From Squalus acanthias (taxonomy: Eukaryota): 64,000 nt of DNA. The translations under genes and the position numbers were made by a program. The notes below the pieces were generated by a model. The model made no database searches. It saw nothing but the letters and a program-made list of their open reading frames with translations, and was not told the DNA's origin. Numbering within the stretch: the stretch's first letter is position 1; every line of letters begins with the position of its first letter. Location: assembly GCA_030390025.1 (NCBI GenBank), contig CM059427.1, forward strand, positions 208,196,001 through 208,260,000. Direction: 5' to 3'. Below, piece after piece: positions 1-64,000 of this stretch.

Positions 1-536
1 GTGAAAAATTAATTTACTTGAGTCTGTATTAAAGCAAAAGGTCACAATTTATTATTCCGAGCGCTCTGGGAGAAGGATCATCGCCTGCAGTCTCATGTCC
101 AGCTTCTCAATTTAATAATGACAGCCAAACGTCTTTATACACTTCCAGAAGCCAGAAAATACAAACCTCAGCACAGTTATTACCTCATAAGTGTCTTAGG
201 GTCTCTAAAAACAACTTGATTTGAATTTTACACTTTTAGCGAAACGTATCCTTTACTTCTGCTTTTAAGTCAGCCATCTGCGCTGCAAGGTGTCATTCTT
301 ACACCTATTCGAGGTTAATTTATAGAAAAACAATGATTCACATTTTTGTTCTGCAGTGTCTGCATTATCTATACTGCAGCCTAAGCAAGTTGGTCTTTTT
401 CCTAATTATACCCCTGTCTCCATGCCTCTGGAGATATTTTGAGCTTTACTATAGTCCTTTAAGCAGTTCAACTAATCTTAAACATTACAACTTATTTGCC
501 CTTACATTATTACAATTATTTTTTTTAATTCTTACA
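1..536 (-). mobile_element. ERV 3' LTR (runs past window start)
   Basis: Minus strand: purine tract AATAGGAGGGAC (548-537) directly followed by TGTAAGAA; TATA-like TATAAAG near 139 and AATAAA near 54-49; lies downstream of env remnant. Confidence 0.7.
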
Positions 537-1129
537 GTCCCTCCTATTGGTCACTGGCCAAAGCTTGATTTGTCCTGGGGACCATCATACCATGGTTATA
601 ACGGCGGCACACAGTTTCTTATGCTCTGTGGACGAGATCTTTTGACGATTTTATTGTTGATTCACAGTCCAATGTAAATGAGAGCGCGCTCGGGAGAACG
701 AGAGAGAAAGACACCCCGGAAGAAGTTGAGCTGCACAGTCCAGTCACATCACGACTATTGCACTATTCGTACCATTTAGGTTAGGTTCTTCCGCTCCTCT
801 TTCTTTTTTTATTTCTTTATCCTCTGTCCTCCGCCTGACTTGTCATGAACATGTCCTTCTCTTTGAAATATCGATGATCCATTTCTTCCGTGTGTAGACG
901 TATTCCTTGCAGCTGAAAGTTTTTCCCTTCTTCATCTGTTTGTCTGTTTCTTCTTGTGTCATATGCCGCAACCAATGGTTTGTCCCTATTCTACTCTATC
1001 TCTAAAGTTTTACACATGCATTAATTCAAACATTACCCGCTCGTAAGCATTTTCCTTTCTTAGATAAACAGAGATCTATCTTTTATGTTACGATACACCT
1101 GCCCCACTGGTGCGGCTGGAACGACATAT

Positions 1130-1561
1130 TTTGCCATTTGGGCGCAGCACCATTTCAACAATAAAACCAGACCATACATCACTAATATTATAACAAAGAA
1201 CAAAATCAATCCTTGTACTACTGATGTCCCGAGTGATCCCAGTTATCCAGTTGTCCAGCCCCAAAGTGTGGATGCCGGAGGTTGATTTAACTTTTTACTT
1301 CTTCCTATATGTGTTCTGCCTAGTTAGTTATTTCTACTGAGCTGTCTGGTATGTAGGTATAACATTCTGTACCTATTAGGGCACAGGTTCCCCCTTTTTC
1401 TGCCAACACATAGTCAAGGGCCATGTTAATGGATTCCCTTGCCAATTTACCCGTAACACTCTTTTGGCCCGTGGGGGTACTCTAGCCTGAGTTCTCCCGA
1501 GGCTACATATTATGTTTACACAAACAAGCAAACTACACATGATATTGTGTAACACGTTCAT
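1130..1561 (-). pseudogene. env: ERV env remnant (signal peptide joined to TM subunit fragment)
   Basis: MNVLHNIMCSLLVCVNIICSLG signal-like start; from ~1424 MALDYVLAEKGGTCALIGTECYTYIPDSSVEITN* (immunosuppressive-domain end plus CX6CC-like motif, here CX6CY), then a hydrophobic anchor region; most of SU missing. Confidence 0.85.
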
Positions 1562-1665
1562 CTTATCACTTTATGTTAACAATGTCCCAAAGGCCATATC
1601 GCCAACCTAACCACTTTGTTGCTTGTAGATTCTATTTTCCTCTGGGGGTGAATAGAATATTGTTA

Positions 1666-1893
1666 TTAAGCTGGTTCCTCGATCATAATCATTTGGATTC
1701 CCTCCTCCTGCTTTACCGGTTGGAGTTGACAGGACCGTTCCCATACATCTTTCAGGATATGTCCCAAGGTATATCCTATCAAGATAATACATATTATCCA
1801 AACCAGTGTTTGTGTCAGCGTCCATTCCCATTCGTCATATTGTCTAGCATATTCTTCACTTTCTACGAAAGGTACTTGTTCTGGTGTAGCCAT
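1666..1893 (-). CDS. Small single-TM ORF between ERV pol and env (possible accessory protein)
   Basis: 75-aa open ORF with acidic N-terminus and hydrophobic LVWIICIILIGYTLGHIL. Confidence 0.4.
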   Translation of the reverse strand: MATPEQVPFVESEEYARQYDEWEWTLTQTLVWIICIILIGYTLGHILKDVWERSCQLQPVKQEEGIQMIMIEEPA

Positions 1894-1899
1894 TCTTAA

Positions 1900-3170
1900 A
1901 TTGGTGAAGGGTCATAGGCTTTCAGCTGAGTCCAGTTCTTCCATCGTCCCATGCCCTTTATGTTAATGCAAGCACACGTATCCCCACTAATTAAAATCTG
2001 ATATGGTACCGACCATTTTTGGGGCGAACCCGGGTTTTCCTGGTAGATTCTTAACCATTACCTTGGTCCCCGCTGGGGAGATATATGGAAATGTGATCAA
2101 TTCCAAATCTTTATCTCTTTTTTCCTAACTTTCCCGAGTTTGCTGTTTCATTTCTTTTAATTGGCTACTCATTTCCAGGATATATCTGTGGAGTTTATCC
2201 TTTAGGGGACCCACATCTTCTCCTCCAGTCATTATACCATGGGGGAGCTGCATTGCCCTCCCCGTCATTAGTTCACATGGTGATAGGCCCGTGGTTCGAT
2301 TTGGAGTGGCTCTTAGTTTCATTAATACTGTGGGAAGCACATCCACCCACCGTTGCTGTTTTTCCCCCAATGCTTTGGCTACCGCAGTTTTTAAGGTGCT
2401 ATTCATTCTTTCTGCCATTCCAGAACTTTGAGGATGGTTTGGGAGGTGGAATTTCTGTTTTATTGACCCCCTTCCTGTATGGGCGCTTCCTTGATGTAGT
2501 TCTAAATGTATCTGTCTGATGCACGCGGGGGCTATCACCTTTCCATTCTTTCGCCATTTTGCCTCTTCATCTGGTCTAACCCTACTCGGTACCATTCCTG
2601 TCTTTCGTCTTCTGGGGCGTCTGCATGCAATTTACTGATATCTATTTACTCTACCTGTGCACTAGCTACGTTCCCTTCAACGATTTCTTGTTCAAGAGCT
2701 CGCTGTGTTGCTAGATCAGCGGCCTGGTTCCCTTTTTGCTCCTGATTCTGTATCTTCTGGTGCGCTTTGATTTTTATTACTGCAGCTTCTGCTGGGGCTT
2801 TTGTGGCTTCCAAGAGGGCCGCTATTCGCTGCTGGTGTTTTATGTGATCCACTCCGCTCGTCACAAACCCCCTTCTCCCCCAAGCTGTCATATAATCGTG
2901 TACCACTCCGAATGCATATCTACTATCTGTGTAGATGTTTACTGTCTTTCCCCTTGCTAAGTCTAGCGCCTTTGTTAACGCTACTATCTCGGCTCCTTTG
3001 CCGACAAACCGCCGTCTAACCTTCCCGACATTTCTGCCCATCCTGTCCGGGGAGATCCCTCTACATATTTCCTTGACCCGTCTACGTATAGTGTCATCTG
3101 AGCTTCCTCTAGCGGTTCGTCCTGCACGAGGGATTCGTTTAGTTCCCCCTCCGTCTCTGAGAACTAATGC
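1900..3170 (-). pseudogene. pol: ERV pol remnant (RNase H and integrase, internally deleted)
   Basis: AEIVALTKAL...VNIYTDSRYAFGVVH...KIKAH...GNQAAD (RNase H); HPQSSGMAERMNSTLK...LRATPNRTTGLSPCELMTGR (integrase C-terminal core). Confidence 0.92.
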
Positions 3171-6100
3171 TACATACACATGATAACTGATGCTTCATAC
3201 ACATGAGAACTGATGCTACATACACATGATAACTGATGATCATACACATGATAACTGACGCTACATACACATGATAACTGATACTACTTACACATGATAA
3301 CTGATACTACATACACATGATAACTGATAATCATACACATGATAACCGCTACTACATAAACATGATAACTGAAGTTACATACACATGAGAACTGAAGCTA
3401 CATACACATGATTACTGGTGCTACATACACATGATAACTGATACTACATGCACATGATAACTGATGATTCATACACATGATAACCGACGCTACATACACT
3501 TGATAATAGATGCTTCATCCACATGACAACTGATTCTGCATACACATGATAACTGTCGCTACATACACATGAGAACTGATGATGATACACATGCTGACTG
3601 ATACTACTTACACATGATAATTGACTCTACTTACACATGATAACTGATGATCATACACATGATAACTGATGCTAAATACACACGATAACTGATACTACAT
3701 ACACATGATAACTGATACTACATACACATGATAGCTCATGCTACATACACATGATACCTGATGCTGCATACACATGATAACTGATGCCACATACACATAA
3801 TAACTCATGATCATACACATGATAACTTATTCTTTATACACATGATAACTAATGATTCATACACACAACAACTGATGCTTCATACACATAACAACTGATA
3901 CTACATAAACATGATAAATGATTCTACATACACATGATAACTGATGCTTCCTACACATAATAACTGTTGCTTCATACACATAATAGCTGATGCTATATAC
4001 ACATGATAACTGATGCTACATACACAAGATAACTGACACTTCATACACATATTAACTGATGCTACATACACATGATAACGGATACTACATACACAAGATA
4101 ACTGATGCTACATAAACATGATAAATTATACTACATACACATGATAACTGATGCTACATACACATGATAACTGATGCTACATACACATGATAACTGATGC
4201 TACATACACATGATAATTGATACTTCATACACATAATAACTGATGCTACATACACATGATAACTGAAGCTTCATACACATGATAACTGATGCTTCATACA
4301 CATAATAACTGATGCAACATGCACATGATAACTGATGCTACATAAACATGATAACTGATACTTCATACACAGATGAACTGACGCTACATACACACGATAA
4401 CTGATACTACATACACATGATAACTGATGCTACATACACATGATAACTTATTCTACATACACATGATAACTGATGCTACATACAAATGATTACTGATGCT
4501 ACATACACATGATAACTGATACTACATGCACATGATAACTGACGATTCATACACATGATAACTGACGCTACATAGACATGATAATAGATGCTTCATCCAC
4601 ATGACAACTGATTCTACATACACATGATAACTTATTCTTCATACACATGATAACTAATGATTCATACACATAACAACTGATGCTTCATACACAAAATAAC
4701 TGATACTACATACACATGATAAATGATTCTACATACACATGATAACTGATGCTTCATACACATAATAACTGTTGCTTCATACACATAATAGCTGATGCTA
4801 TATACACATGATAACTGATACTTCATACACATATTAACTGATGCTACATACACATGATAACTGATACTACATACACATGATAACTGATGCTACATAAACA
4901 TGATAAATTATACTACATACACATGATAACTGATGCTACATACACATGATAACTGATGCTACATACACATGATAACTGATGCTAAATACACATGATAATT
5001 GATACTTCATACACATAATAACTGATGCTACATGCACATGATAACTGAAGCTTCATACACATGATAACTGATGCTTCATACACATAATAACTGATGCTAC
5101 ATGCACATGATAACTGATGCTACATAAACATGATAACTGATACTTCATACACATACGAACTGATGCTACATACACACGATAACTGATACTACATACACAT
5201 GATAACTGATGCTACATACACATGATAACTTATTCTACATAGACATGATAACTGATGCTACATACAAATGATTACTGATGCTACATACACATGATAACTG
5301 ATACTACATGCACATGATAACTGATGATTCATACACATGATAACTGACGCTACATACACATGATAATAGATGCTTCATCCTCATGACAACTGATTCTACA
5401 TACAGATGATAACTGTTGCTACATACACATGAGAACTGATGATGATACACATGATGACTGATACTAGTTACACGTAAAAATTGACTCTACATAAACATGA
5501 TAACTGATGATCATACACATAATAACTGATACTACATTCACATGATAGCTGATGCTGCATACACATGATAACTGATGCCACATACACATAATAACTGATG
5601 ATCATGCACATGATAACTGATGCTACATAAACATGATAACTGATACTTCATACACCTACGAACTGATGCTACATACACACGATAACTGATAGTACATACA
5701 CATGATAACTGATGCTACATACACATGATAACTTATTCTACATACACATGATAACTGATGCTACATACAAATGATTACTGATGCTACATACACACGATAA
5801 CTGATACTACATGCACATGATAACTGATGATTCATACACATGATAACTGACGCTACATACACATGATAATAGATGCTTCATCCACATGACAACTGATTCT
5901 ACATACACATGATAACTGTTGCTACATACACATGGGAACTGATGATGATACACATGATGACTGATACTACTTACACATGAAAATTGACTCTACATAAACA
6001 TGATAACTGATGATCATACACATGATAACTGATACAACATTCACATGATACCTGATGCTGCATACACATGATAACTGATGCCACATACACATAATAACTG

Positions 6101-6921
6101 ATGATCATACACATGATAACTGATTCTTCATACACTTGATAACTAATGCTTCATACACATAACAACTGATGCTTCATAAACATAATAACTGATACTCCAT
6201 ACACGTGAAAAATGATTCTACATACACATGATAACTGATGCTTCAGACACATAATAACTGTTGCTTCATACACATAATAACTGATGCTATATACACATGA
6301 TAACTGATGCTACATACACATGATAACTGATACTTCATACACATATTAACTAATGCTACACACACATGATAACTGATACTACATACACATCATAACTGAT
6401 GCTACATAAACATGATACATTATACTACATACACATGATAACTGATGCTACATACACATGATAACTGATGCAACATACACATGATAACTGATCATACATA
6501 CACAAGATAACTGATTCTTCATACACATAATAACTGATGCTAAATGCACATAATAACTGATGCTTCATACACATAACATCTGATGCTACATACACATGAT
6601 AACTGATACTTCATACACATACGAACTGATGCTACATACTCATGATAACTGATACTACATACACATGATAACTTATGCTACATACACATGATAACTTATA
6701 CTACATACACATGATAACTGATGCTGCATACACATGATAACTTATGCTACCTATACATGATAACTGATGCTACATACACAAGATAACTGATGCTACATAC
6801 ACATGATAACTGATGCTCATACACATGATAACTGATGCTTCATACACTTGGTAACTGATGCTACATACACATGATAACTAATGCTACATACACATGAGAA
6901 CTGATGCAACATAAACATGAT
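3165..6921. repeat. 23-bp tandem satellite (ATGATAACTGATGCTACATACAC)n, ~160 copies
   Basis: Directly visible 23-nt periodicity. Confidence 0.98.
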
Positions 6922-9690
6922 ATGGGGATTTATCCACTTTTAACACAGCTAAATCCATTAATACTTCCTCTCTCACTATGTTAATTTCATCTAATATTTC
7001 ACATTCCTCCTCCCTGATAGCAATGTCTGCATCACCCCTCTCCTTTGTGAAAACAGACGCAAAGTATTCATTAAGAACCCAACCGACGTCTCCAGGCTCC
7101 ACACACAGATTACCCTCATGATCTCTAACAGGCCCTACCCTTTCTTTAGATATCCTCATAGTCTTAATATATTTATAAAACATCTTTGCGTTTTCCTTGA
7201 TTTTACTTGCCAATAATTTTTCATTGCTCTCTCTTTGCTTTCCTAATATAGTTTTTAATTGCATCCCTGCACTTTCTGTACTCCTCTAAAGATTCTACAG
7301 TATTTAGCCCTCGGTATCTATCATACGCCTCCCTTTTTTTCTTTATCTACCCTGTATGTCTCTCGACATCCAGGGTGCTCTAGATTTGTTAGTCCCACCT
7401 TTTTTCTTTCATGGCACATATTTGGTCTAAACCCTCCAGATTTCCTCCTTGAATGCTCCCCACTGCTCTGACACTGATTTACCTTCAAGTAGCTATTTCC
7501 AGTCCACTATGACTAAATCCCCTCTGAGCTTAGCAAAACTTGGTTTTCCCCATTTTAGATTTTTTATTCCTGGTCTATCCTTGTCCTTTTAAATAACTAC
7601 CTTAAATCTAACTGAATTATGGTCACTAGCACCAAAATGCTCCCCCAATGATACGCCTTCTACCTGCCCAGCTTCATTCCCGAAAACTCAGTCCAGAACC
7701 GCCCCCTCCCTTGTTGGGCTTGCTACATACTGGCTAAAAAATTTCTCCTGGATGCATTTTAGGAATTCCGCACCCTCTTTACCCTTCAGACTAATATTTT
7801 CCCAGTTAATATTCGGGTAGTTGAAATCCGCTACTAAAAATGCTCTATAATTTTTGGACGCCTCAGAAATTTGTCTTCATATTTGCTCTTCTATCTACGT
7901 CTCACTATTTGGGGGGTCTATAGTCCACTCCCAGCAGTGTGATCGCCCCTTATTGGTTTTTCAATTCGACCCATATGGCCTCGTTTGATGATCCCTCCAG
8001 CATATCATCCCTCCTCACAGCTGTAATAGTTTCTTTAATCAATATCGCAACCATCCCCCCTTCCTTTTTACCTCCCTTTCTATCCCGTCTGAAAATCCTG
8101 TAACCAGGAATGTTGAGCTGTCATACCTGCCACTCTTTCAGCCCCGTCTCTGTGATAGCTATAATATCATAGTCCCAATTATCTACCTATGCCCTCAACT
8201 TATCTGCCTTGTTCGCTATACTCCTTGAATTGAAGTAGAAACCATTTAGTACGGGCAAACCTCCTTGTTGACTATTATCTAGCCCTTGATTCCTCTGTCC
8301 TTCCACTTTACTTTCTAATTTTTTGTTTTCCAATTCCAGTTTTTCTTCCCCACCGACTGACTATATTCTAAGGTTCCCAACCCCTGCCAAGCTAGTTTAA
8401 ACCCTCCCCAACAGCAGTAGCAAACATCCCGCGAGGATATTGGTCCCAGCTCTGTTGAGGTGCAACCCTTCCGGCTTGTACAGGTCCCACCTCCCCCAGA
8501 AATTGTCCCAATGCCTCAGCAATCTAAAGCCCACCCTCCTGCACCATCCTGCCAGCCATGCATTCATTGGCTCTATCCTCCTATTTCTACTCACTAGCAC
8601 GTGGCACGGGGAGTAATCCGGAGATTACTACCTTTGAGGTCCTGTTTTTTAATCTGATTCCTATCTCCCTAAAATCTGCCTGAAGGACCTCATCCCTCTT
8701 TCTACCTGTGTCATTGGTACCGATATAGACCACGACATCTGGCTGTTCACCCTCTCACCCCAGAATTCTCTGCAGTCGTTCGGTGACATGCTTGACCCTG
8801 GCACCAGGGAGGCAACATACCATCCAGGAGTCACGTCTGTGGCCGCAGAAACGCCTGTCTGTGCCGCTCATTATTGAATCCCCTACCTATTGCTCTTCTA
8901 CTATTATACCTCCCCCCTGTGCAGTGGAGCCACCCGTGAGGCCGAGGACTTGGCTCTGACTAAACTCCTCAGAGGGAACCATTTCCCTCACCAGTACTCA
9001 GAATAGAATACCGGATGGAGAGAGAGATGCCCTCCGGGGCCTCCTGCAATTCCTGCCTGGTCGTCTTCTGTCTGGTGGTCACCCACTTGCTCTCTGTCCG
9101 CTCTCTCTTAGGCTGTGGGGTGACCACCTCACTAAACGTGCTGTCCACGTAGTTCTCAGCCTCATGGATGCACCACAGTGACTGCAGTCGCCGCTCAAGC
9201 TCCGTAAACCGTCGATCGAGTCGTTGCAACTGGTGAAACTTACTGCACATGTAGTCATCCATGCAACGCGAAGCGTCCATGACATTCCACATGCCACAGG
9301 ATGCGCACTCTGCTAGACTGAGCTGCCCAGCCATTCCTTTCATCCCTGTATATAACAGACTATTTAAAAGACTGAGTGATAAACTTTGTTTAAAGACTAA
9401 GTACTAACTTAACAGAATAACCTTTAAACTTAAACAAAACACTCACCCACTACTCACCAATCAGCTGCTTCGCTTGTCCAGAAATCAGGCTCCTCCCAGG
9501 GCCGCTCTCGGTGCTGCCGCTGTCGGTGAGTCTGGGCCTCGCTCTCTCTCCCGCTTCTTATACACCCCGTTATTGCTCAGGCTCCTCCCAGGGCCGCTCT
9601 CGCTCTGCCGCTGCCGGTGAGTCTTCCTTCCACTTCCCTCTCGGAGCTTCAGCTCCTCCAAATCTCTAGTGTCTGTATTCATTCACGCAG
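6922..9690 (-). mobile_element. CR1-type LINE 5' half (5'UTR, ORF1 zinc/zipper + SGNH esterase, APE endonuclease, tether); 3' end lost at satellite
   Basis: ECASCGMW...CSKF, GRWDLYKPEGLHLNRAG, IKENAKMFYKYIK...NEYFASVFTKE. Confidence 0.9.
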
Positions 9691-9724
9691 CAAATCTCGC
9701 TCGCCCATTTACCCTGTCAGCTCT

Positions 9725-10045
9725 CAGCTGTGGGTCAGTGGGCAGCACACTTTCCTCTGAGTCAGAAGGTTGTGGGTTCAACTCCCATTCCAGAGACTTT
9801 TGCACGAAAATCTAGGCTGACACTCCAGTGCAGTACTGAGGGAGTGCTGCACTCTCGGAGGTGCATTCTTTCGGATGAGAGTTTAAGCCGAATCCCCGTC
9901 TGCTCTCTCAGGTGGACGTAAAATATCCCACGGTACTATTTTGAAGAAGATCAGGGGCGTTATCCCCGGTGTCCTGACCAATATTTATCCTTCAATCAAC
10001 ATAACAAACAGAATATCTGGTCATTAACACATTGCTGTTTGTGGA
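9725..10045 (+). mobile_element. tRNA-derived DeuSINE (SacSINE1/AmnSINE1-like)
   Basis: A/B-box-like head (GGGTTCAACTCCC) and Deu core GCAGTACTGAGGGAGTGCTGCACT...CTCTCAGGTGGACGTAAAA. Confidence 0.85.
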
Positions 10046-10320
10046 AGACTATTCGACAGGACAGTACGGGAAGGCGAATCGGTGACACTGAATTGTATTC
10101 TTCCAACAACAGATACAAACCCTGAGCTTTTCGGGTACCGGCAGCTCCTGGTCGGGCTCAGATAAAAGCTGAGAGCAGAGGAGAGCTCGGTTCCGCTGAG
10201 AGTTTCTGGGGCGGAGCTGTTAGGTGTCGCCATGTATTACTGCGCTCTGAGACCCACAGCTGAGAGTTTCTGGTGGGGGGAGCTGTTAGGTGGCGCCATG
10301 TATTACTGCGCTCTGAGACC
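10046..10320 (+). pseudogene. TCR alpha/delta-type V pseudogene #1 (5' truncated, internal deletion, duplicated 3' end)
   Basis: RTVREGESVTLNCILPTTDTNPELFGYRQ ... SVPLRVSGAELLGVAMYYCALRP; YYCALR ending is typical of TRAV/TRDV. Confidence 0.8.
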
Positions 10321-10359
10321 CACAGCTGCACAGCTCCGTGTTCGTCCTGTACAAGAAAC
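10321..10359 (+). promoter_or_regulatory. 23-RSS of V #1
   Basis: CACAGCT + exactly 23 nt + ACAAGAAAC. Confidence 0.85.
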
Positions 10360-11169
10360 TGCAGCAAACTGTGTGTAAATAGAACAGTGTGTGGCCGCAC
10401 TTCCCGCCTGTGATGGTCTGACTAGGACAGTTACTGTCAGGACAGAATATCCCCACAGGGCAGCTCCTAACAGCTCTGAATAGAGGAGGAAGATTTTAGA
10501 TTTCATTCACTCTATAATGAGAGATGAACAGGAGGAAACCCCCGCAGGTTTAATTGGCCATCGCATCGTGTAATGTGTGTTCAATTTCAAGTTTCCCCTT
10601 TTCACTGCGCGTGTATTTTTGTTCATTATCACTGCACTTAAACCAGCACAGAAATCTGCAGCTTTGCATAGGTTTTGATTGTATTCAAAGGGCTCGAAAC
10701 AGTCCCTTTTCTGAGCGATTGTTTAATTTCTGTCGGTGTGTGAAGGTTCACCGGGAGCATTGACTTCACTCTCCTGTAATATTGGTGTTTACACTGAGCT
10801 ATCCACTCCGTCGGGTAGATGTCATCTGGTCGCTACTTCCAGTGGCATAGTGAATGCATGCTAAGAGAATGAATGCCGATTCTACTAAACTAGCGGTCTG
10901 AAGAGATTTCCCGCTCTGTTTGGGATGTCGCTACCACAGAGATACCAGAAAACATCTTCACCTTGTGTGTTCCCAGCAGAAGGTTAATCAGAGAGAGACC
11001 AGAGAAAATATTCACCTTGTTTGTCCCAGCAGAAGGTTTATCAAACCCGAGCCCCTGTCACCATTTCCGCCTGATTAGTAACAGTGAGTGATATAAACCG
11101 AACATCATCATCTACATTCAAATACAATTTGTCACTTTGAGACGACTTTCATCTTTCAATTAGAGATCA

Positions 11170-11475
11170 ACATAGAAACATAGAAACATAGAAACTAGGA
11201 GCAGGAGTAGGCCATTCGGCCCGTCGAGCCTGCTCCACCATTCAATACGATCATGGCTGATCATCCAAATCCAGTACCCTGTCCCTGCTTTCTCACACAG
11301 AATCCCCATCGAGCCTGCACCGACACATATCCCACCCTATCCCCGTAACGCCCACGTATTTAATTCCCCCTAACATATCCCATCCTATCCCTATAACCCC
11401 ACATATTTAATCCCCCCCTAACACTAAGGGTAAATTTATCATAGCCAAATCAACCGAACCCGCACATTTTTGGGT
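11170..11475 (-). mobile_element. CR1 3' end fragment plus a second short retroposon tail
   Basis: (CATAGAAA)n tail and GGCCATTCGGCCC stem-loop. Confidence 0.7.
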
Positions 11476-11616
11476 CAATTCGAGATCAAGCTGTCTCTCG
11501 GGTCAATTAGAGGTTAAGCTGTCTCATTCCATTACTATTTCTTTCACTGATCAGCAGAATGTATCTGAAGTGAATGATTCGGTTCTCTACAACAAACACA
11601 TACTTGTGGGTAAGGG

Positions 11617-11626
11617 AGTGACATCA
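11617..11626 (+). promoter_or_regulatory. CRE-like decamer AGTGACATCA upstream of V #2 leader
   Basis: Matches the TCR V promoter decamer consensus, ~95 bp upstream of leader ATG. Confidence 0.6.
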
Positions 11627-11719
11627 GACCCGGCCCAGTCGATGATCTCAGTCCTTTCTATTTGATGTTCTGCGGGTTTCTGAGACACAAAAAGTCCTTA
11701 GAATTCCGGAGCAGCAGCA

Positions 11720-11765
11720 ATGCGGCTCCCCATTCTCGCTGTAGTGAGGATGACATTCATTGTTG
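11720..11765 (+). pseudogene. Leader exon of TCR V #2
   Basis: MRLPILAVVRMTFIV-G followed by phase-1 GTAAG donor; 46 nt is the typical Ig/TCR leader length. Confidence 0.65.
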
Positions 11766-11789
11766 GTAAGAGGTTTCTAACTTTTAAAC

Positions 11790-12400
11790 GGAGTTCATTT
11801 CTGGAAGAATATAATTGAAAACCAGAGAGGTTATGTTAAAAGTGTATGGACCCTTGGTTGGCCAGACTTGGAGGATTGTGCACTGTTCCGGTCTCCAAAT
11901 TATAAGAAAGATATAGGGGCATGTGCGAAGGTACCAAAAAATACAAGGATGTAAGTAGAAGTGAAAATTAAAACTATCAGTAAAGATTAAACAAGCTGGG
12001 GTTCTTTTATTTAGTAAACAGAAGGCTGAGATGTGACAATATAGAAGTCTCTAAAATTATGAAGGGTTTGATAGGATAGACGTAGCGAAGATGTTTTCAC
12101 TTGTGGGGGATTCCAAAACTGAGGGCCAGAAATATAAGATATTCACAAAAAAATCCAATAGAGAATTCAGGTAAAACGTATTAACCAAACGACTGGTGAG
12201 AATGTGGAACTCACTAGCACATGGAGTGTTTGAGGCGAATATCACAGATACATTTAAGGGGAATCTGGATAAGAGCATGAGGGAGAAAGGAATAAAAGTT
12301 ATGCTGTTATCTGAGGCTCGTGTGGAGCATAAACACCGGCACAGACCCGTTGGGCCAAATGAACTATTTCTGTGCTTTAAATTCTATTTAATTTTATGTA
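11790..12400 (+). mobile_element. Old CR1 3' fragment in leader-V intron
   Basis: Degenerate RT C-terminus (RMWNSL) and CR1 tail. Confidence 0.8.
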
Positions 12401-12486
12401 AAACTCACTGTGCCTTTTCACTTACAGTGCGGTTCAGTTTGAACTTTAAATCGATGACTTCCGCTTTCTTTAATTGTGTGTTCCTG

Positions 12487-12795
12487 ATCTGAGCGATGGA
12501 AATTCTGTTACTCAGCGGGAGCCCTCGCTCACACAGACAGAGGGAGAAGATGCCACTTTTACCCGCACCCATCCCGGCGATGGTGTTTACTTGTTCTGCT
12601 ACCGCCAATACCCGGGCAGACAGTCGGAGTATGCAGTGCGGAGGTTATACGGACGGTGGTTCTGAATATCGGGAGGATTTTGCTCAAGGCCGGTTTTCTG
12701 ATACAATCCAGCAGTCAGACAAGTTGTACCGATTGACTATCTCGGGGCTGCGGCTGTCTGACACACACCGCAGGGTATTACTGTGCACAGAGGCT
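12487..12795 (+). pseudogene. TCR alpha/delta-type V pseudogene #2 (frameshifted; first Cys and Trp lost)
   Basis: DGNSVTQREPSLTQTEGEDATFTRT..YLFCYRQYPGRQSEY / EDFAQGRFSDTIQQSDKLYRLTISGLRLSDT / TAGYYCAQR. Confidence 0.88.
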
Positions 12796-12834
12796 CACAG
12801 TAATGGCAAAGAGCTAAAGCCTCGCACAATAATT
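12796..12834 (+). promoter_or_regulatory. 23-RSS of V #2
   Basis: CACAGTA + exactly 23 nt + ACAATAATT. Confidence 0.8.
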
Positions 12835-13279
12835 GCCGGAGGTTTAAGGGGCACAGCTACTGTCTGTTGTGGCCAGTTTATCACAGCGGGTCAGACACTG
12901 ACACGTGAACACATTCCTGTGCGCGCAGACCCGAGCGCAAACCACATAAAACTCGTATAAAACCGTTCACATCGAATACTGATTGCATCTGATTATTTTA
13001 TTAGCTGGGCGAGCGCAGAATTGGCTGCTTTTTTCGTGTATCTCTGGGAGCCCGCCAGTCCCATTGAGAAAACAAACACACCTGCAGGTGGCCCGGAACT
13101 GGTTATATCGGTGAACTGCTGCTGCAGATCTAACGCACGGCAAACGGGCAAATAATGATTGGTTTGAAATACCACTCGACAGTGCAGACAGAGGCAAGTC
13201 AGATGGGGAAGACCCCAATAATTATAATAACTTTATTAAACAATTCTCAATATTAAAACACTTATACATATTAAAACTA

Positions 13280-13895
13280 AGAATATATGCTAATACATGC
13301 TAAACCTGTATCGAACCTTGGTCAGCCCACACTTGGAGTACTGTGTACAGTTCTGGTCGCCGTATTATAAAAAGGATATAGAGGCACTGGAGAGGATGCA
13401 GCGAATATTTACAAGGATGATACCAGAAATGCGAGTGTGTACCTATCAGTAAAGGATGAACAGGTTATATCTCTTTTCTCTTGAAAAAAGAAGGCTGAGT
13501 GCTGACCTAATAGAGGTCTTTAAAATTTTGAAAAAATTTGATAGATTGGATGCAGAGAGAATTTTTCCACTTGTGGGGAAGAGCATAACTACAGGCCATC
13601 ATTATAAGATAGTCAGCAAGAAATCCAATAGGAAATTCAGGAGAAACTTCTTTGCCAAAAGAGTGGTGAGAATGTGGAACTCACAACTACAGGGAGTGGT
13701 TGAAGCGAATAGTATAGATGCACTTAAGGGGAGGCTGTAAAAGCATATGAGGGAGAAGGGAATAGAGGGTTATGCTAATCGAGTTAGATGAGGAAAGAAG
13801 GGAGGAGGCTCTTGTGGAGCATAAAGGCCGGCATGGATTGGTTGGGCCGAATGGCCTGTTTCTGTGCCCTATATCTTGTGTAATCCGATGTAATC
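13280..13895 (+). mobile_element. CR1 3' fragment
   Basis: PHLEYCVQFWSP...LFSLEKRRLSADLIEVFKIL...RMWNS. Confidence 0.9.
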
Positions 13896-15114
13896 TGAAT
13901 GTTAAACCGATTCCAGGAGCTCACATTGAGGACAAGATCAGAAGCCGATGAACAAACATTAATGGATTTATAATCTGCAAGGACAGACATTGTGTGCTCT
14001 GGTCACCGGGCCAGATAATCAGAAGACCGACTGAAAGCAAGGCTAATAGAGACGGTATCAGAAAAATGCGATAGTGAGGTGCAAACAGTGTAAAGAACAA
14101 TTCACAAATACTAGATAACGTCGCGCAGAATCACTAAAGAGAATGATGTAATTTACAAGATGATTTAATGGGTTTACGTGTTACGTATTAATTAAAAATA
14201 ACCAGAAGGTGTTGACATGTTGCCAACACGTTAACAAAACGTTGCTAAGACTATAACAGTCACAGTACACAAAAGATCAAAAAAACTGAAAGATACCAGC
14301 TTGAAGCAGTCAAGGAAAAAGATGTCGACGCTGCTCACATTAGGAGTGGGTAATATCACTTCTATTGTATCTGTGGTCTTAGCTGGTAAGATTGTGAGTA
14401 ATCTCACTTATTAACTGTGCTTTGTCTTGTACTTAATAAAACTATTTATTTATCACAACCATTTTGGTAAATATCCTTCTGATCGTCTGACACCGGTAAG
14501 TCATTAACATTACCTTCACCGAATTGAAGGCAAAATTACCGGGGAGTAAGTCTAATGTATTCCACTCCATGGCAACAAATCCCCTGGAATCACCCGGCCG
14601 CCGATCTCTGCCTGTGTTATACAGGAGTTCACACAAAGAGTCGGTCATTAACCACTGAACTAAGGTTACTGGAAATAAGCTCACCCACCAGCTGGTCCGG
14701 GACTTGTTTATCAGCAACTAAGTGATTGTAAATCGTTTGGTGCTCCCAGAAATCACTCGAGTTAAATTGGTGAATTCACCAGTCCTCACAGGAACAGATT
14801 CTCCAGCCTGTCTCCGTCTCACTCGATGGTCGTTTGGTAAATAAAAAGAGAGTTCGGTCACTTTACAAATTCTAACGCGCATTATGTCAATACCTTCACA
14901 ATGAGGTATAAGATGATCTGGTGAGAAGTGTGAAAATCCATTCTCACTATAAAGCATTTATCTTTGGCCGTTTGATATTTCACCCTAGAGCAGAAATTTA
15001 TTGTCCGCCTGTTTCCACAGGGGACGGTAGAGTTTCTTCTTTCCTTTTCTTAGGTTGAATCCGTCATTAACCGACTGGGTTGATGAGCGGTCAACACCGC
15101 CTTTAATTTATAGT

Positions 15115-17130
15115 AACATGGGAACATAAAAACATAGAAGATAGGAGCAGGAGTCGGACATTCTTCCCCTCGAGCCTGCTCCGCCATTCGATGAGATCAT
15201 GGCTGATCATCCAAACTCAGTACCCTGTACCTGCCTTCTCCCCATATCCCTTGATACCTTTAGCTTTAAGAAATATATCTAACTCATTCTTGAATATATT
15301 TAATGACTTGGCCTCAACTACCTTCTGTGATAGAGAATTCCATAGGTTCACCACTCTCTGGATGAAGAAATTCACCCTCATTTCTGTCCTAAATGGCTTA
15401 CCCCTTATCCTTAGATTATGACCCCTGGCTCTGGACTCTCCGACCATCGGGAACATTCTTCCTGCATCTAGTTTGTTCAGACCTGTCAGAATTTTATATG
15501 TTTCGATGAGATCCCCTCTCATTCTTCTATACTCCAGCGAGTATAAGCCCAATCGACCCAATCTCTCCTCATATGTCATTCCTGAAATCCCAGGTATCAG
15601 CCTTGTGAATCTTCGCTGAACTCCCTCCATGGCAAGAAAATCCTTCCTCAGATAAGGCGACCAAAACTGCACACAATACTCAAGGTGTGGTCTTACCAAG
15701 CCCCTGTACAACTGCAGCAGGACATCCCTGTTTCTATACTTCAAACCCTTTCGCTAAGAAGGCCAACATACCATTTGCCTTCTTCACCGCCTGCTGCACC
15801 TGCATGCTTACTTTCAGCGACTGATGCACAAGGACACCCAGGTATCGTTGCACTTCCCCACCTCCCAATCTATTGCCATTCATATAATAGTCTGCCTTTC
15901 TGTTTTTGCCACCAAAGTGGATAAACTCGCATTTATCCACCTTATATTGCATCTGCCACGCTTCTGCCCACTCACCCAACCTGTCCAAATCATCCTGGAG
16001 TTTCTCGGTATTCTCCTCGCAGCACACACACACACCCAGCTTTGTGTCATCTGCAAACTTGGAGATATTACATTTAGTTCCCTTATCTAGATCATTAATG
16101 TATATTGTGAATAGCTGGGGTCCAAGGACTGATCCCTACGGTAACCCACGAGTCACTGCTTGCCACTCGGAAAAAGACCCATTAATTCATAATCTTAGCT
16201 TTCTGTCCGCCAACCAGTTCTCTATCCAAGTCAATACCTTGCCACCAGTCCCATGTGCCTTAACTTTACACGCTAATCTCTTATGCGGGACCTTATCAAA
16301 AGCCTTTTGAAAGTCCAAATACACCACATCTACTGGTTCTCCCTTATCTATTTTCCCAGTTACATTCTCAAAAAATTCCAGTATATTAGTCAAGCACGAT
16401 TTACCTTTTGTAAATCCATGTTGACTTTGTCCGATCCTGTCACTGTTTTTCAAGTGCTCAGCTATTACATCGTTTATAATGGACTCTAGCATTTTCCCCA
16501 CTACCGATGTCAAGCTTACCGGTCTGTAATTCCCCACTTTCTCACTACCACCCTTTTTAAATAGTGGGGTAACATTAGCTACCCTCCAATCCATTGGTAC
16601 AGTTCAGATTCCATCGAATGTTGGAATATGATCAGCAATGCATCTACTATTTCTAGGGCCACATCCTTAAATACCCTAGGATGTAGATTATCAAGCCCTG
16701 GGGATTTATCGGCCTTCAATACCGTCAATTTCCCTAACACCATTTCCCTGCAAATACTGATTTCTTTCAGTTCCTCCCTTTCATCAGACCATATGTTCTC
16801 CAACATCTCTGGGAGGTTATTTCGGTCCTCCTTTGTGAAGACAGTACCAAAATATGCATTTAATTAGTCTGCCATTTCTTTGTTCCCCATTATAACTTAC
16901 CCCGCTTCTGACTGCAAGGGACCTACACTTGATTTCACTAATCTTTTTCTCTTCACATATCTGAAAAAACTCTTACAGTCCGTTTTTATGTTCCCTGAAA
17001 GCTTACTTTCCTATTCTATTTTCCCCTTCTTAATTAATCCCTTTGACCTCCTTTGTAGAATCCTAAACTGCTCACAATCCTCAGGGTTACCGCTTTTTCT
17101 GGCCAATTTATATGCCCTCTCCTTGGATCA
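15115..17130 (-). mobile_element. 5'-truncated CR1 LINE (RT, frameshifted)
   Basis: [43 protein letters not shown] and CR1 tail. Confidence 0.97.
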
Positions 17131-17569
17131 GGAGTGGATGACGCCACAATCGTTTCAGTCCGTCGGAGCACCGTGTTTGACTGTTTCTCCCATTGATTCA
17201 GGGTCAGGGTGTCACGGGCCATCTCCAGCCTCCGTTCAGCGCTAAAGAGCAGCAATTTGTGCAGCCTATGACCCCTGACTCAAGGCGATGACCTGGGGGG
17301 TCAATCCGGGACCTCTTAATGTTGCGCTGCACTCGCTGAGAATCCCCGAGCCTGGAGGCAAAACAGAGAGTCGGGGAGAAACAGCGACGGTGGCTAACGG
17401 TAATTGGAGCTTAGAGAGGCGGGAGAGAGATTGGGGAGGAGACGGTGTTTACTCACCAAATCCATCCAATCCCAAAATTACTTCCAAGGCCCTTCAGTCG
17501 CGCGTTGATTCTTCCATCCAGCATCCCGTTGTGCTATTCCACTACAGATGACCTCACGCCTGAACATCC

Positions 17570-18315
17570 AGGCCCAGATATTCCGATCGCAGGCCTCCCG
17601 CGGGCGGAGGGCTGCGATCTGGAAAAATCTGCGACTTTACCTGAGGGCTCCCGGGAGGCGCAGAGTTCCGATGCTGGGCCTCTCCAAACTGCCGGTGCGC
17701 AGAGCCCGCGTATCCTAGAGGCGCAGGTAGTTCGCAGCGTCCCTGGGCTCATGTGGGACATGGGGAGACAATCAGAGAAGGTAATCTCCCTTCATACATT
17801 TGTCTGGAAGATCTGTCAATTATATGAATGGAGATCACCCCAAAGCATAGTAAAACTTCAAATAAATTTAAAAAAAACATCATATTTTTAAAATTACTTG
17901 AAATTACATAAATTAACTATTTTAAACAAACATTTAAATTTTTGAAAAAATAATTAAATTTTTTAACGGGGCTACAAATAAACTTACCTTCCTTTAAAGT
18001 GTTTTTAAATGATAAATCAGTGGAATTTTTTTTTTTTACTATTTTGAACTCTTATCCTGGTAAAAGCAGGCCTTACGCCTGCTTTTACCAGGCGCAAGAA
18101 TTGTAAGTGTTTTCTGCGGGCAGAGGGTCTACAAAAAGCGGAACTCTCCGCCCGCAGAGGCCCATCTCCCGGGCAGCCTGAGGAGCTTTCTTGACTGATC
18201 GGAAATGCCGGTTTCCAGCGCATGCGCAGTGCTTGCCTGAAACCGGCATTTCCAATGTCCCTACGGGTGGCTACACAGCGCGTACCCACCCTTAGATTTC
18301 GGAATACCGGCCCCC
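17570..18315. mobile_element. Putative non-autonomous TIR element (MITE-like)
   Basis: Imperfect inverted ends GGCCCAGATATTCC / GGAATACCGGCCCC, GC-rich arms, AT-rich centre. Confidence 0.4.
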
Positions 18316-18484
18316 AGCGTTTCGAGGAAAAGCATCCACGCATCAGAAGGAAAATGCTGGAAAATACTCGGGTCTGACCAGAAACCTCTGGAGATGTTCC
18401 CGTGTTCGGGAGGCTCCGAAAGAAAGATGAGATGTTGAAGAACAGGGTCCCAAAGTTCAGGGGTAAAGGCAGCTAATGTCACTA

Positions 18485-18985
18485 GCGGATCCATGCGTAA
18501 TCTTAAGTGAGTTCAGTAAGATGATATCAGAGAGTATGGAGCAGAGCAAGGAGAAAGGATCCCCAGGGTGATGGTCAGTGAGAACAGGTAGATGGTATCA
18601 GAGGGAATGGAGGTGAGCCGGGAGAAAGGATCCCTTCGGGGATGTCATTGAGTTCAGGTAGATGGTTTCAGAGGGAATGTAGAAGAGCAGCGAGAAAGGA
18701 TCCCTGGGGAGATGTTCAGTGAGTTTACGTAAATGGTATCAGTGGGAATGGAGGAGAGCAGGGAGAAAGGATCCCTGGTGTGATGTTCAGTCAGTTCAGG
18801 TAGATGGTATCAGAGTGAATGGAGGAGAGCAGGGAGAAAGGTACCCTGGGGTGATGTTCAGTGTGTTCAGGGAGATTGTATGAGAGTGAATGGAGGGGTG
18901 CAGGGAGGTAGGATCCCTGGGGTGATGTTCAGTGAGTTCAGTCAGTTGGTATCAGAGGGAATGGAGGAGAACAGGGTGAAAGGTA
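18485..18985. repeat. ~70-bp tandem repeat, ~7 copies
   Basis: GGATCCCTGGGGTGATGTTCAGTGAGTTCAGGTAGATGGTATCAGAGGGAATGGAGGAGAGCAGGGAGAAA recurring every 70 nt. Confidence 0.93.
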
Positions 18986-19439
18986 ATTAGGAAACTGGAG
19001 ACAGATGATCAGGGTTAATGGGCGTTGCTGAGATTGGAGAAGGGTTGGAAATGATTTATTTTCTCCGTGGTCTCTGTAAAACATTTTCACTCGGAACTCC
19101 TTTAAAGAGGTAAATCCAAATCAGAAATACATTCAATAGTGAGGAGGGTTCCATTCGTGCACGTGGCCTGAACAAAACTAAAATGATTTTGCCCGTCTAT
19201 CACACAACCTGTATCCAGGGCGGCCCACTGGCGCAGAAGGCTCAAAAATACCGGCGGATACCATGTGACCCCTCCTCTCATTTGTCTCAAATACTGTCTA
19301 AAAGCGTCAGACACTCTGTGTGTATAACTGCAAAAATGGAGAGAGTATAACAGAAAACGGTCGAAAGAGTGCTTGTGTGTCTGATAGGCCCCAGGCTCTG
19401 GGAATCATTCCCAGGATTGTGCTCCCCGGCGTGTTTATG

Positions 19440-20185
19440 TCAGATATCTAACCGTGCTGTACCTGCCCTGGGGGTGGTTGATGGGACAGTGTGAACGGAG
19501 CTTTACTCTGTATCTAACCCGTGTTGTATCTGCCCTGGGAGTGTTTGATGGGACAGTGTAGAGGGAGCTTTCCTCTGTATCTAACTCGTGCTGTACCTGC
19601 CCTGGGATTGTTTGATGGAACAGTGTAGAGGGAGCTTTACTCTGTATCTAACCCGTGCTGTACCTGCCCTGGGAGTTTTTGATGGTCATGATGCGGAGAT
19701 GCCGGTGTTGGACTGGGGTGGACAAAATTGAGAGGTCGCCCAACACCAGGTTATAGTCCAACAGTTTTATTTGAAATCACAAGCTTTCGGAGCTATCGAT
19801 TGCCCCTTCCTCAGGTGAAGTAAATAGATACAGAATCGCCAAAGCATATATATGCTTTGGCGATTCTGTATCTATTTACTTCACCTGAGGAAGGGGCAAT
19901 CGATAGCTCCGAAAGCTTGTGATTTCAAATAAAACTGTTGGACTATAACCTGGTGTTGTGCGACCTCTCAGTTTTTAATGGGACAGTGTAGAGGGAGCCT
20001 TACTCTGTATATAACCCGTGCTGTACCAGCCTTGGGAATGTTTGATGGGACAGTATAGAGTTAGCTTTACTCTGTATCTAACCCGTGCTATACCTACCCT
20101 GAGAGTGTTTGATGGGACAGTGTAGAGCGAGCTTTACTCTGTATCTAACTCATGCTGTACCTGCCCTGGGAGAGTTTAATGGGAG
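19440..20185. repeat. 67-bp minisatellite interrupted by Penelope-type palindrome
   Basis: CTGTATCTAACCCGTGCTGTACCTGCCCTGGGAGTGTTTGATGGGACAGTGTAGAGGGAGCTTTACT units. Confidence 0.93.
19687..19975. mobile_element. Penelope-like terminal fragment forming ~250-bp palindrome
   Basis: 19724-19975 self-complementary about 19849/19850; CTGAGGA...GAAA core, AATAAA; homologous to 62096-62190. Confidence 0.75.
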
Positions 20186-21169
20186 ATTTACACTGCCATG
20201 GACTGCACTGTATCAGGCTGTGATGGAGCAGATCCCTGCTCTGCAATAGAACCTGACATGTGACTCTTTAGACCATAATATTAGTGGAGACTGCATGTTG
20301 CGCCTGGTCACTAACAGTCATTCCACCTATCGGGCTTGACATAAAAATGCCTGGGTAAAGGTGTTTTTTCTCTGATGGAAAACTGGGTGGCGCAGTGGCT
20401 CCTTAACCGAAGGGTCTTGAGTTGAATCACATCTCAGACAGGACGTGTGAAATATACCTGCAGGGGAAATCAAGAAAGTGTGATAGGGAAACTGGAGCGG
20501 TGTAGAGGAGCCTCGGAGAAAGGAAATCAGCAAAGTCTAACTTAGTAAAGTTGTCATTCCAGATTTATTAACAATTGCACAGAGTAAGATTTACAGAGAA
20601 CGGTTTAAAAAGGTAACACAAAGTGAATATAATAACTGAGCGTCACATTGAGAACTGAACACAGGCGGTCTGAGCTGCCAGCTATCTGTACAACTGTAAC
20701 AGACACCAGGGAGAGAAAACAGGGGCTCAACATGAAGGTGGGGGGGCGGGAACAATTGTGAATTAGGAATGAGAAAAGTGACTTATTTACACGTGTAATA
20801 TTCAAACGACTGTAAGATACATTTACATTATAGACACGATTATCTCACATATTTCAAACAGAAAGACAGAATCCCGTTGATATTTTCGCAGCTATACATT
20901 CGGTACTTTTAACTGAAGGCATTTAATTTGTGAATCACCAAGAGGACATATTTTATTTTCAGAACACAGCGATGTTAATAAACAGATGAGGAAAACGCTC
21001 GGTGTTCGAAATTCAATAGATAACTTGGCTTGTAAAAGAGGGATAAAAGAATGAAGCAGAGGTTTCGCTGTCCGGGACATTTATCTCAGGGTTTTTTTCA
21101 ATGAAACTTTTAGAGATTTGTCAAACCGCTTCAGTCAGGTTGAAGTGTGAGTGGATTGAACCTTCCATC

Positions 21170-21297
21170 CTTCACCAGAGTGACGGCAGCGCTCTATGAA
21201 ATGCTCAGGAATAACAGGAGGATGAATGTGGAAGCGGTTGTCCAGATGTTGCCGCTCTCGTCCTCACAGTCTTCAATCCAGATGTGGTCTGAGGAAT
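21170..21297 (-). pseudogene. IGHM: IgM heavy chain TM1 exon
   Basis: AG acceptor; DSSDHIWIEDCEDESGNIWTTASTFILLLFLSIS*SAAVTLVK; in-frame stop and donor reads GA instead of GT. Confidence 0.95.
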
Positions 21298-21929
21298 CTA
21301 CGTGGATGTAGAGGAGGAAATATATTCAGATCGTTTATTAATCCAGGATATCATATTATTATTATATATTCTCTTTTCCTTTCCTTAAGGTATTCGTTTG
21401 TTCTCTAATTTTATTTTCAATGTATATCTTGTGTCAAGTTAATCACTCTCAGCATCTATCTCTGTTCCTAACTGCACAGTCGCTCTTCCTTTATGATCCT
21501 CATGTAGTCCGTGTTGGAAAACGTGATATTATTTCCTTCCTGTCAGACGCTAATTGATTTTCCATTAATTTCTTACGATCTATCTTTCGGGAATAATATG
21601 ATGAAATATCGAGGCAGGTTTACTGATTGATATGGATTATTTTAGCGATAGGTTCAGATAGCTACTTATTTGGAGACTGTCAAGGGGACTGGGTAAGAGA
21701 TCAGATGTGAGCTAGAAGCTTATTTATTTGTATTTGTTATGGCAATACTCTGAATATAATTAAATTGTCTCAGTTTCCAACTAAGAATTATGATTCAGTG
21801 TATGTGTCGGAGCAAAATAGAGAACCGTGAGAGGTAGAGGTATCAGGAATTATTTATTCAGGACAATCGTTGGAGACTGTGTCCGTTCAAAAAGTGCAAA
21901 TTAATTCTACATTCTACTATAGCCTGACG

Positions 21930-22165
21930 TTTCTGTGCGCTTTAGTGTTTGCCTATGTGTGTATGGCTATCTCTTATTATGCTTTAGTTTATGTTTGTGT
22001 GTTAATGTGTGTATTTATCTGTCAGTGTGTGTGTTGAAGTGTAAGTGTGTGTGTGCGTTATTTGTGTAAGTGTGTGTGTGTTTATGTGTAATTCGATGTG
22101 TGTTATCTGTAAGAGTGCGTATGCGTGTATTTTTGTAAGTTTGTGTATGTTTATGTATAAATCTT
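21930..22165. repeat. Degenerate GT-rich microsatellite
   Basis: Low-complexity (GT)n. Confidence 0.8.
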
Positions 22166-22472
22166 TTTGGGCTGGATTTTGAATGACCCATGGAGTCGGG
22201 TTTGGAGGCGTGTGTGGGGTTAAATTTGCTGGGTCGGGGTTTCCGACCCCATCCCGACTTCATCCCGCAACCACGCAATTTGACAAAATCATTCGCGGGG
22301 TTTCTGACTCCGTGCCGCCTCCAAGAGGCGGGAGAGTCCATTAAAGCCCTTAACAAGCCCTAAATTGGCTCTGTAATGCTATTTTGAAACGATGTAGCTA
22401 GTTTAACCCTTTTCTGACGTGAGGCACGTCTGGTGTGAAACACTCCAGTGAAACCTGGCGGGAGCACAAATG

Positions 22473-22660
22473 GATAGCTGACTATCGGCTGCAGGTCCAC
22501 TATTACAACGGAGATGTGATGAAGGTAGTAGTATTAGGTGTGAAAGTCGCCTCTGATACTGCTATGAATAGCTGACTATCGGCTGCAGGTCCACTATTAC
22601 AACGGAGTTGTGATGAAGGTAGTAGTATTAGGTGTGAACGTCGCCTCTGATACTGCTATC
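22473..22660. repeat. ~95-bp direct tandem duplication
   Basis: ATAGCTGACTATCGGCTGCAGGTCCACTATTACAACGGAG...GATACTGCTAT twice. Confidence 0.9.
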
Positions 22661-22939
22661 AATGTCATGGCATTTGGTGTAAGAGGACTTGGATGCAAAA
22701 AATTCCCTCTCTCTCTCTCTCTCCCTTTCATTCATTTGCATCCAGGTCCACTCACATCAGAAGCAATGCAGACAGGTCCTCTCTCACCAGTTGTGTATTT
22801 CTATAATTGTTAAAAGTTTCAGAGAGTACTGATAACTGGGTCTGACATTGATGATGTTTATTTTAATCTGGGTATGTGTAATATTCTGTGTCAGGGTGTT
22901 AATCTGTGTTTGTGTGAAAGTCTGTGTGTGTGTATGTGT

Positions 22940-23550
22940 TTATTCCCTCCCCCAGCATCCAAACTTGCTTTTTCATCTGTTTAATTTCCTGCTTTTTTTC
23001 TCAGTTCTGACGAAAGGTCATCGACCTGAAACGTTAACTCTATTTCTCTCTCCACAGATGTTGCCTGGCCTGCTGAGTTTTTCCAGCGCTTTCTGTTGTT
23101 ATTTCAGTTTTCCAGCATCCGCAGTATTTTGCTATTGTATCAGTGTTTGGTTCACTGCCACCTCTCTTCTAGGAATGCCCACCCTGAAGAAGTTCTGCTT
23201 TTCTCTTCGACGTGATCTCCGTTTGGCTCTTCAAACTTGTTCACACTTCTGGAGTATTCTTTTGTTTCTTAACCTGTCCTATTACCATCTCGACTCGCCT
23301 TGAGCATCTCTTAATGTCTCTTTACTTCCCACTGACCTCCCCTTTTGTTCTTTTATTCCCTCCCCTGCCTCCAAACTTGCTATTTCATCTGTTTCATTTC
23401 CTGATTGTTTCTCAGTTCTGACGAAGGGTCTTCGACCTGAAACGTTAACTCTGTTTCTCTCTCCACGGATGTTGACTGGCCTGCTGAGTTTTTCCAGCGC
23501 TTTCTGTTTTTATTTCAGTTTTCCAGCATCCGCAGTATTTTGCTATTGAA
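22940..23550 (+). mobile_element. Penelope-related short element, two tandem terminal units with hammerhead-like core
   Basis: CTGACGAA(A/G)GGTC(A/T)TCGACCTGAAACGTTAACTC...TTCCAGCATCCGCAGTATTTTGCT at ~23007 and ~23418. Confidence 0.65.
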
Positions 23551-23874
23551 TTGTGTTTATGTGTAAGTGTGCACAGAGCGGGTGGATGCAACATTTCAAC
23601 CGATGGGACTCAGCAACATCAGAGACACAACCTTGAGAAACCGGGAGAGGAATCAATCACCAGTTTATATCTGGACTGTTAGAATACAATCTGTTAGTTT
23701 ACGAATAAAAGGGACATATTTACCCCAAACCCTATTTAAAGATACAACGATGAAAAAATATTTATTTTACAATATGATTCCCAAGGTGCCAATTTTAACA
23801 TTTGCGGACAGTGAGTTAGAAGCTGACCTTTGCTGATAACAACTGAGTTCATATAATACAGATTGGATTAACCC

Positions 23875-25535
23875 CGCAGCCTGTCTCTGGTGGGAGAGTG
23901 TGGGGCTCGGTGAGTTAACAATTGCCCTTTCCCTGCTCTCTGATGGGGGAGTGGCAGGTACAGTGGGCTAACAACTGCCCTTTCCCCTTTCTCTGGTGGG
24001 GGAGTGGGTGTACAGTGGATTAACAATTGCCCTTTCCCCACTCACTGGTGGGGGAGTGGGGTTACAGAGGGTTAACAATTGTCCTTTCCCAGCTCTCTGG
24101 TGCGACAGTGGGTACAGTTGGTTAACAATTGCCCTATTCCCTCTCCCAGGTGTGGGACTGGGGGTACAGGTGGTTAATAATTGCCCTTTCTCCTCTCTCT
24201 TGTGAGGAAGTGAGTGTACAATGGGTTAACATATTTCCCTTTCCCCTCTCTAAGGTTGACGAGTGGGGGTACAGTGGGTTAACAATTGCCATTTCCCCTC
24301 TCTCTGGTGGGGAGTGGGGGTAAATATGTTAACAATTGCCCTTTCCCTTGTCTCTGGTGAGGAGTGGGAGTACAGTGGGTAAACAACTGTCCTTTCCCTT
24401 CTCTCTGGTGGGGATTGGGGTTAAATATGTTCACAATTGCCCTGTCCCTCTCTCTGGTGGGGGAGTGGGGGCACAGTGGATTAACAATTGCTATTCCCCT
24501 CTCTCTGGTGGGGGAGTGGGGGTACAGTGAGTTAACAATTGACCTTCCCCCATCTCTCAGGTGGGGAGTTCTGCTCCAGTGGGTTATCAATTGAACTTTC
24601 GCCACTCTCTGATGGGGGAGTGGGAGTACAGCGGGGTAACAATTGCCCTTTCCCGTCTCTCTGGTGGGGAGTGGGGGTAAATATGTTAACAATTGCACTT
24701 TCCCCTCTCTCAGGCGGGGGAGTGTGGGTACAGTGAGTTAACAATTGCCCTTTCCCCTCTCTCTGGTGGGGGAGTGGGGGTACAGTGGGTTAACAATTGC
24801 CCTTTCCCCTCTCTCTGGTGGGGAGTGGGGTACAGAGTGTTACCAATTGCCCTTTCCCTTGTCTCTGGTGAGGAGTGGGGTTACAGTGGGTAAACAACTG
24901 CCCTTTCTCTTCTCTCTGATGTGGATTGGGGGTAAATATGTTCACAATTGCCCTGTCCCCTCTCTCTGGTGGGGGAGTGGGGGCACAGTGGATTAACAAT
25001 TGCTATTCCCCTCTCTCTGGTGGGGAAGTGGGGGTACAGTGAGTTAACAATTGACCTTCCCCCATCTCTCAGGTGGGGAGTTGTGCTCCAGCGGGTTATC
25101 AATTGAACATTCGCCACTCTCTGATGGGGGAGTGGGAGTACACCGGTTACCAATTGCCCTTTCCTCTCTCTCTGGTGGGGGATTGGGGGTACAGTGGGTT
25201 AACACTTGACCTTTCCCCTCTCTCTGGTGGGAGTGGGTGTACAGTGGGTTAACAATTGCCCTTTCCCTTGTCTCTGGTGAGGAGTGAGGGTAGAGTGGGT
25301 TAACAATAGCCCTTTCCCCTCTCGCTGTTGTGGGAGTGGGGTACAGTCGGGTTATCAATTGCCCTTCCCCTCTCTCTGGCGGAGAAGTGGTGGTACATTG
25401 GTTTAACAATTGACTTTTCACCTCTCTCTGCTGGGGAGAGTGGGTACTGTGGATTATCACTTGCTCTTTCGCCTCTCTCTGGCGGGGGAGTGGGGATACA
25501 ATGGGTTAACACTTGCCTTTCCTCTCTCTCTGGTG
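23875..25535. repeat. ~52-bp G-rich tandem repeat with higher-order duplication
   Basis: GGTACAGTGGGTTAACAATTGCCCTTTCCCCTCTCTCTGGTGGGGGAGTGGG units. Confidence 0.95.
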
Positions 25536-25777
25536 ATCAATTGCGAGATACAGTTCATGGTCCTCTGTTGCCCTCACTTCAGCGAGTGCGATGCTGCAAA
25601 TTAAAACTGTCCCCAATTCTGAAGGGATGGACAACACGAGAAACAGGGAGACCGAGATCTAAATGTGCTGCCTTGATTTGTCGGTAAGATGAATATTCAG
25701 ATTCCCCCAGCAGGAGGAAATGTGCTCAAGTTCCTTTGAGTAATCCTGTAGTGAGAGAGCTTCACTCTGTCTCTAAC

Positions 25778-27982
25778 AAAGCAAACTACGAAGATATTAG
25801 TGGCGAGTTGGCTAAGGTAAATTGGGAAACTACATTAAAAGCTATGACAGTGAACGAGCAATGACTTGCATTTAAAGAATTAATACATCATTTACGACAA
25901 GTATACATTTCTTTCAGGCACAAAAACCCCACAGGAAAAGTGGTCCAACCGTGGCTAACAAGAGAAGTTAAAGATCGTATTAGATCAAAGGAAGAGACTT
26001 ATAATGATGCCAAAAGAGTAGTAAGCCAGGGGAGTTGGAGGATTTTAGAATTCAGCAAAAGAAGACCAAATAAATTGATAAAGAAAGGGAAAATAGAATA
26101 TGAGAGTAAACTTGCGAGAGATATAAAATCAGACTGTTAAAACTTCTATAGGTATGTAAAAATGTAAAGATTAGCGAAAGTAAATGTGGGTCCCTTACAG
26201 ACTGAGACAGGAGCAATTATAATGGGGAATAAGGAAATGGCACGGAAATTAAACAAATAATTTGTGTCCATCTCCACGGAAGAAGACGCAAAAAACGTCC
26301 CGGAAAAAGTGGACAACAAGGGCCTAGCGACAATGAGGAACTGAAAGATATTAGTATTAGTAAAGAAAAGTAGAACTGGAAAAATTAATGGGACTGAAAG
26401 CCGAGAAATTCCCTGGACCTGATGGCCTACATGCAATAGTTTTGAAAGAGTTGGCTATAGAGATAGTGGTTGTCATTTTACAAAATTCCATAGATTCAAG
26501 AACGGTTCCACTGGATTGGAAGGTAGCAAATGAAACCCCACTATTTAAGAAAGGAGGGAGAGAGAAAACGGGGAACTATAGATTAATTAGCCTGACATCA
26601 GTAGTAGGGAAAATACTAGAATCTATTATGAAGGACGTGGTAACAGGGCACTCAGAAACTGCAAATAAGATTGGGCAGAATCAAGAAGAATTTATGAAAG
26701 GGAAATCGTGTTTGACGGATCTGTTCGTGTTTTGAGGTTGTAACTTTCAGAATAGATAAGGGGGAACCAGTGGATGTGATGTATTTGGATTTTCAGAAGG
26801 CGTTCGATAAGGTGCCGCACAAGAGGTTGTTAAATAAAATTAGGGCTCATGGGATTGGGGGTAATATACTTTCATGAATTGAGGATTGTTTAACGGACAG
26901 AAAACAGAGAGTAGGAATAAACGGGTAATTTTCGGGATGGAAGGCTGTAACTAGTTGGGTACCGCAAGGATCAGTGCTTGGGCCTCAGCTATTCACAATC
27001 TACATTAATGATTTGGATGAGGGGACCAAATTTAATATATCCAATTTTGCTGATGAAACAAGGCTGGGTATGAATGTAAGTTGTGAGGAGGATTCAAAGA
27101 AGATTCAAGGGGATATAGACATGCTTCGTGAGTGGGCAAGAACATGGCAAATGGAATATAAGGTGGTGAAATGTGAAGTTATCCACTTTGGTAGGAAAAA
27201 CAGAAAAGCACAGTATTTTTTAAATGGTGAGAGATTGAGAAATGTTGGTGTTTAGAGGGAGCTTGGTGTCCTTGTGCACGAATCACTGAACGTTAACTTG
27301 CAGGTATAGCAAGCAATTAGGAAGGCAAATGGTATGTTGGCCTTTATTACAAGAGGATTTGAGTATCAGAGTAAAGACGTCTTACTGCAATGATATAGGG
27401 CCCTAGTGAGACCACACCCTGGGGTATTGTGTACAGTTTTGGTCTCCTTACCTAAGGAAAGGTTATACTTGCCATAGATAAAGTGCAAGGAAGGTTCACC
27501 AGACTGGTTCGTGGGATGGGGGGATTGTCATATGAGGATAGATTGAGTAGACTAGGCCTTTATTCTCTAGAGTTTAGAAGAATGAGATGTGATCACATTT
27601 AAACATACAACATTTTACATGGCTTGACAGGGTAGATGCAGCGAGGTTATTTCCCCTGACTGGGGAGTCTAAAACTAGAGATCAGAATCTCAGAATAAGG
27701 GATCGGCCATTTAGGTCTGAGCTGAGGAGAAATTTCTACACTCAGAGGGCAGTGAATATTTGGAATTCGCTAGCCCAGTGTGCTGTGGAGGCTCAGTCGT
27801 TGAGTATAGTCAAGACAGAGATCGATAGATTTTTGAATATTAAGGGAATCAAGAGATGTGTGGATAGTTCAGGAAAGTGGAGATGAGGGAGAAGATCAAC
27901 CATGATCTTATTGAATGGCGGAGCAGACTCGAAGCGCCAAACGGCCGACTCCTGCTCCTATTTCTATAGATTTTATGTTCTA
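25778..27982 (+). mobile_element. 5'-truncated CR1 LINE, degenerate
   Basis: [34 protein letters not shown]1 tail. Confidence 0.95.
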
Positions 27983-28141
27983 ACCCGTGATGTAATCTGA
28001 GCTGGGAGTGCTGGCGTTACAAGTATTGGGCCCGAGACCAGCAAACACACTACTTCAGATAAACAGCCCGCCCCTTGGCAAAAATGGGAAAACAATTAAT
28101 TGAGCGGCTGTGTGTTTAACTCACGATCGGAAGAAAAGGCC

Positions 28142-28157
28142 TTTATTGATTTTTATT
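28142..28157 (-). terminator. Two AATAAA poly(A) signals for secretory mu transcript
   Basis: 30-45 nt after the secretory stop. Confidence 0.75.
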
Positions 28158-28185
28158 TAAGAACTGAGATGCAATAGAGAGTTTC

Positions 28186-28576
28186 TCATTGATAATAATT
28201 GACGAAGTTCATCAATACAAGGGAAAGGTTCACAAACATTGTTCACCGCTGGATTTATTGACCGTTCTGGTGATGATCTTTTAGGGGATCGCTTCATGTC
28301 CCACCACACAGGAGTAAGAAGCGCCGCTGGCCCACTTCTCCGCTGCAATGGATAACAGGCAGTAGATGAAGAAGGAACTGCTGCCGTTCTCCGCCATCAC
28401 CTAGGTGTTCTTGTATTTGCTGGAATTCACCGGCTTGTCATTGACGGTCCACTTGACGACGATCTCTCGAGGGGAGAAACCTCTCCCTAAGCAGGTGATG
28501 ATGACGTACATCTGAGCGGAGACGTCTTCTGCCGAGGGCAGGACGACAGACACGGAAGGTTGCCGCGGATCTTTAG
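28186..28576 (-). pseudogene. IGHM: IgM Cmu4 + secretory tail exon
   Basis: [47 protein letters not shown]...NT*VMAENG...[29 protein letters not shown], frameshifted tail FVNLSLVLMNFVNYYQ*. Confidence 0.96.
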
Positions 28577-28759
28577 CTGCAGGACAATTACAATAAAGGA
28601 CAATAAACTGGAGAATTCCAGAGACAATGGAAGCAGTGGTTAAATGTGAGAGAAATGTGCTTTCCGCTGAATTTTAAAGGATTTATATTTCCCATCTGGA
28701 CCCTGTCCCATTTCCAGGCCGCAGCTGAGAGGTATACAATCCTTCTCTCTGAGAGTTTG

Positions 28760-28925
28760 AAGAGTTGAATTTACAGCACAGAAACAGGCCATTCGGCCCA
28801 ACAGCTCTGTGTCAATGTTTATGCTCCACAGGGGACTCCACCCACCTTACTTCATCTAACCCCAATAGCATATCCTTCTATTCCCTTTTCCCTCATGGAC
28901 TTATCTAGCTTCCCCCTAAGTGTTT
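28760..28925 (-). mobile_element. CR1 3' end fragment
   Basis: ACAGCACAGAAACAGGCCATTCGGCCCAAC tail motif. Confidence 0.75.
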
Positions 28926-29046
28926 TGTTAGTGGAATTACCAAGCTGAATTATCAGAGTAGTCCATTAAACTCTTAATAGAACGAATTGGCACAAGCACA
29001 GCAAATAGCCAAATGTCTCACTTATTGCTACAAACTCAGCGCTCAC

Positions 29047-29355
29047 CTTTTTCCTTGTGGGTGGAATTTCATTTAGGAGTCGGCATATCCTGATGGCTCA
29101 CCACGCAGTCGAACTCATCCCCACTCAGCCAGGCTTGTGTCGAGATGTTGATGTTGCTGATCACATTGCTGTGATCCTCTCCGTGTTGAACGGTAATCTC
29201 TGATTTCAAAGTCTCCTTTTCTCGGGTCCAGGTCACGGTGATTCCATAAAGAGCATCAGACACGACGCAGGTTAAGGTCACCGTCGCCTCCAGTAAGACC
29301 TGTTCTAGTGACGGTTGACGAAGTGTAATCACTGGACCGTTGCATGAGGAAGGAT
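29047..29355 (-). pseudogene. IGHM: IgM Cmu3 exon
   Basis: AG/GT bounded; [34 protein letters not shown]...[27 protein letters not shown]. Confidence 0.96.
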
Positions 29356-30107
29356 CTGTGAAACATAAATGATAATCAAACAAAGCTTCATCTTCAGAAT
29401 CAGGATGCCAGTGTTCAGCCATTACTGTCTCAAGGAGAATAAATCACCGTTGAGATATCACACTCACGCTGTTGCTTAAACACCATCATAATTGGAATGA
29501 CGAGGAATTGTCAACGATTCCGTGAGACTCTTTAACATTTCCTGTGTTTTTGCTCCACAGCCCCCTGTAATGGGCTGTGAAGCCAATACCCGGCGTTAAA
29601 CAAGGCAGAAATTCGGGCGTAATTGCTTTACGCACTGAATAGAGCTCTTCCGAAATATTTTGCTCATTTACGCCCGTCTATAGATCCTTGAGCCCGAACA
29701 CATCTCCGCACTTTACAACGGCTCCGCCCCCAGGTCAAGAGCTCGACACGAAAATTACAGTGGTCAAACCGAGTGTCAAACGAAATCCAAGATTTTGGGT
29801 GCAACAGGAAAGAAAGTTAATTTTCTGGTGTCTTGTTGTGATTTTTGTCGAAATGGAAATGTGCAGGAACCAGTTGCAGCCCCCGTCAGAGAAAAAGTGA
29901 ATGGTCGGGAGAATGGAGATCCAAGGGTTTGGTGGGGAATAGTTTGTAATGCCGGTGTGAGGTAGTTTGTTCATTTCTGTCATAAGTGAGCATTTATCGT
30001 GTCTGATGAGAGAAAGTCAGAATGAAATATGACCGCAGGGCAGTATTAGCAACACAGGAACAGGATGAGGTCATTCAGCCCATCCAACCTGTTCCGCCAT
30101 CCAGTTA

Positions 30108-31762
30108 TACATAGATACATAGAAGATAGGAGCAGGAGTAGGCCATCCGGCCCTTCGAGCCTGCTCCGCCATTTAATGAGATCATGGCTGATCCTCCAAT
30201 TCAGTATCCCGTCCCCGCCTTCTCTCCGTAACCCTTAACCCCTTTTGCCTGTAGAAATATATCTAATTCCCTCTTAAATATATTTAATGAGCTGGCGTAC
30301 ACTGCCCTCTGTGGCAATGAGTTCCACAGGTTCACCACCCTCTGAGTGAAGAAATTCCCCCTCATTTCTGTCCTAAATGGTTTAGCCCTTATCCTTAAAT
30401 TATGTCCTCTAGTTCTGTTCTCACCCGCCAAGTGAAACATTCCTTCTGCATCTAGTCTGTCTAGACCTGTCAGAATTTTATACACTTCTATGAGGTCCCC
30501 TCTCAATCTTCTAAACTCCAGTGTGTACATCCCTAAACTACATAGTCTCTCCTCATAGGTCAATCCCGCCATTCCTGGTATCAGCCTGGTGAATCGCCGC
30601 TGCACCCCCTCCATGGCAAGAACATCTTTCCTCAGATGAGGCGACCAAAACTGTACACAGTACTCGAGGTGTGGTCTCACCAGTGCCCTGTACAGCTGCA
30701 GCAAGGTATCCCTGTTCCTGTATTCCAACCCTTTTGCTATGAAGGCCAGCATACCGTTTGCCTTCTTGATCGCCTGTTGCACCTGCATGCTCGCCTTCAG
30801 TGACTGGTGTACAAGAACACCCAGGTCTCTCTGTACTTCCCCCTCTCCCAATTTATTGCCATTTAAATAATAATTTGCCCTCCCGTTCCTGCACCCAAGG
30901 TGGATAACTTCGCACTTGTCCACATTATAGTGCATCTGCCATTTATCCGCCCAATCACCCAGTCTGTCCAAATCGCTCTGGAGCTTCCTGGTCTCCTCCT
31001 CTGAGCCCACCCCCCCTCCTAGTTTAGTGTCGTCTGCAAATTTGGAAATGCTGCATCCGACTCCCTGATCCAGGTCATTAATGTAAATTGTGAACAGCTG
31101 GGGACCCAGGACAGATCCCTGTGGTACCCCACTTGTTACTGCCTGCCATTCAGAAAATGAGCCGTTTATTCCAACTCTCTGTTTTCTATCTGACAGCCAG
31201 TTCTCTATCCACGTCAATACTTTCCCCTTTATCCCATGAGCTTCAATTTTCCCTGCTAATCTTTTATGTGGGACCTTATCGAAGGCCTTTTGGAAATCCA
31301 GGTACACCACATCTACTGGCTCTCCCCCATCTATTTTACCAGTTACTCCCTCAAAAAATTCCAATAGATTAGTCAAGCACGATTTACCCTTTGTAAATCC
31401 ATGTTGACTCTGTCCTATCCTGTCCCCATTTGCTAAGTGCTCCGCTATTTCATCCTTAATGATGGACTCCAGCATTTTGCCCACAACTGATGTAAGGCTT
31501 ACAGGTCTGTAATTACCTGCTTTTTCCCTACCCCCCTTTTTGAATAGTGGGGTAACGTTAGCTACCCTCCAATCCATGGGCACTGTTCCCGAGTCTAATG
31601 AATTCTGAAAAATCATACTTAGTGCATCCGCTATCTCTAGGGCCACCTCCTTCAGCACCCTAGGATGCATGTTATCAGGCCCTGGGGATTTGTCCGCCTT
31701 CAATCCCTTTAGCTTCCTTAACACCATATCCTTAGAGATATTGACTTGCGTCAGTTCCATGA
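30108..31762 (-). mobile_element. Young 5'-truncated CR1 with uninterrupted RT ORF, nested in an older CR1 3' fragment (30050-32240)
   Basis: 527-aa open ORF 30201-31784 with [15 protein letters not shown]; older CR1 tail continues on both sides. Confidence 0.96.
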
Positions 31763-32444
31763 CTGATCTGCAGCTCAACACCATCTACCCGCCTTGTTTC
31801 TGTAACCCTTGACACCCTTGTCTAACGAAAATCCAGCAAACTCAGTTTTGAAAATTTCAATTGATCCCCAGCCTCAACAGCTTTTTGGGGGAGATAATTC
31901 CAGATTTCCACTATTCTTTGTGTAAAGGAATCCTTCCTGACATCACCGCTGCACGGCCTAGCTCTAATTTTATGGTTATGCTCCTTGTTCTGGACTCCCA
32001 CACCAGAGGAAATATTTCCTCTATATCAACACGATCAATTCAATTTATCAACTTAAACAACTCAATTTGATCACCTCTTAATCTTCTATACTCAATGGAA
32101 TACAAGCCTATTATGTGCAACCTCTCCTCATTATTTAACTCTTTTATCCGTGGTATCATTCTGGTAAACCTGCACTGTAGCCCCTCCAATGACAGTATAT
32201 CCTGCCTGATGTGTGGAGCCCAGAATTGAACGCAGTTCTTTGAATAGGGTAGATGCCCTTTCTATCACTGGGTTCCTGGACAGTTACCAGTAAAGGGTTC
32301 CAGACACCTACTGCCGCTCCGAAAATGATCATCCAACGCAGGCTAAACCTGAGACCAAGGACATCTCACTCACTGTCTGACACCAGAGCAGAGGGAAACA
32401 TTATTTGCCGAGGTTATTAAATACTGAACCGTGAGGAATCCTGA

Positions 32445-32730
32445 TTCAGAAGATCGTGTGTTCAAGTTCCACTCTAGAGACTTTAAAACAAAATGTAAAT
32501 CGACACTCCCAGTTCAGTACTGAGGGAGAGCTGCACTGTCGGAGGTGCTGTCTTTCACATAAGATGTTAAACCGAAGCTCCGCCTGCTCTCGCAGGTGGG
32601 CGTAATAGATCCCATGACACTATTTCCAGGAAGAGCAGGGGAGTTCTCCCCGGTGTCCTGGCCAATATTAATCCCACAATCAATATCACTGAACAAAAGG
32701 ATTATCTGGTCATTATCACAGTGCTGTAAG
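32445..32730 (+). mobile_element. DeuSINE
   Basis: CAGTACTGAGGGAGAGCTGCACTGTCGGAGGTG core, homologous to 9725-10045. Confidence 0.8.
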
Positions 32731-33495
32731 AACATAAGAAACAGGAGCAGGAGTCCGACAATCGGCCCCTCGAGCCTGCTCCGCCATTCGATAAGATCAT
32801 GGCTGATCCAATCTTGACCTCAACACCACTTTTCCGCTCACTCCCCATACCCATTGACTCCCTTGCAGTTGAAATATCTGTCAATCTCCGCCTTGAATAT
32901 ATTCAATGACACAGCCTCCACAGCTCTCTGGGGTAGAGAATTCCAAAGATTCACAATCCTCTGAGAAGAAATTCCTCCTCATCTCCATCTTAAATGGGCG
33001 ATCCCTTATTCTGGACCTACGCCCCCTAGTTCTAGATATCCCACTAGGGGAAACATCCTCTCACCATCTAACCTGTCAATCCCCCTCAGAATCGTATATG
33101 TTTCAATAAGATCACCTCTCATTCTTCTAATCTCCAATGAGTATAGGCCCAACCTGCTCAACATTTCATCATACGTCAACCCCTTCATCCCAGGAATCAT
33201 CCCAGTGAACCACCTCTGAACTGCCTTCAATGCATGTATATCCTTCCTTAAATATGGAGACCAAACTGTACGCAGTGGCTACAGGTGCGGCCTCACCAGC
33301 GCCCTGTAAAGTTGCATCAAAACTTCCCTACTTATATACTCCATACCCCTTGCAATAAAGGCCTACATTCCATTAGCCTTCCTAATTACTTGCTGCACCT
33401 GCATGCTAACTTTTTGTGTTTCGTGTACTAGGACCCCCAGGTCCCTTTGTACCGCAGCATTTTGTAATCTCACTTCATTTAAATAATATTTTTTT
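32728..33495 (-). mobile_element. CR1 3' fragment
   Basis: RLGLYSLEIRRMRGDLIETY and tail. Confidence 0.9.
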
Positions 33496-33943
33496 GTTAT
33501 AGCTGTTTGTATGACCTTACTGTGTGTAAATTGGCTGCCGCGATTTTTACATTACACTAGTGACCACATTTCAAGAAACATTTCCTTGGCGGTGAAGCGC
33601 TTTGGGACGTCCGCTTGTCGGGAAAGGCTGTTCTTTCTTTTATATTGGAACAAAACACAAAGAGAATGATTGTAAATTAAAAACAGAGCTAACTCAGGGC
33701 AAACCTGAGACGAAGGACACCTCACTCACTGTCTGACATCACAGCAGAGGGAAACCTTCGTTGGCGACGTGATGGAATCCTGAACGGTGAGGAATCCTGA
33801 GTCAGCACTTACATCAGAAGGAAACACAAACTGCTTGATTGTAAACTAGACATAGCTCGGTGCTTTTTACTAATTTCAACAAAAGTCCTGACTGAGATTA
33901 GCGCCCAGAATGAACTGGAACTTCCCTGGGTTGTGTCTCTTAC

Positions 33944-34258
33944 CCGGAGATCTGGTGATGTCGTGGCTTTGGGTGACTACTTCATGAGTGACCTAGCAGG
34001 TACAGACCGAGCCGGTGAACCATTCCCCGGCGGGGACTGTCAGCAGACTGGTCGCCGAGAAGTTCCCGTTCACTTCACAGACGGGAGAGGTGACGAAGCC
34101 CGCATCAATGTGTTGTCCATTCTTCAGCCAATTCACGGTCAGTGACTCTGGATGGAAATCCATGATTTAACGCACGACGTTTGGAAATCTGCTGCTGTTG
34201 ATTTGTTCACTGGAAATCAGCGTGAGGATAACAGTTGGAGGGACGTCCGGTTTAGAAC
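33944..34258 (-). pseudogene. IGHM: IgM Cmu2 exon
   Basis: [100 protein letters not shown]; GTAAG donor. Confidence 0.95.
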
Positions 34259-34371
34259 CTCCAAGAGAGCACATGTTAATGAAATTCCTTACAAAATAAA
34301 TGATTAAAAAATGCATAGTATCCTTATATTTTGACAGGTCCCTTACTATCATGCTCACATTAACCTGGCAC

Positions 34372-35545
34372 TTCAGGAGACCAGAACTGTTCACAGTGCA
34401 CCAAGTGTGATATGGAGACCAGAGCTGTGCACTGTATTCTAAATGTGATATGGAGACCAGAGCTGTGCACTGTATTCTAAATGTGATAAGGAGACCAGAG
34501 CTGTGCACAGTATTCAAAGTGTGATATGGAGACCAAAACTGTGCACAATATTCTAAGTGTAATATGGAGACCGGAACGCTACACATTATAGTAAGTGAAA
34601 TATGGAGACGAGAAATCTGCACAGTATTCTAAGTGTGATATGGAGATCTGAACTCTGCACAGTACAGTAAGTGTGTTATGGAGACCACAACTGATCAACG
34701 TATTCTAAGTGTGATATGGAGTGCGGAACTCTACTCAGTATTCTATGTGTGATATGAGACCAGAACTGTGCACAGAACTCTAAATGTGATATGAGACCAG
34801 AACTGTGCACAGTATTCGAAGTGTGATATGTAGACCTGAACTCTGCACAGTACAGTAAATGTGATATGGAGACCAGAATTGTGCACAATACTTTAAGTAT
34901 GATGTGGAGCCCAGAACTGTGCAGTGCTGTAAATGTGATATCGAGGCCACAATTCTGCACAGTACAACAAGTGTGATATGGAGACTGGAAATCTGCAAAG
35001 TACACTATGTGTGATATGGAGACCAGAACTGTGCACAGTATTGTAAATGTGATATGGAGACCTGAACTCTACACAGTATTCAAAGTGTGATACGAGACCA
35101 GAACTTTGCACGATACTTTATGTATGGTGTGGAGACCTGAACTGTGCAACGTTGTAAATGTGATATGGCGGCCAGAATTCTGCACAGTACAACACCTGTG
35201 ATGTGGAGAGCAGAATTGTGTACAGTACACTAAGTGTGATATGGAGACTGGAACTCTGCAAACTATACTAAATGTGATATGGAGACCAGAACTGTGCACA
35301 GTATTCTGAATGTGATATGGAAACCAGAATTATGCACAGCATTCGAAGTGCGATATGGAGACCAGAACAATGCACAGTATTGTAAATGTGATATGAAGAC
35401 CAGAACTGCGCACAGCACACTAAATGTGATATGTAGACCGGAACACTGTAAAGTACTCTAAGTGTGATATGGAGACAAGAATTGTTCACAATACTATAAG
35501 TGTGGACTATCCAAGTTTATATAAATATTGAACATAACTCCTCAC
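34372..35545. repeat. 38-bp tandem repeat derived from CR1 ORF2
   Basis: GTGTGATATGGAGACCAGAACTGTGCACAGTATTCTAA units; minus strand encodes HLEYCAQFWSPY. Confidence 0.93.
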
Positions 35546-35583
35546 CTTATGACAGTTTCCCCCGTGTATCCCATAACACTAAC

Positions 35584-35883
35584 CTGCCATTGTGATGTTC
35601 CAGACCGACTCACTTCGTCGAACCACGCAATAGATTGTGCTGCTCCCCACCTCTGACTCGGTGAGGGTTAACTGGCTGCTCAGGGTGTAGGTTCCCCTCA
35701 TGTTGAGCACTGATGGGTAAGTCTTAAATCCAGTGGTGAGCGGCTCTTCATCTTTCTTCTAGGAAAGGCTGGTGATTTCGGGGAAGTAGTCCATCGCTAA
35801 ACAGCCGAAGGTCACGGAGCTGTCAGTGTTGGATTGTACACAGGAGGAGAGCAGGGCGTAGAGGATGGGAGGAGACGGTGTCG
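35584..35883 (-). pseudogene. IGHM: IgM Cmu1 exon
   Basis: [94 protein letters not shown]; AG/GT bounded; domain Trp codon is TAG. Confidence 0.96.
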
Positions 35884-36479
35884 CTGGGAAAGTATGGCCA
35901 ATTGAACAAGTTGGACTCTGTAATCCGTGCTCATAAAAAAACCAAAGAACTCGAAATCTGACTGCAGGATAAATTATTTCCATCATTTTCCGCTCGAAGA
36001 CTACATCGGCATTTGAGCTTCTATCAGTTCCATCATACGCACCTGTCGATCCCTTGGTCAGGAACACATCTCTGTAACCCCGAGCTCTATCACATTACAG
36101 AAATAAGAACCTTTTCTCCTCACCACAATAAAGTATATTTCAATGGATCATACAATAGAAGAGCAGAGACGTGTCCCTGTTATTTCGGTCAGCATTTATG
36201 TCTCAATCAACGACACTTTTAGTCATTTATTTCACGGCAGTTTTTTGAAATTGGCTCTGTGTCAATTGACTTCTGCATTTCCTTACAAAACAAGAGTGAC
36301 TACACTTCAGAAGTAACAGCGTAATCCGTGCTTATAAAATTAGCTAAAAATCCTCAAACCTTGACTACCATAGAATTGAACAGGGCCTAGTTTCTAAGAT
36401 CTGCAGATGAAGAGGGAATGATTCGAATCTATCCCTTTCCTTCTCAGTATTTAAGGAAGAGCGATGTTCTTCAACGCAC

Positions 36480-37072
36480 TGTGATTTGTGATAGCGTATG
36501 GTATACTTGGCTTTGTAAATGGTGAACTGAATGTAAAAAAACAAGGAAGTTGTGCTAAACCTTTACAAATCACGGGTTAGGCCTCAGCTGGAGTATTGTG
36601 CACAATTCTGGCACCACAATTTAGGAAGGATGACAAGGCCTCGAAGAGGGTACAGAGGAGGTTTACCAGGATGATACCAGGGACGAGGAACTTCAGTTGT
36701 GTGCAGAGATTGGAGAAGCTGGGATGTTCTCCTTCGAGCAGAAGTTAGGTGGAGACCTAATAGAGGTATTCAAAGATATGGGAGGTTTTGATAGAACAAA
36801 TAGACAGAACCTGTTTCCTCTGGCAAGTAGGTCACAGATTTAAAATAATTGTCAAAGATCTAGAGGGTAAATTGGGGTAATTTCTTCACACGAAGGGTTG
36901 CTAATTTCTGGAATGCACCAGACAGCTGGACATGTAATTGAAGAGTACTCATTTGCAGCGTTACGAGGAAAATACTGGGGTATTGGACGAAATTGGACAG
37001 CTCTTTCAGAGCCGGCACAGGCAAGACGGGCCGAATTGCCTCTTTCTGTGCTCTAAGTTGCACTGATTCTAC
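36480..37072 (+). mobile_element. Old CR1 3' fragment
   Basis: GGTTAGGCCTCAGCTGGAGTATTGTGCACAATTCTGG and tail. Confidence 0.8.
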
Positions 37073-37799
37073 ACGAGTCAGCGGAAATAGTTCTTCCCGA
37101 TTGAATGGAAGGAAACGTTTCATATTCTGAACACCTATCAGATCTATTTTATTCGTTGTTATAAAGAAAGAGGATATTTAAAATAAAGGGATATCAGCAA
37201 TCTGACGTAACTGAGTGAATCGGTTACTGTTATAAAGTCTTAAAGCTCATTGTGAATGACGGCTCATTGCAGGCTGACTGTAAATCATTAAATGTTTCAC
37301 AGAAGTGCAGCTCAGTGACTGACAGCCTTGTGTTCTGACCCAGTTCAATAACTGCAACTCGGCCGAATTTGTCCCTTTTCCAAAGAAAATTGAACGAAAC
37401 AATGGTTTCAAACATAAAGTTCCCATGATGGTTATTTGGCGCGGGAGAATCAACATTCTACATTTAAATTTTCAAAATAACTTCCAGCCCCCCGTCAGAC
37501 CAGAACAGACGCTGCTTTCTGGAGCGTTACAGTCACTTCCTGAATCTGTTTGTTCTGAAAGTGAGCTCCGGATCAGACCAATCTCATTCAATAATTATCT
37601 GATACTCAAAATGTTTAAACATTAACAAATCATTCAAATTTGGGCATTTTTTTCAGAAAGAACGTTAACATCAATTAATGTGCATTGTGTCATCGGGGCA
37701 ATGGAACGATTTATTTTTATATATCTGGCTCAAGCACTCGCGCCTTATTAGTTAGATGCCGATTAAGGTTCCTTCAATACTGTTGGAAAAACCATTCTC

Positions 37800-38115
37800 A
37801 TGACAGATACAGGACAGATAAAATATAGTAAATCTCACTCTACACTGCTCTGTCACGCACTGTAAGGTCAGCTATAGCAAAGGTTGAATTCACTTTAAAC
37901 AGCCTACTGCACTGTCCTGTCAGACACTCCGGGTCAAATATAGCAAGGTTTACATTTCGAGTAAAGCTCCCTCTACAATTTTCCGTCAAACACTCCCAGG
38001 GCAGTTACAGCACCAGTTCGATACAGAATAAAGTTCCCTCTACACTGTCCCTTCAAACACTCCCAGGGCAGGTACAGCATGGGTTAGAAACTGACAAAAG
38101 CTCCTTATACAGTCT
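37800..38115. repeat. Degenerate 67-bp minisatellite (reverse orientation)
   Basis: AAACACTCCCAGGGCAGGTACAGCA units. Confidence 0.75.
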
Positions 38116-40379
38116 CCCTGCAGTTATTCTGAACTGCTTCTTCTGAATGTCACAAACTGGTTTACTGATTTCATTTCCGAGGCGCCTCCTCAACCGCAAT
38201 GTCAACTGTTCAAGTTTCTCACAGATACAAGTTTCTTAAATAACTGAGTCAAATTACACACCCTTTAATAGAGGAGCACTAACCAGGTTTACAACCAGTC
38301 AGGAGGACTCCTGATTCTCACACTGTGAGCAGTCGCCGGGAAACAGAACAGACACAAAGGGTGCAACAATGGTACTCGCGGCAGATGGGTCTGTTCAATC
38401 TGTTAATTTCAATGAAGCTGTTTGATTTCTAATTTATTTCTTGTCAATTTTCGACCACCTCAACTCTGCACGTTCTTTGAAATTAAACTGGTATTAATGT
38501 GAAAAACTCTTCATCATCCAACAATTTCTCCCTCTCTGTCGACAATCTTGCAAACCGTGTATGATTTAATTTCCCTGAAAACAAGTGTGTCGAAATAATT
38601 CACATTCCAGGATAATTTGCTGCCCGTAACCCGGGACTCAGCGGCAGAGTAAGAATGTAACAAACCAGGAGACATTTACATTGAAAACCGATTACCCACT
38701 GATGTGGTATAATTTCATAATTAAATATAACCTATAAATTCATCGAGGGGAAACTCGAAGTTAATTCATTAAAATCTGCGGCGATACCTTCTCGAGCCGA
38801 ACACAGCTGAGAAAGAAATATATTGTTTCTTAAATGAATTTTAGACTTCATGAAAAATTCACCAACCCTTGAAATTTTGCACTAACTGTAATCCTGGCAA
38901 TTGTGAGCGGTCATTTATGTTGAATGAATTGGCACTGATGTTATATTCTAAGTTAATGTTCATGTCAGCTGATGTTACTCTGTATCATTGAAAATCATCT
39001 GTGAGCCTGTCTGGCCCTTCCTCCTCAGAGCCACCCGCACCTGGAACTGGTGTAATTAAATTAATCTGCTTGAATTTCAGTGTGTTATCTGTCATCTCCA
39101 GTCTTATTAATAAAATTAATTCAGAGTAATTTTAAACCTGTTTCTGACTGGTAACTTATGCAATATTAGGGTTTTAATTAAATTGGCATGATAATTCATC
39201 AATATTAAAATATCAAACATCATATTAATACATAAATACAATCAGACTAATATATTCATTTTACTAAAATAAAATCACATTCGAATAATTAAAAATGATC
39301 ACGAACTTCTAATCCTGTCCAGTTCTCTACCTACACCGTTTTAAACTCGTCATGATTCTGATCTCTCTGATCTAACATAACTCCGTCTATTCTCATCGTG
39401 TAGTTCACATTATGGATTTAGGAGTGGACTTTTTTAAATAGTTCAATGTCCGGCCGGGGTCACATCTCACTAACTGCCGATGGGCTGAAACACCGCCTGT
39501 TAACTAAAGCTGAATTCTCGAGTTAAAATATTGTCCTCAATCGTAAACATAAAAAAATGTGTATTAATTAAAAAACACCCGGGCAGTTTGCAGTCAGTAA
39601 CAGAGCCTCCGCTGATAACTAACACAAACAATCTTTTATATTTTTTCTCCCGTAATTCACACTATGCCAGTAAATTAATTATGAAATATAGTCTGCTATT
39701 TATTGAAAATAAGTTCCAGAATGATCAGTGTAAAACTGGACGAGAACAATTCATTCAGACCATCTGCGGCACTGATACTTCATGAGCAAATGGAGGAGAG
39801 ACTTTGTTCATCAAATTAATGATTGATAAGAATTAAACATAACCCGCGGATATAATCTGTCTTTTGTCTATTGCTCTGTCCCGTATACAGCAGAGCTCTG
39901 GGAGACAGGATGTTGTTTTAAATTCAAAATAATATGAACCTTTTGTAATTAAATTAATCTGAATGAATTTCAATGGGTTATTTGTCTGTCTTCAGCCTTA
40001 CACAGTCTGAACCTTCCTTCAATTAAAATAGAATGACATGAACAATTATTTGACTGCCAGCGACTTCAGTGTCTCAGCCTTTGAATTTGCTGTTTAGTTT
40101 AGTAACAATTATTTCGCTATCAAACAAACAATAATATTGAAGGACTAACAAATTTTCGGCTGCACAGTATGAATTTAATAACTCGCCAGATATATTAAAT
40201 TGTCAAACTGCAATTTATAACACGGATTTAAGTTGTATTTAAATTCAACCCGTTATTCATCTGTGTAAATCATAGGGTAACAAGTAATTAAAACCCCGAA
40301 TCATACTGAACACAACGGTGGAATCAGTATGTTGTTATTGAAATAATTGCAGGCAAAATTAAAAACACTCTCCCGCCTC

Positions 40380-43300
40380 TAAAATTTTCCGCTCACGGTA
40401 AAATTTTCCGCTCACAGAGGCGGCGGACCTGGGTGGAGCGCCTGCGGCCAGGCGGCGGCTGTAAAAGAGGCGGCGGCGACCAGGCAGGCTTACCAATCTG
40501 AGCTCCTGGAGCGGGAGAGAGAGAATTAAAAAATAATCAAAGTGTTACGTCTCAGAAAGCAGGTAAGTGATTGGTTGGTGAGTATTTATCTTTTTCTCCT
40601 TTTTTCCATACTTAAATTCTGTGGTTTATAGTTTCTAGAGTCTCTGCGGTGTAGCGGGGACTGCTGTTAAGGAAGGGCCCTTGAGTATATCATTTAATTG
40701 AAGTGAAATTGGTGGGATTCAATTAGTTTAATTTTAATTAATTAATTAAAGGGTAAGTCATGGCAGGAGAGCTCGGAGGCGTGACATGCTCTTCCTGCTA
40801 TATGTGGGAAATCAGGGACGCTTCCTGTATCCCTGACGACCATGTGTGTGCTGCAGCTACTGACGGACCGCATTGCGGCGCTGGAGCTGCGGATGGATGC
40901 ATATTGGAGAATTCGTGACGCTGAGAAGGTCGTGGATGTTACATTTAGCGAGTTGGTCACACCGCAGGTAAAGAATGTACAGGCAGGAAGTGAATGGGTG
41001 ATCACCAGGCAGAGTAAGAGGTGCAGGCAGGTAGTGCAGGGGTCCCCTGTGGCCATCCCCCTCTCAAACAGATATATCACTTTGGATGCTGTTGGGGGGG
41101 GATGAATTATCAGGGGAAGGCGGCAGTAGCCAACTTCCTTGCACCATGGGTGGCTCTGCTGCACAGGCTGGGAGGAAAAAGTGTGGAAGAGCTATAGTGA
41201 TAGGGGATTCAATTGTAAGGGGAATAGATAGGCGTTTCTGCGGCCGCAAACGAGACTCCAGGATGGTGTATTGCCTCCCTGGTGGAAGGGTCAAGGACGT
41301 CTCGGAACGGCTACAGAACATTTTGGAAGGGGAGGGCGAACAGCCAGTTGTCGTGGTGCACATAGGCATCAACGATATAGGTAAAAAACGGGATGAGGTC
41401 CTAAAAGCAGAATATAGGGAGTTAGGAGGTAAATTAAAATATGGGTCCTCAAAAGTAGTAATCTCAGGATTGCGACCAGTGCCACGTGCTTGTCAGAGTA
41501 GAAATAGGAGGATATTTTAAATGAATACGTGGCTAGAGGAAGTGTGCAAGGGGGAGGGATTCAAATTCCTTGGACATTGGAACCGGTTCTGGGGGAGGTG
41601 GGACCAGTACAAACGGGACGGTCTGCACCTGGGCAGGGCCGGGACCGATGTCCTAGGGGGAGTGTTTGCTAGTGCTGTTGGGGAGGGTTTAAACTAAAGT
41701 GGCAGGGTGTTGGGAACCTGAGCAGAGATACAGAGGAAAGGGAAACAAGGATAAAAGCTAAAGACAGGAAGGAGAAAAACAAAAGTAGAAGGCAAAGAAC
41801 TCAACGGTTTAAATCAAACATGGTCACAGTAAATAATAATTCATATAGGTCTGAGAGCGTTAAAAAAACAAGCCTGAAGGATTTGTGTCTCAATGCAGGG
41901 AGCAATCATAATAAGGTGGATGAATTAGCTGCGCAAATAGAGGTAAATGAATACGATTTGATTGGGATTACAGAAACATGGCTCCAGGGTGGCCAAGGCT
42001 GGGAACTCAACATCCAGGGTTATTCAATATTTAGGAAAGATAGGCAAAAGAGAAAGGGGGTGGGGTAGCATTGCTGGTTAAAGAGGGGTTTAACACAATT
42101 GAAAGGAAGGATATTAGCTCTGATGATGCAGAATCTGTATGGGTAGAACTGAGAAATAACAAGGGGCAGAAAACGTTAGTGGGAGTGGTATATAGACCTC
42201 CAAACAGTAATACGCAGGTTCGGAACGGCATTAAAAGGGAAATTAGAGAAGCATGCAGTAAGGGCACAGCAGTCATCATGGGTGACTCTAATTTACATAT
42301 AGATTGGGCTAACCAAATTAGTAAAAATACTGAGGAGGAGGAATTCCTGGAATGTTTACGAGATGGTTTTCTGGAACAATTTGTCGAGGAACCAACTAGA
42401 GATCAGGCCATCTTAGACTGGGTATTATGTAACGAGAAAGGATTAATTAGCAATCTTGTTGTACGAGGCCCCTTGGGTCAGAGTGATCATAATATGATAG
42501 AATTCTTCATTCGGATGGAGAGGGAAGTAGTTGAATCAGAGACTCGGGTCCTGAAATTAAATAAAGGAAACTACGACGGTATGAGGCGCAAATTGGATAG
42601 GATTGATTGGGGAATGTCACTCAAGGGGTTGACGGTGGATAGGCAATGGGAAATATTCAAAGACTGCATGGATGAACTACAGAATTTGTCCATCCCAGCG
42701 TGGCAAAAGAATAAAACAAAAAGGGTGACTCAACTGTGGCTAACAAGGGAAATTAGGGATAGCATACGATCCAAGGAGATGGCATATAAATTGGCCAGAA
42801 AAAGCGGTAGCCCTGAGGATTGGGAGCAGTTTAGGATTCAACAAAGGAGGACAAAGGGATTAATTTAGAAGGGGGAAATAGAATATGAAAGTAAGCTTGC
42901 TGGGAACATAAAAACTGACTGTAAGAGCTTTTATAGATATGTGAAGAGAAAAAGATTAGTGAAATCAAGTGTAGGTCTCTTGCAGTCAGAAGCGGGTGAA
43001 GTTATAATGGGGAACAAAGAAATGGCAGACCAATTAAATGCATATTTTGGTTCTGTCTTCACAAAGGAGGACACAAATAACCTCCCACAGATGTTGGAGA
43101 ACATACGGTCTGATGAAAGGGAGGAACTGAAAGAAATCAGTATTTGCAGGGAAATGGTGTTAGGGAAATTGACGGGATTGAAGGCCGAAAACTCCCCAGG
43201 GCCTGATAATGGACATCCTAGGGTACTTAAGGAAGTGGCCCTAGAAATAGTAGATGCATTGCTGATCATCTTCCAACATTGTATGGAATCTGGAACTCTG

Positions 43301-44771
43301 CCCATGGATTGGAGGGCAGCTAATGTTACCCCACTATTCAAAAAAGGTGGTAGAGAGAAAGCGGGGAACTACAGACCGGTAAGCCTGACATCGGTATTGG
43401 GGAAAATGCTTGAGTCCATTATAAAGGAGTAATAGCTGAGCATTTGAAAAACAGTGACAGGATCGGACAAAGTCAACATGGATTTACAAAAGGTAAAGCG
43501 TGCTTGACTTATCTACTGGAATTTTTTGACTATGTAACTGGGAAAATAGATAAGGGAGAACCAGTAGATGTGGTGTATTTGGACTTTCAAAAGGCTTTCG
43601 ATAAGGTTCCGCATAAGAGATAAGCGTGTAAAGTTAAGGCACATGGGATTGGGGGTAAGGTATTGACTTGGATAGAGAACAGGTTGGCGGACAGAAATCA
43701 GAGAGTAGGAATCAATGGGTATTTTTCTGACTGGCAAGCAGTGATTAGTGGGGTACCGCAGGGATCAGTCCTTGGACCCCAGCTATTCACAATATACATT
43801 AATGATCTAGATAAGGGAACTAAATGTAATATCTCCAAGTTTGCAGATGACACAAAGCTGGGTGGGAGTGTGTGCTGCGAGGAGGATACCGAGAAACTCC
43901 AGGATGATTTGTACAGGTTGGGTGAGTGGGCAGTAGCGTGGCAGATGCAATATAACGTGGATAAGTGCGAGGCTATCCACTTTGGTGTCAAAAACAGAAA
44001 GGCAGACTAATATCTGAATTGCAATAGATTGGGAGAAGGGGAAGTGCAACGACACCTGGGTGTCCTTGTGCACCAGTCGCTGAAAGTAAGCATGCAGGTG
44101 CAGCAGGCGGTGAAGAAGGCAAATGGTATGTTGGCCTTCATCGTGAAAGGGTTTGAGTATAGGAACAGGGATGTCCTGCTGCAGTTGTACAGGGCCTTGG
44201 CGAGACCACACCTTCAGTACTGTGTGCAGTTTTGGTCGCCTTATCTGAGGAAGGATGTTCTTGCTATTGAAGGAGTTCAGCGAAGATTCATAAGGCTGAT
44301 ACCTGGGATGGCAGGAATGACATATGAGGAGAGATTGGGTCGATTGGTCTGAAACTCGCTGGAGTATAGAAGAATGAGAGGGGTTCTCATCGAGACATAT
44401 GAAATTCTGACAGGTCTGGACAAACTAGATGCAGGAAGAATGTTCCCGATGGTCGGAGAGTCCAGAACCAGGGATCATAATCTAAGGATAACGGGTAAGC
44501 CATTTAGGACAGAAATGAGGAAGAATTTCTTCACCCAGAGAGTGGTGAACCTGTGGAATTCTCTACCACAGAAGGTAGTTGAGGCCAAGTCATTAAATAT
44601 ATTCAAGAATGAGTTAGATATATTTCTTAAAGTAAAGGTATCAAGGGATATGGGGAGAAGGCAGGTACAGGGTACTGAGTTTGGATGATCAGCCATGAGC
44701 TCATCGAATGGCGGAGCAGGCTCGAGGGGCCGAACGGCCTACTCCTGCTCCTATCTTCTATGTTTCTATGT
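40380..44771 (+). mobile_element. Near full-length CR1 LINE in the JH-Cmu1 intron (ORF1 esterase, ORF2 EN+RT, disrupted)
   Basis: GC-rich 5'UTR, CSSC zinc motif, IGDSIVRG/HIGIND/DGLHL, ITETWL, GVVYRPP, SDHNMI, KFADD, tail. Confidence 0.97.
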
Positions 44772-44779
44772 AATTGAGC

Positions 44780-46090
44780 CCAATGTACAGCAGGATTGTG
44801 GAAGGCGAATACTGGTTTGTATATTAATATTAATACTATTGCATATTTTAATAATATTGGGAGATATTATCGCATTATAATCGTTTGATTAATATTAATT
44901 TAATTTAACTGTAAACCTGAACACTTGCTAATTATGTAGTTCTTAATTATAGTAACAGTTCAAACATTAAATATGTGCATCGTAAACCATACATTAATAG
45001 TTGAATGCATAATTATCACTTCAATAAAAAGATACGTTAACATACCTTTCAAAAATTTTTGATTTCTAACTCCTTCCTGTTTTCCGCCTATAATCTTCTT
45101 TCCAACATTTTTAAAAACATGTAACGTTTGCATTAGATCAGAAACCTGCCGCTCGATGTCACCGAGATTAAACATTATAGAAACGCCAAACAGTTTCACA
45201 AATTCTAGGTATTCAAAGTAACCCAGACACACGCTCTCCTCAGCAGATCAGCATTAAATGACATCACTGAGGGGCTGAGTCCCTCGACAGAACCTTTCAT
45301 GGAGCAGCAGCTTAATTCTATGAACACTTTCAGCAGAATCAAATACAACATTGCCAAAATATCTCAATAGAGAATCCACCGAACCCGCCAGTCACTGAAC
45401 GAATTAATTATTGAAATAAGCAGGAATATAAAATAATGACAGCAGAATAGTGAGTAGACGGATCATGTTCAATATTTTAATATTGATATTGTAGCATATT
45501 TTAGTAATATTGGATGATATCACTACATTGAAATAATTTAAGTTATATAAATCAAATCAAAGCTGTTCCAGGCTGCAAATTTGTTAATTATGTTGATTTT
45601 AATTACAGTAACATTTCATGTATTAACTATGAGCGTTCGTGAACATTAGATTAATGGATGACATTTAGTTAGTTATCACGTTAAAATATCACAAGATTAT
45701 TTTTGAGCACTGAAGCTTTCTGTTTTCTGCCTGCAATCTTATTTCAAACACATTTAAACACAATCTTTGGTTTCGATCAGAAAACCTGCATCAATTCGAT
45801 GTCACCGAGATTAAACATTGCAGAAACGCTAAAAGGTTAAAATCCGTTAGGTATTTAAAGTTACGCAGCCACACAGTCTCATCAGCAGATAAACACCAAA
45901 TCACATCAATCAGGGGCTCAATCCTTCAACTGTATTTTCTGTGGAGAAGCTGTTTAATTCTATAATCGCTTTGCAGCAGATTCAAATGGAACATTGCAAA
46001 AAATCACAATATAGAATCCACCGAACCGAAGTTTCAGTGAACGAAATAATTGTTAAAATAAACAGAAATATCAAATAAAGACACAAGTAC
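44780..46090. repeat. Diverged ~645-bp tandem duplication just 3' of JH
   Basis: CGATGTCACCGAGATTAAACATT at ~45154 and ~45797; AGAATCCACCGAACC at ~45371 and ~46013. Confidence 0.85.
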
Positions 46091-46121
46091 AACAGTTACT
46101 TAATGAGTGCATGTTTCATAC

Positions 46122-46490
46122 CTGCAGTCACCGTCACCATGGTCCCTTGTCCCCAGCATCCCATGACCCAGTAAACCCTGCTGCTGTGGTGTCCTGTACA
46201 GTAATAGATGGCGGTGTCTTCGGTCCTCACGTTCTTCATATCCAACGCGAAGATGTTTGAAGTGTCTTTGGACGGAGTAAATCGGCTCTCAATCCCTGGA
46301 GCGCAGTTCTAGCTCGATCAACTGAGACAGCTAACCAGCCACTCCAACCCCTGTCCGGGAACATGTCGGACCCAGTGCATATAGGTGCTGCCAAGATCGA
46401 TCCCGCTGGTTTTACAGGTCAGTCTCAGGGAGCCTCCTGGACTGCCGGTCTCTGCCTCTGACTCAGTCAACACGACATCCGACTGGATAC
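46122..46490 (-). pseudogene. IGHV: Pre-joined (germline-joined) IgM VH-D-JH exon
   Basis: [121 protein letters not shown]; in frame, no RSS, 369 nt between AG and GT. Confidence 0.97.
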
Positions 46491-46617
46491 CTGTAAAAAA
46501 AATCAAAAGCCCTGAGGCTTAATCCTGGTGAAATGATTCATGACTCTGTAACATTCCGGAGAGAGACTAACACTGAGACAGTAGTAGTGAGAGACTTGGA
46601 CAATAAAAACTTCTCAC

Positions 46618-46663
46618 CGGATAAGAAAGCCAGCAACAGACTGAGAGAAATCGCACATCTCAT
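46618..46663 (-). pseudogene. IGHV: VH leader exon
   Basis: MRCAISLSLLLAFLS-G + GTGAG donor, 46 nt. Confidence 0.93.
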
Positions 46664-46707
46664 CCTCCTGGCCATTTCGGGAAATGGTTCTGGCAAGAAC
46701 TCACTGA

Positions 46708-46872
46708 GCATGTTCGCGCCCGGGTGGCCCTGGAGATGGAGCACGCGGTGTCCGCCGGCACGCTTGAGTTTTTCCGCGACCGGTGAGCGCCGCGGGGGCT
46801 GGAGTGCATCGTCACCCCGGACTACCAAATTTTAATTTGATTTGTTAAGTTTCCTTTAAAGTTTTATTTAGT
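46708..46872 (+). mobile_element. 3' end fragment of an L1/Tx1-like LINE directly upstream of VH leader
   Basis: HVRARVALEMEHAVSAGTLEFFRDR*APRGLECIVTPDYQILI* then T-rich 3'UTR; resembles Tx1-type ORF2 C-terminus (recalled, not searched). Confidence 0.55.
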
Positions 46873-47570
46873 TACAGATAATTGATTGTTTTTTTCAAAA
46901 TAGTAAGAACTGACTGATCAAACCCGCTCCCGGACTGTTGTATTGCGGTCCCAGTGATCGGCAGTTAAATACCCGGCAGATGGGGGCGGGGTTACAGGCG
47001 CCGCCTATTGATTCCCTGATAGAGGCGGCTTCTGGAGCCATGTCACATCGTCCACATCACCCATAGAATGGACTCATATCTGGACTGTAAATAAATCTCT
47101 TTATTTCCTCACTATTTACATGACGAGTGAATCTCTAAGATTAAATTACATTACCAGGGTCTAAAGAGACTGCCAGTGTGTGTTACTCCATCTCCCCGTA
47201 CCTATACCGTCACTCTCTACCAATAAAGTAACCCCTATAATATATTGCTCTCGGTCTATATAACTGAATGCGGGAATGGGTAAACTGATTCTGTTTACAA
47301 TGTGGATGGCTATAGCTACACGATTTGGGTCCAGAGATGAGTAGAAACCGCTCACATTTTACAAGTTTCCCGCATTGCATTTCTCTAACTGCCCCTGAGT
47401 TTGTGACCCTAAGACAGTCTTTTATAAAATTAGCTGTAATAAAAGTACGCTTGCGTGATAATTAAGGAGTGAGTTGACAGAGACACGTAAGAATGTAGGG
47501 CCCGCCCGCTTCAGATCAGCTTTTTAAAAGAGAAGCTGTTGAACCAGAACAGATAAAGCGATTAGATAGA

Positions 47571-47820
47571 NNNNNNNNNNNNNNNNNNNNNNNNNNNNNN
47601 NNNNNNNNNNNNNNNNNNNNNNNNNNNNNNNNNNNNNNNNNNNNNNNNNNNNNNNNNNNNNNNNNNNNNNNNNNNNNNNNNNNNNNNNNNNNNNNNNNNN
47701 NNNNNNNNNNNNNNNNNNNNNNNNNNNNNNNNNNNNNNNNNNNNNNNNNNNNNNNNNNNNNNNNNNNNNNNNNNNNNNNNNNNNNNNNNNNNNNNNNNNN
47801 NNNNNNNNNNNNNNNNNNNN
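47571..47820. other. Assembly gap
   Basis: N run. Confidence 1.
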
Positions 47821-48765
47821 AAATACTTGGAGGAACACAGTGTATCACGACCCACCGGTATGTTACAGAATATCACAAGATTAAATGCTTTATCTCCCGC
47901 TGAAAAAGATCATAAGCTGAACATTTCTCTACCCATTGGTAGCCGGGCTATGAGAGGGCTTGTTCAGGAATCCAAATAAGCACAAATTAAACTGCACAGA
48001 ACGCGGCTGCTAATCAGTAGTAAGGGTGCCTTTAGTTTAAATCAGGCGCAGAACTCTGAGATATTCAAGGAAGTGCAGCGGGTTCAAGGCAATTTCACCA
48101 CTGTTTTATTTACTTTGCGATTCCACTCATCTTATTACAGTGTGTGTCTGGGGTTATTAAAATCTCTCTCCAGCACTTCATGCAGTGCTGAATAAACGGT
48201 GAGATTTATCTCGAATTATGTTTATTTGAAAATAGTTTTAATTGAATATCATATAGATCAATTACTATATTTCTGATCCTATTTTATAATATTGTGAGAA
48301 TGCAATTTACCGAAAATCATTCTTTAGAATTTAATCTCATTTAAAATGTTTCCTTCTTTTAAGAGCGCTACTGAATAATTTAATGTTCAAAAAGTTAAAA
48401 CTCCTCTTGCTCCCATTCATATTCACATTAATCTGCCACACACAGTATTTGGCAGCAACCCAGCCGACTGCCGTTAGCGAGGCTCGAACACACAGTGTCA
48501 TTAACAGGAAGTAGCTGCGGTTTCTGTGCAGTAAATCATAGATCTGTTTCCTCACTACTGACCGCTTGGCTGAAAGCCAACTTCAAACCCTTTACATTGT
48601 CAATGAGGCCTTTTTATATACAAATCTAAGCAGCAACAGAACTGGAGTCAATTTAGTTTTAGCTCTGTAACTATCTGTAACTGTTCCCATCTTCAGGAAA
48701 GGAAATATATACAACATCTCAGACAGCATGACAGGAGCAGCATTCAGCTGGAGGATCTGTCCAGC

Positions 48766-48986
48766 NNNNNNNNNNNNNNNNNNNNNNNNNNNNNNNNNNN
48801 NNNNNNNNNNNNNNNNNNNNNNNNNNNNNNNNNNNNNNNNNNNNNNNNNNNNNNNNNNNNNNNNNNNNNNNNNNNNNNNNNNNNNNNNNNNNNNNNNNNN
48901 NNNNNNNNNNNNNNNNNNNNNNNNNNNNNNNNNNNNNNNNNNNNNNNNNNNNNNNNNNNNNNNNNNNNNNNNNNNNNNNNNNNNNN
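48766..48986. other. Assembly gap
   Basis: N run. Confidence 1.
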
Positions 48987-49344
48987 TCATCTTTGTGTTG
49001 GTCTACTATCTGACATGAAGCAGCCCGTTTACATTTGCATCAGTATGAAGCCTTCAGTTCTTCCTGATTTTCTGCATCATTTCAATCCTTATGGCATCCA
49101 TAACCAGGGGGAAGAATTTCACCTGGAGAAGCCTGAAGTTATCCATGCGATACTGATGCTCCTTCTCTGGTGATGGGGAATATTCATCTCAAAGTTATAA
49201 AGCGAACACGTGACTGTGCTGAGAAGAGATAAGTATAATATTTGGAACATGTGGTCTTTTCATATACAACAAAGGACTCAAATTTTCGTCACCCGAATTA
49301 CTTCAACCACATCGGGAACATAGCAGATCAATGGGTGCATAAAT

Positions 49345-49795
49345 GAGGCGGCGGACCTGGGTGGAGCGACAGCGGCGAGGCGGCGGCAGTAAAAGGCGGC
49401 AGTGTCCAGGTAGGCCCACAGAGGCGGCGGACCTGGGTGGAGCGACACCGTCGAGGCGGCGGCAGTAAAAGGCGGCAGTATCCAGGTAGGCCCACAGAGG
49501 CGGAGGACCTGGGTGGAGCGACAGCGGCGAGGCGGCGGCAATAAAAGGCGGCAGCGACCAGGTAGACCCACAGAGGCGATGGACCTGGGTGGAGCGACAG
49601 CGGCGAGGCGGCGGCAGTAAAAGGCGGCAGCGACCAGGTAGGCCAACAGAGGCGGCGGACCTGGGTGGAGCGAAAGCGGCGAGGCGGCGGCAATAAAAGG
49701 CAGCAGTGACCCAGGAGACCCACAGAGGCGACGGACCTGGGTGGAGCGACAGCGGCGAGGCGGCGGCAGTAAAAGGCGGTAGCGACCAGGTAGAC
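49345..49795 (+). repeat. ~76-bp GC-rich monomer array (~6 copies) in CR1 5'UTR
   Basis: GAGGCGGCGGACCTGGGTGGAGCGACAGCGGCGAGGCGGCGGCAGTAAAAGGCGGCAGCGACCAGGTAGGCCCACA. Confidence 0.93.
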
Positions 49796-52700
49796 TTACC
49801 AATCTGAGCTTCGAGAGCGGGAGAGAGAGAAGTAAAAAATAATCACAGTGTGAGGTCACAAGAAAGCAGGTAAGTGATTGGTTGATGAGTATTTCTCTTT
49901 TTCTGCTTTTTCCAAACTTAAATTTTGTGGTTTATAGTTACTGGGGTCTCTGTGGTGTAGCGGGGACAGTTAGTAAACAAGGGCCCTATATCATTTAATT
50001 ATAGTATAATTGGTGGGATTGATTTTATTTAATTTAAGTTCAATTAATTAAAGGGTAAGTCATGGCAACACAGCTCGGCACCGTGATATGCTCCTCCTGC
50101 ACTATGTGGGAAATCGGGGACACTTCCTGTGTCCCTGACGACCATGTGTGCAGGAAGTGTATCCAGCTGCAGCTGCTGGCAGACCGCATTGCGGAGCTGG
50201 AGCTGCGAATGCATGCATATTGGCGCATTCGCGATGCTGAGGACATCATGGATAGCACGTTTAAACATTTGGTCACACCGCAGGTAAAGGTTGCACAGGC
50301 AGAAAGGGAATGGGTGACCACAAGGCAGAGAAGCAGGCGCAGGCAGATAGTGCAGGAGTCCCCTGTGGTCATCCCCCTCTCAAACATGGGAAGGCAGCAG
50401 CAGCTAATTTCCTGGCACCAGGGGTTGTTCCGCTGCACAGCACGGGAGGAAAAAGATGGGTAGAGCTATACTGATAGGGGATTCTATTGTAAGGGGAATA
50501 GATAGGCGTTTCAGTGGCCGCAAACGAGGCTCCAGGATGGTGTGTTGCCTCCCTGCTGCAAGGGTCACGGATGTCTCAGAGCGGCTGCAGATCATTTTGT
50601 AAGGGGAGGGTGAACAGCCAGTTGTCGTGGAGCATATAGGTACCAACGATATTACGAAAAAACGGGTGTGGTCCTAAAAGCTGAATATAGGTAGTTAGGA
50701 AGTAAATTAAAAAATACGACCTCAAAGGTAGTAATCTCAGGATTGCTAACAGGGCCACGTGCAAGTCAGAGTAGAAATAGAAGGATATTTCAGATGAAGA
50801 CGTGGCTAGAGGAATGGTGCAAGGGGGAGGGATTCAAATTCCTGGGACATTGTAACCGGTACTGGGATAGGTGGGATCAGTACAAATCAGAGGGTTTGCA
50901 CCTGGGCAGGACCGGGACCGATGTCCTTGGGGGAGTGTTTGCTAGTGCTCTGGGGGAGGATTTAAACTAAAATGGCATGGGGTTGGGAAACTGAGCAGGG
51001 AGACAGAGGAAAGGGAAACAAGGATAGAAGCAAAAGTGAAAAAAGGAAAAAAAACAAAATTGGCAGTCAGAGAAATCAAGGATCTAAATCAAACGTGGCC
51101 ACTGTAAATAATAATTCTAAAAGGTCGAAGAGCATTAAAAAAACAAGCCTGAAGTCTTTGTGCCTTAATGCGAGAAGCATTCATAATAAGGTGGATGAAT
51201 TAGCTGCGCAAATAGAGGTAAACGAATATGATATGATTGGGATTATGGAAACATGGCTCCAGGGTGACCAAGGCTGGGAACTCAACATACAGGGGTATTC
51301 AGTATTCAGGAAAGATAGGCAAAAAGGAAAAGGAGGTGGGGTAGCATTGCTGGTTAAAGAGGAGATTTACACAATTGTAAGGAAAGATATTAGCTCTGAT
51401 GATGTGGAATCTGTATGGGTAGAACTGAGAAATATCAAGGCGCAGAAAACGCTAGTGGAAGTGGTGTATAGACCCCCAAACAGTAATACGGAGGTTGGGG
51501 ATGGCATTAAAAGGGAAATTAGAGAAGCGTGCAATAAGAGCACAGCAGTTATCATGGTTGACTTTAATCTACATATAGATTGGGGTAACCAAATTAGTAA
51601 CAATACTGTGGAGGAGGAATTCCTGGAGTGTGTACGGGATGGTTTCCTGGACCAATATGTCGAGGAACCAACTAGAGGTCAGGCCATCTTAGACTGGGTA
51701 TTTTGTAATGAGAAAGGATTAATTAGCAATCTTTTTGTGTGAGGCTCCTTGGGTCGCAGCGATCATAATATGATAGAATTCTTTATTAAGATGGAGAGTG
51801 AAGTAGTTGACTCAGAGACTAGGGTCTTGAACTTCAATAAAGGAAACTACGATAGTATGAGGCGCGAGTTGGTTAGGATTGATTAGGGAATGTCAATCAA
51901 AGGGTTGGTGGTGGATAGGCAATGGCAAACATTCAAAGATCGCATGAATGAACGATAGAATTTCTTCATCCCAGTTTGGCATAAAAATAAATCAAAAAAA
52001 TTGACTCAACCGTGGCTAACAAGGGAAATTAGGGATAGCATAAGATCCAAGGAGAGGACATATTAATTGGACAGAAAAAGCAGAAATCCTGAGCATTGGG
52101 TGCAGAATAGGATTCACCAAAGAAGGCCGAAGGGATTCATTAAGAGGGGGGAAATAAAGTATGAGAGTAAGCTGTCAAGGAACATAAAAACTGACTGTAA
52201 AACTTTTATAGATATGTGAAGAGAATAAGATTGGTGAAGTCAAGTGCAGGTCCCTTGCAGTCAGAATCAGGGGAATTTATAATGGGGTACAAAGAAATGG
52301 CAAGGCCAATTAAATACATACTTTGGTTCTGTCTTCACAAAGGAGGACACAAATAAACTCCCAGAGATGTCGGAGAACATAGGGTCTAATGAGAGGGAGG
52401 AACTGAAAGAAATCAGTATTTGTAGGGAAATGGTGTTAGGGAAATTGACGGGATTGAAGGCCAATAAATCCCCAGGGCCTGATAATCTACATCCTAGGGC
52501 ACTGAAGGAAGTGGCCCTAGAAATAGTCGATGCATTGCTGGTCATCTTCCAAAATTCGATGGACTCTGGAACAGTACACATGAATTGGAGGGTAGCTAAT
52601 GTTACCCCCCTATTCAAAAAAGTTGGCAGTGAGAAAACGGGGAAAACGGGTAAGCCTGACATCGGTAGTGGGGAAAATGCTAGAGTCCATTGTAAAAGAA

Positions 52701-53583
52701 GTAATAGCAGAGCACTTGGAAAACAGTGACAGGATCGGACAAAGTCAACATGGTTTTACAAAAGGTAAATTGTGCTTGACTAATCTGCATGCAATTTTTT
52801 GAGGATGTAACTGGTAAAATAGATAAGGGAGAACCAGTGGATGTGGTGTATTTGGACTTTCAGAAGGCTTTCGATAAGTTCCCGCATAAGAGATTAGCGT
52901 GTAAAGTTAAGGCACATGGGATTGAGGGCAAGGTATTGACTTGGATAGAGAACTGGTTGGCAGACAGAAAGCAAAGAGTTGGAATAAACGTGTCTTTTTC
53001 CGAGTGGCAGGCAGTGAGTAGTGGGGTACCGCAGGGATCGGTCCTAGGACCCCAGCTATTCACAATATATATAAATGATCTAGACGAGGGAATTAGATGT
53101 AATATCTCCAAGTTTGAAGACGACACAAAGCTGGGTGGGAGTGTGTGACGTGAGGAGAATGCCGAGAAACTCCAGTATGATTTGGACAGGTTGGGTGATT
53201 GGGCAGAAGCATGGCAGATGCAATATAATGTGGATAAATGCGAGGTTATCAACTTTGGTGTCAAAAACAGGAAGGTGGGTTATTATCTGAATGGCAATAG
53301 ATTGGGAGAAGGGGAAGTGCAACGAGACCTGGGTGTCCTTGTGCACCAGTCGCTGAAGGTAAGCATGCAGGTGCAGCAGGCCTTTAAGAAGTTGAATGGT
53401 ATGTTGGCCTTCGTAGCGAATCGGTTCGAGTACTGGAACAAGGATATCTTACTGCAATTGTACAGGGCCTTCGTGAGACCACATTTTGAGTATTGTGTGC
53501 AGTTTTGGTCGCCTTATCTGAGGAAGGATGTTCTTGCCATGGAGGAAGTGCAGCGAAGATTCACCAGACTGATACCTGCGATG

Positions 53584-55028
53584 TTTTTTTTTAGATAAAC
53601 ATAATTTAATAGGACAAAGTCAGCATGGCTTTATGAAGGGGAAGTCATGTCTGACAAATTTGCTTGAGTTCTTTGAGGACATAACGTACAGGGTGGATAA
53701 AGGGGAACCAATGGACGTAGTGTATTTAGACTTCCAGAAGGCATTCGACAAGGTGCCACATAAAAGATTATTGCTCAAGATAAAAAATCACTGGATTGGG
53801 GGGAATATTCTGGCATGGGTGGAGGATTGGTTATCTAACCGGAAGCAGAGAGTTGGGATAAATGGTTCATTCTCGGACTGGCAACCAGTAGCCAGTAGTG
53901 TTCCGCAGTGGTCGGTGCTGGGTCCCCAACTCTTTACAATCTATATTAACGATTTGGAGGAGGGGACCGAGTGTAACATACCAAAGTTTGCAGATGATAC
54001 AAAGATGGGAGGGAAAGTAGAAAGTGAGGAGGACATAAAAAACCTACAAGGGGATGTAGACAAGCTGGGTGATTGGGCGGAGATTTGGCAGATGCAATAC
54101 AATATTGGAAAATGTGAGGTTATGCACTTTGGCAGGAAAAATCAGAGAGCAAGTTATTATCTTAATGGCGAGAAACTGGAAAGTACTGCAGTACAAAGGG
54201 ATCTGGGGGTCCGAGTGCAAGAAAATCAAAAAGTTAGTATGCAGGTGCAGCAGGTGATCAAGAAGGCCAACGGAATGTTGGCTTTTATTGCTAGGGGGAT
54301 AGATTATGAAAACAGGGAGGTATTGCTGCAGTTATATAAGGTGTTGGTGAGACCGCTTCTGGAATACTGCATACAGTTTTGGTGTCCATACTTAAGAAAA
54401 GACATACTTGCTCTCGAGGCAGTACAAAGAAGGTTCACTCGGTTAATCCCCGGGATGAGGGGGTGGACATATGAGGAGAGGTTGAGTAGATTGGGACTCT
54501 ACTCATTGGAGTTCAGAAGAGTGAGATGCGATCTTATTGAAACATATAAGATTGTGAAGGGGCTTGATCGGGTGGATGCGGTAAGGATGTTCCCAAGGAT
54601 GGGTGAAACTAGAACTAGGGGGCATAATCTTAGAATAAGGGGCATCGCTTTCAAAACTGAGATGAGGAGAAACTTCTTCACTCAGAGGGCAGTAGGTCTG
54701 TGGAATTTGCTGCACCAGGAACCTGTGGAAGCTGCATCATTAAATAAATTTAAAACAGAAATAGACAGTTTCGTAGAAGTAAAGGGAATTAGGAGTTTCG
54801 GGGAGCGGGCAGGAAATTGGACACGAGGCTGAGTTCGGATCGGTCGAGGCCCTGTGGGTGGCGTAGCGGGCCCAGGGGCTGAGTGGCCGGGTCCTGCTCC
54901 TACTTCTTGTGTTCTTTAGATTTGAGGTTAGGATCAGATCAGCCATGATCTTATTGAATGGCGGAGCAGGCTCGAAGGGCTGATTGTCCTACTCCTGCTC
55001 CTATTTCTTATGTTCTTATGTTCTTATG
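53584..55028 (+). mobile_element. Nested 5'-truncated CR1 of another subfamily with 399-aa open RT ORF
   Basis: ORF 53633-54832; (TTCTTATG)n tail. Confidence 0.93.
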
Positions 55029-55494
55029 GCAGGAATGACGTATGAGGAGAGATTGGGTCGATTGGGCTTATACTCGCTTGAGTTTAGAAGAATGAGAGGG
55101 AGTCTCATTGAAACTTATGAAATTCTAAAAGAACTAAACAGATTAGATGCAGGAAGAATGTCCCCGATGGCCGGGGAGTCTAGAACCAGGGGTCACAGTC
55201 TAAGGATAAGGGGTAAGCCATTTAGGACTGAGATGAGGAGGAATTTCTTCCCGCAGAGAGTGGTGAACCTGTGGAATTCTCTACCACAGACGGCAGTAGA
55301 GGCCAATTCATTAAATATATTCAAGAAGAAGTTAGATATATTTCTTAAAGCTAAAGGGATCAAGGGATATGGAAAGAAGGCAGGGACAGGGTACTGAATT
55401 TGGATGATCAGCCATGATCGCATTGAATGGCGGAGCAGGCTAGAGGGGCCGAATGGCCTACTCCTGCTCCTAACTTCTATGTTTCCATGTTTCT

Positions 55495-57900
55495 ATGAAC
55501 AAATTTTGTAGTTCATGCATGCGAACTTTAAATATTTGCGATTGCCTATCCACCGTTAATCCTGTAAGAAATTCTCCCCAATCAATCCTAGGCAACTCGC
55601 GCCTCATACCATCGGAGTTTCCTTTATTTAAATTCATGACCCTAGTCTCTGAGTCAATTACTTCACTCTCCATCTTAATGAAGAATTCTATCATATTTTG
55701 ATCGCTCCTCCCCAAGGGGCCTCGCACAACAAGATTGCTAATTAATCCTTTCTCATTACATAATACCCAGTCTAAGATGGCCTAATCTCTAGTTGGTTCC
55801 TCGACATATTGGTCCAGGAAAACATCCCGTATACCCTCTAGGAATTCCTCCTCCACAGTATTGTCACTAAATTGGTTAGCCCAATCTATATGTAGATTAA
55901 AGTCACCCATGATAAGTGCTGTGCCCTTATTGCACGTGTCTCTAATTTCCCGTTTAATGCCATCCCCAACAATAGCATTACTGTTTGGGGGTCAGTTTAC
56001 AAGTCCAACTAACGTTTTCTGCCTCTTGGTATTTCTCAGCTCTACCCATACAGATTCCACATCATCAGAGCTAATATCCTTCCTTACTATTGTGTTAATC
56101 TCCTCTTTAACCAGCAATGCTACCGCACCTCCTTTTCCTTTTTGTCTGTCCTTCCTGAATATTGAATACCCCTTGATGTTGAATTCCCAGCCTAGGTTAC
56201 CCTGGAACCATTTCTCCGTAATCTCAATTATATCATATCCATTTACATCTATGTGCGCAGCTAATTCATCCACCTTATTACGAATGCTCCTCGCATTAAG
56301 GCACAAAGCCTTCAGGCTTGTTTTTTTAACTCTCTCAGTATTCTTAGAATTATTATTTACTGTAGCCCTGTTTGATCTACACCCTTGATTTCTCTGCCTT
56401 CCAGTTTTGCTTTTCTTCTTCCTGACTTTTGCTTGTATCCTTGCTTCCCTTTCCTCTGTTTCCCTGCACAGGTTCCCAACCTCCGGCCATTTTAGTTTAA
56501 ACCCTGCCCAACAGCATTAGCAAACACTCCCCCTGGGACATCGGTCCCGGCCCTTCCCAGGTGCAAACCGTCCAGTTTGTATTGATCCCACCTCCACCAC
56601 AACCGGTTCCAATATCCCAGCAATTTGAATCCCTCCCCCTTGCACCATTCCTCTAGCCACGTATTCATCTGAAATATCCTTCTATTTCTACTATGACTAG
56701 CACGTGGCACCGGTAGCAATCCTGAGATTACTACCTTTGAGGTCTTATTTTTTAATTTACCTCCTAACTCCCTAAATTCAGCTTTTAGGACCTCATCCCG
56801 TTTTTTACCTATATCGTTGGTACCTATATGCACCACGACAACTGGCTGTTCACCCTCCCCCCCCCCCCCCCCCAGAATGCCCTGCAGCCGCTCCGAGACA
56901 TCCTTGACCCTTGGACCAAGGAGGCAACATACCATCCTGGAGTCTCGTTTGCGGCTTCAAAAACGCCTGTCTATTCCCCTTACAGTAGAATCCCCTATCA
57001 CTATAGCTCTGCCACAATTTTTACTCCCATCCTGTGCATCAGAATTACCCATGGTGCCAGGAAGTTGGTTGCTGCTGCCTTCCCCCGGTAAGCCATCTCC
57101 CTCAACAATATCCAAAGTGGTATACCTGTTTGAGAGGGGGATGTCCACAGGGGACCCCTGCACTACCTGCCTGCGCCTACTAGTCTGCCTGGTGGTCACC
57201 CATTCCCTTCCTGCCTGTGCAGCCTTTACCTGCGGTGTGACCAACTCCCTAAACGTGCTATCCACGATGTCCTCAGCATCGCGAATGCTCCAGTATGCAT
57301 CCATTCGCAGCTCCAGCGCCGCAATGCGGTCTGCCAGTAACTGCAGCTGGATACACTTCCCACACATATGGTCAACAGAGACACAGGAAGTGTCCCTGAT
57401 TTCCCACATAGCGCAGGAGGAGCATTCCACGGGACTGAGCTGTGCTGCCATGACTTATCCTTTAAATACTTTAAATTAACTCAAACAATACCACAAATTA
57501 CACTACAATTAAATGATATACTCAAAGGCCCTTGTATACTAGCACTCCCTGAGACACAACAGAGATCTTAGAAACTATAACCACAAAAATTAGGACAAAC
57601 TAAACTTTATAAACTATTAATCTTAACTGTCAAACTACAGAGTAGTATAAATACTCACCTGGCCGTACTGACCAATTCAGCTGCTTCCTCTTGTAACCGT
57701 CACTTTTTGAATTGTGACGTGGCTCTGGAACGCCGCCGCCATCTGTGAGATTGGTAAGCCTCTGAAAAAAAGCTCGCGAAAGTGAGTTTAACTATTCACT
57801 GTGCTGCTGCTCTCTCCGCTCCCGACACTGCCTCTGCAAAAAAGCCCGCGAAAGTGAGTTTAGCTATACACTGTGCTGCTGCTCTCTCCGCTCGCGACAC
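55495..57900 (-). mobile_element. CR1 5' half (5'UTR, ORF1, endonuclease), abutting the tail of the plus-strand copy
   Basis: ECSSCAMWE, IGDSTVRG, HIGTND, CLNARSIRNK, SDQNMIEF. Confidence 0.95.
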
Positions 57901-58014
57901 TGGCCATTCCAGCATTTTCTGTTTTTAATACAGATTTCCAGCATCCGCAGTATTTTGCTTTTGAGGAAATATTTCCAATTGTGTTGTTGGCGCTGTAATC
58001 GGAGCCGTATTATC

Positions 58015-59250
58015 AACAAAATAACATACATTTTTATAGCGCATTTAACGCAGTAAAATGCTTCACAGAAGCGTTATCAAGCAAAATTTCACACCATCCA
58101 CATAAGGAGAGATTAGCACAGCAAAAGTTAGTGCAAAGAGGTCGACTTTAAGGAGCGTGTTAAAGCAGAATACAGCTGCAAAGCTCCAGGAGTGAAGTAA
58201 GTTTGGGGAGGTTTCAGAGATAGGGAGGAGCGACGCTATACAGGGATTAGCAGCAAGGATGAGAATTTGTATTCGAGCCGCTGCTGGACTCTGAGGTAAT
58301 GGAGGTCAGTGAGCACAGGAGTGATGGGTGGACGGGACTTGGTGTTAGTTAGGACACGGGCAGTAGAGAATTGGATGAGCTCAAGTTTATGGAGGGTGGA
58401 AGATGAGATGCCGGCGAGGACAGCATTGGAATAGTCACGTCTAGATGCAGCAAAGGCATGGATAAGGTTGTAACAGCTGATCAGCTGAGGCAGGGACGGT
58501 TACAAGCGATGTTACTGTGGTGGAAGTAGGCGGTCTTGAAGATGGAGCGAATATGTGGTTGGAAGCTCAATTTAGGGTCAAATAGGTCGCCAGGTTTGCA
58601 AAAGGTCTGGTTCAGTCTCATACTGCCGCTCGGAGATTTCATCCGAAAACACAGCGTAGGGTCCACGTATAGGCTGACGACAATCAGCTCTACCTCACCA
58701 CCACCTCTCTCGACCCCTCCACTACCTCCGATTGGTCACACTACCAGGGAGAGTGATGGAGTCAGTGGCGAGGGAACAGAGCTTGTGGCGACCGAAGACA
58801 ATGTCTTTGGTCTACCCAATATTAAGTTGAAGGAAATTTCTGCTCATCCAGCACTGGATATCGGACAAGCAGCGTGTCAAATCAGAGACAGTTGAGGGGT
58901 GGAGAGAGGTGAGGCAGAGCTGGGTGTCGTCAGCGTATATTTGGAACTTGCGACTGTGTTTTCTGATGAGTTCACCGAGAGACCGCATGAAGAGGAGAAA
59001 TAAGAGGGAGCCAAGGATAGATCTATTAGGGATTCCAGAGGTAAGGGTGCGGGAGCGGGAAGAGAAGCCATCGAAGGTGATTCTCTGTCTACGAGGGCAG
59101 TTCCACCCAGCTGGGCGACGGAGGCGAGGCCTTGGAGGAGGATGTTGTGGTCAACCATGTGAAAGGCTGCAGATATTTTGAGAAGGATGAAATGGATAAT
59201 TTATCACGATCACAGACACAGAGGATGTCATTTGTGATGTTGATAAGCGC
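58015..59250 (-). mobile_element. Old L2/CR1-like LINE fragment with internal inverted piece (~58620-58745)
   Basis: AFHMVDHNILLQ and YADDTQL-like RT remnants on minus; GCTGACGACAATCAGCTCTACCTC on plus. Confidence 0.75.
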
Positions 59251-59829
59251 TGGTTCGTGCCATTATAACGGTGTGCAAATATTTCCAATTGTATTGTTGG
59301 CATTTTACTGTGGTTGAATTATCACACAGTTATCACTGTGTACATTTTGTTCTATTGTGTTTTTTGATACTTTCACTGTGGGTGAATTATAACACTGTTA
59401 TCACGGTGTATTGTGTACCGTATACTGCAATGTGAAAATTTCTCTCTGTTAAATCGGTGTAGATATTGTATTACTGCTCCTTCGTCCTGCCAATATCTCG
59501 TACTGTTCTCGTCCTCGTTCTTTACTCCACATTGAGTGAGGGCGCATAACTGATGCCATCTCTCCTATCTGAGTCCCAGTGTTGTAAGTTGAATGTTCGG
59601 TCTAGGACTAAGCCCACAGTTTATCCTGACAGCGCAGTGCAGTGCTGAGGGAGCGCTGCATTGTTTGAGGGGCCTTTCTCCGGTGGAACAGGAGGTCACC
59701 GACCGGAAACTCTAACTCTGTTCTCTTTTCGCAGACGCTGCCTAAGCTGTGAGCATTGCTGGCATTGTCTGCTCTCTCTTTCTCTCTCTCAATACTTATT
59801 CACTGACTGTCTTTCTGTCTCTATTACAG

Positions 59830-60737
59830 CTAATTTGGCAGTGATTGTGATCCTGTCCCGAGGAAGGTGCGGTCTCTCCAGATGTATCACTTACTACCTG
59901 GTGTCCATGGCGGTGACGGATCTCCTGGTCATTATCACGGCTGCGATACTTAACCGGATTGTAGGTATTTATTTCCCATTCAGCTTCTTGTCCATTACTC
60001 CGGTCTGTAGTCTCAATCTTGCGTTAATTTATGGAATCATAGACAGTTCTGTCTGGGTAACAGTCGCTTTCACCTTTGATCGATTTGTAGCCATGTGTTG
60101 TGAGAAGCTGAAAATAAGATATTGCACCGAGAAAACGGCGGCCGTGGTTATAGGAACGGTCTGTTCACTGAGTTGTGCTGGAAACATCCCCTGGTACTTT
60201 ATGTATGAGCCGTTGTTTATAATTAACGATGTTTCTTGGCTCTGCAGCTTAAAAGCAATATGTTATACCTCATCTGCATGAGCCGAATTTGACTGGATTC
60301 ACCACATTTTAACCCCGTGTCTCCCATTCATTCTGATTTTGCTGCTCAATGTTCTGACCGTCAGACAAATTCTAGCGGCCAATAGAGCCCGCAGGAGACT
60401 CCGGGCCCACAGCAATGGGGAGAATCAGAGTGACCCAGAGATGGAGAGCCGGAGAAAGACCATCGTCTTACTCTTCTGTATCTCGGGCATTTTCATACTG
60501 TTATATTTATTGTATCTTTTAACTTTCCTCTCTGTCCGGATTGCGAAAGTTACATATTTCTCAGGTTCAAATTGCAAGGAATCAAATTATATTCTGGAGG
60601 AAAGCGGGTTGATGCTTCATCTTTTGAGTTCCTGCATCAACCCATTTATTTATGCAGGGATCCAGTGTAAATTCAGAGAGGAGTTAAAGAATGGGGTGAA
60701 ATATCCTTTGAGTCTAATTGTTAAATTATTTAAATGA
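59830..60737 (+). pseudogene. Class A GPCR main exon, GPR139/GPR142-like family; one in-frame TGA at 60279-60281
   Basis: TTACAG acceptor; ANLAVIVIL, YLVSMAVTDLL, VAFTFDRFVAMCC, TPCLPFILILLLN, INPFIY; first coding exon not located. Confidence 0.88.
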
Positions 60738-60871
60738 TGAAACTAGTAAAGTTTATCATGAATTGTACCTTATATTCCATGCTATGCTCTTCTTGTCCGT
60801 GTCAGACATGGTCTCCCCTTCCAGATACACAGTCACTCACTCTAAGATTCTTACCCAATGTGAATTTAAGG

Positions 60872-61045
60872 ATAGCAAAATATTGCGGATGTTGGAACTC
60901 CGAAATAACAACAGAAAACGCTGGAAAAACTCAGCAGGCCAAGCAGCATCCGTGGAGAGAGAAACAGAGTTAACGATTCAGGTCGACCTGAACGTTAACT
61001 CTGTTTCTCTCTCCACGGATGCTGCCTGGACTGCTGAGTTTTTCC
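60872..61045. mobile_element. Penelope-related short element in inverted (palindromic) arrangement
   Basis: GCATCCGTGGAGAGAGAAACAGAGTTAACG..TCAGGTCGACCTGA..CGTTAACTCTGTTTCTCTCTCCACGGATGC. Confidence 0.7.
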
Positions 61046-61789
61046 GGGGTTAATGTTATTGTGAATTTAAGAATGTTTGAGGAACAATGCATCAGCTCAC
61101 AATTCAATGTTGTAATCTGTTCTCAGTTAGTTTCCAGTTCTCTTGTTGGTGCTGACTCAGGCCTGGTACATTCCCACCAGCCCCGAGCGCGCTGGAGTAT
61201 CTCTACATTCATGTCGCGTCCGACCTCTGATCTGTGATTGGATATCAAGTTTAACTGTTTATTGAAGGGACCCAATATCCCTCCTGGGAATGGTTTGGAT
61301 CTTGAGGGTCGCATACGCTCTGAAATGGGAGCATGCACTGTCCCCCCGCATTGTTCTCCGCGCACTGGGCACCGCCCCACAGCCGCACTTCTGTGTCCAT
61401 AAACAGAGGAACAGAGGAATTGCTGGAGAATAAAGACAAACGATCATCCAGGTCACTCGCTATTCTTTTCAGTGGCCAATTGTGATGAAACCCCCAGTGT
61501 CATTAAACGAAAGAACTTTAATCTAACGAACGTGTCCCCTTTATAAAGGGACAAAATAATCAACACCAAAATCATACAAATAGGAAACTTACCAAATTAA
61601 ATGAGAATATTATCTTCACTATCGTTTATTCACTCCAGTCTAGTTTACTATCTACCATCCTTGTAGTCCCCAGATACAATGATAATGGACTTGTTGCCTA
61701 GTGACAGAAATCAATCTCTATCGATTAGTCTACAACAGACCCAGACATGAAGTGAGGAAAACGCCAGTGGTGGAGAGCTTTAGGAACCA

Positions 61790-62665
61790 TAGGACCACAG
61801 TCATGTTATGTTAATAAATCTAAAAACTACAATGGTTTCAGATACAGAATCCTTTAAAAGTGGGAGGACAAGTTGAGAAGTCTTTTGCTAAAGCAGACAA
61901 GGCTTTAAAAGTAAAGGTATAGAGTAAGAAAGCAAGGAAGTTATTCTAAACCTTAATAAATCACTGGTTAGGCCTCAGCTGGAGTGTTATGTTAAATTCT
62001 GGGCAAGATACTTTAAGAAGGATGTCAAGGACTTGGAGACGGTACAGAGTAGATTTACTACAATGGTACCGGGGATGAGTGACTTCAAATACATAAGTGA
62101 GAAGTCGCACAACACCAGGTTATAGTCCAACAGTTTTATTTGAAATCACAAGCTTTCGGAGCTGCTGCTCCTTCGTCAGGTGAAATCAAGAAATACAAAT
62201 CAGCACAGCATATATAGACAGAGAACAATGCCTGTGCAGAGTACAATGTCAGACGACTACAGTTAATCTTTCTGACTGCCTTTTATCACACCTCGGCAGA
62301 CAGACAATCAGGTTAGTCAGGAAGATATTATATCAAAGACACAGCAAAATACAACTAAGACAATGAGGTGGGGTCACAGGTGGTCTAATGTGTCAGATGC
62401 TGCAGTCTGTATGGAAAACCATAAACTTTAAACTTTTTAATTTTTTACTGGAAATCACATCTGTGAACAAGCCAACGACGACTCGAGTCTGGATGACTCT
62501 ACGTCAGGTGGGGTTACATGTAGTGTGACATGAACCCAAGATCCCGGTTCAAATACATAGAGAGACGAAGAAAAGCTGGGTTGTTCTCCTTAGATCAAAG
62601 CATGTTAAGGGGAAATTTAATAGAGGTATACAAATCGTAAATGGGTTTCATAAAGTAAATAAATG
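61790..62665 (+). mobile_element. Old CR1 fragment interrupted by Penelope-like insert
   Basis: GGTTAGGCCTCAGCTGGAG..., resumes after 62560. Confidence 0.75.
62096..62547 (-). mobile_element. 5'-truncated Penelope-like element with 12-bp TSD
   Basis: TTCAAATACATA at 62084-62095 and 62548-62559; CTGACGA-AGGAGC-AGCA-GCTCC-GAAA on minus strand. Confidence 0.75.
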
Positions 62666-62714
62666 GGACATTATGAGCAACGAGTGTTTGATTGAAACAG
62701 TCGCGAGTCAGGTA

Positions 62715-62930
62715 GAGGACGGGTTAGATACAGAGTAAAGTTCCCTCCACACTGTCCGACCAAACACTCCCAGGGCAGGTACAGCACGGGTTAGATTTAG
62801 AGTAAAGCTCCCTCTACACTGTCCCATGAAACACTCGCGGGACAGGTAAAGCACCCGTTAGATACAGAGTAAAGCTCCCTCTACACAGGCCATCATACAC
62901 AGCACAGGTCAGATACAGAGTAAAACTCAG
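62715..62930. repeat. 67-bp minisatellite (reverse orientation)
   Basis: GGGTTAGATACAGAGTAAAGCTCCCTCTACACTGTCCCAT units. Confidence 0.85.
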
Positions 62931-63469
62931 TTCCCTGGACACCGATTCCCTCCTTGGCCACTGCCTAAGGCTGAACCAATAAGTTTGCAACGTCGGCATT
63001 CTATTTACCCTGTTCTGAGCATTCGGTCACCTCGATAACCCGGGTCTGTCTCCGGAGAGAAAGCCCCGCAGCTGCCGCCCCGCTCCATATCCACCGGTCC
63101 CGCGGGCTGTTATTCGGCCACATCCCGTGTTTATAAAATGTGCCTTCGTATTTTTATTACCCGACTGCGCCCAGTTCTCTTCCAGCTGTCCCGCTCCAGT
63201 CCCCTCTGTTCCTTTTGCTGTCTGCCTCCAGAGAGCAGCAGGCGGCCGGCACTGCGCATCCTCAGGACAGACACTGTCCAGGAACGAGTGTCTATTGCGC
63301 CAGCGCACTATTTTAGATAGGGCCTATTCTATAACACGGAGCATTCGAGGTAAGCAGAAGCGCCATTCAGTATCTGAAGAATTCAGGGATAATCTGTTTT
63401 TTCCCATTTATCTACAGCCTGTAATTCAAATAATACAATGGGTCTAAGCTCCCCATACCTTCCAGAGTG

Positions 63470-63655
63470 CCTATCTTAACCTCGGCATCCCAAACCAAAA
63501 CCCCTAAACATAACACCTTAACCTCAACCCCTATTCCCCAAACTGTAACCCTAACCCAGTAATTCCTCCCCGACTGTAACATCCTATCCATAACACCCTA
63601 AACCCTAACCTAACCTAAACTCTAACCGTAAACTATAAACTAATCCCTAACCTGC
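63470..63655. repeat. Degenerate (CCCTAA)n telomere-like tract
   Basis: AACCCTAACCTAACCTAAACTCTAACC etc. Confidence 0.7.
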
Positions 63656-63675
63656 TACTGTCTCAATAGTGACTG

Positions 63676-63755
63676 TGACGTCATCGTGGGCACCGGAAGG
63701 CGGCGGTGTCAACAGTCTTCACTTTTAATATTATCTCCTCCCCTCACTTCCTGGT
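63676..63755. promoter_or_regulatory. Putative promoter: CRE + ETS motifs
   Basis: TGACGTCA 63676-63683, CCGGAAG 63693-63699, CACTTCCTGG near 63745. Confidence 0.45.
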
Positions 63756-64000
63756 CCAAATGCGCCTCTCTGAGCTTCAGCTGCGCTATTCACCTTTCAC
63801 CTATAATATTATCTCCATTACAGACTGCTGATATATAAAAACATAATTTAAGAATCGTCAACTCCTGGGCTGAATCATTCACTGATTCTATGGTCGGAGC
63901 TCTAATGGCGTCTGGCCGTGCCCAGAATACACCGGACGGCAGATTTATCCCTCTAGATATCAATGGAGGTCTGGAGCGAGCGGGTTAATAAACCCCGAGA

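Follow-up and report, generated by a model that had tools for sequence, protein, structure and literature searches.

A probable segmental duplicate of the shark antigen-receptor complex, with a dead IgM cluster and two TCR alpha/delta V pseudogenes, in Squalus acanthias

The window analyzed here is a 64,000-nucleotide stretch of the Squalus acanthias genome (GCA_030390025.1, contig CM059427.1, positions 208,196,001 to 208,260,000), placed by the assembly 0.55 Mb from the end of scaffold C3. Two V pseudogenes, V1 and V2, lie on the forward strand and face an IgM cluster on the reverse strand, so that the two groups of genes are convergent. The initial annotation had described two TCR-like V pseudogenes with 23-RSS some 8 to 11 kb from the IgM transmembrane (TM) exon, and this was borne out: V2 and V1 are 8.4 and 10.9 kb from that exon, respectively, and the only N runs of the window (47571-47820 and 48766-48986) fall outside the intervening DNA.

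V1 (10045..10359, +) ends in an RSS at 10321-10359, made up of the heptamer CACAGCT at 10321, a 23-nt spacer, and the nonamer ACAAGAAAC at 10351. It has been truncated at its 5′ end by a repeat, carries an internal deletion of ∼22 codons and a stop, and has a 66-nt duplication of its 3′ end. The V2 leader exon (11720..11765, +) is collinear with V2-family genes of scaffold C911. V2 itself (12488..12834, +; exon start approximate) has its RSS at 12796-12834, with the heptamer CACAGTA at 12796, a 23-nt spacer, and the nonamer ACAATAATT at 12826; the splice acceptor AG is lost, insertions of +1 and +4 are present, and the FR2 Trp is replaced by Cys. Neither segment has the open frame, splice sites, and conserved Cys/Trp of a functional TCR V. 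Both RSS are recognizable yet worn compared with those of intact relatives, and with four mismatches each they fell below a strict scan of the window that allowed three. The matches returned by that scan at 14261, 22029, and 59380 were not at a V, D, or J and were taken as chance, as was a 22-nt match to J-alpha that lies within the J-C intron at ∼37.4 kb and has no RSS or full motif.

In a V-segment tree whose members did not include named shark TRAV/TRDV, NARTCR, or IgL sequences, V1 fell in a 100/98 clade with C911_184881, and V2 grouped with ten C911 V segments (100/99). V1 and V2 are of TCR alpha/delta type, grouping with the V families of C911 and not with IgH V or other IgSF genes, as the initial annotation had proposed. 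A PDB search using a V2 relative returned mostly multidomain antibody constructs and was not diagnostic. Four V2 lesions were common to all ten V2 copies of the duplicated family that were aligned and absent from 14 other V2 rows, and the ten copies formed a 100/99 clade; because all ten share these lesions, V2 would have been dead before the block spread. Downstream of V2, the flank (12835..14785, +) shows homology to DNA of the TCR alpha/delta V array; it is 74 to 80% identical to C911, which it matches over a longer stretch than it does C29, and is broken by a repeat at 13.3-13.9 kb. At the junction between this DNA and the IgM 3′ flank lies a LINE-like retroelement (15114..17129, no strand assigned), the site of which holds different DNA in five other copies compared (∼0.55 kb in C1516, C988, and C3247). 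The IgM 3′ flank (17133..21169, −) contains satellites and repeats and is homologous to DNA downstream of TM in the C29 IgM clusters.

The IgM cluster has the composition of a shark IgM minicluster, with one V, two D, one J, four C exons, a tail, and TM; the D1, D2, and J of its joint were traced by eye against split clusters. All features are on the reverse strand. A leader exon (46618..46663) is followed by a germline-joined, in-frame V-D1-D2-J exon (46122..46490) with a 14-residue CDR3, two stops in V, and no RSS left at the joint. CH1 (35584..35883) has one stop, CH2 (33944..34257; 5′ boundary approximate) two, and CH3 (29047..29355) one. CH4 with the secretory tail (28230..28576) has two stops and a 1-bp deletion that shortens the tail to GEQCL*, and the TM exon (21170..21297) has an in-frame stop and has lost its GT donor. 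The cluster is thus "complete," as initially annotated, in its exon inventory only (leader, VDJ, CH1-4, secretory tail, and TM), given nine stop codons (two in V and seven in CH1-CH4/TM), the frameshifted tail, the lost donor, and the absence of a free RSS. It has neither a split V-D-D-J with RSS nor a joined VDJ followed by open C exons, as a rearranging or functional IgM would. Changes assigned to the window lineage in the C and TM exons comprised 50 nonsynonymous (seven of them stops) in 772 sites and 9 synonymous in 236 sites (pN, 0.065; pS, 0.038), counts that show no purifying selection. An insertion of ∼0.2 kb just upstream of the leader, between TATA and ATG, was missing from an intact cluster and from a sister copy. 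A RAG-like activity of germ cells probably produced the joined VDJ.

The frameshifted short secretory tail was also seen in four IgM clusters of C130, which have duplicated CH3-CH4 and match spliced contigs. No CH4a-to-CH3b splice was present among the 15 joints listed of 239, and no description of an IgM with a short tail or duplicated CH3-CH4 was found in the titles and abstract openings searched. If translated, this lineage could represent a nonpolymerizing or six-domain IgM.

The genes of the window belong to a duplicated block (6988..48765, no strand assigned) that is collinear with C29:16.99-17.04 Mb except at 40-47.8 kb, which is missing from that copy; homology of the IgM cluster to an intact C29 unit runs on to ∼49.3 kb. 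From the V segments to TM, the block is collinear, at 83 to 92% identity, with copies on C29 and on unplaced contigs, and the stretch at 13.9-15.1 kb had at least 16 family matches on at least 12 contigs (40 scored of 171 candidates). Some of the unplaced copies may be haplotigs (C3247/C3563 and C988/C826). V1, V2, their flanks, the Ig flank, and TM, including intergenic DNA, therefore moved as one piece, a long collinear match to other loci as expected of a segmental duplicate. Trees of TM and of CH3/CH4 did not place all members of the family in a single resolved clade, and the exact source unit was not found among the loci compared.

A candidate type of source is found on C911 and C29, which are separate scaffolds in the assembly. 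On C911, a V array is followed by D, J, and C and then by another J array and another C, the order of a TCR alpha/delta locus; the scaffold also carries an IgM constant region and a VH-like array upstream of D-delta. The C-delta and C-alpha exons were each found once, on C911, and their labels rest on position, on a C1-set match for C-alpha, and, for C-delta, on 60% identity to an automatically named shark TCR chain. C-alpha was identified by reading the C911 sequence, and no database homolog of it was found; the C-delta exon had no Pfam match. Two weak matches from a PF09291 search for C-alpha, on C19 and C15, both contained stops and were rejected. On C29, 24 intact TCR-type V segments were present among 35 non-IgH matches at 8.23-8.38 Mb, and two units that each extend from IgM exons to V-array DNA were 92 to 98% identical. 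At C29:8.275/8.283 Mb and again at C911:23.1/14.8 kb, ∼8 kb separates an intact convergent V from a TM exon. In one comparison, with C29:7.97-8.00 Mb, ∼29 kb was missing from the window. A search of 324 kb of C3 yielded no TCR D, J, or C near the window, which has neither these segments in cis, as a TCR alpha/delta locus would, nor the 12/23 RSS partner and usable C in cis of a chimeric substrate.

The window is very probably a dead block of IgM and TCR V pseudogenes, a segmental duplicate from the shark antigen-receptor complex, and is predicted to encode no receptor and undergo no rearrangement. IgM clusters and TCR V arrays may have been duplicated together within the complex, after which a deletion in one unit likely brought the V1-V2 pair to ∼8 kb from TM, and the pair died. 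The unit would then have been amplified to ∼16 places in GPCR-rich duplicated DNA. Most copies examined appear to have lost the VDJ; the window copy, which kept it, would have decayed through point mutation and retroelement insertion.

Where this block truly resides is less certain. Its contig could belong to distal C29 and have been mis-scaffolded to the end of C3, which would change its placement alone; we consider this unlikely, though deserving of some weight. A 500-N run, which may or may not represent an assembly gap, lies 33 kb left of the window, no telomere array was found in the last 8 kb of C3, four close copies are located at C29:16.6-18.2 Mb, and the GPCR gene family neighboring the window is also present on distal C29 and many unplaced contigs. 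However, the window copy is 8 to 12% diverged from all C29 copies and has its own insertions, and C3 holds two further relics, one at 208.42 Mb and one at 206.92 Mb with the same VDJ junction (95.5%; this sister shares the VDJ region only, with no C exons or TCR V segments in common). A V2-family orphan on C7 likewise indicates that dispersal to large chromosomes occurs elsewhere in the assembly. A false join within the window, between 13 and 21 kb, is a far weaker proposition and is extremely improbable. Much of the sequence at 13.3-20.2 kb consists of repeats and satellites, 12.4-21.4 kb is not spanned by any public contig, and no RNA run was listed as matching that stretch. Against this, V2, flank, Ig flank, and TM follow one another in the same way in C1516, C1835, C3212, and four C29 copies; the V-IgM linkage is real, and even a false join could do no more than connect two of this family's copies. 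The best public sequence runs contained 0.27 to 0.30 of the words of the window copy, no contig of X1 or X2 has the window's letter at position 12585, and no window-specific letters were seen among the matches listed; these runs may derive from another species or individual, or the contigs may have been dropped.

The initial annotation suggested that an Ig cluster may have been inserted in or beside a TCR V array, as a route to Ig/TCR chimeras. Recognizable 23-RSS on both V segments and the known VH-to-TCR-delta rearrangement of sharks are in keeping with an array here that could still rearrange, but this reading is already largely refuted and has almost no probability left. Both V segments are broken, the IgM D and J lack RSS, only two TCR V segments occur in 164 kb, no 12-RSS or TCR J motif was found in 324 kb of C3, and C-delta and C-alpha are on C911 only; the window therefore cannot be such a route. 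The V-Ig junction did not arise here, since it is present on other contigs, and nothing points to insertion at the window, although an Ig cluster inside a TCR V array does exist at the source locus on C29/C911 and has been published. Orphon IG/TR genes are nonfunctional antigen-receptor segments outside the main locus, and the alternative first offered, an orphon region, comes closer. The window segments are nonfunctional and, if the assembly placement is right, outside the main locus, and C3 has further Ig and TCR relics at distances of up to 1.3 Mb. Unlike in the orphon concept, they form a mixed Ig and TCR block that moved preassembled; because V1, V2, and IgM share one collinear block with other copies, one-by-one gathering of unrelated genes is refuted for them, and it is very unlikely overall. 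A literature search on orphons found no shark-specific paper among those listed. Finally, the window could be what remains of an arrangement that is still functional on C29, where intact 23-RSS TCR alpha/delta V segments lie 8 to 40 kb from IgM clusters whose D1 has a 5′ 12-RSS, so that joining of a TCR V to IgM D-D-J would be possible. We regard this as very improbable; if true, antibodies with a TCR V domain would be the reverse of the known VH-TCR-delta chimera.

The dead block resembles several described systems. In the elasmobranch AgRC as described by Flajnik et al. 2025 (PMC12227049), TCR alpha/delta V exons lie between IgH clusters in sharks and rays, and some Ig genes lie outside the AgRC. 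For white shark, catshark, and stingray, Table S1 of that study has TCRa/d V entries, some of them pseudo, flanked by IgM entries that bear the labels "pseudo?," "missing V," or "gj." The window likewise has TCR alpha/delta V beside IgM, but on another scaffold, without TCR D/J/C, and dead. The portions of that paper seen give no account of IgM and V array co-duplication or of an amplified dead block (PMC12227049), although a fuller description of IgM clusters inside the V array may already exist in the literature. For trans-rearrangement of IgM/IgW V to TCR-delta and for TAILV-type V genes, PMC12227049 and PMC5931798 cite Criscitiello 2010, Deiss 2019, and Ott 2021. Physical proximity of IgH and TCR alpha/delta genes is common to both cases; however, trans-rearrangement requires a split VH with RSS and TCR-delta D-J-C in cis, and the window has neither. 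Germline-joined shark Ig genes have likewise been described (Lee et al. 2000, PMC2193156; review, PMC5192425). The window shares with them a fully joined, in-frame VDJ within an IgM minicluster, but it is a pseudogene with four C domains, whereas IgM1gj has three.

Taken alone, the window is unremarkable, a dead copy of an arrangement already published; it is of use for what it points to. An IgM cluster and a TCR V array can, as it shows, be one duplication unit, and with such joint duplication no repeated insertions would be needed to account for the published interleaving. The window also led to a map of the TCR alpha/delta locus of this genome and of dozens of intact V segments between IgM clusters, so that their usage, and the joining of any of them to IgM D segments, can now be tested.

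Two TCR-type V pseudogenes, V1 (window 10045-10320) and V2 (leader at 11720, exon about 12488-12795), lie on the + strand, each followed by a heptamer, a 23-nt spacer, and a nonamer, and face the TM exon of an IgM gene on the − strand (21297-21170) across 10.9 and 8.4 kb, respectively, of N-free sequence, as the initial annotation had described. A repeat truncates V1 at the 5′ end, ∼22 codons are missing from it, and it carries one stop and a duplicated 3′ end; in V2 the splice acceptor is gone, insertions of +1 and +4 are present, and a Trp is replaced by Cys. In a tree of 86 protein rows, built on just 97 columns and with the VH-like Vs reduced to 7 rows, V1 and V2 each clustered in a starred clade with V array genes of scaffold C911, where their intact relatives are found, and the window VH grouped with IgM VH. 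Both segments were therefore placed with TCR alpha/delta array genes rather than with the non-TCR IgSF genes named in the initial annotation as the outcome that would count against it. No further TCR Vs were identified in 164 kb around the window.

The IgM gene had been described as a complete cluster, which is correct for its exon inventory but not for its state. The germline carries V, D1, D2, and J as a single in-frame fusion, two stops lie in V and seven in CH1 to TM, the TM donor is lost, and the promoter carries an insertion. Over the 336 codons on which two other clusters concur, pN was 0.065 and pS 0.038, both from small counts. The gene is a pseudogene. D and J pieces of its joint can be traced against split clusters, and joining within germ cells through RAG-like activity is the explanation given for germline-joined genes in the sections consulted of PMC2193156. 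An isolated sister VDJ at C3:206,919,548-926 (95.5% identity; the 100 kb read there contains no C exons) has the same joint but a different stop; the common ancestor was therefore likely open. Other germline joins of IgM were observed at C29:7.615, 7.664, and 8.526 Mb and at C988:505 kb; two of them have an open VDJ, one is a partial VDD-J join, and one is a VDJ with a stop.

The block formed by V1, V2, their flanks, and the IgM pseudogene belongs to a family of copies. C29:16.99-17.04 Mb matches window positions 6988-39938 and 47882-48765 collinearly at 82-92%, as do C1516 and C29:18.1 Mb. The order V2, V2 flank, Ig flank, TM is repeated in C1835, C3212, C29:16.58 Mb, and C29:18.23 Mb, while V2 and the Ig flank are present in C3247 and C3563. 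Junction-side DNA gave at least 16 family matches on 12 contigs, some of them possibly haplotigs. Four V2 lesions were common to all 10 aligned family copies, which formed one clade against 14 other sequences, and the VDJ was absent from all five copies checked across the J-C intron. Given this shared order, a misjoin between 13 and 21 kb, raised in the initial annotation, is unlikely, and the V-IgM arrangement did not originate at the window site. Counting against this reading, TM and CH trees did not resolve the block family, and no confirmation of the window copy was found in public sequencing runs. The genome is marked as a shark's by its minicluster IgM and by close homologs in Chiloscyllium and Scyliorhinus. 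In the assembly, the window (C3:208,196,001-208,260,000) lies near the right end of C3 (208,813,015 bases), with a 500-N run 33 kb to its left, and genuine dispersal of the block to C3 is likely. The block is set in a very large GPCR gene family (3,082 first-look candidates) with further members on distal C29 and on unplaced contigs; one member, a rhodopsin-family gene at window 59649-60737 (+), is interrupted by a stop. The window also contains a LINE fragment of young age within the intron between CH2 and CH3 (30107-31758, −), with a 527-aa open reverse-transcriptase frame and 99% identity to copies elsewhere, and broken LTR-element-like pol remnants (2125-3194, −), with an RNase H match and an integrase-like stretch seen by eye that had no Pfam match. 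Another deleted block copy (V1, flank, CH2, CH1) lies at C3:208.424-208.430 Mb; a distinct V2-family orphan, not part of the family clade, lies at C7:64.07 Mb. Terminal Ig heavy C exons, presumably IgNAR-like, were located at C29:16.73, 17.13, and 17.70 Mb and at C1516:376.7 kb; three of the four are ∼100 to 140 kb from block copies, and they belong to a larger duplication on distal C29.

From ∼6 to 10.3 Mb on C29, relatives of V1 and V2 alternate with IgM V and TM matches. Dense TCR alpha/delta V arrays in both orientations lie between IgM clusters at 7.95-8.02 and 8.23-8.38 Mb; of the two stretches read fully, one had 11 of 15 V matches intact in 70 kb and the other 24 of 35 non-IgH V matches in 150 kb. 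Two units are 92-98% alike from the IgM exons through into the V array (the second fetched in part), and by this similarity the V arrays appear to have been duplicated together with the IgM clusters. On C29 as on C911, intact Vs point toward TM exons ∼8 kb away, so the geometry singled out in the window is ordinary there. Compared with one C29 unit, the window lacks ∼29 kb between the Ig flank and the V2 flank, which suggests a deletion in the lineage of the window block; its true parent unit was not found.

C911 (1-70 and 170-660 kb read, remainder sampled) opens with the constant region of an IgM, including TM and four open C exons (0.1-14.8 kb), followed by the V array, 26 open VH-like Vs in tandem (374-519 kb, just before D-delta; "TAILV-like" is an inferred label), one D flanked by 12- and 23-RSS (557.9 kb), 14 J, a first C exon (C-delta, 583 kb), further J segments seen in four stretches sampled at 690-778 kb, and, at 782 kb, a second C exon (C-alpha). 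This succession is that of a TCR alpha/delta locus, with the delta and alpha labels resting mainly on position. Across this locus (1-783 kb), the IgM constant region at the 5′ end shares its orientation with D-J-C-delta. C-delta was found once, on C911, among the best 150 of 756 candidates scored, as was C-alpha (124 of 124 scored). Scanning 324 kb of C3 for TCR D, J, and C segments revealed no 12-RSS and no J motif beyond the two joined IgH J. With none of these segments in the DNA scanned, C-delta and C-alpha found on C911, and just two TCR Vs in 164 kb, the window site is no route to Ig/TCR chimerism, the role proposed for it in the initial annotation.

The window CH4 tail shares a 1-bp deletion with the distal C29 copies, with C988 and C826, and with the first CH4 in each of four C130 IgM clusters (145-155, 259-291, 538-547, and 686-713 kb) in which CH3-CH4 is duplicated and the order is CH1-2-3a-4a-3b-4b. 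Both clusters read far enough showed TM, and both have an open V; the one cluster examined for it has a split D-D-J with RSS. CH4a ends in a short, frameshifted tail (GKQCL* in three clusters, GKQC* in one) and keeps the internal splice donor, and CH4b has the full tail. Pairwise comparisons, in which pairs are not independent, gave pN 0.005 and pS 0.049 for CH4a, which looks to be under constraint, and pN 0.011 and pS 0.009 for CH3b (three clusters, the fourth being frameshifted), which shows no apparent sign of it. Contigs of presumed RNA runs matched CH2-CH3a at ≥99% and contained CH2-CH3a and CH3a-CH4a splice joints; no CH4a-to-CH3b splice was among the 15 joints listed of 239 for C130. 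These clusters could possibly encode a short-tail or six-domain IgM.

Malecek et al. (2008), in the portions consulted, describe groups of IgM pseudogenes as well as the V-D-D-J-C plan of the minilocus, and the accessible text of Ott et al. (2018) restates VH/TCR-delta chimeras. In the parts consulted of Flajnik et al. (2025; PMC12227049), TCR alpha/delta V exons are located between IgH clusters, Table S1 places such Vs between IgM clusters that include pseudogene, V-less, and germline-joined forms, and the closeness of IgH and TCR is taken to support VH-to-TCR-delta rearrangement. The window shows the same interleaving but is new as an instance and dead. The block is real, explained, and mostly known, a dead new instance of a published arrangement.

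Follow-up and report, generated by a model that had tools for sequence, protein, structure and literature searches.

An inherited V-D-D-J join in an IgM heavy-chain cluster of Squalus acanthias, now a pseudogene

Joined exon and gene layout

The DNA studied here, referred to as the window, is a stretch of 64,000 nucleotides from Squalus acanthias (CM059427.1, positions 208,196,001 to 208,260,000). It carries on the minus strand an IgM heavy-chain gene in which a single exon, 46,490-46,122, combines V, D1, D2 and J. Its translation keeps one open frame across the join, reading through V, the motif YYC, a CDR3 of 14 residues and then J, with GTATGA directly after. The distance from the Cys codon to the end of J is 79 bp, in frame, whereas the 12 split clusters of this genome have 1,182-1,384 bp. 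An RSS scan of the whole 64-kb window (at most two mismatches in the heptamer, three in the nonamer and four in total) detected no heptamer/nonamer site within 46,122-46,663; the closest matches are weak and chance-like and lie at 45,870-45,872 in the J-C intron. Applied to split sister clusters, a scan of this type recovers the V-23, 12-D1-22, 12-D2-12 and 23-J signals. An earlier note on this DNA had proposed an in-frame V-D-D-J join free of RSS, and both translation and scan bear it out. The gene and associated features are given below; the two copies mentioned are the window and a second copy of the joined exon at 206.9 Mb on C3, the sequence that also holds the window.

46705..46920 (ends approximate): very high-copy repeat, about 200 bp, inserted between promoter and leader with duplication of a target of about 14 bp; not present in the 206.9 Mb copy
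46618..46663, minus strand: leader exon of 46 nt, MRCAISLSLLLAFLS, with GT donor; sister clusters have the same 46-nt exon
46491..46617, minus strand: leader intron of 127 bp, GT..AG
46189..46490, minus strand: VH segment whose 3' end, 12 nt from the Cys codon (46,200), is untrimmed; both halves match Pfam V-set, under the curated cut-off
46175..46188, minus strand: D1-derived stretch of 14 nt, matched to germline D1 of split clusters
46166..46176, minus strand: D2-derived stretch, agreeing with a germline D2 at 10 of 11 letters
46122..46167, minus strand: JH segment, GT donor at 46,121; Tyr>Cys before Trp common to both copies
35884..46121, minus strand: J-Cmu1 intron of about 10.2 kb, containing a LINE-type element of about 4 kb
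35584..35883, minus strand: Cmu1 exon, core Trp changed to TAG at 35,761
33944..34258, minus strand: Cmu2 exon, GAG acceptor, B-strand Cys changed to Arg, stops at 34,169 and 33,995
29047..29355, minus strand: Cmu3 exon, stop at 29,071; Pfam C1-set; 89-91% DNA identity to Cmu3 of C29 clusters
28186..28576, minus strand: Cmu4 and secretory tail, stops at 28,403 and 28,283, 1-nt deletion at tail start, tail Cys changed to Tyr
21170..21297, minus strand: TM1 exon, stop at 21,196, GT donor lost
12490..12835, plus strand: broken antigen-receptor V-like segment with a 23-spacer RSS at 12,796
10040..10360, plus strand: another broken V-like segment, its 23-spacer RSS at 10,321, belonging to the transferred block as well

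The minicluster layout is complete, with leader intron, J-C intron, Cmu1-4, secretory tail and TM exons, and the Cmu exons are 87-92% identical to those of split clusters. An altered TM2 lies near 21,029 (minus strand), and an additional in-frame ATG is found upstream of the leader, at 46,675, in both C3 copies. The LINE-type element occupies roughly 40,400-44,750 of the J-C intron. Two N runs are present in the window, 47,571-47,820 and 48,766-48,986; both are outside the gene and none is in or near the exon. As the earlier note had stated, the leader and J-C introns are retained and all four Cmu exons are kept, unlike in the nurse shark gene IgM1gj. A retrocopy or processed pseudogene is ruled out, as the leader, J-C and C-C introns and the TM exons stand in genomic layout. 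Tandem repeat arrays were also observed at about 4,800-6,920 (unit of about 23 bp) and, within the Cmu1-Cmu2 intron, at 34,400-35,500.

Nine in-frame stops interrupt the gene: two in V, both in CDR2 (46,320, TGA; 46,311, TAG), one in Cmu1, two in Cmu2, one in Cmu3, two in Cmu4 and one in TM1. The other lesions are the loss of the Cmu2 B-strand Cys, the 1-nt deletion in the tail, the loss of the tail Cys and the loss of the TM1 donor. On this sequence the gene is a pseudogene and would give no antibody product today.

Germline D1, D2, J and V ends for comparison with the junction were taken from the 12 split clusters of the same genome. The ordered arrangement D1 then D2 has a score of 15, which none of 2000 shuffles of the 22-nt junction core reached. 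The two D remnants suspected in the earlier note are recovered in this way, and the alignment it had proposed, of the junction to unrearranged segments of sister IgM clusters, matches D1, D2 and J in order. The D1 fit holds with about three mismatches, and later mutation blurs the joints. The J is of the VMGYW type, as in cluster L029. A GT overlap, which may represent microhomology, is found at both the D1/D2 and the D2/J joint, and the overlap at D1/D2 occurs too in L009 and in L102/L103. The joints sit at coding ends with little trimming, and neither a signal joint nor a P nucleotide was seen at the junction.

Inheritance of the join and the IgM clusters of the genome

A junction pattern of 32 letters, with up to two mismatches allowed, was searched across the 3.7-Gb assembly and occurs in exactly two places, the window (C3:208.24 Mb) and a locus about 1.3 Mb away (L002, C3:206.92 Mb). 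The two are 95% identical over the exon and differ in 78 of 938 J-intron columns (8.3%). L002 has a different stop, at the FR2 Trp, and has neither the 200-bp insertion upstream of the leader nor the LINE-type element within the J-C intron; no C exon was found in the 60 kb downstream of it. A third fragment (C3:208.42-208.44 Mb) has a single V-like segment together with Cmu1 and Cmu2, and no VDJ was found in the 46 kb around it; the Cmu1+2 tree groups it with the window as its sister (99/96).

The join is also present in an independent DNA run, X1, where a contig of 742 letters spans L002:1977-2700 with 11 other letters and 6 gap letters. This contig bridges the join with 36 letters of V and shows one difference from the Cys codon to the end of J. 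On the window it covers 45,900-46,224 with 17 other letters, and it has the L002 letter at all four listed positions covered by that contig alone; it resembles the 206.9 Mb copy, and the window's own copy is known from this assembly alone. Among the matches listed, a bridging contig occurs in one of five DNA runs, and runs X3, X6, X14 and X16 have none among the matches listed, from which absence does not follow. An X3 contig is identical to the J and intron of L002 over 186 letters and has 41 further upstream letters. Among the runs listed as containing the sequence none is recorded as RNA, which speaks neither for nor against expression.

As the same junction core occurs in a diverged duplicate and in the bridging X1 contig, the join is inherited rather than somatic. 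These two observations carry weight because shark lymphocytes make the same partial patterns somatically, according to the available text of PMC2435157. The diverged copies with their common junction core also place the join before the duplication (8.3%), and the duplication precedes the split between L002 and the X1 contig (1.5%). The available text of PMC10587355 gives no per-year rate for absolute dating. Germline joining rather than retrocopying, as put forward in the earlier note, is supported by the diverged duplicate, the X1 contig and the retained introns.

The window is located 0.55 Mb from the end of C3. Its surroundings on C3 resemble a GPCR-rich zone of C29 and many unplaced contigs, and a run of 500 N (C3:208,162,488-987) precedes the window by 33 kb; the placement of this region on C3 may result from a scaffolding error. 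Relatives of the downstream V-like segments sit between IgM clusters on C29, which indicates that the block was moved or copied as DNA. In keeping with this arrangement, TCR-type V exons are described between elasmobranch IgH clusters in the available text of PMC12227049. One of the two V-like segments has no Pfam match, and weak V-domain matches were obtained among PDB sequences for a downstream V-like segment (best E 0.016). With PSMB5 as marker for the published antigen-receptor complex, 0 of 28 proteasome matches fell on C29, and C29 is not equated with that complex here. Elsewhere in the window, an intronless rhodopsin-type GPCR with an internal stop is found at 59,649-60,737 (plus strand), whose very large family (2581 first-look candidates) is spread over C29, C26, the end of C3 and numerous unplaced contigs, and open frames at 2,125-3,194 (minus strand) resemble by eye the RNase H and integrase of an LTR-type element.

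A census with a J pattern, which favours young, intact units, found 45 IgM J segments, all of which were classed. Twelve of the 45 V-J units are split, 19 are partly joined and 14 are fully joined. The partly joined units are VD-D-J (1), VD-DJ (4), VDD-J (8), V-D-DJ (2), V-DDJ (3) and V-DD-J (1), and they keep their remaining RSSs, like RAG products. The fully joined units represent eight distinct junctions, seven of them in frame (binomial p=0.0026 against 1/3), a share that the bias of the J pattern may inflate. In five of the in-frame joins (L003/4, L006, L017/19, L106/7/9 and L110) V shows no stop. Certain near-identical pairs, one member on C29 and the other on an unplaced contig, may be alleles. 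Most IgM units are located on C29 at 5.9-10.3 Mb or on unplaced contigs, and C3 has only the window/L002 pair.

The V tree was built from 35 family-1 V regions, the ten family-2 units being left out. The window and L002 form a pair (100/99), which nests at 100/100 in a group with C130 clusters that are split and C988 clusters that are joined. The J-intron tree, weak for split clusters with fewer than half of its columns filled, agrees in placing the pair near the C130/C988 group. The window V has 82-89% DNA identity to the V of ordinary IgM clusters. Since it nests among split IgM clusters, the join is secondary. Two sisters (100/100), L016 (C29:6.60 Mb) with VD1-D2J and L009 (C29:8.65 Mb) with VD1D2J, stand at successive stages; L009, joined through a GT overlap, is not in frame, and its J has lost 24 nt between repeats. 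A further cluster (L006, L126-L127; C29:10,253,571-10,271,400) contains an in-frame joined VDJ reading CVGYALVMGYW and has an open leader, V, Cmu1-4, secretory tail and TM1, and is by its sequence a candidate for an intact four-Cmu germline-joined IgM.

Fragments on C29 at 16.63, 17.02 and 18.16-18.20 Mb (L077-L091) contain Cmu1, Cmu3 and Cmu4 without Cmu2. Those at 16.63, 17.02 and 18.16 Mb are closest to the window in Cmu1+3+4 (91/89) and in the downstream V-like segments, and a search for a progenitor found no V or J in 50 kb at each of these three. The fragment at 16.6 Mb is broken and is nearest to the window in its C exons. Three further arrangements were observed in the genome. A split IgM cluster on C130 (L120-L121, 538,600-544,130) has a tandem duplication of the Cmu3-Cmu4 exon pair. 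C911 (421,000-519,000) contains, interspersed with numerous V-like segments, no fewer than five V segments that share one orientation and have about 72% identity to the window V; they may form an IgM-like V array within a TCR locus. In L023 (C449:0.35 Mb) and L024 (C29:8.79 Mb) the V end is altered and G-rich letters are added before an intact V-RSS, which looks like an inherited open-and-shut joint with N addition.

Origin of the join and competing readings

We consider it highly probable that the window contains an inherited, fully joined V-D1-D2-J IgM cluster, likely produced by RAG cutting of a split cluster in germ cells and now a pseudogene. RAG action at the join is what we infer from established V(D)J biology together with published shark work (available parts of PMC2193156, PMC4279169 and PMC5192425), and germ-cell RAG joining is the published reading for joined Ig genes of sharks in the first two of these sources. 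RAG1/2 would have cut the V-23, 12-D1-22, 12-D2-12 and 23-J signals in germ-line cells, and end joining would have removed about 1.2 kb in three joints, leaving the V end whole and 2-nt GT overlaps. The three joints were possibly made in separate generations, as the sister clusters L016 and L009 suggest. The whole block, comprising the cluster, the TM exons and the two downstream V-like segments, would have been copied as DNA and duplicated near the C3 end, away from the main IgM array on C29, and the copies would then have decayed independently.

Compatible with this origin, and in our view rather doubtful, is the further proposal that the joined gene was expressed for a time as a fixed-specificity IgM before its decay, possibly as a neonatal antibody like IgM1gj, with a GKQCL-type short tail and skipping of Cmu2. 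The in-frame excess among the distinct full joins favours selection on such joins generally, but a single gene would be in frame by chance in one case of three, and the excess is subject to the bias of the J pattern towards young, intact units. Early-life expression of joined shark Ig genes is reported in the available text of PMC2193156 and PMC4279169. No stop in V, Cmu1 or Cmu2 is common to the C3 copies, and even the Cmu1 Trp became a stop by different changes in different copies. Three Tyr>Cys changes in CDR2 and J are common to the copies, and Cmu2 has a weak GAG acceptor in both C3 copies of that exon; all of these points have been counted in favour of past expression. Against it, the private changes common to the C3 copies are 2 synonymous and 15 nonsynonymous, a small count of low power that tends to miss synonymous changes, in which neutrality is not rejected (p=0.27) and no purifying selection is seen. 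The tail frameshift and the loss of the tail Cys are common to the C988 cluster, which has a different junction, and the deletion occurs also in the C29:16.6 Mb fragment; alteration of the tail therefore probably preceded the join. As a result of the frameshift the tail has a short Cys-bearing end, GEQCL in the window and GKQCL in others, and it is speculation that a shortened Cys-bearing tail was tolerated. No similar CDR3 was found among longer proteins, where two matches to the V-CDR3-J half (68-69% identity) have unrelated CDR3s; the named protein match is a sawshark Ig heavy chain (69% identity).

Pairwise rates were also compared, with low power, as open clusters of different subfamilies also come near 1. 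The pN/pS of Cmu1+2 between the window and the 208.43 Mb copy is 0.89, as expected from decay after duplication, against 0.47-0.68 among three open C29 clusters. In the V framework the value between copies is 0.52 (5 synonymous, 7 nonsynonymous), not above that of open clusters. The earlier note had proposed a once-functional antibody that later decayed. Its second half stands, with nine stops, the tail frameshift and the loss of the TM donor, while the evidence on former function points both ways and leaves that half tentative.

A broader reading of the census is possible, if short of probable. Stepwise and repeated germ-line RAG activity would be on record, with 33 of the 45 units partly or fully joined, all six partial patterns present, the sisters L016 and L009 at consecutive steps and an open-and-shut-like joint in L023/L024, and selection would retain in-frame full joins as fixed-specificity antibodies; the window gene would be a dead former member of this set and L006 its living four-Cmu case.

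The remaining readings concern how the join itself arose. Unlikely, to our mind, is a non-RAG deletion or an aberrant RAG joint (hybrid, open-and-shut) in which the V heptamer was kept and fused to D and J. Directly after the untrimmed V end stands CACAGC, with which the V heptamer begins (score 6), and the extra letters before an intact V-RSS in L023/L024 speak for aberrant joints in this genome. D1, however, covers the same letters and runs on through 14 nt (score 7), so that by sequence it would account for CACAGC as well as or better than the heptamer does; D2 and J come next, in their normal order and normally trimmed, and spacer and nonamer are gone.

Slightly less probable still is the entry of a lymphocyte-made VDJ into the germ line by cDNA-templated conversion of an existing cluster. 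Such a conversion would likewise leave intact introns on either side of an in-frame exon, and the in-frame excess would then need no selection to account for it, but the 19 partly joined units keep intervening DNA and RSSs, which are absent from spliced mRNA, and the V and J-intron trees place the window/L002 pair alike, near C130/C988.

A somatic B- or T-cell rearrangement caught in the assembly, or a misassembly, is largely refuted and very improbable. Blood is a common source of DNA, which was counted in its favour. Shark lymphocytes make all these configurations somatically, as far as the available text of PMC2435157 goes, but one event cannot occupy two loci with 8% intron divergence, separate insertions and separate stops. 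The presence of the join in run X1 and the absence of N in or near the exon also stand against it.

Least probable of all is an archaic, never-split V gene dating from before the RAG transposon: a single V-J exon with split leader and no RSS is indeed found in UrIg/UrIg2 (available text of PMC12227049), but D1 and D2 are recognisable here, Cmu1-4 are ordinary, and a V nested among split clusters at the identities given above rules such a gene out on the V tree.

Significance and comparison with known systems

The window gene is unexceptional in this genome and illustrates a known phenomenon well without being a new one, as 33 of 45 IgM units are partly or fully joined and such clusters have long been described in cartilaginous fish. 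A broken germline-joined IgM by itself is one more case of a phenomenon known from sharks and skates for decades. Its value is that of a clean, internally controlled example, in which inheritance is evident without bench work and the join is dated relative to a duplication. The census makes the frequency and order of germ-cell RAG joining testable in one genome, and likewise the question whether selection preserves in-frame joins as a ready source of neonatal antibodies. The genome-wide series of joining stages and the apparently intact cluster at C29:10.25 Mb are stronger leads than the window copy. No paper on this locus was found; subscription papers and supplements, for example table S1 of PMC12227049, may list these clusters.

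Germline-joined IgM clusters of the types VD-J, VD-DJ and VDJ are known in cartilaginous fish, for example horned shark and clearnose skate (available text of PMC5192425, PMC4279169, PMC2193156 and PMC2435157). The window gene is a member of this group: V, D and J are fused without RSS in a minicluster layout, the join is inherited, the ancestry is split, and D1 and D2 are those of the family. As in horned shark and clearnose skate, as far as these sources describe them, a genomic V-D1-D2-J-Cmu minicluster with its introns kept occurs alongside split relatives. It differs in that the window copy is a pseudogene, is duplicated and is assembled outside the main IgM array, and in that a diverged duplicate and a census of the whole genome anchor its join.

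With nurse shark IgM1gj the window gene shares a fully joined, in-frame IgM heavy-chain V region. IgM1gj is described in the available text of PMC4279169 and PMC5192425 as without Cmu2 and as the main neonatal IgM. The window gene has a Cmu2 exon (33,944-34,258), albeit with a GAG acceptor, and is broken; assignment to the IgM1gj subclass is ruled out by that exon, and with nine stops the present sequence could not give a neonatal serum IgM.

The NS4 (kappa) genes of nurse shark are likewise joined genes from split relatives. Four of six are in frame and two are pseudogenes (Lee et al. 2000, available text of PMC2193156), compared with seven of eight distinct full IgM joins in frame here. NS4 is a light chain with one joint, whereas the window gene is a heavy chain with three. 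UrIg and UrIg2 resemble the window exon in the single V-J exon, split leader and lack of RSS, but, according to the available text of PMC12227049, the UrIg genes are ancient and distant from IgM, whereas the window V falls within IgM V family 1 and its exon holds D remnants.
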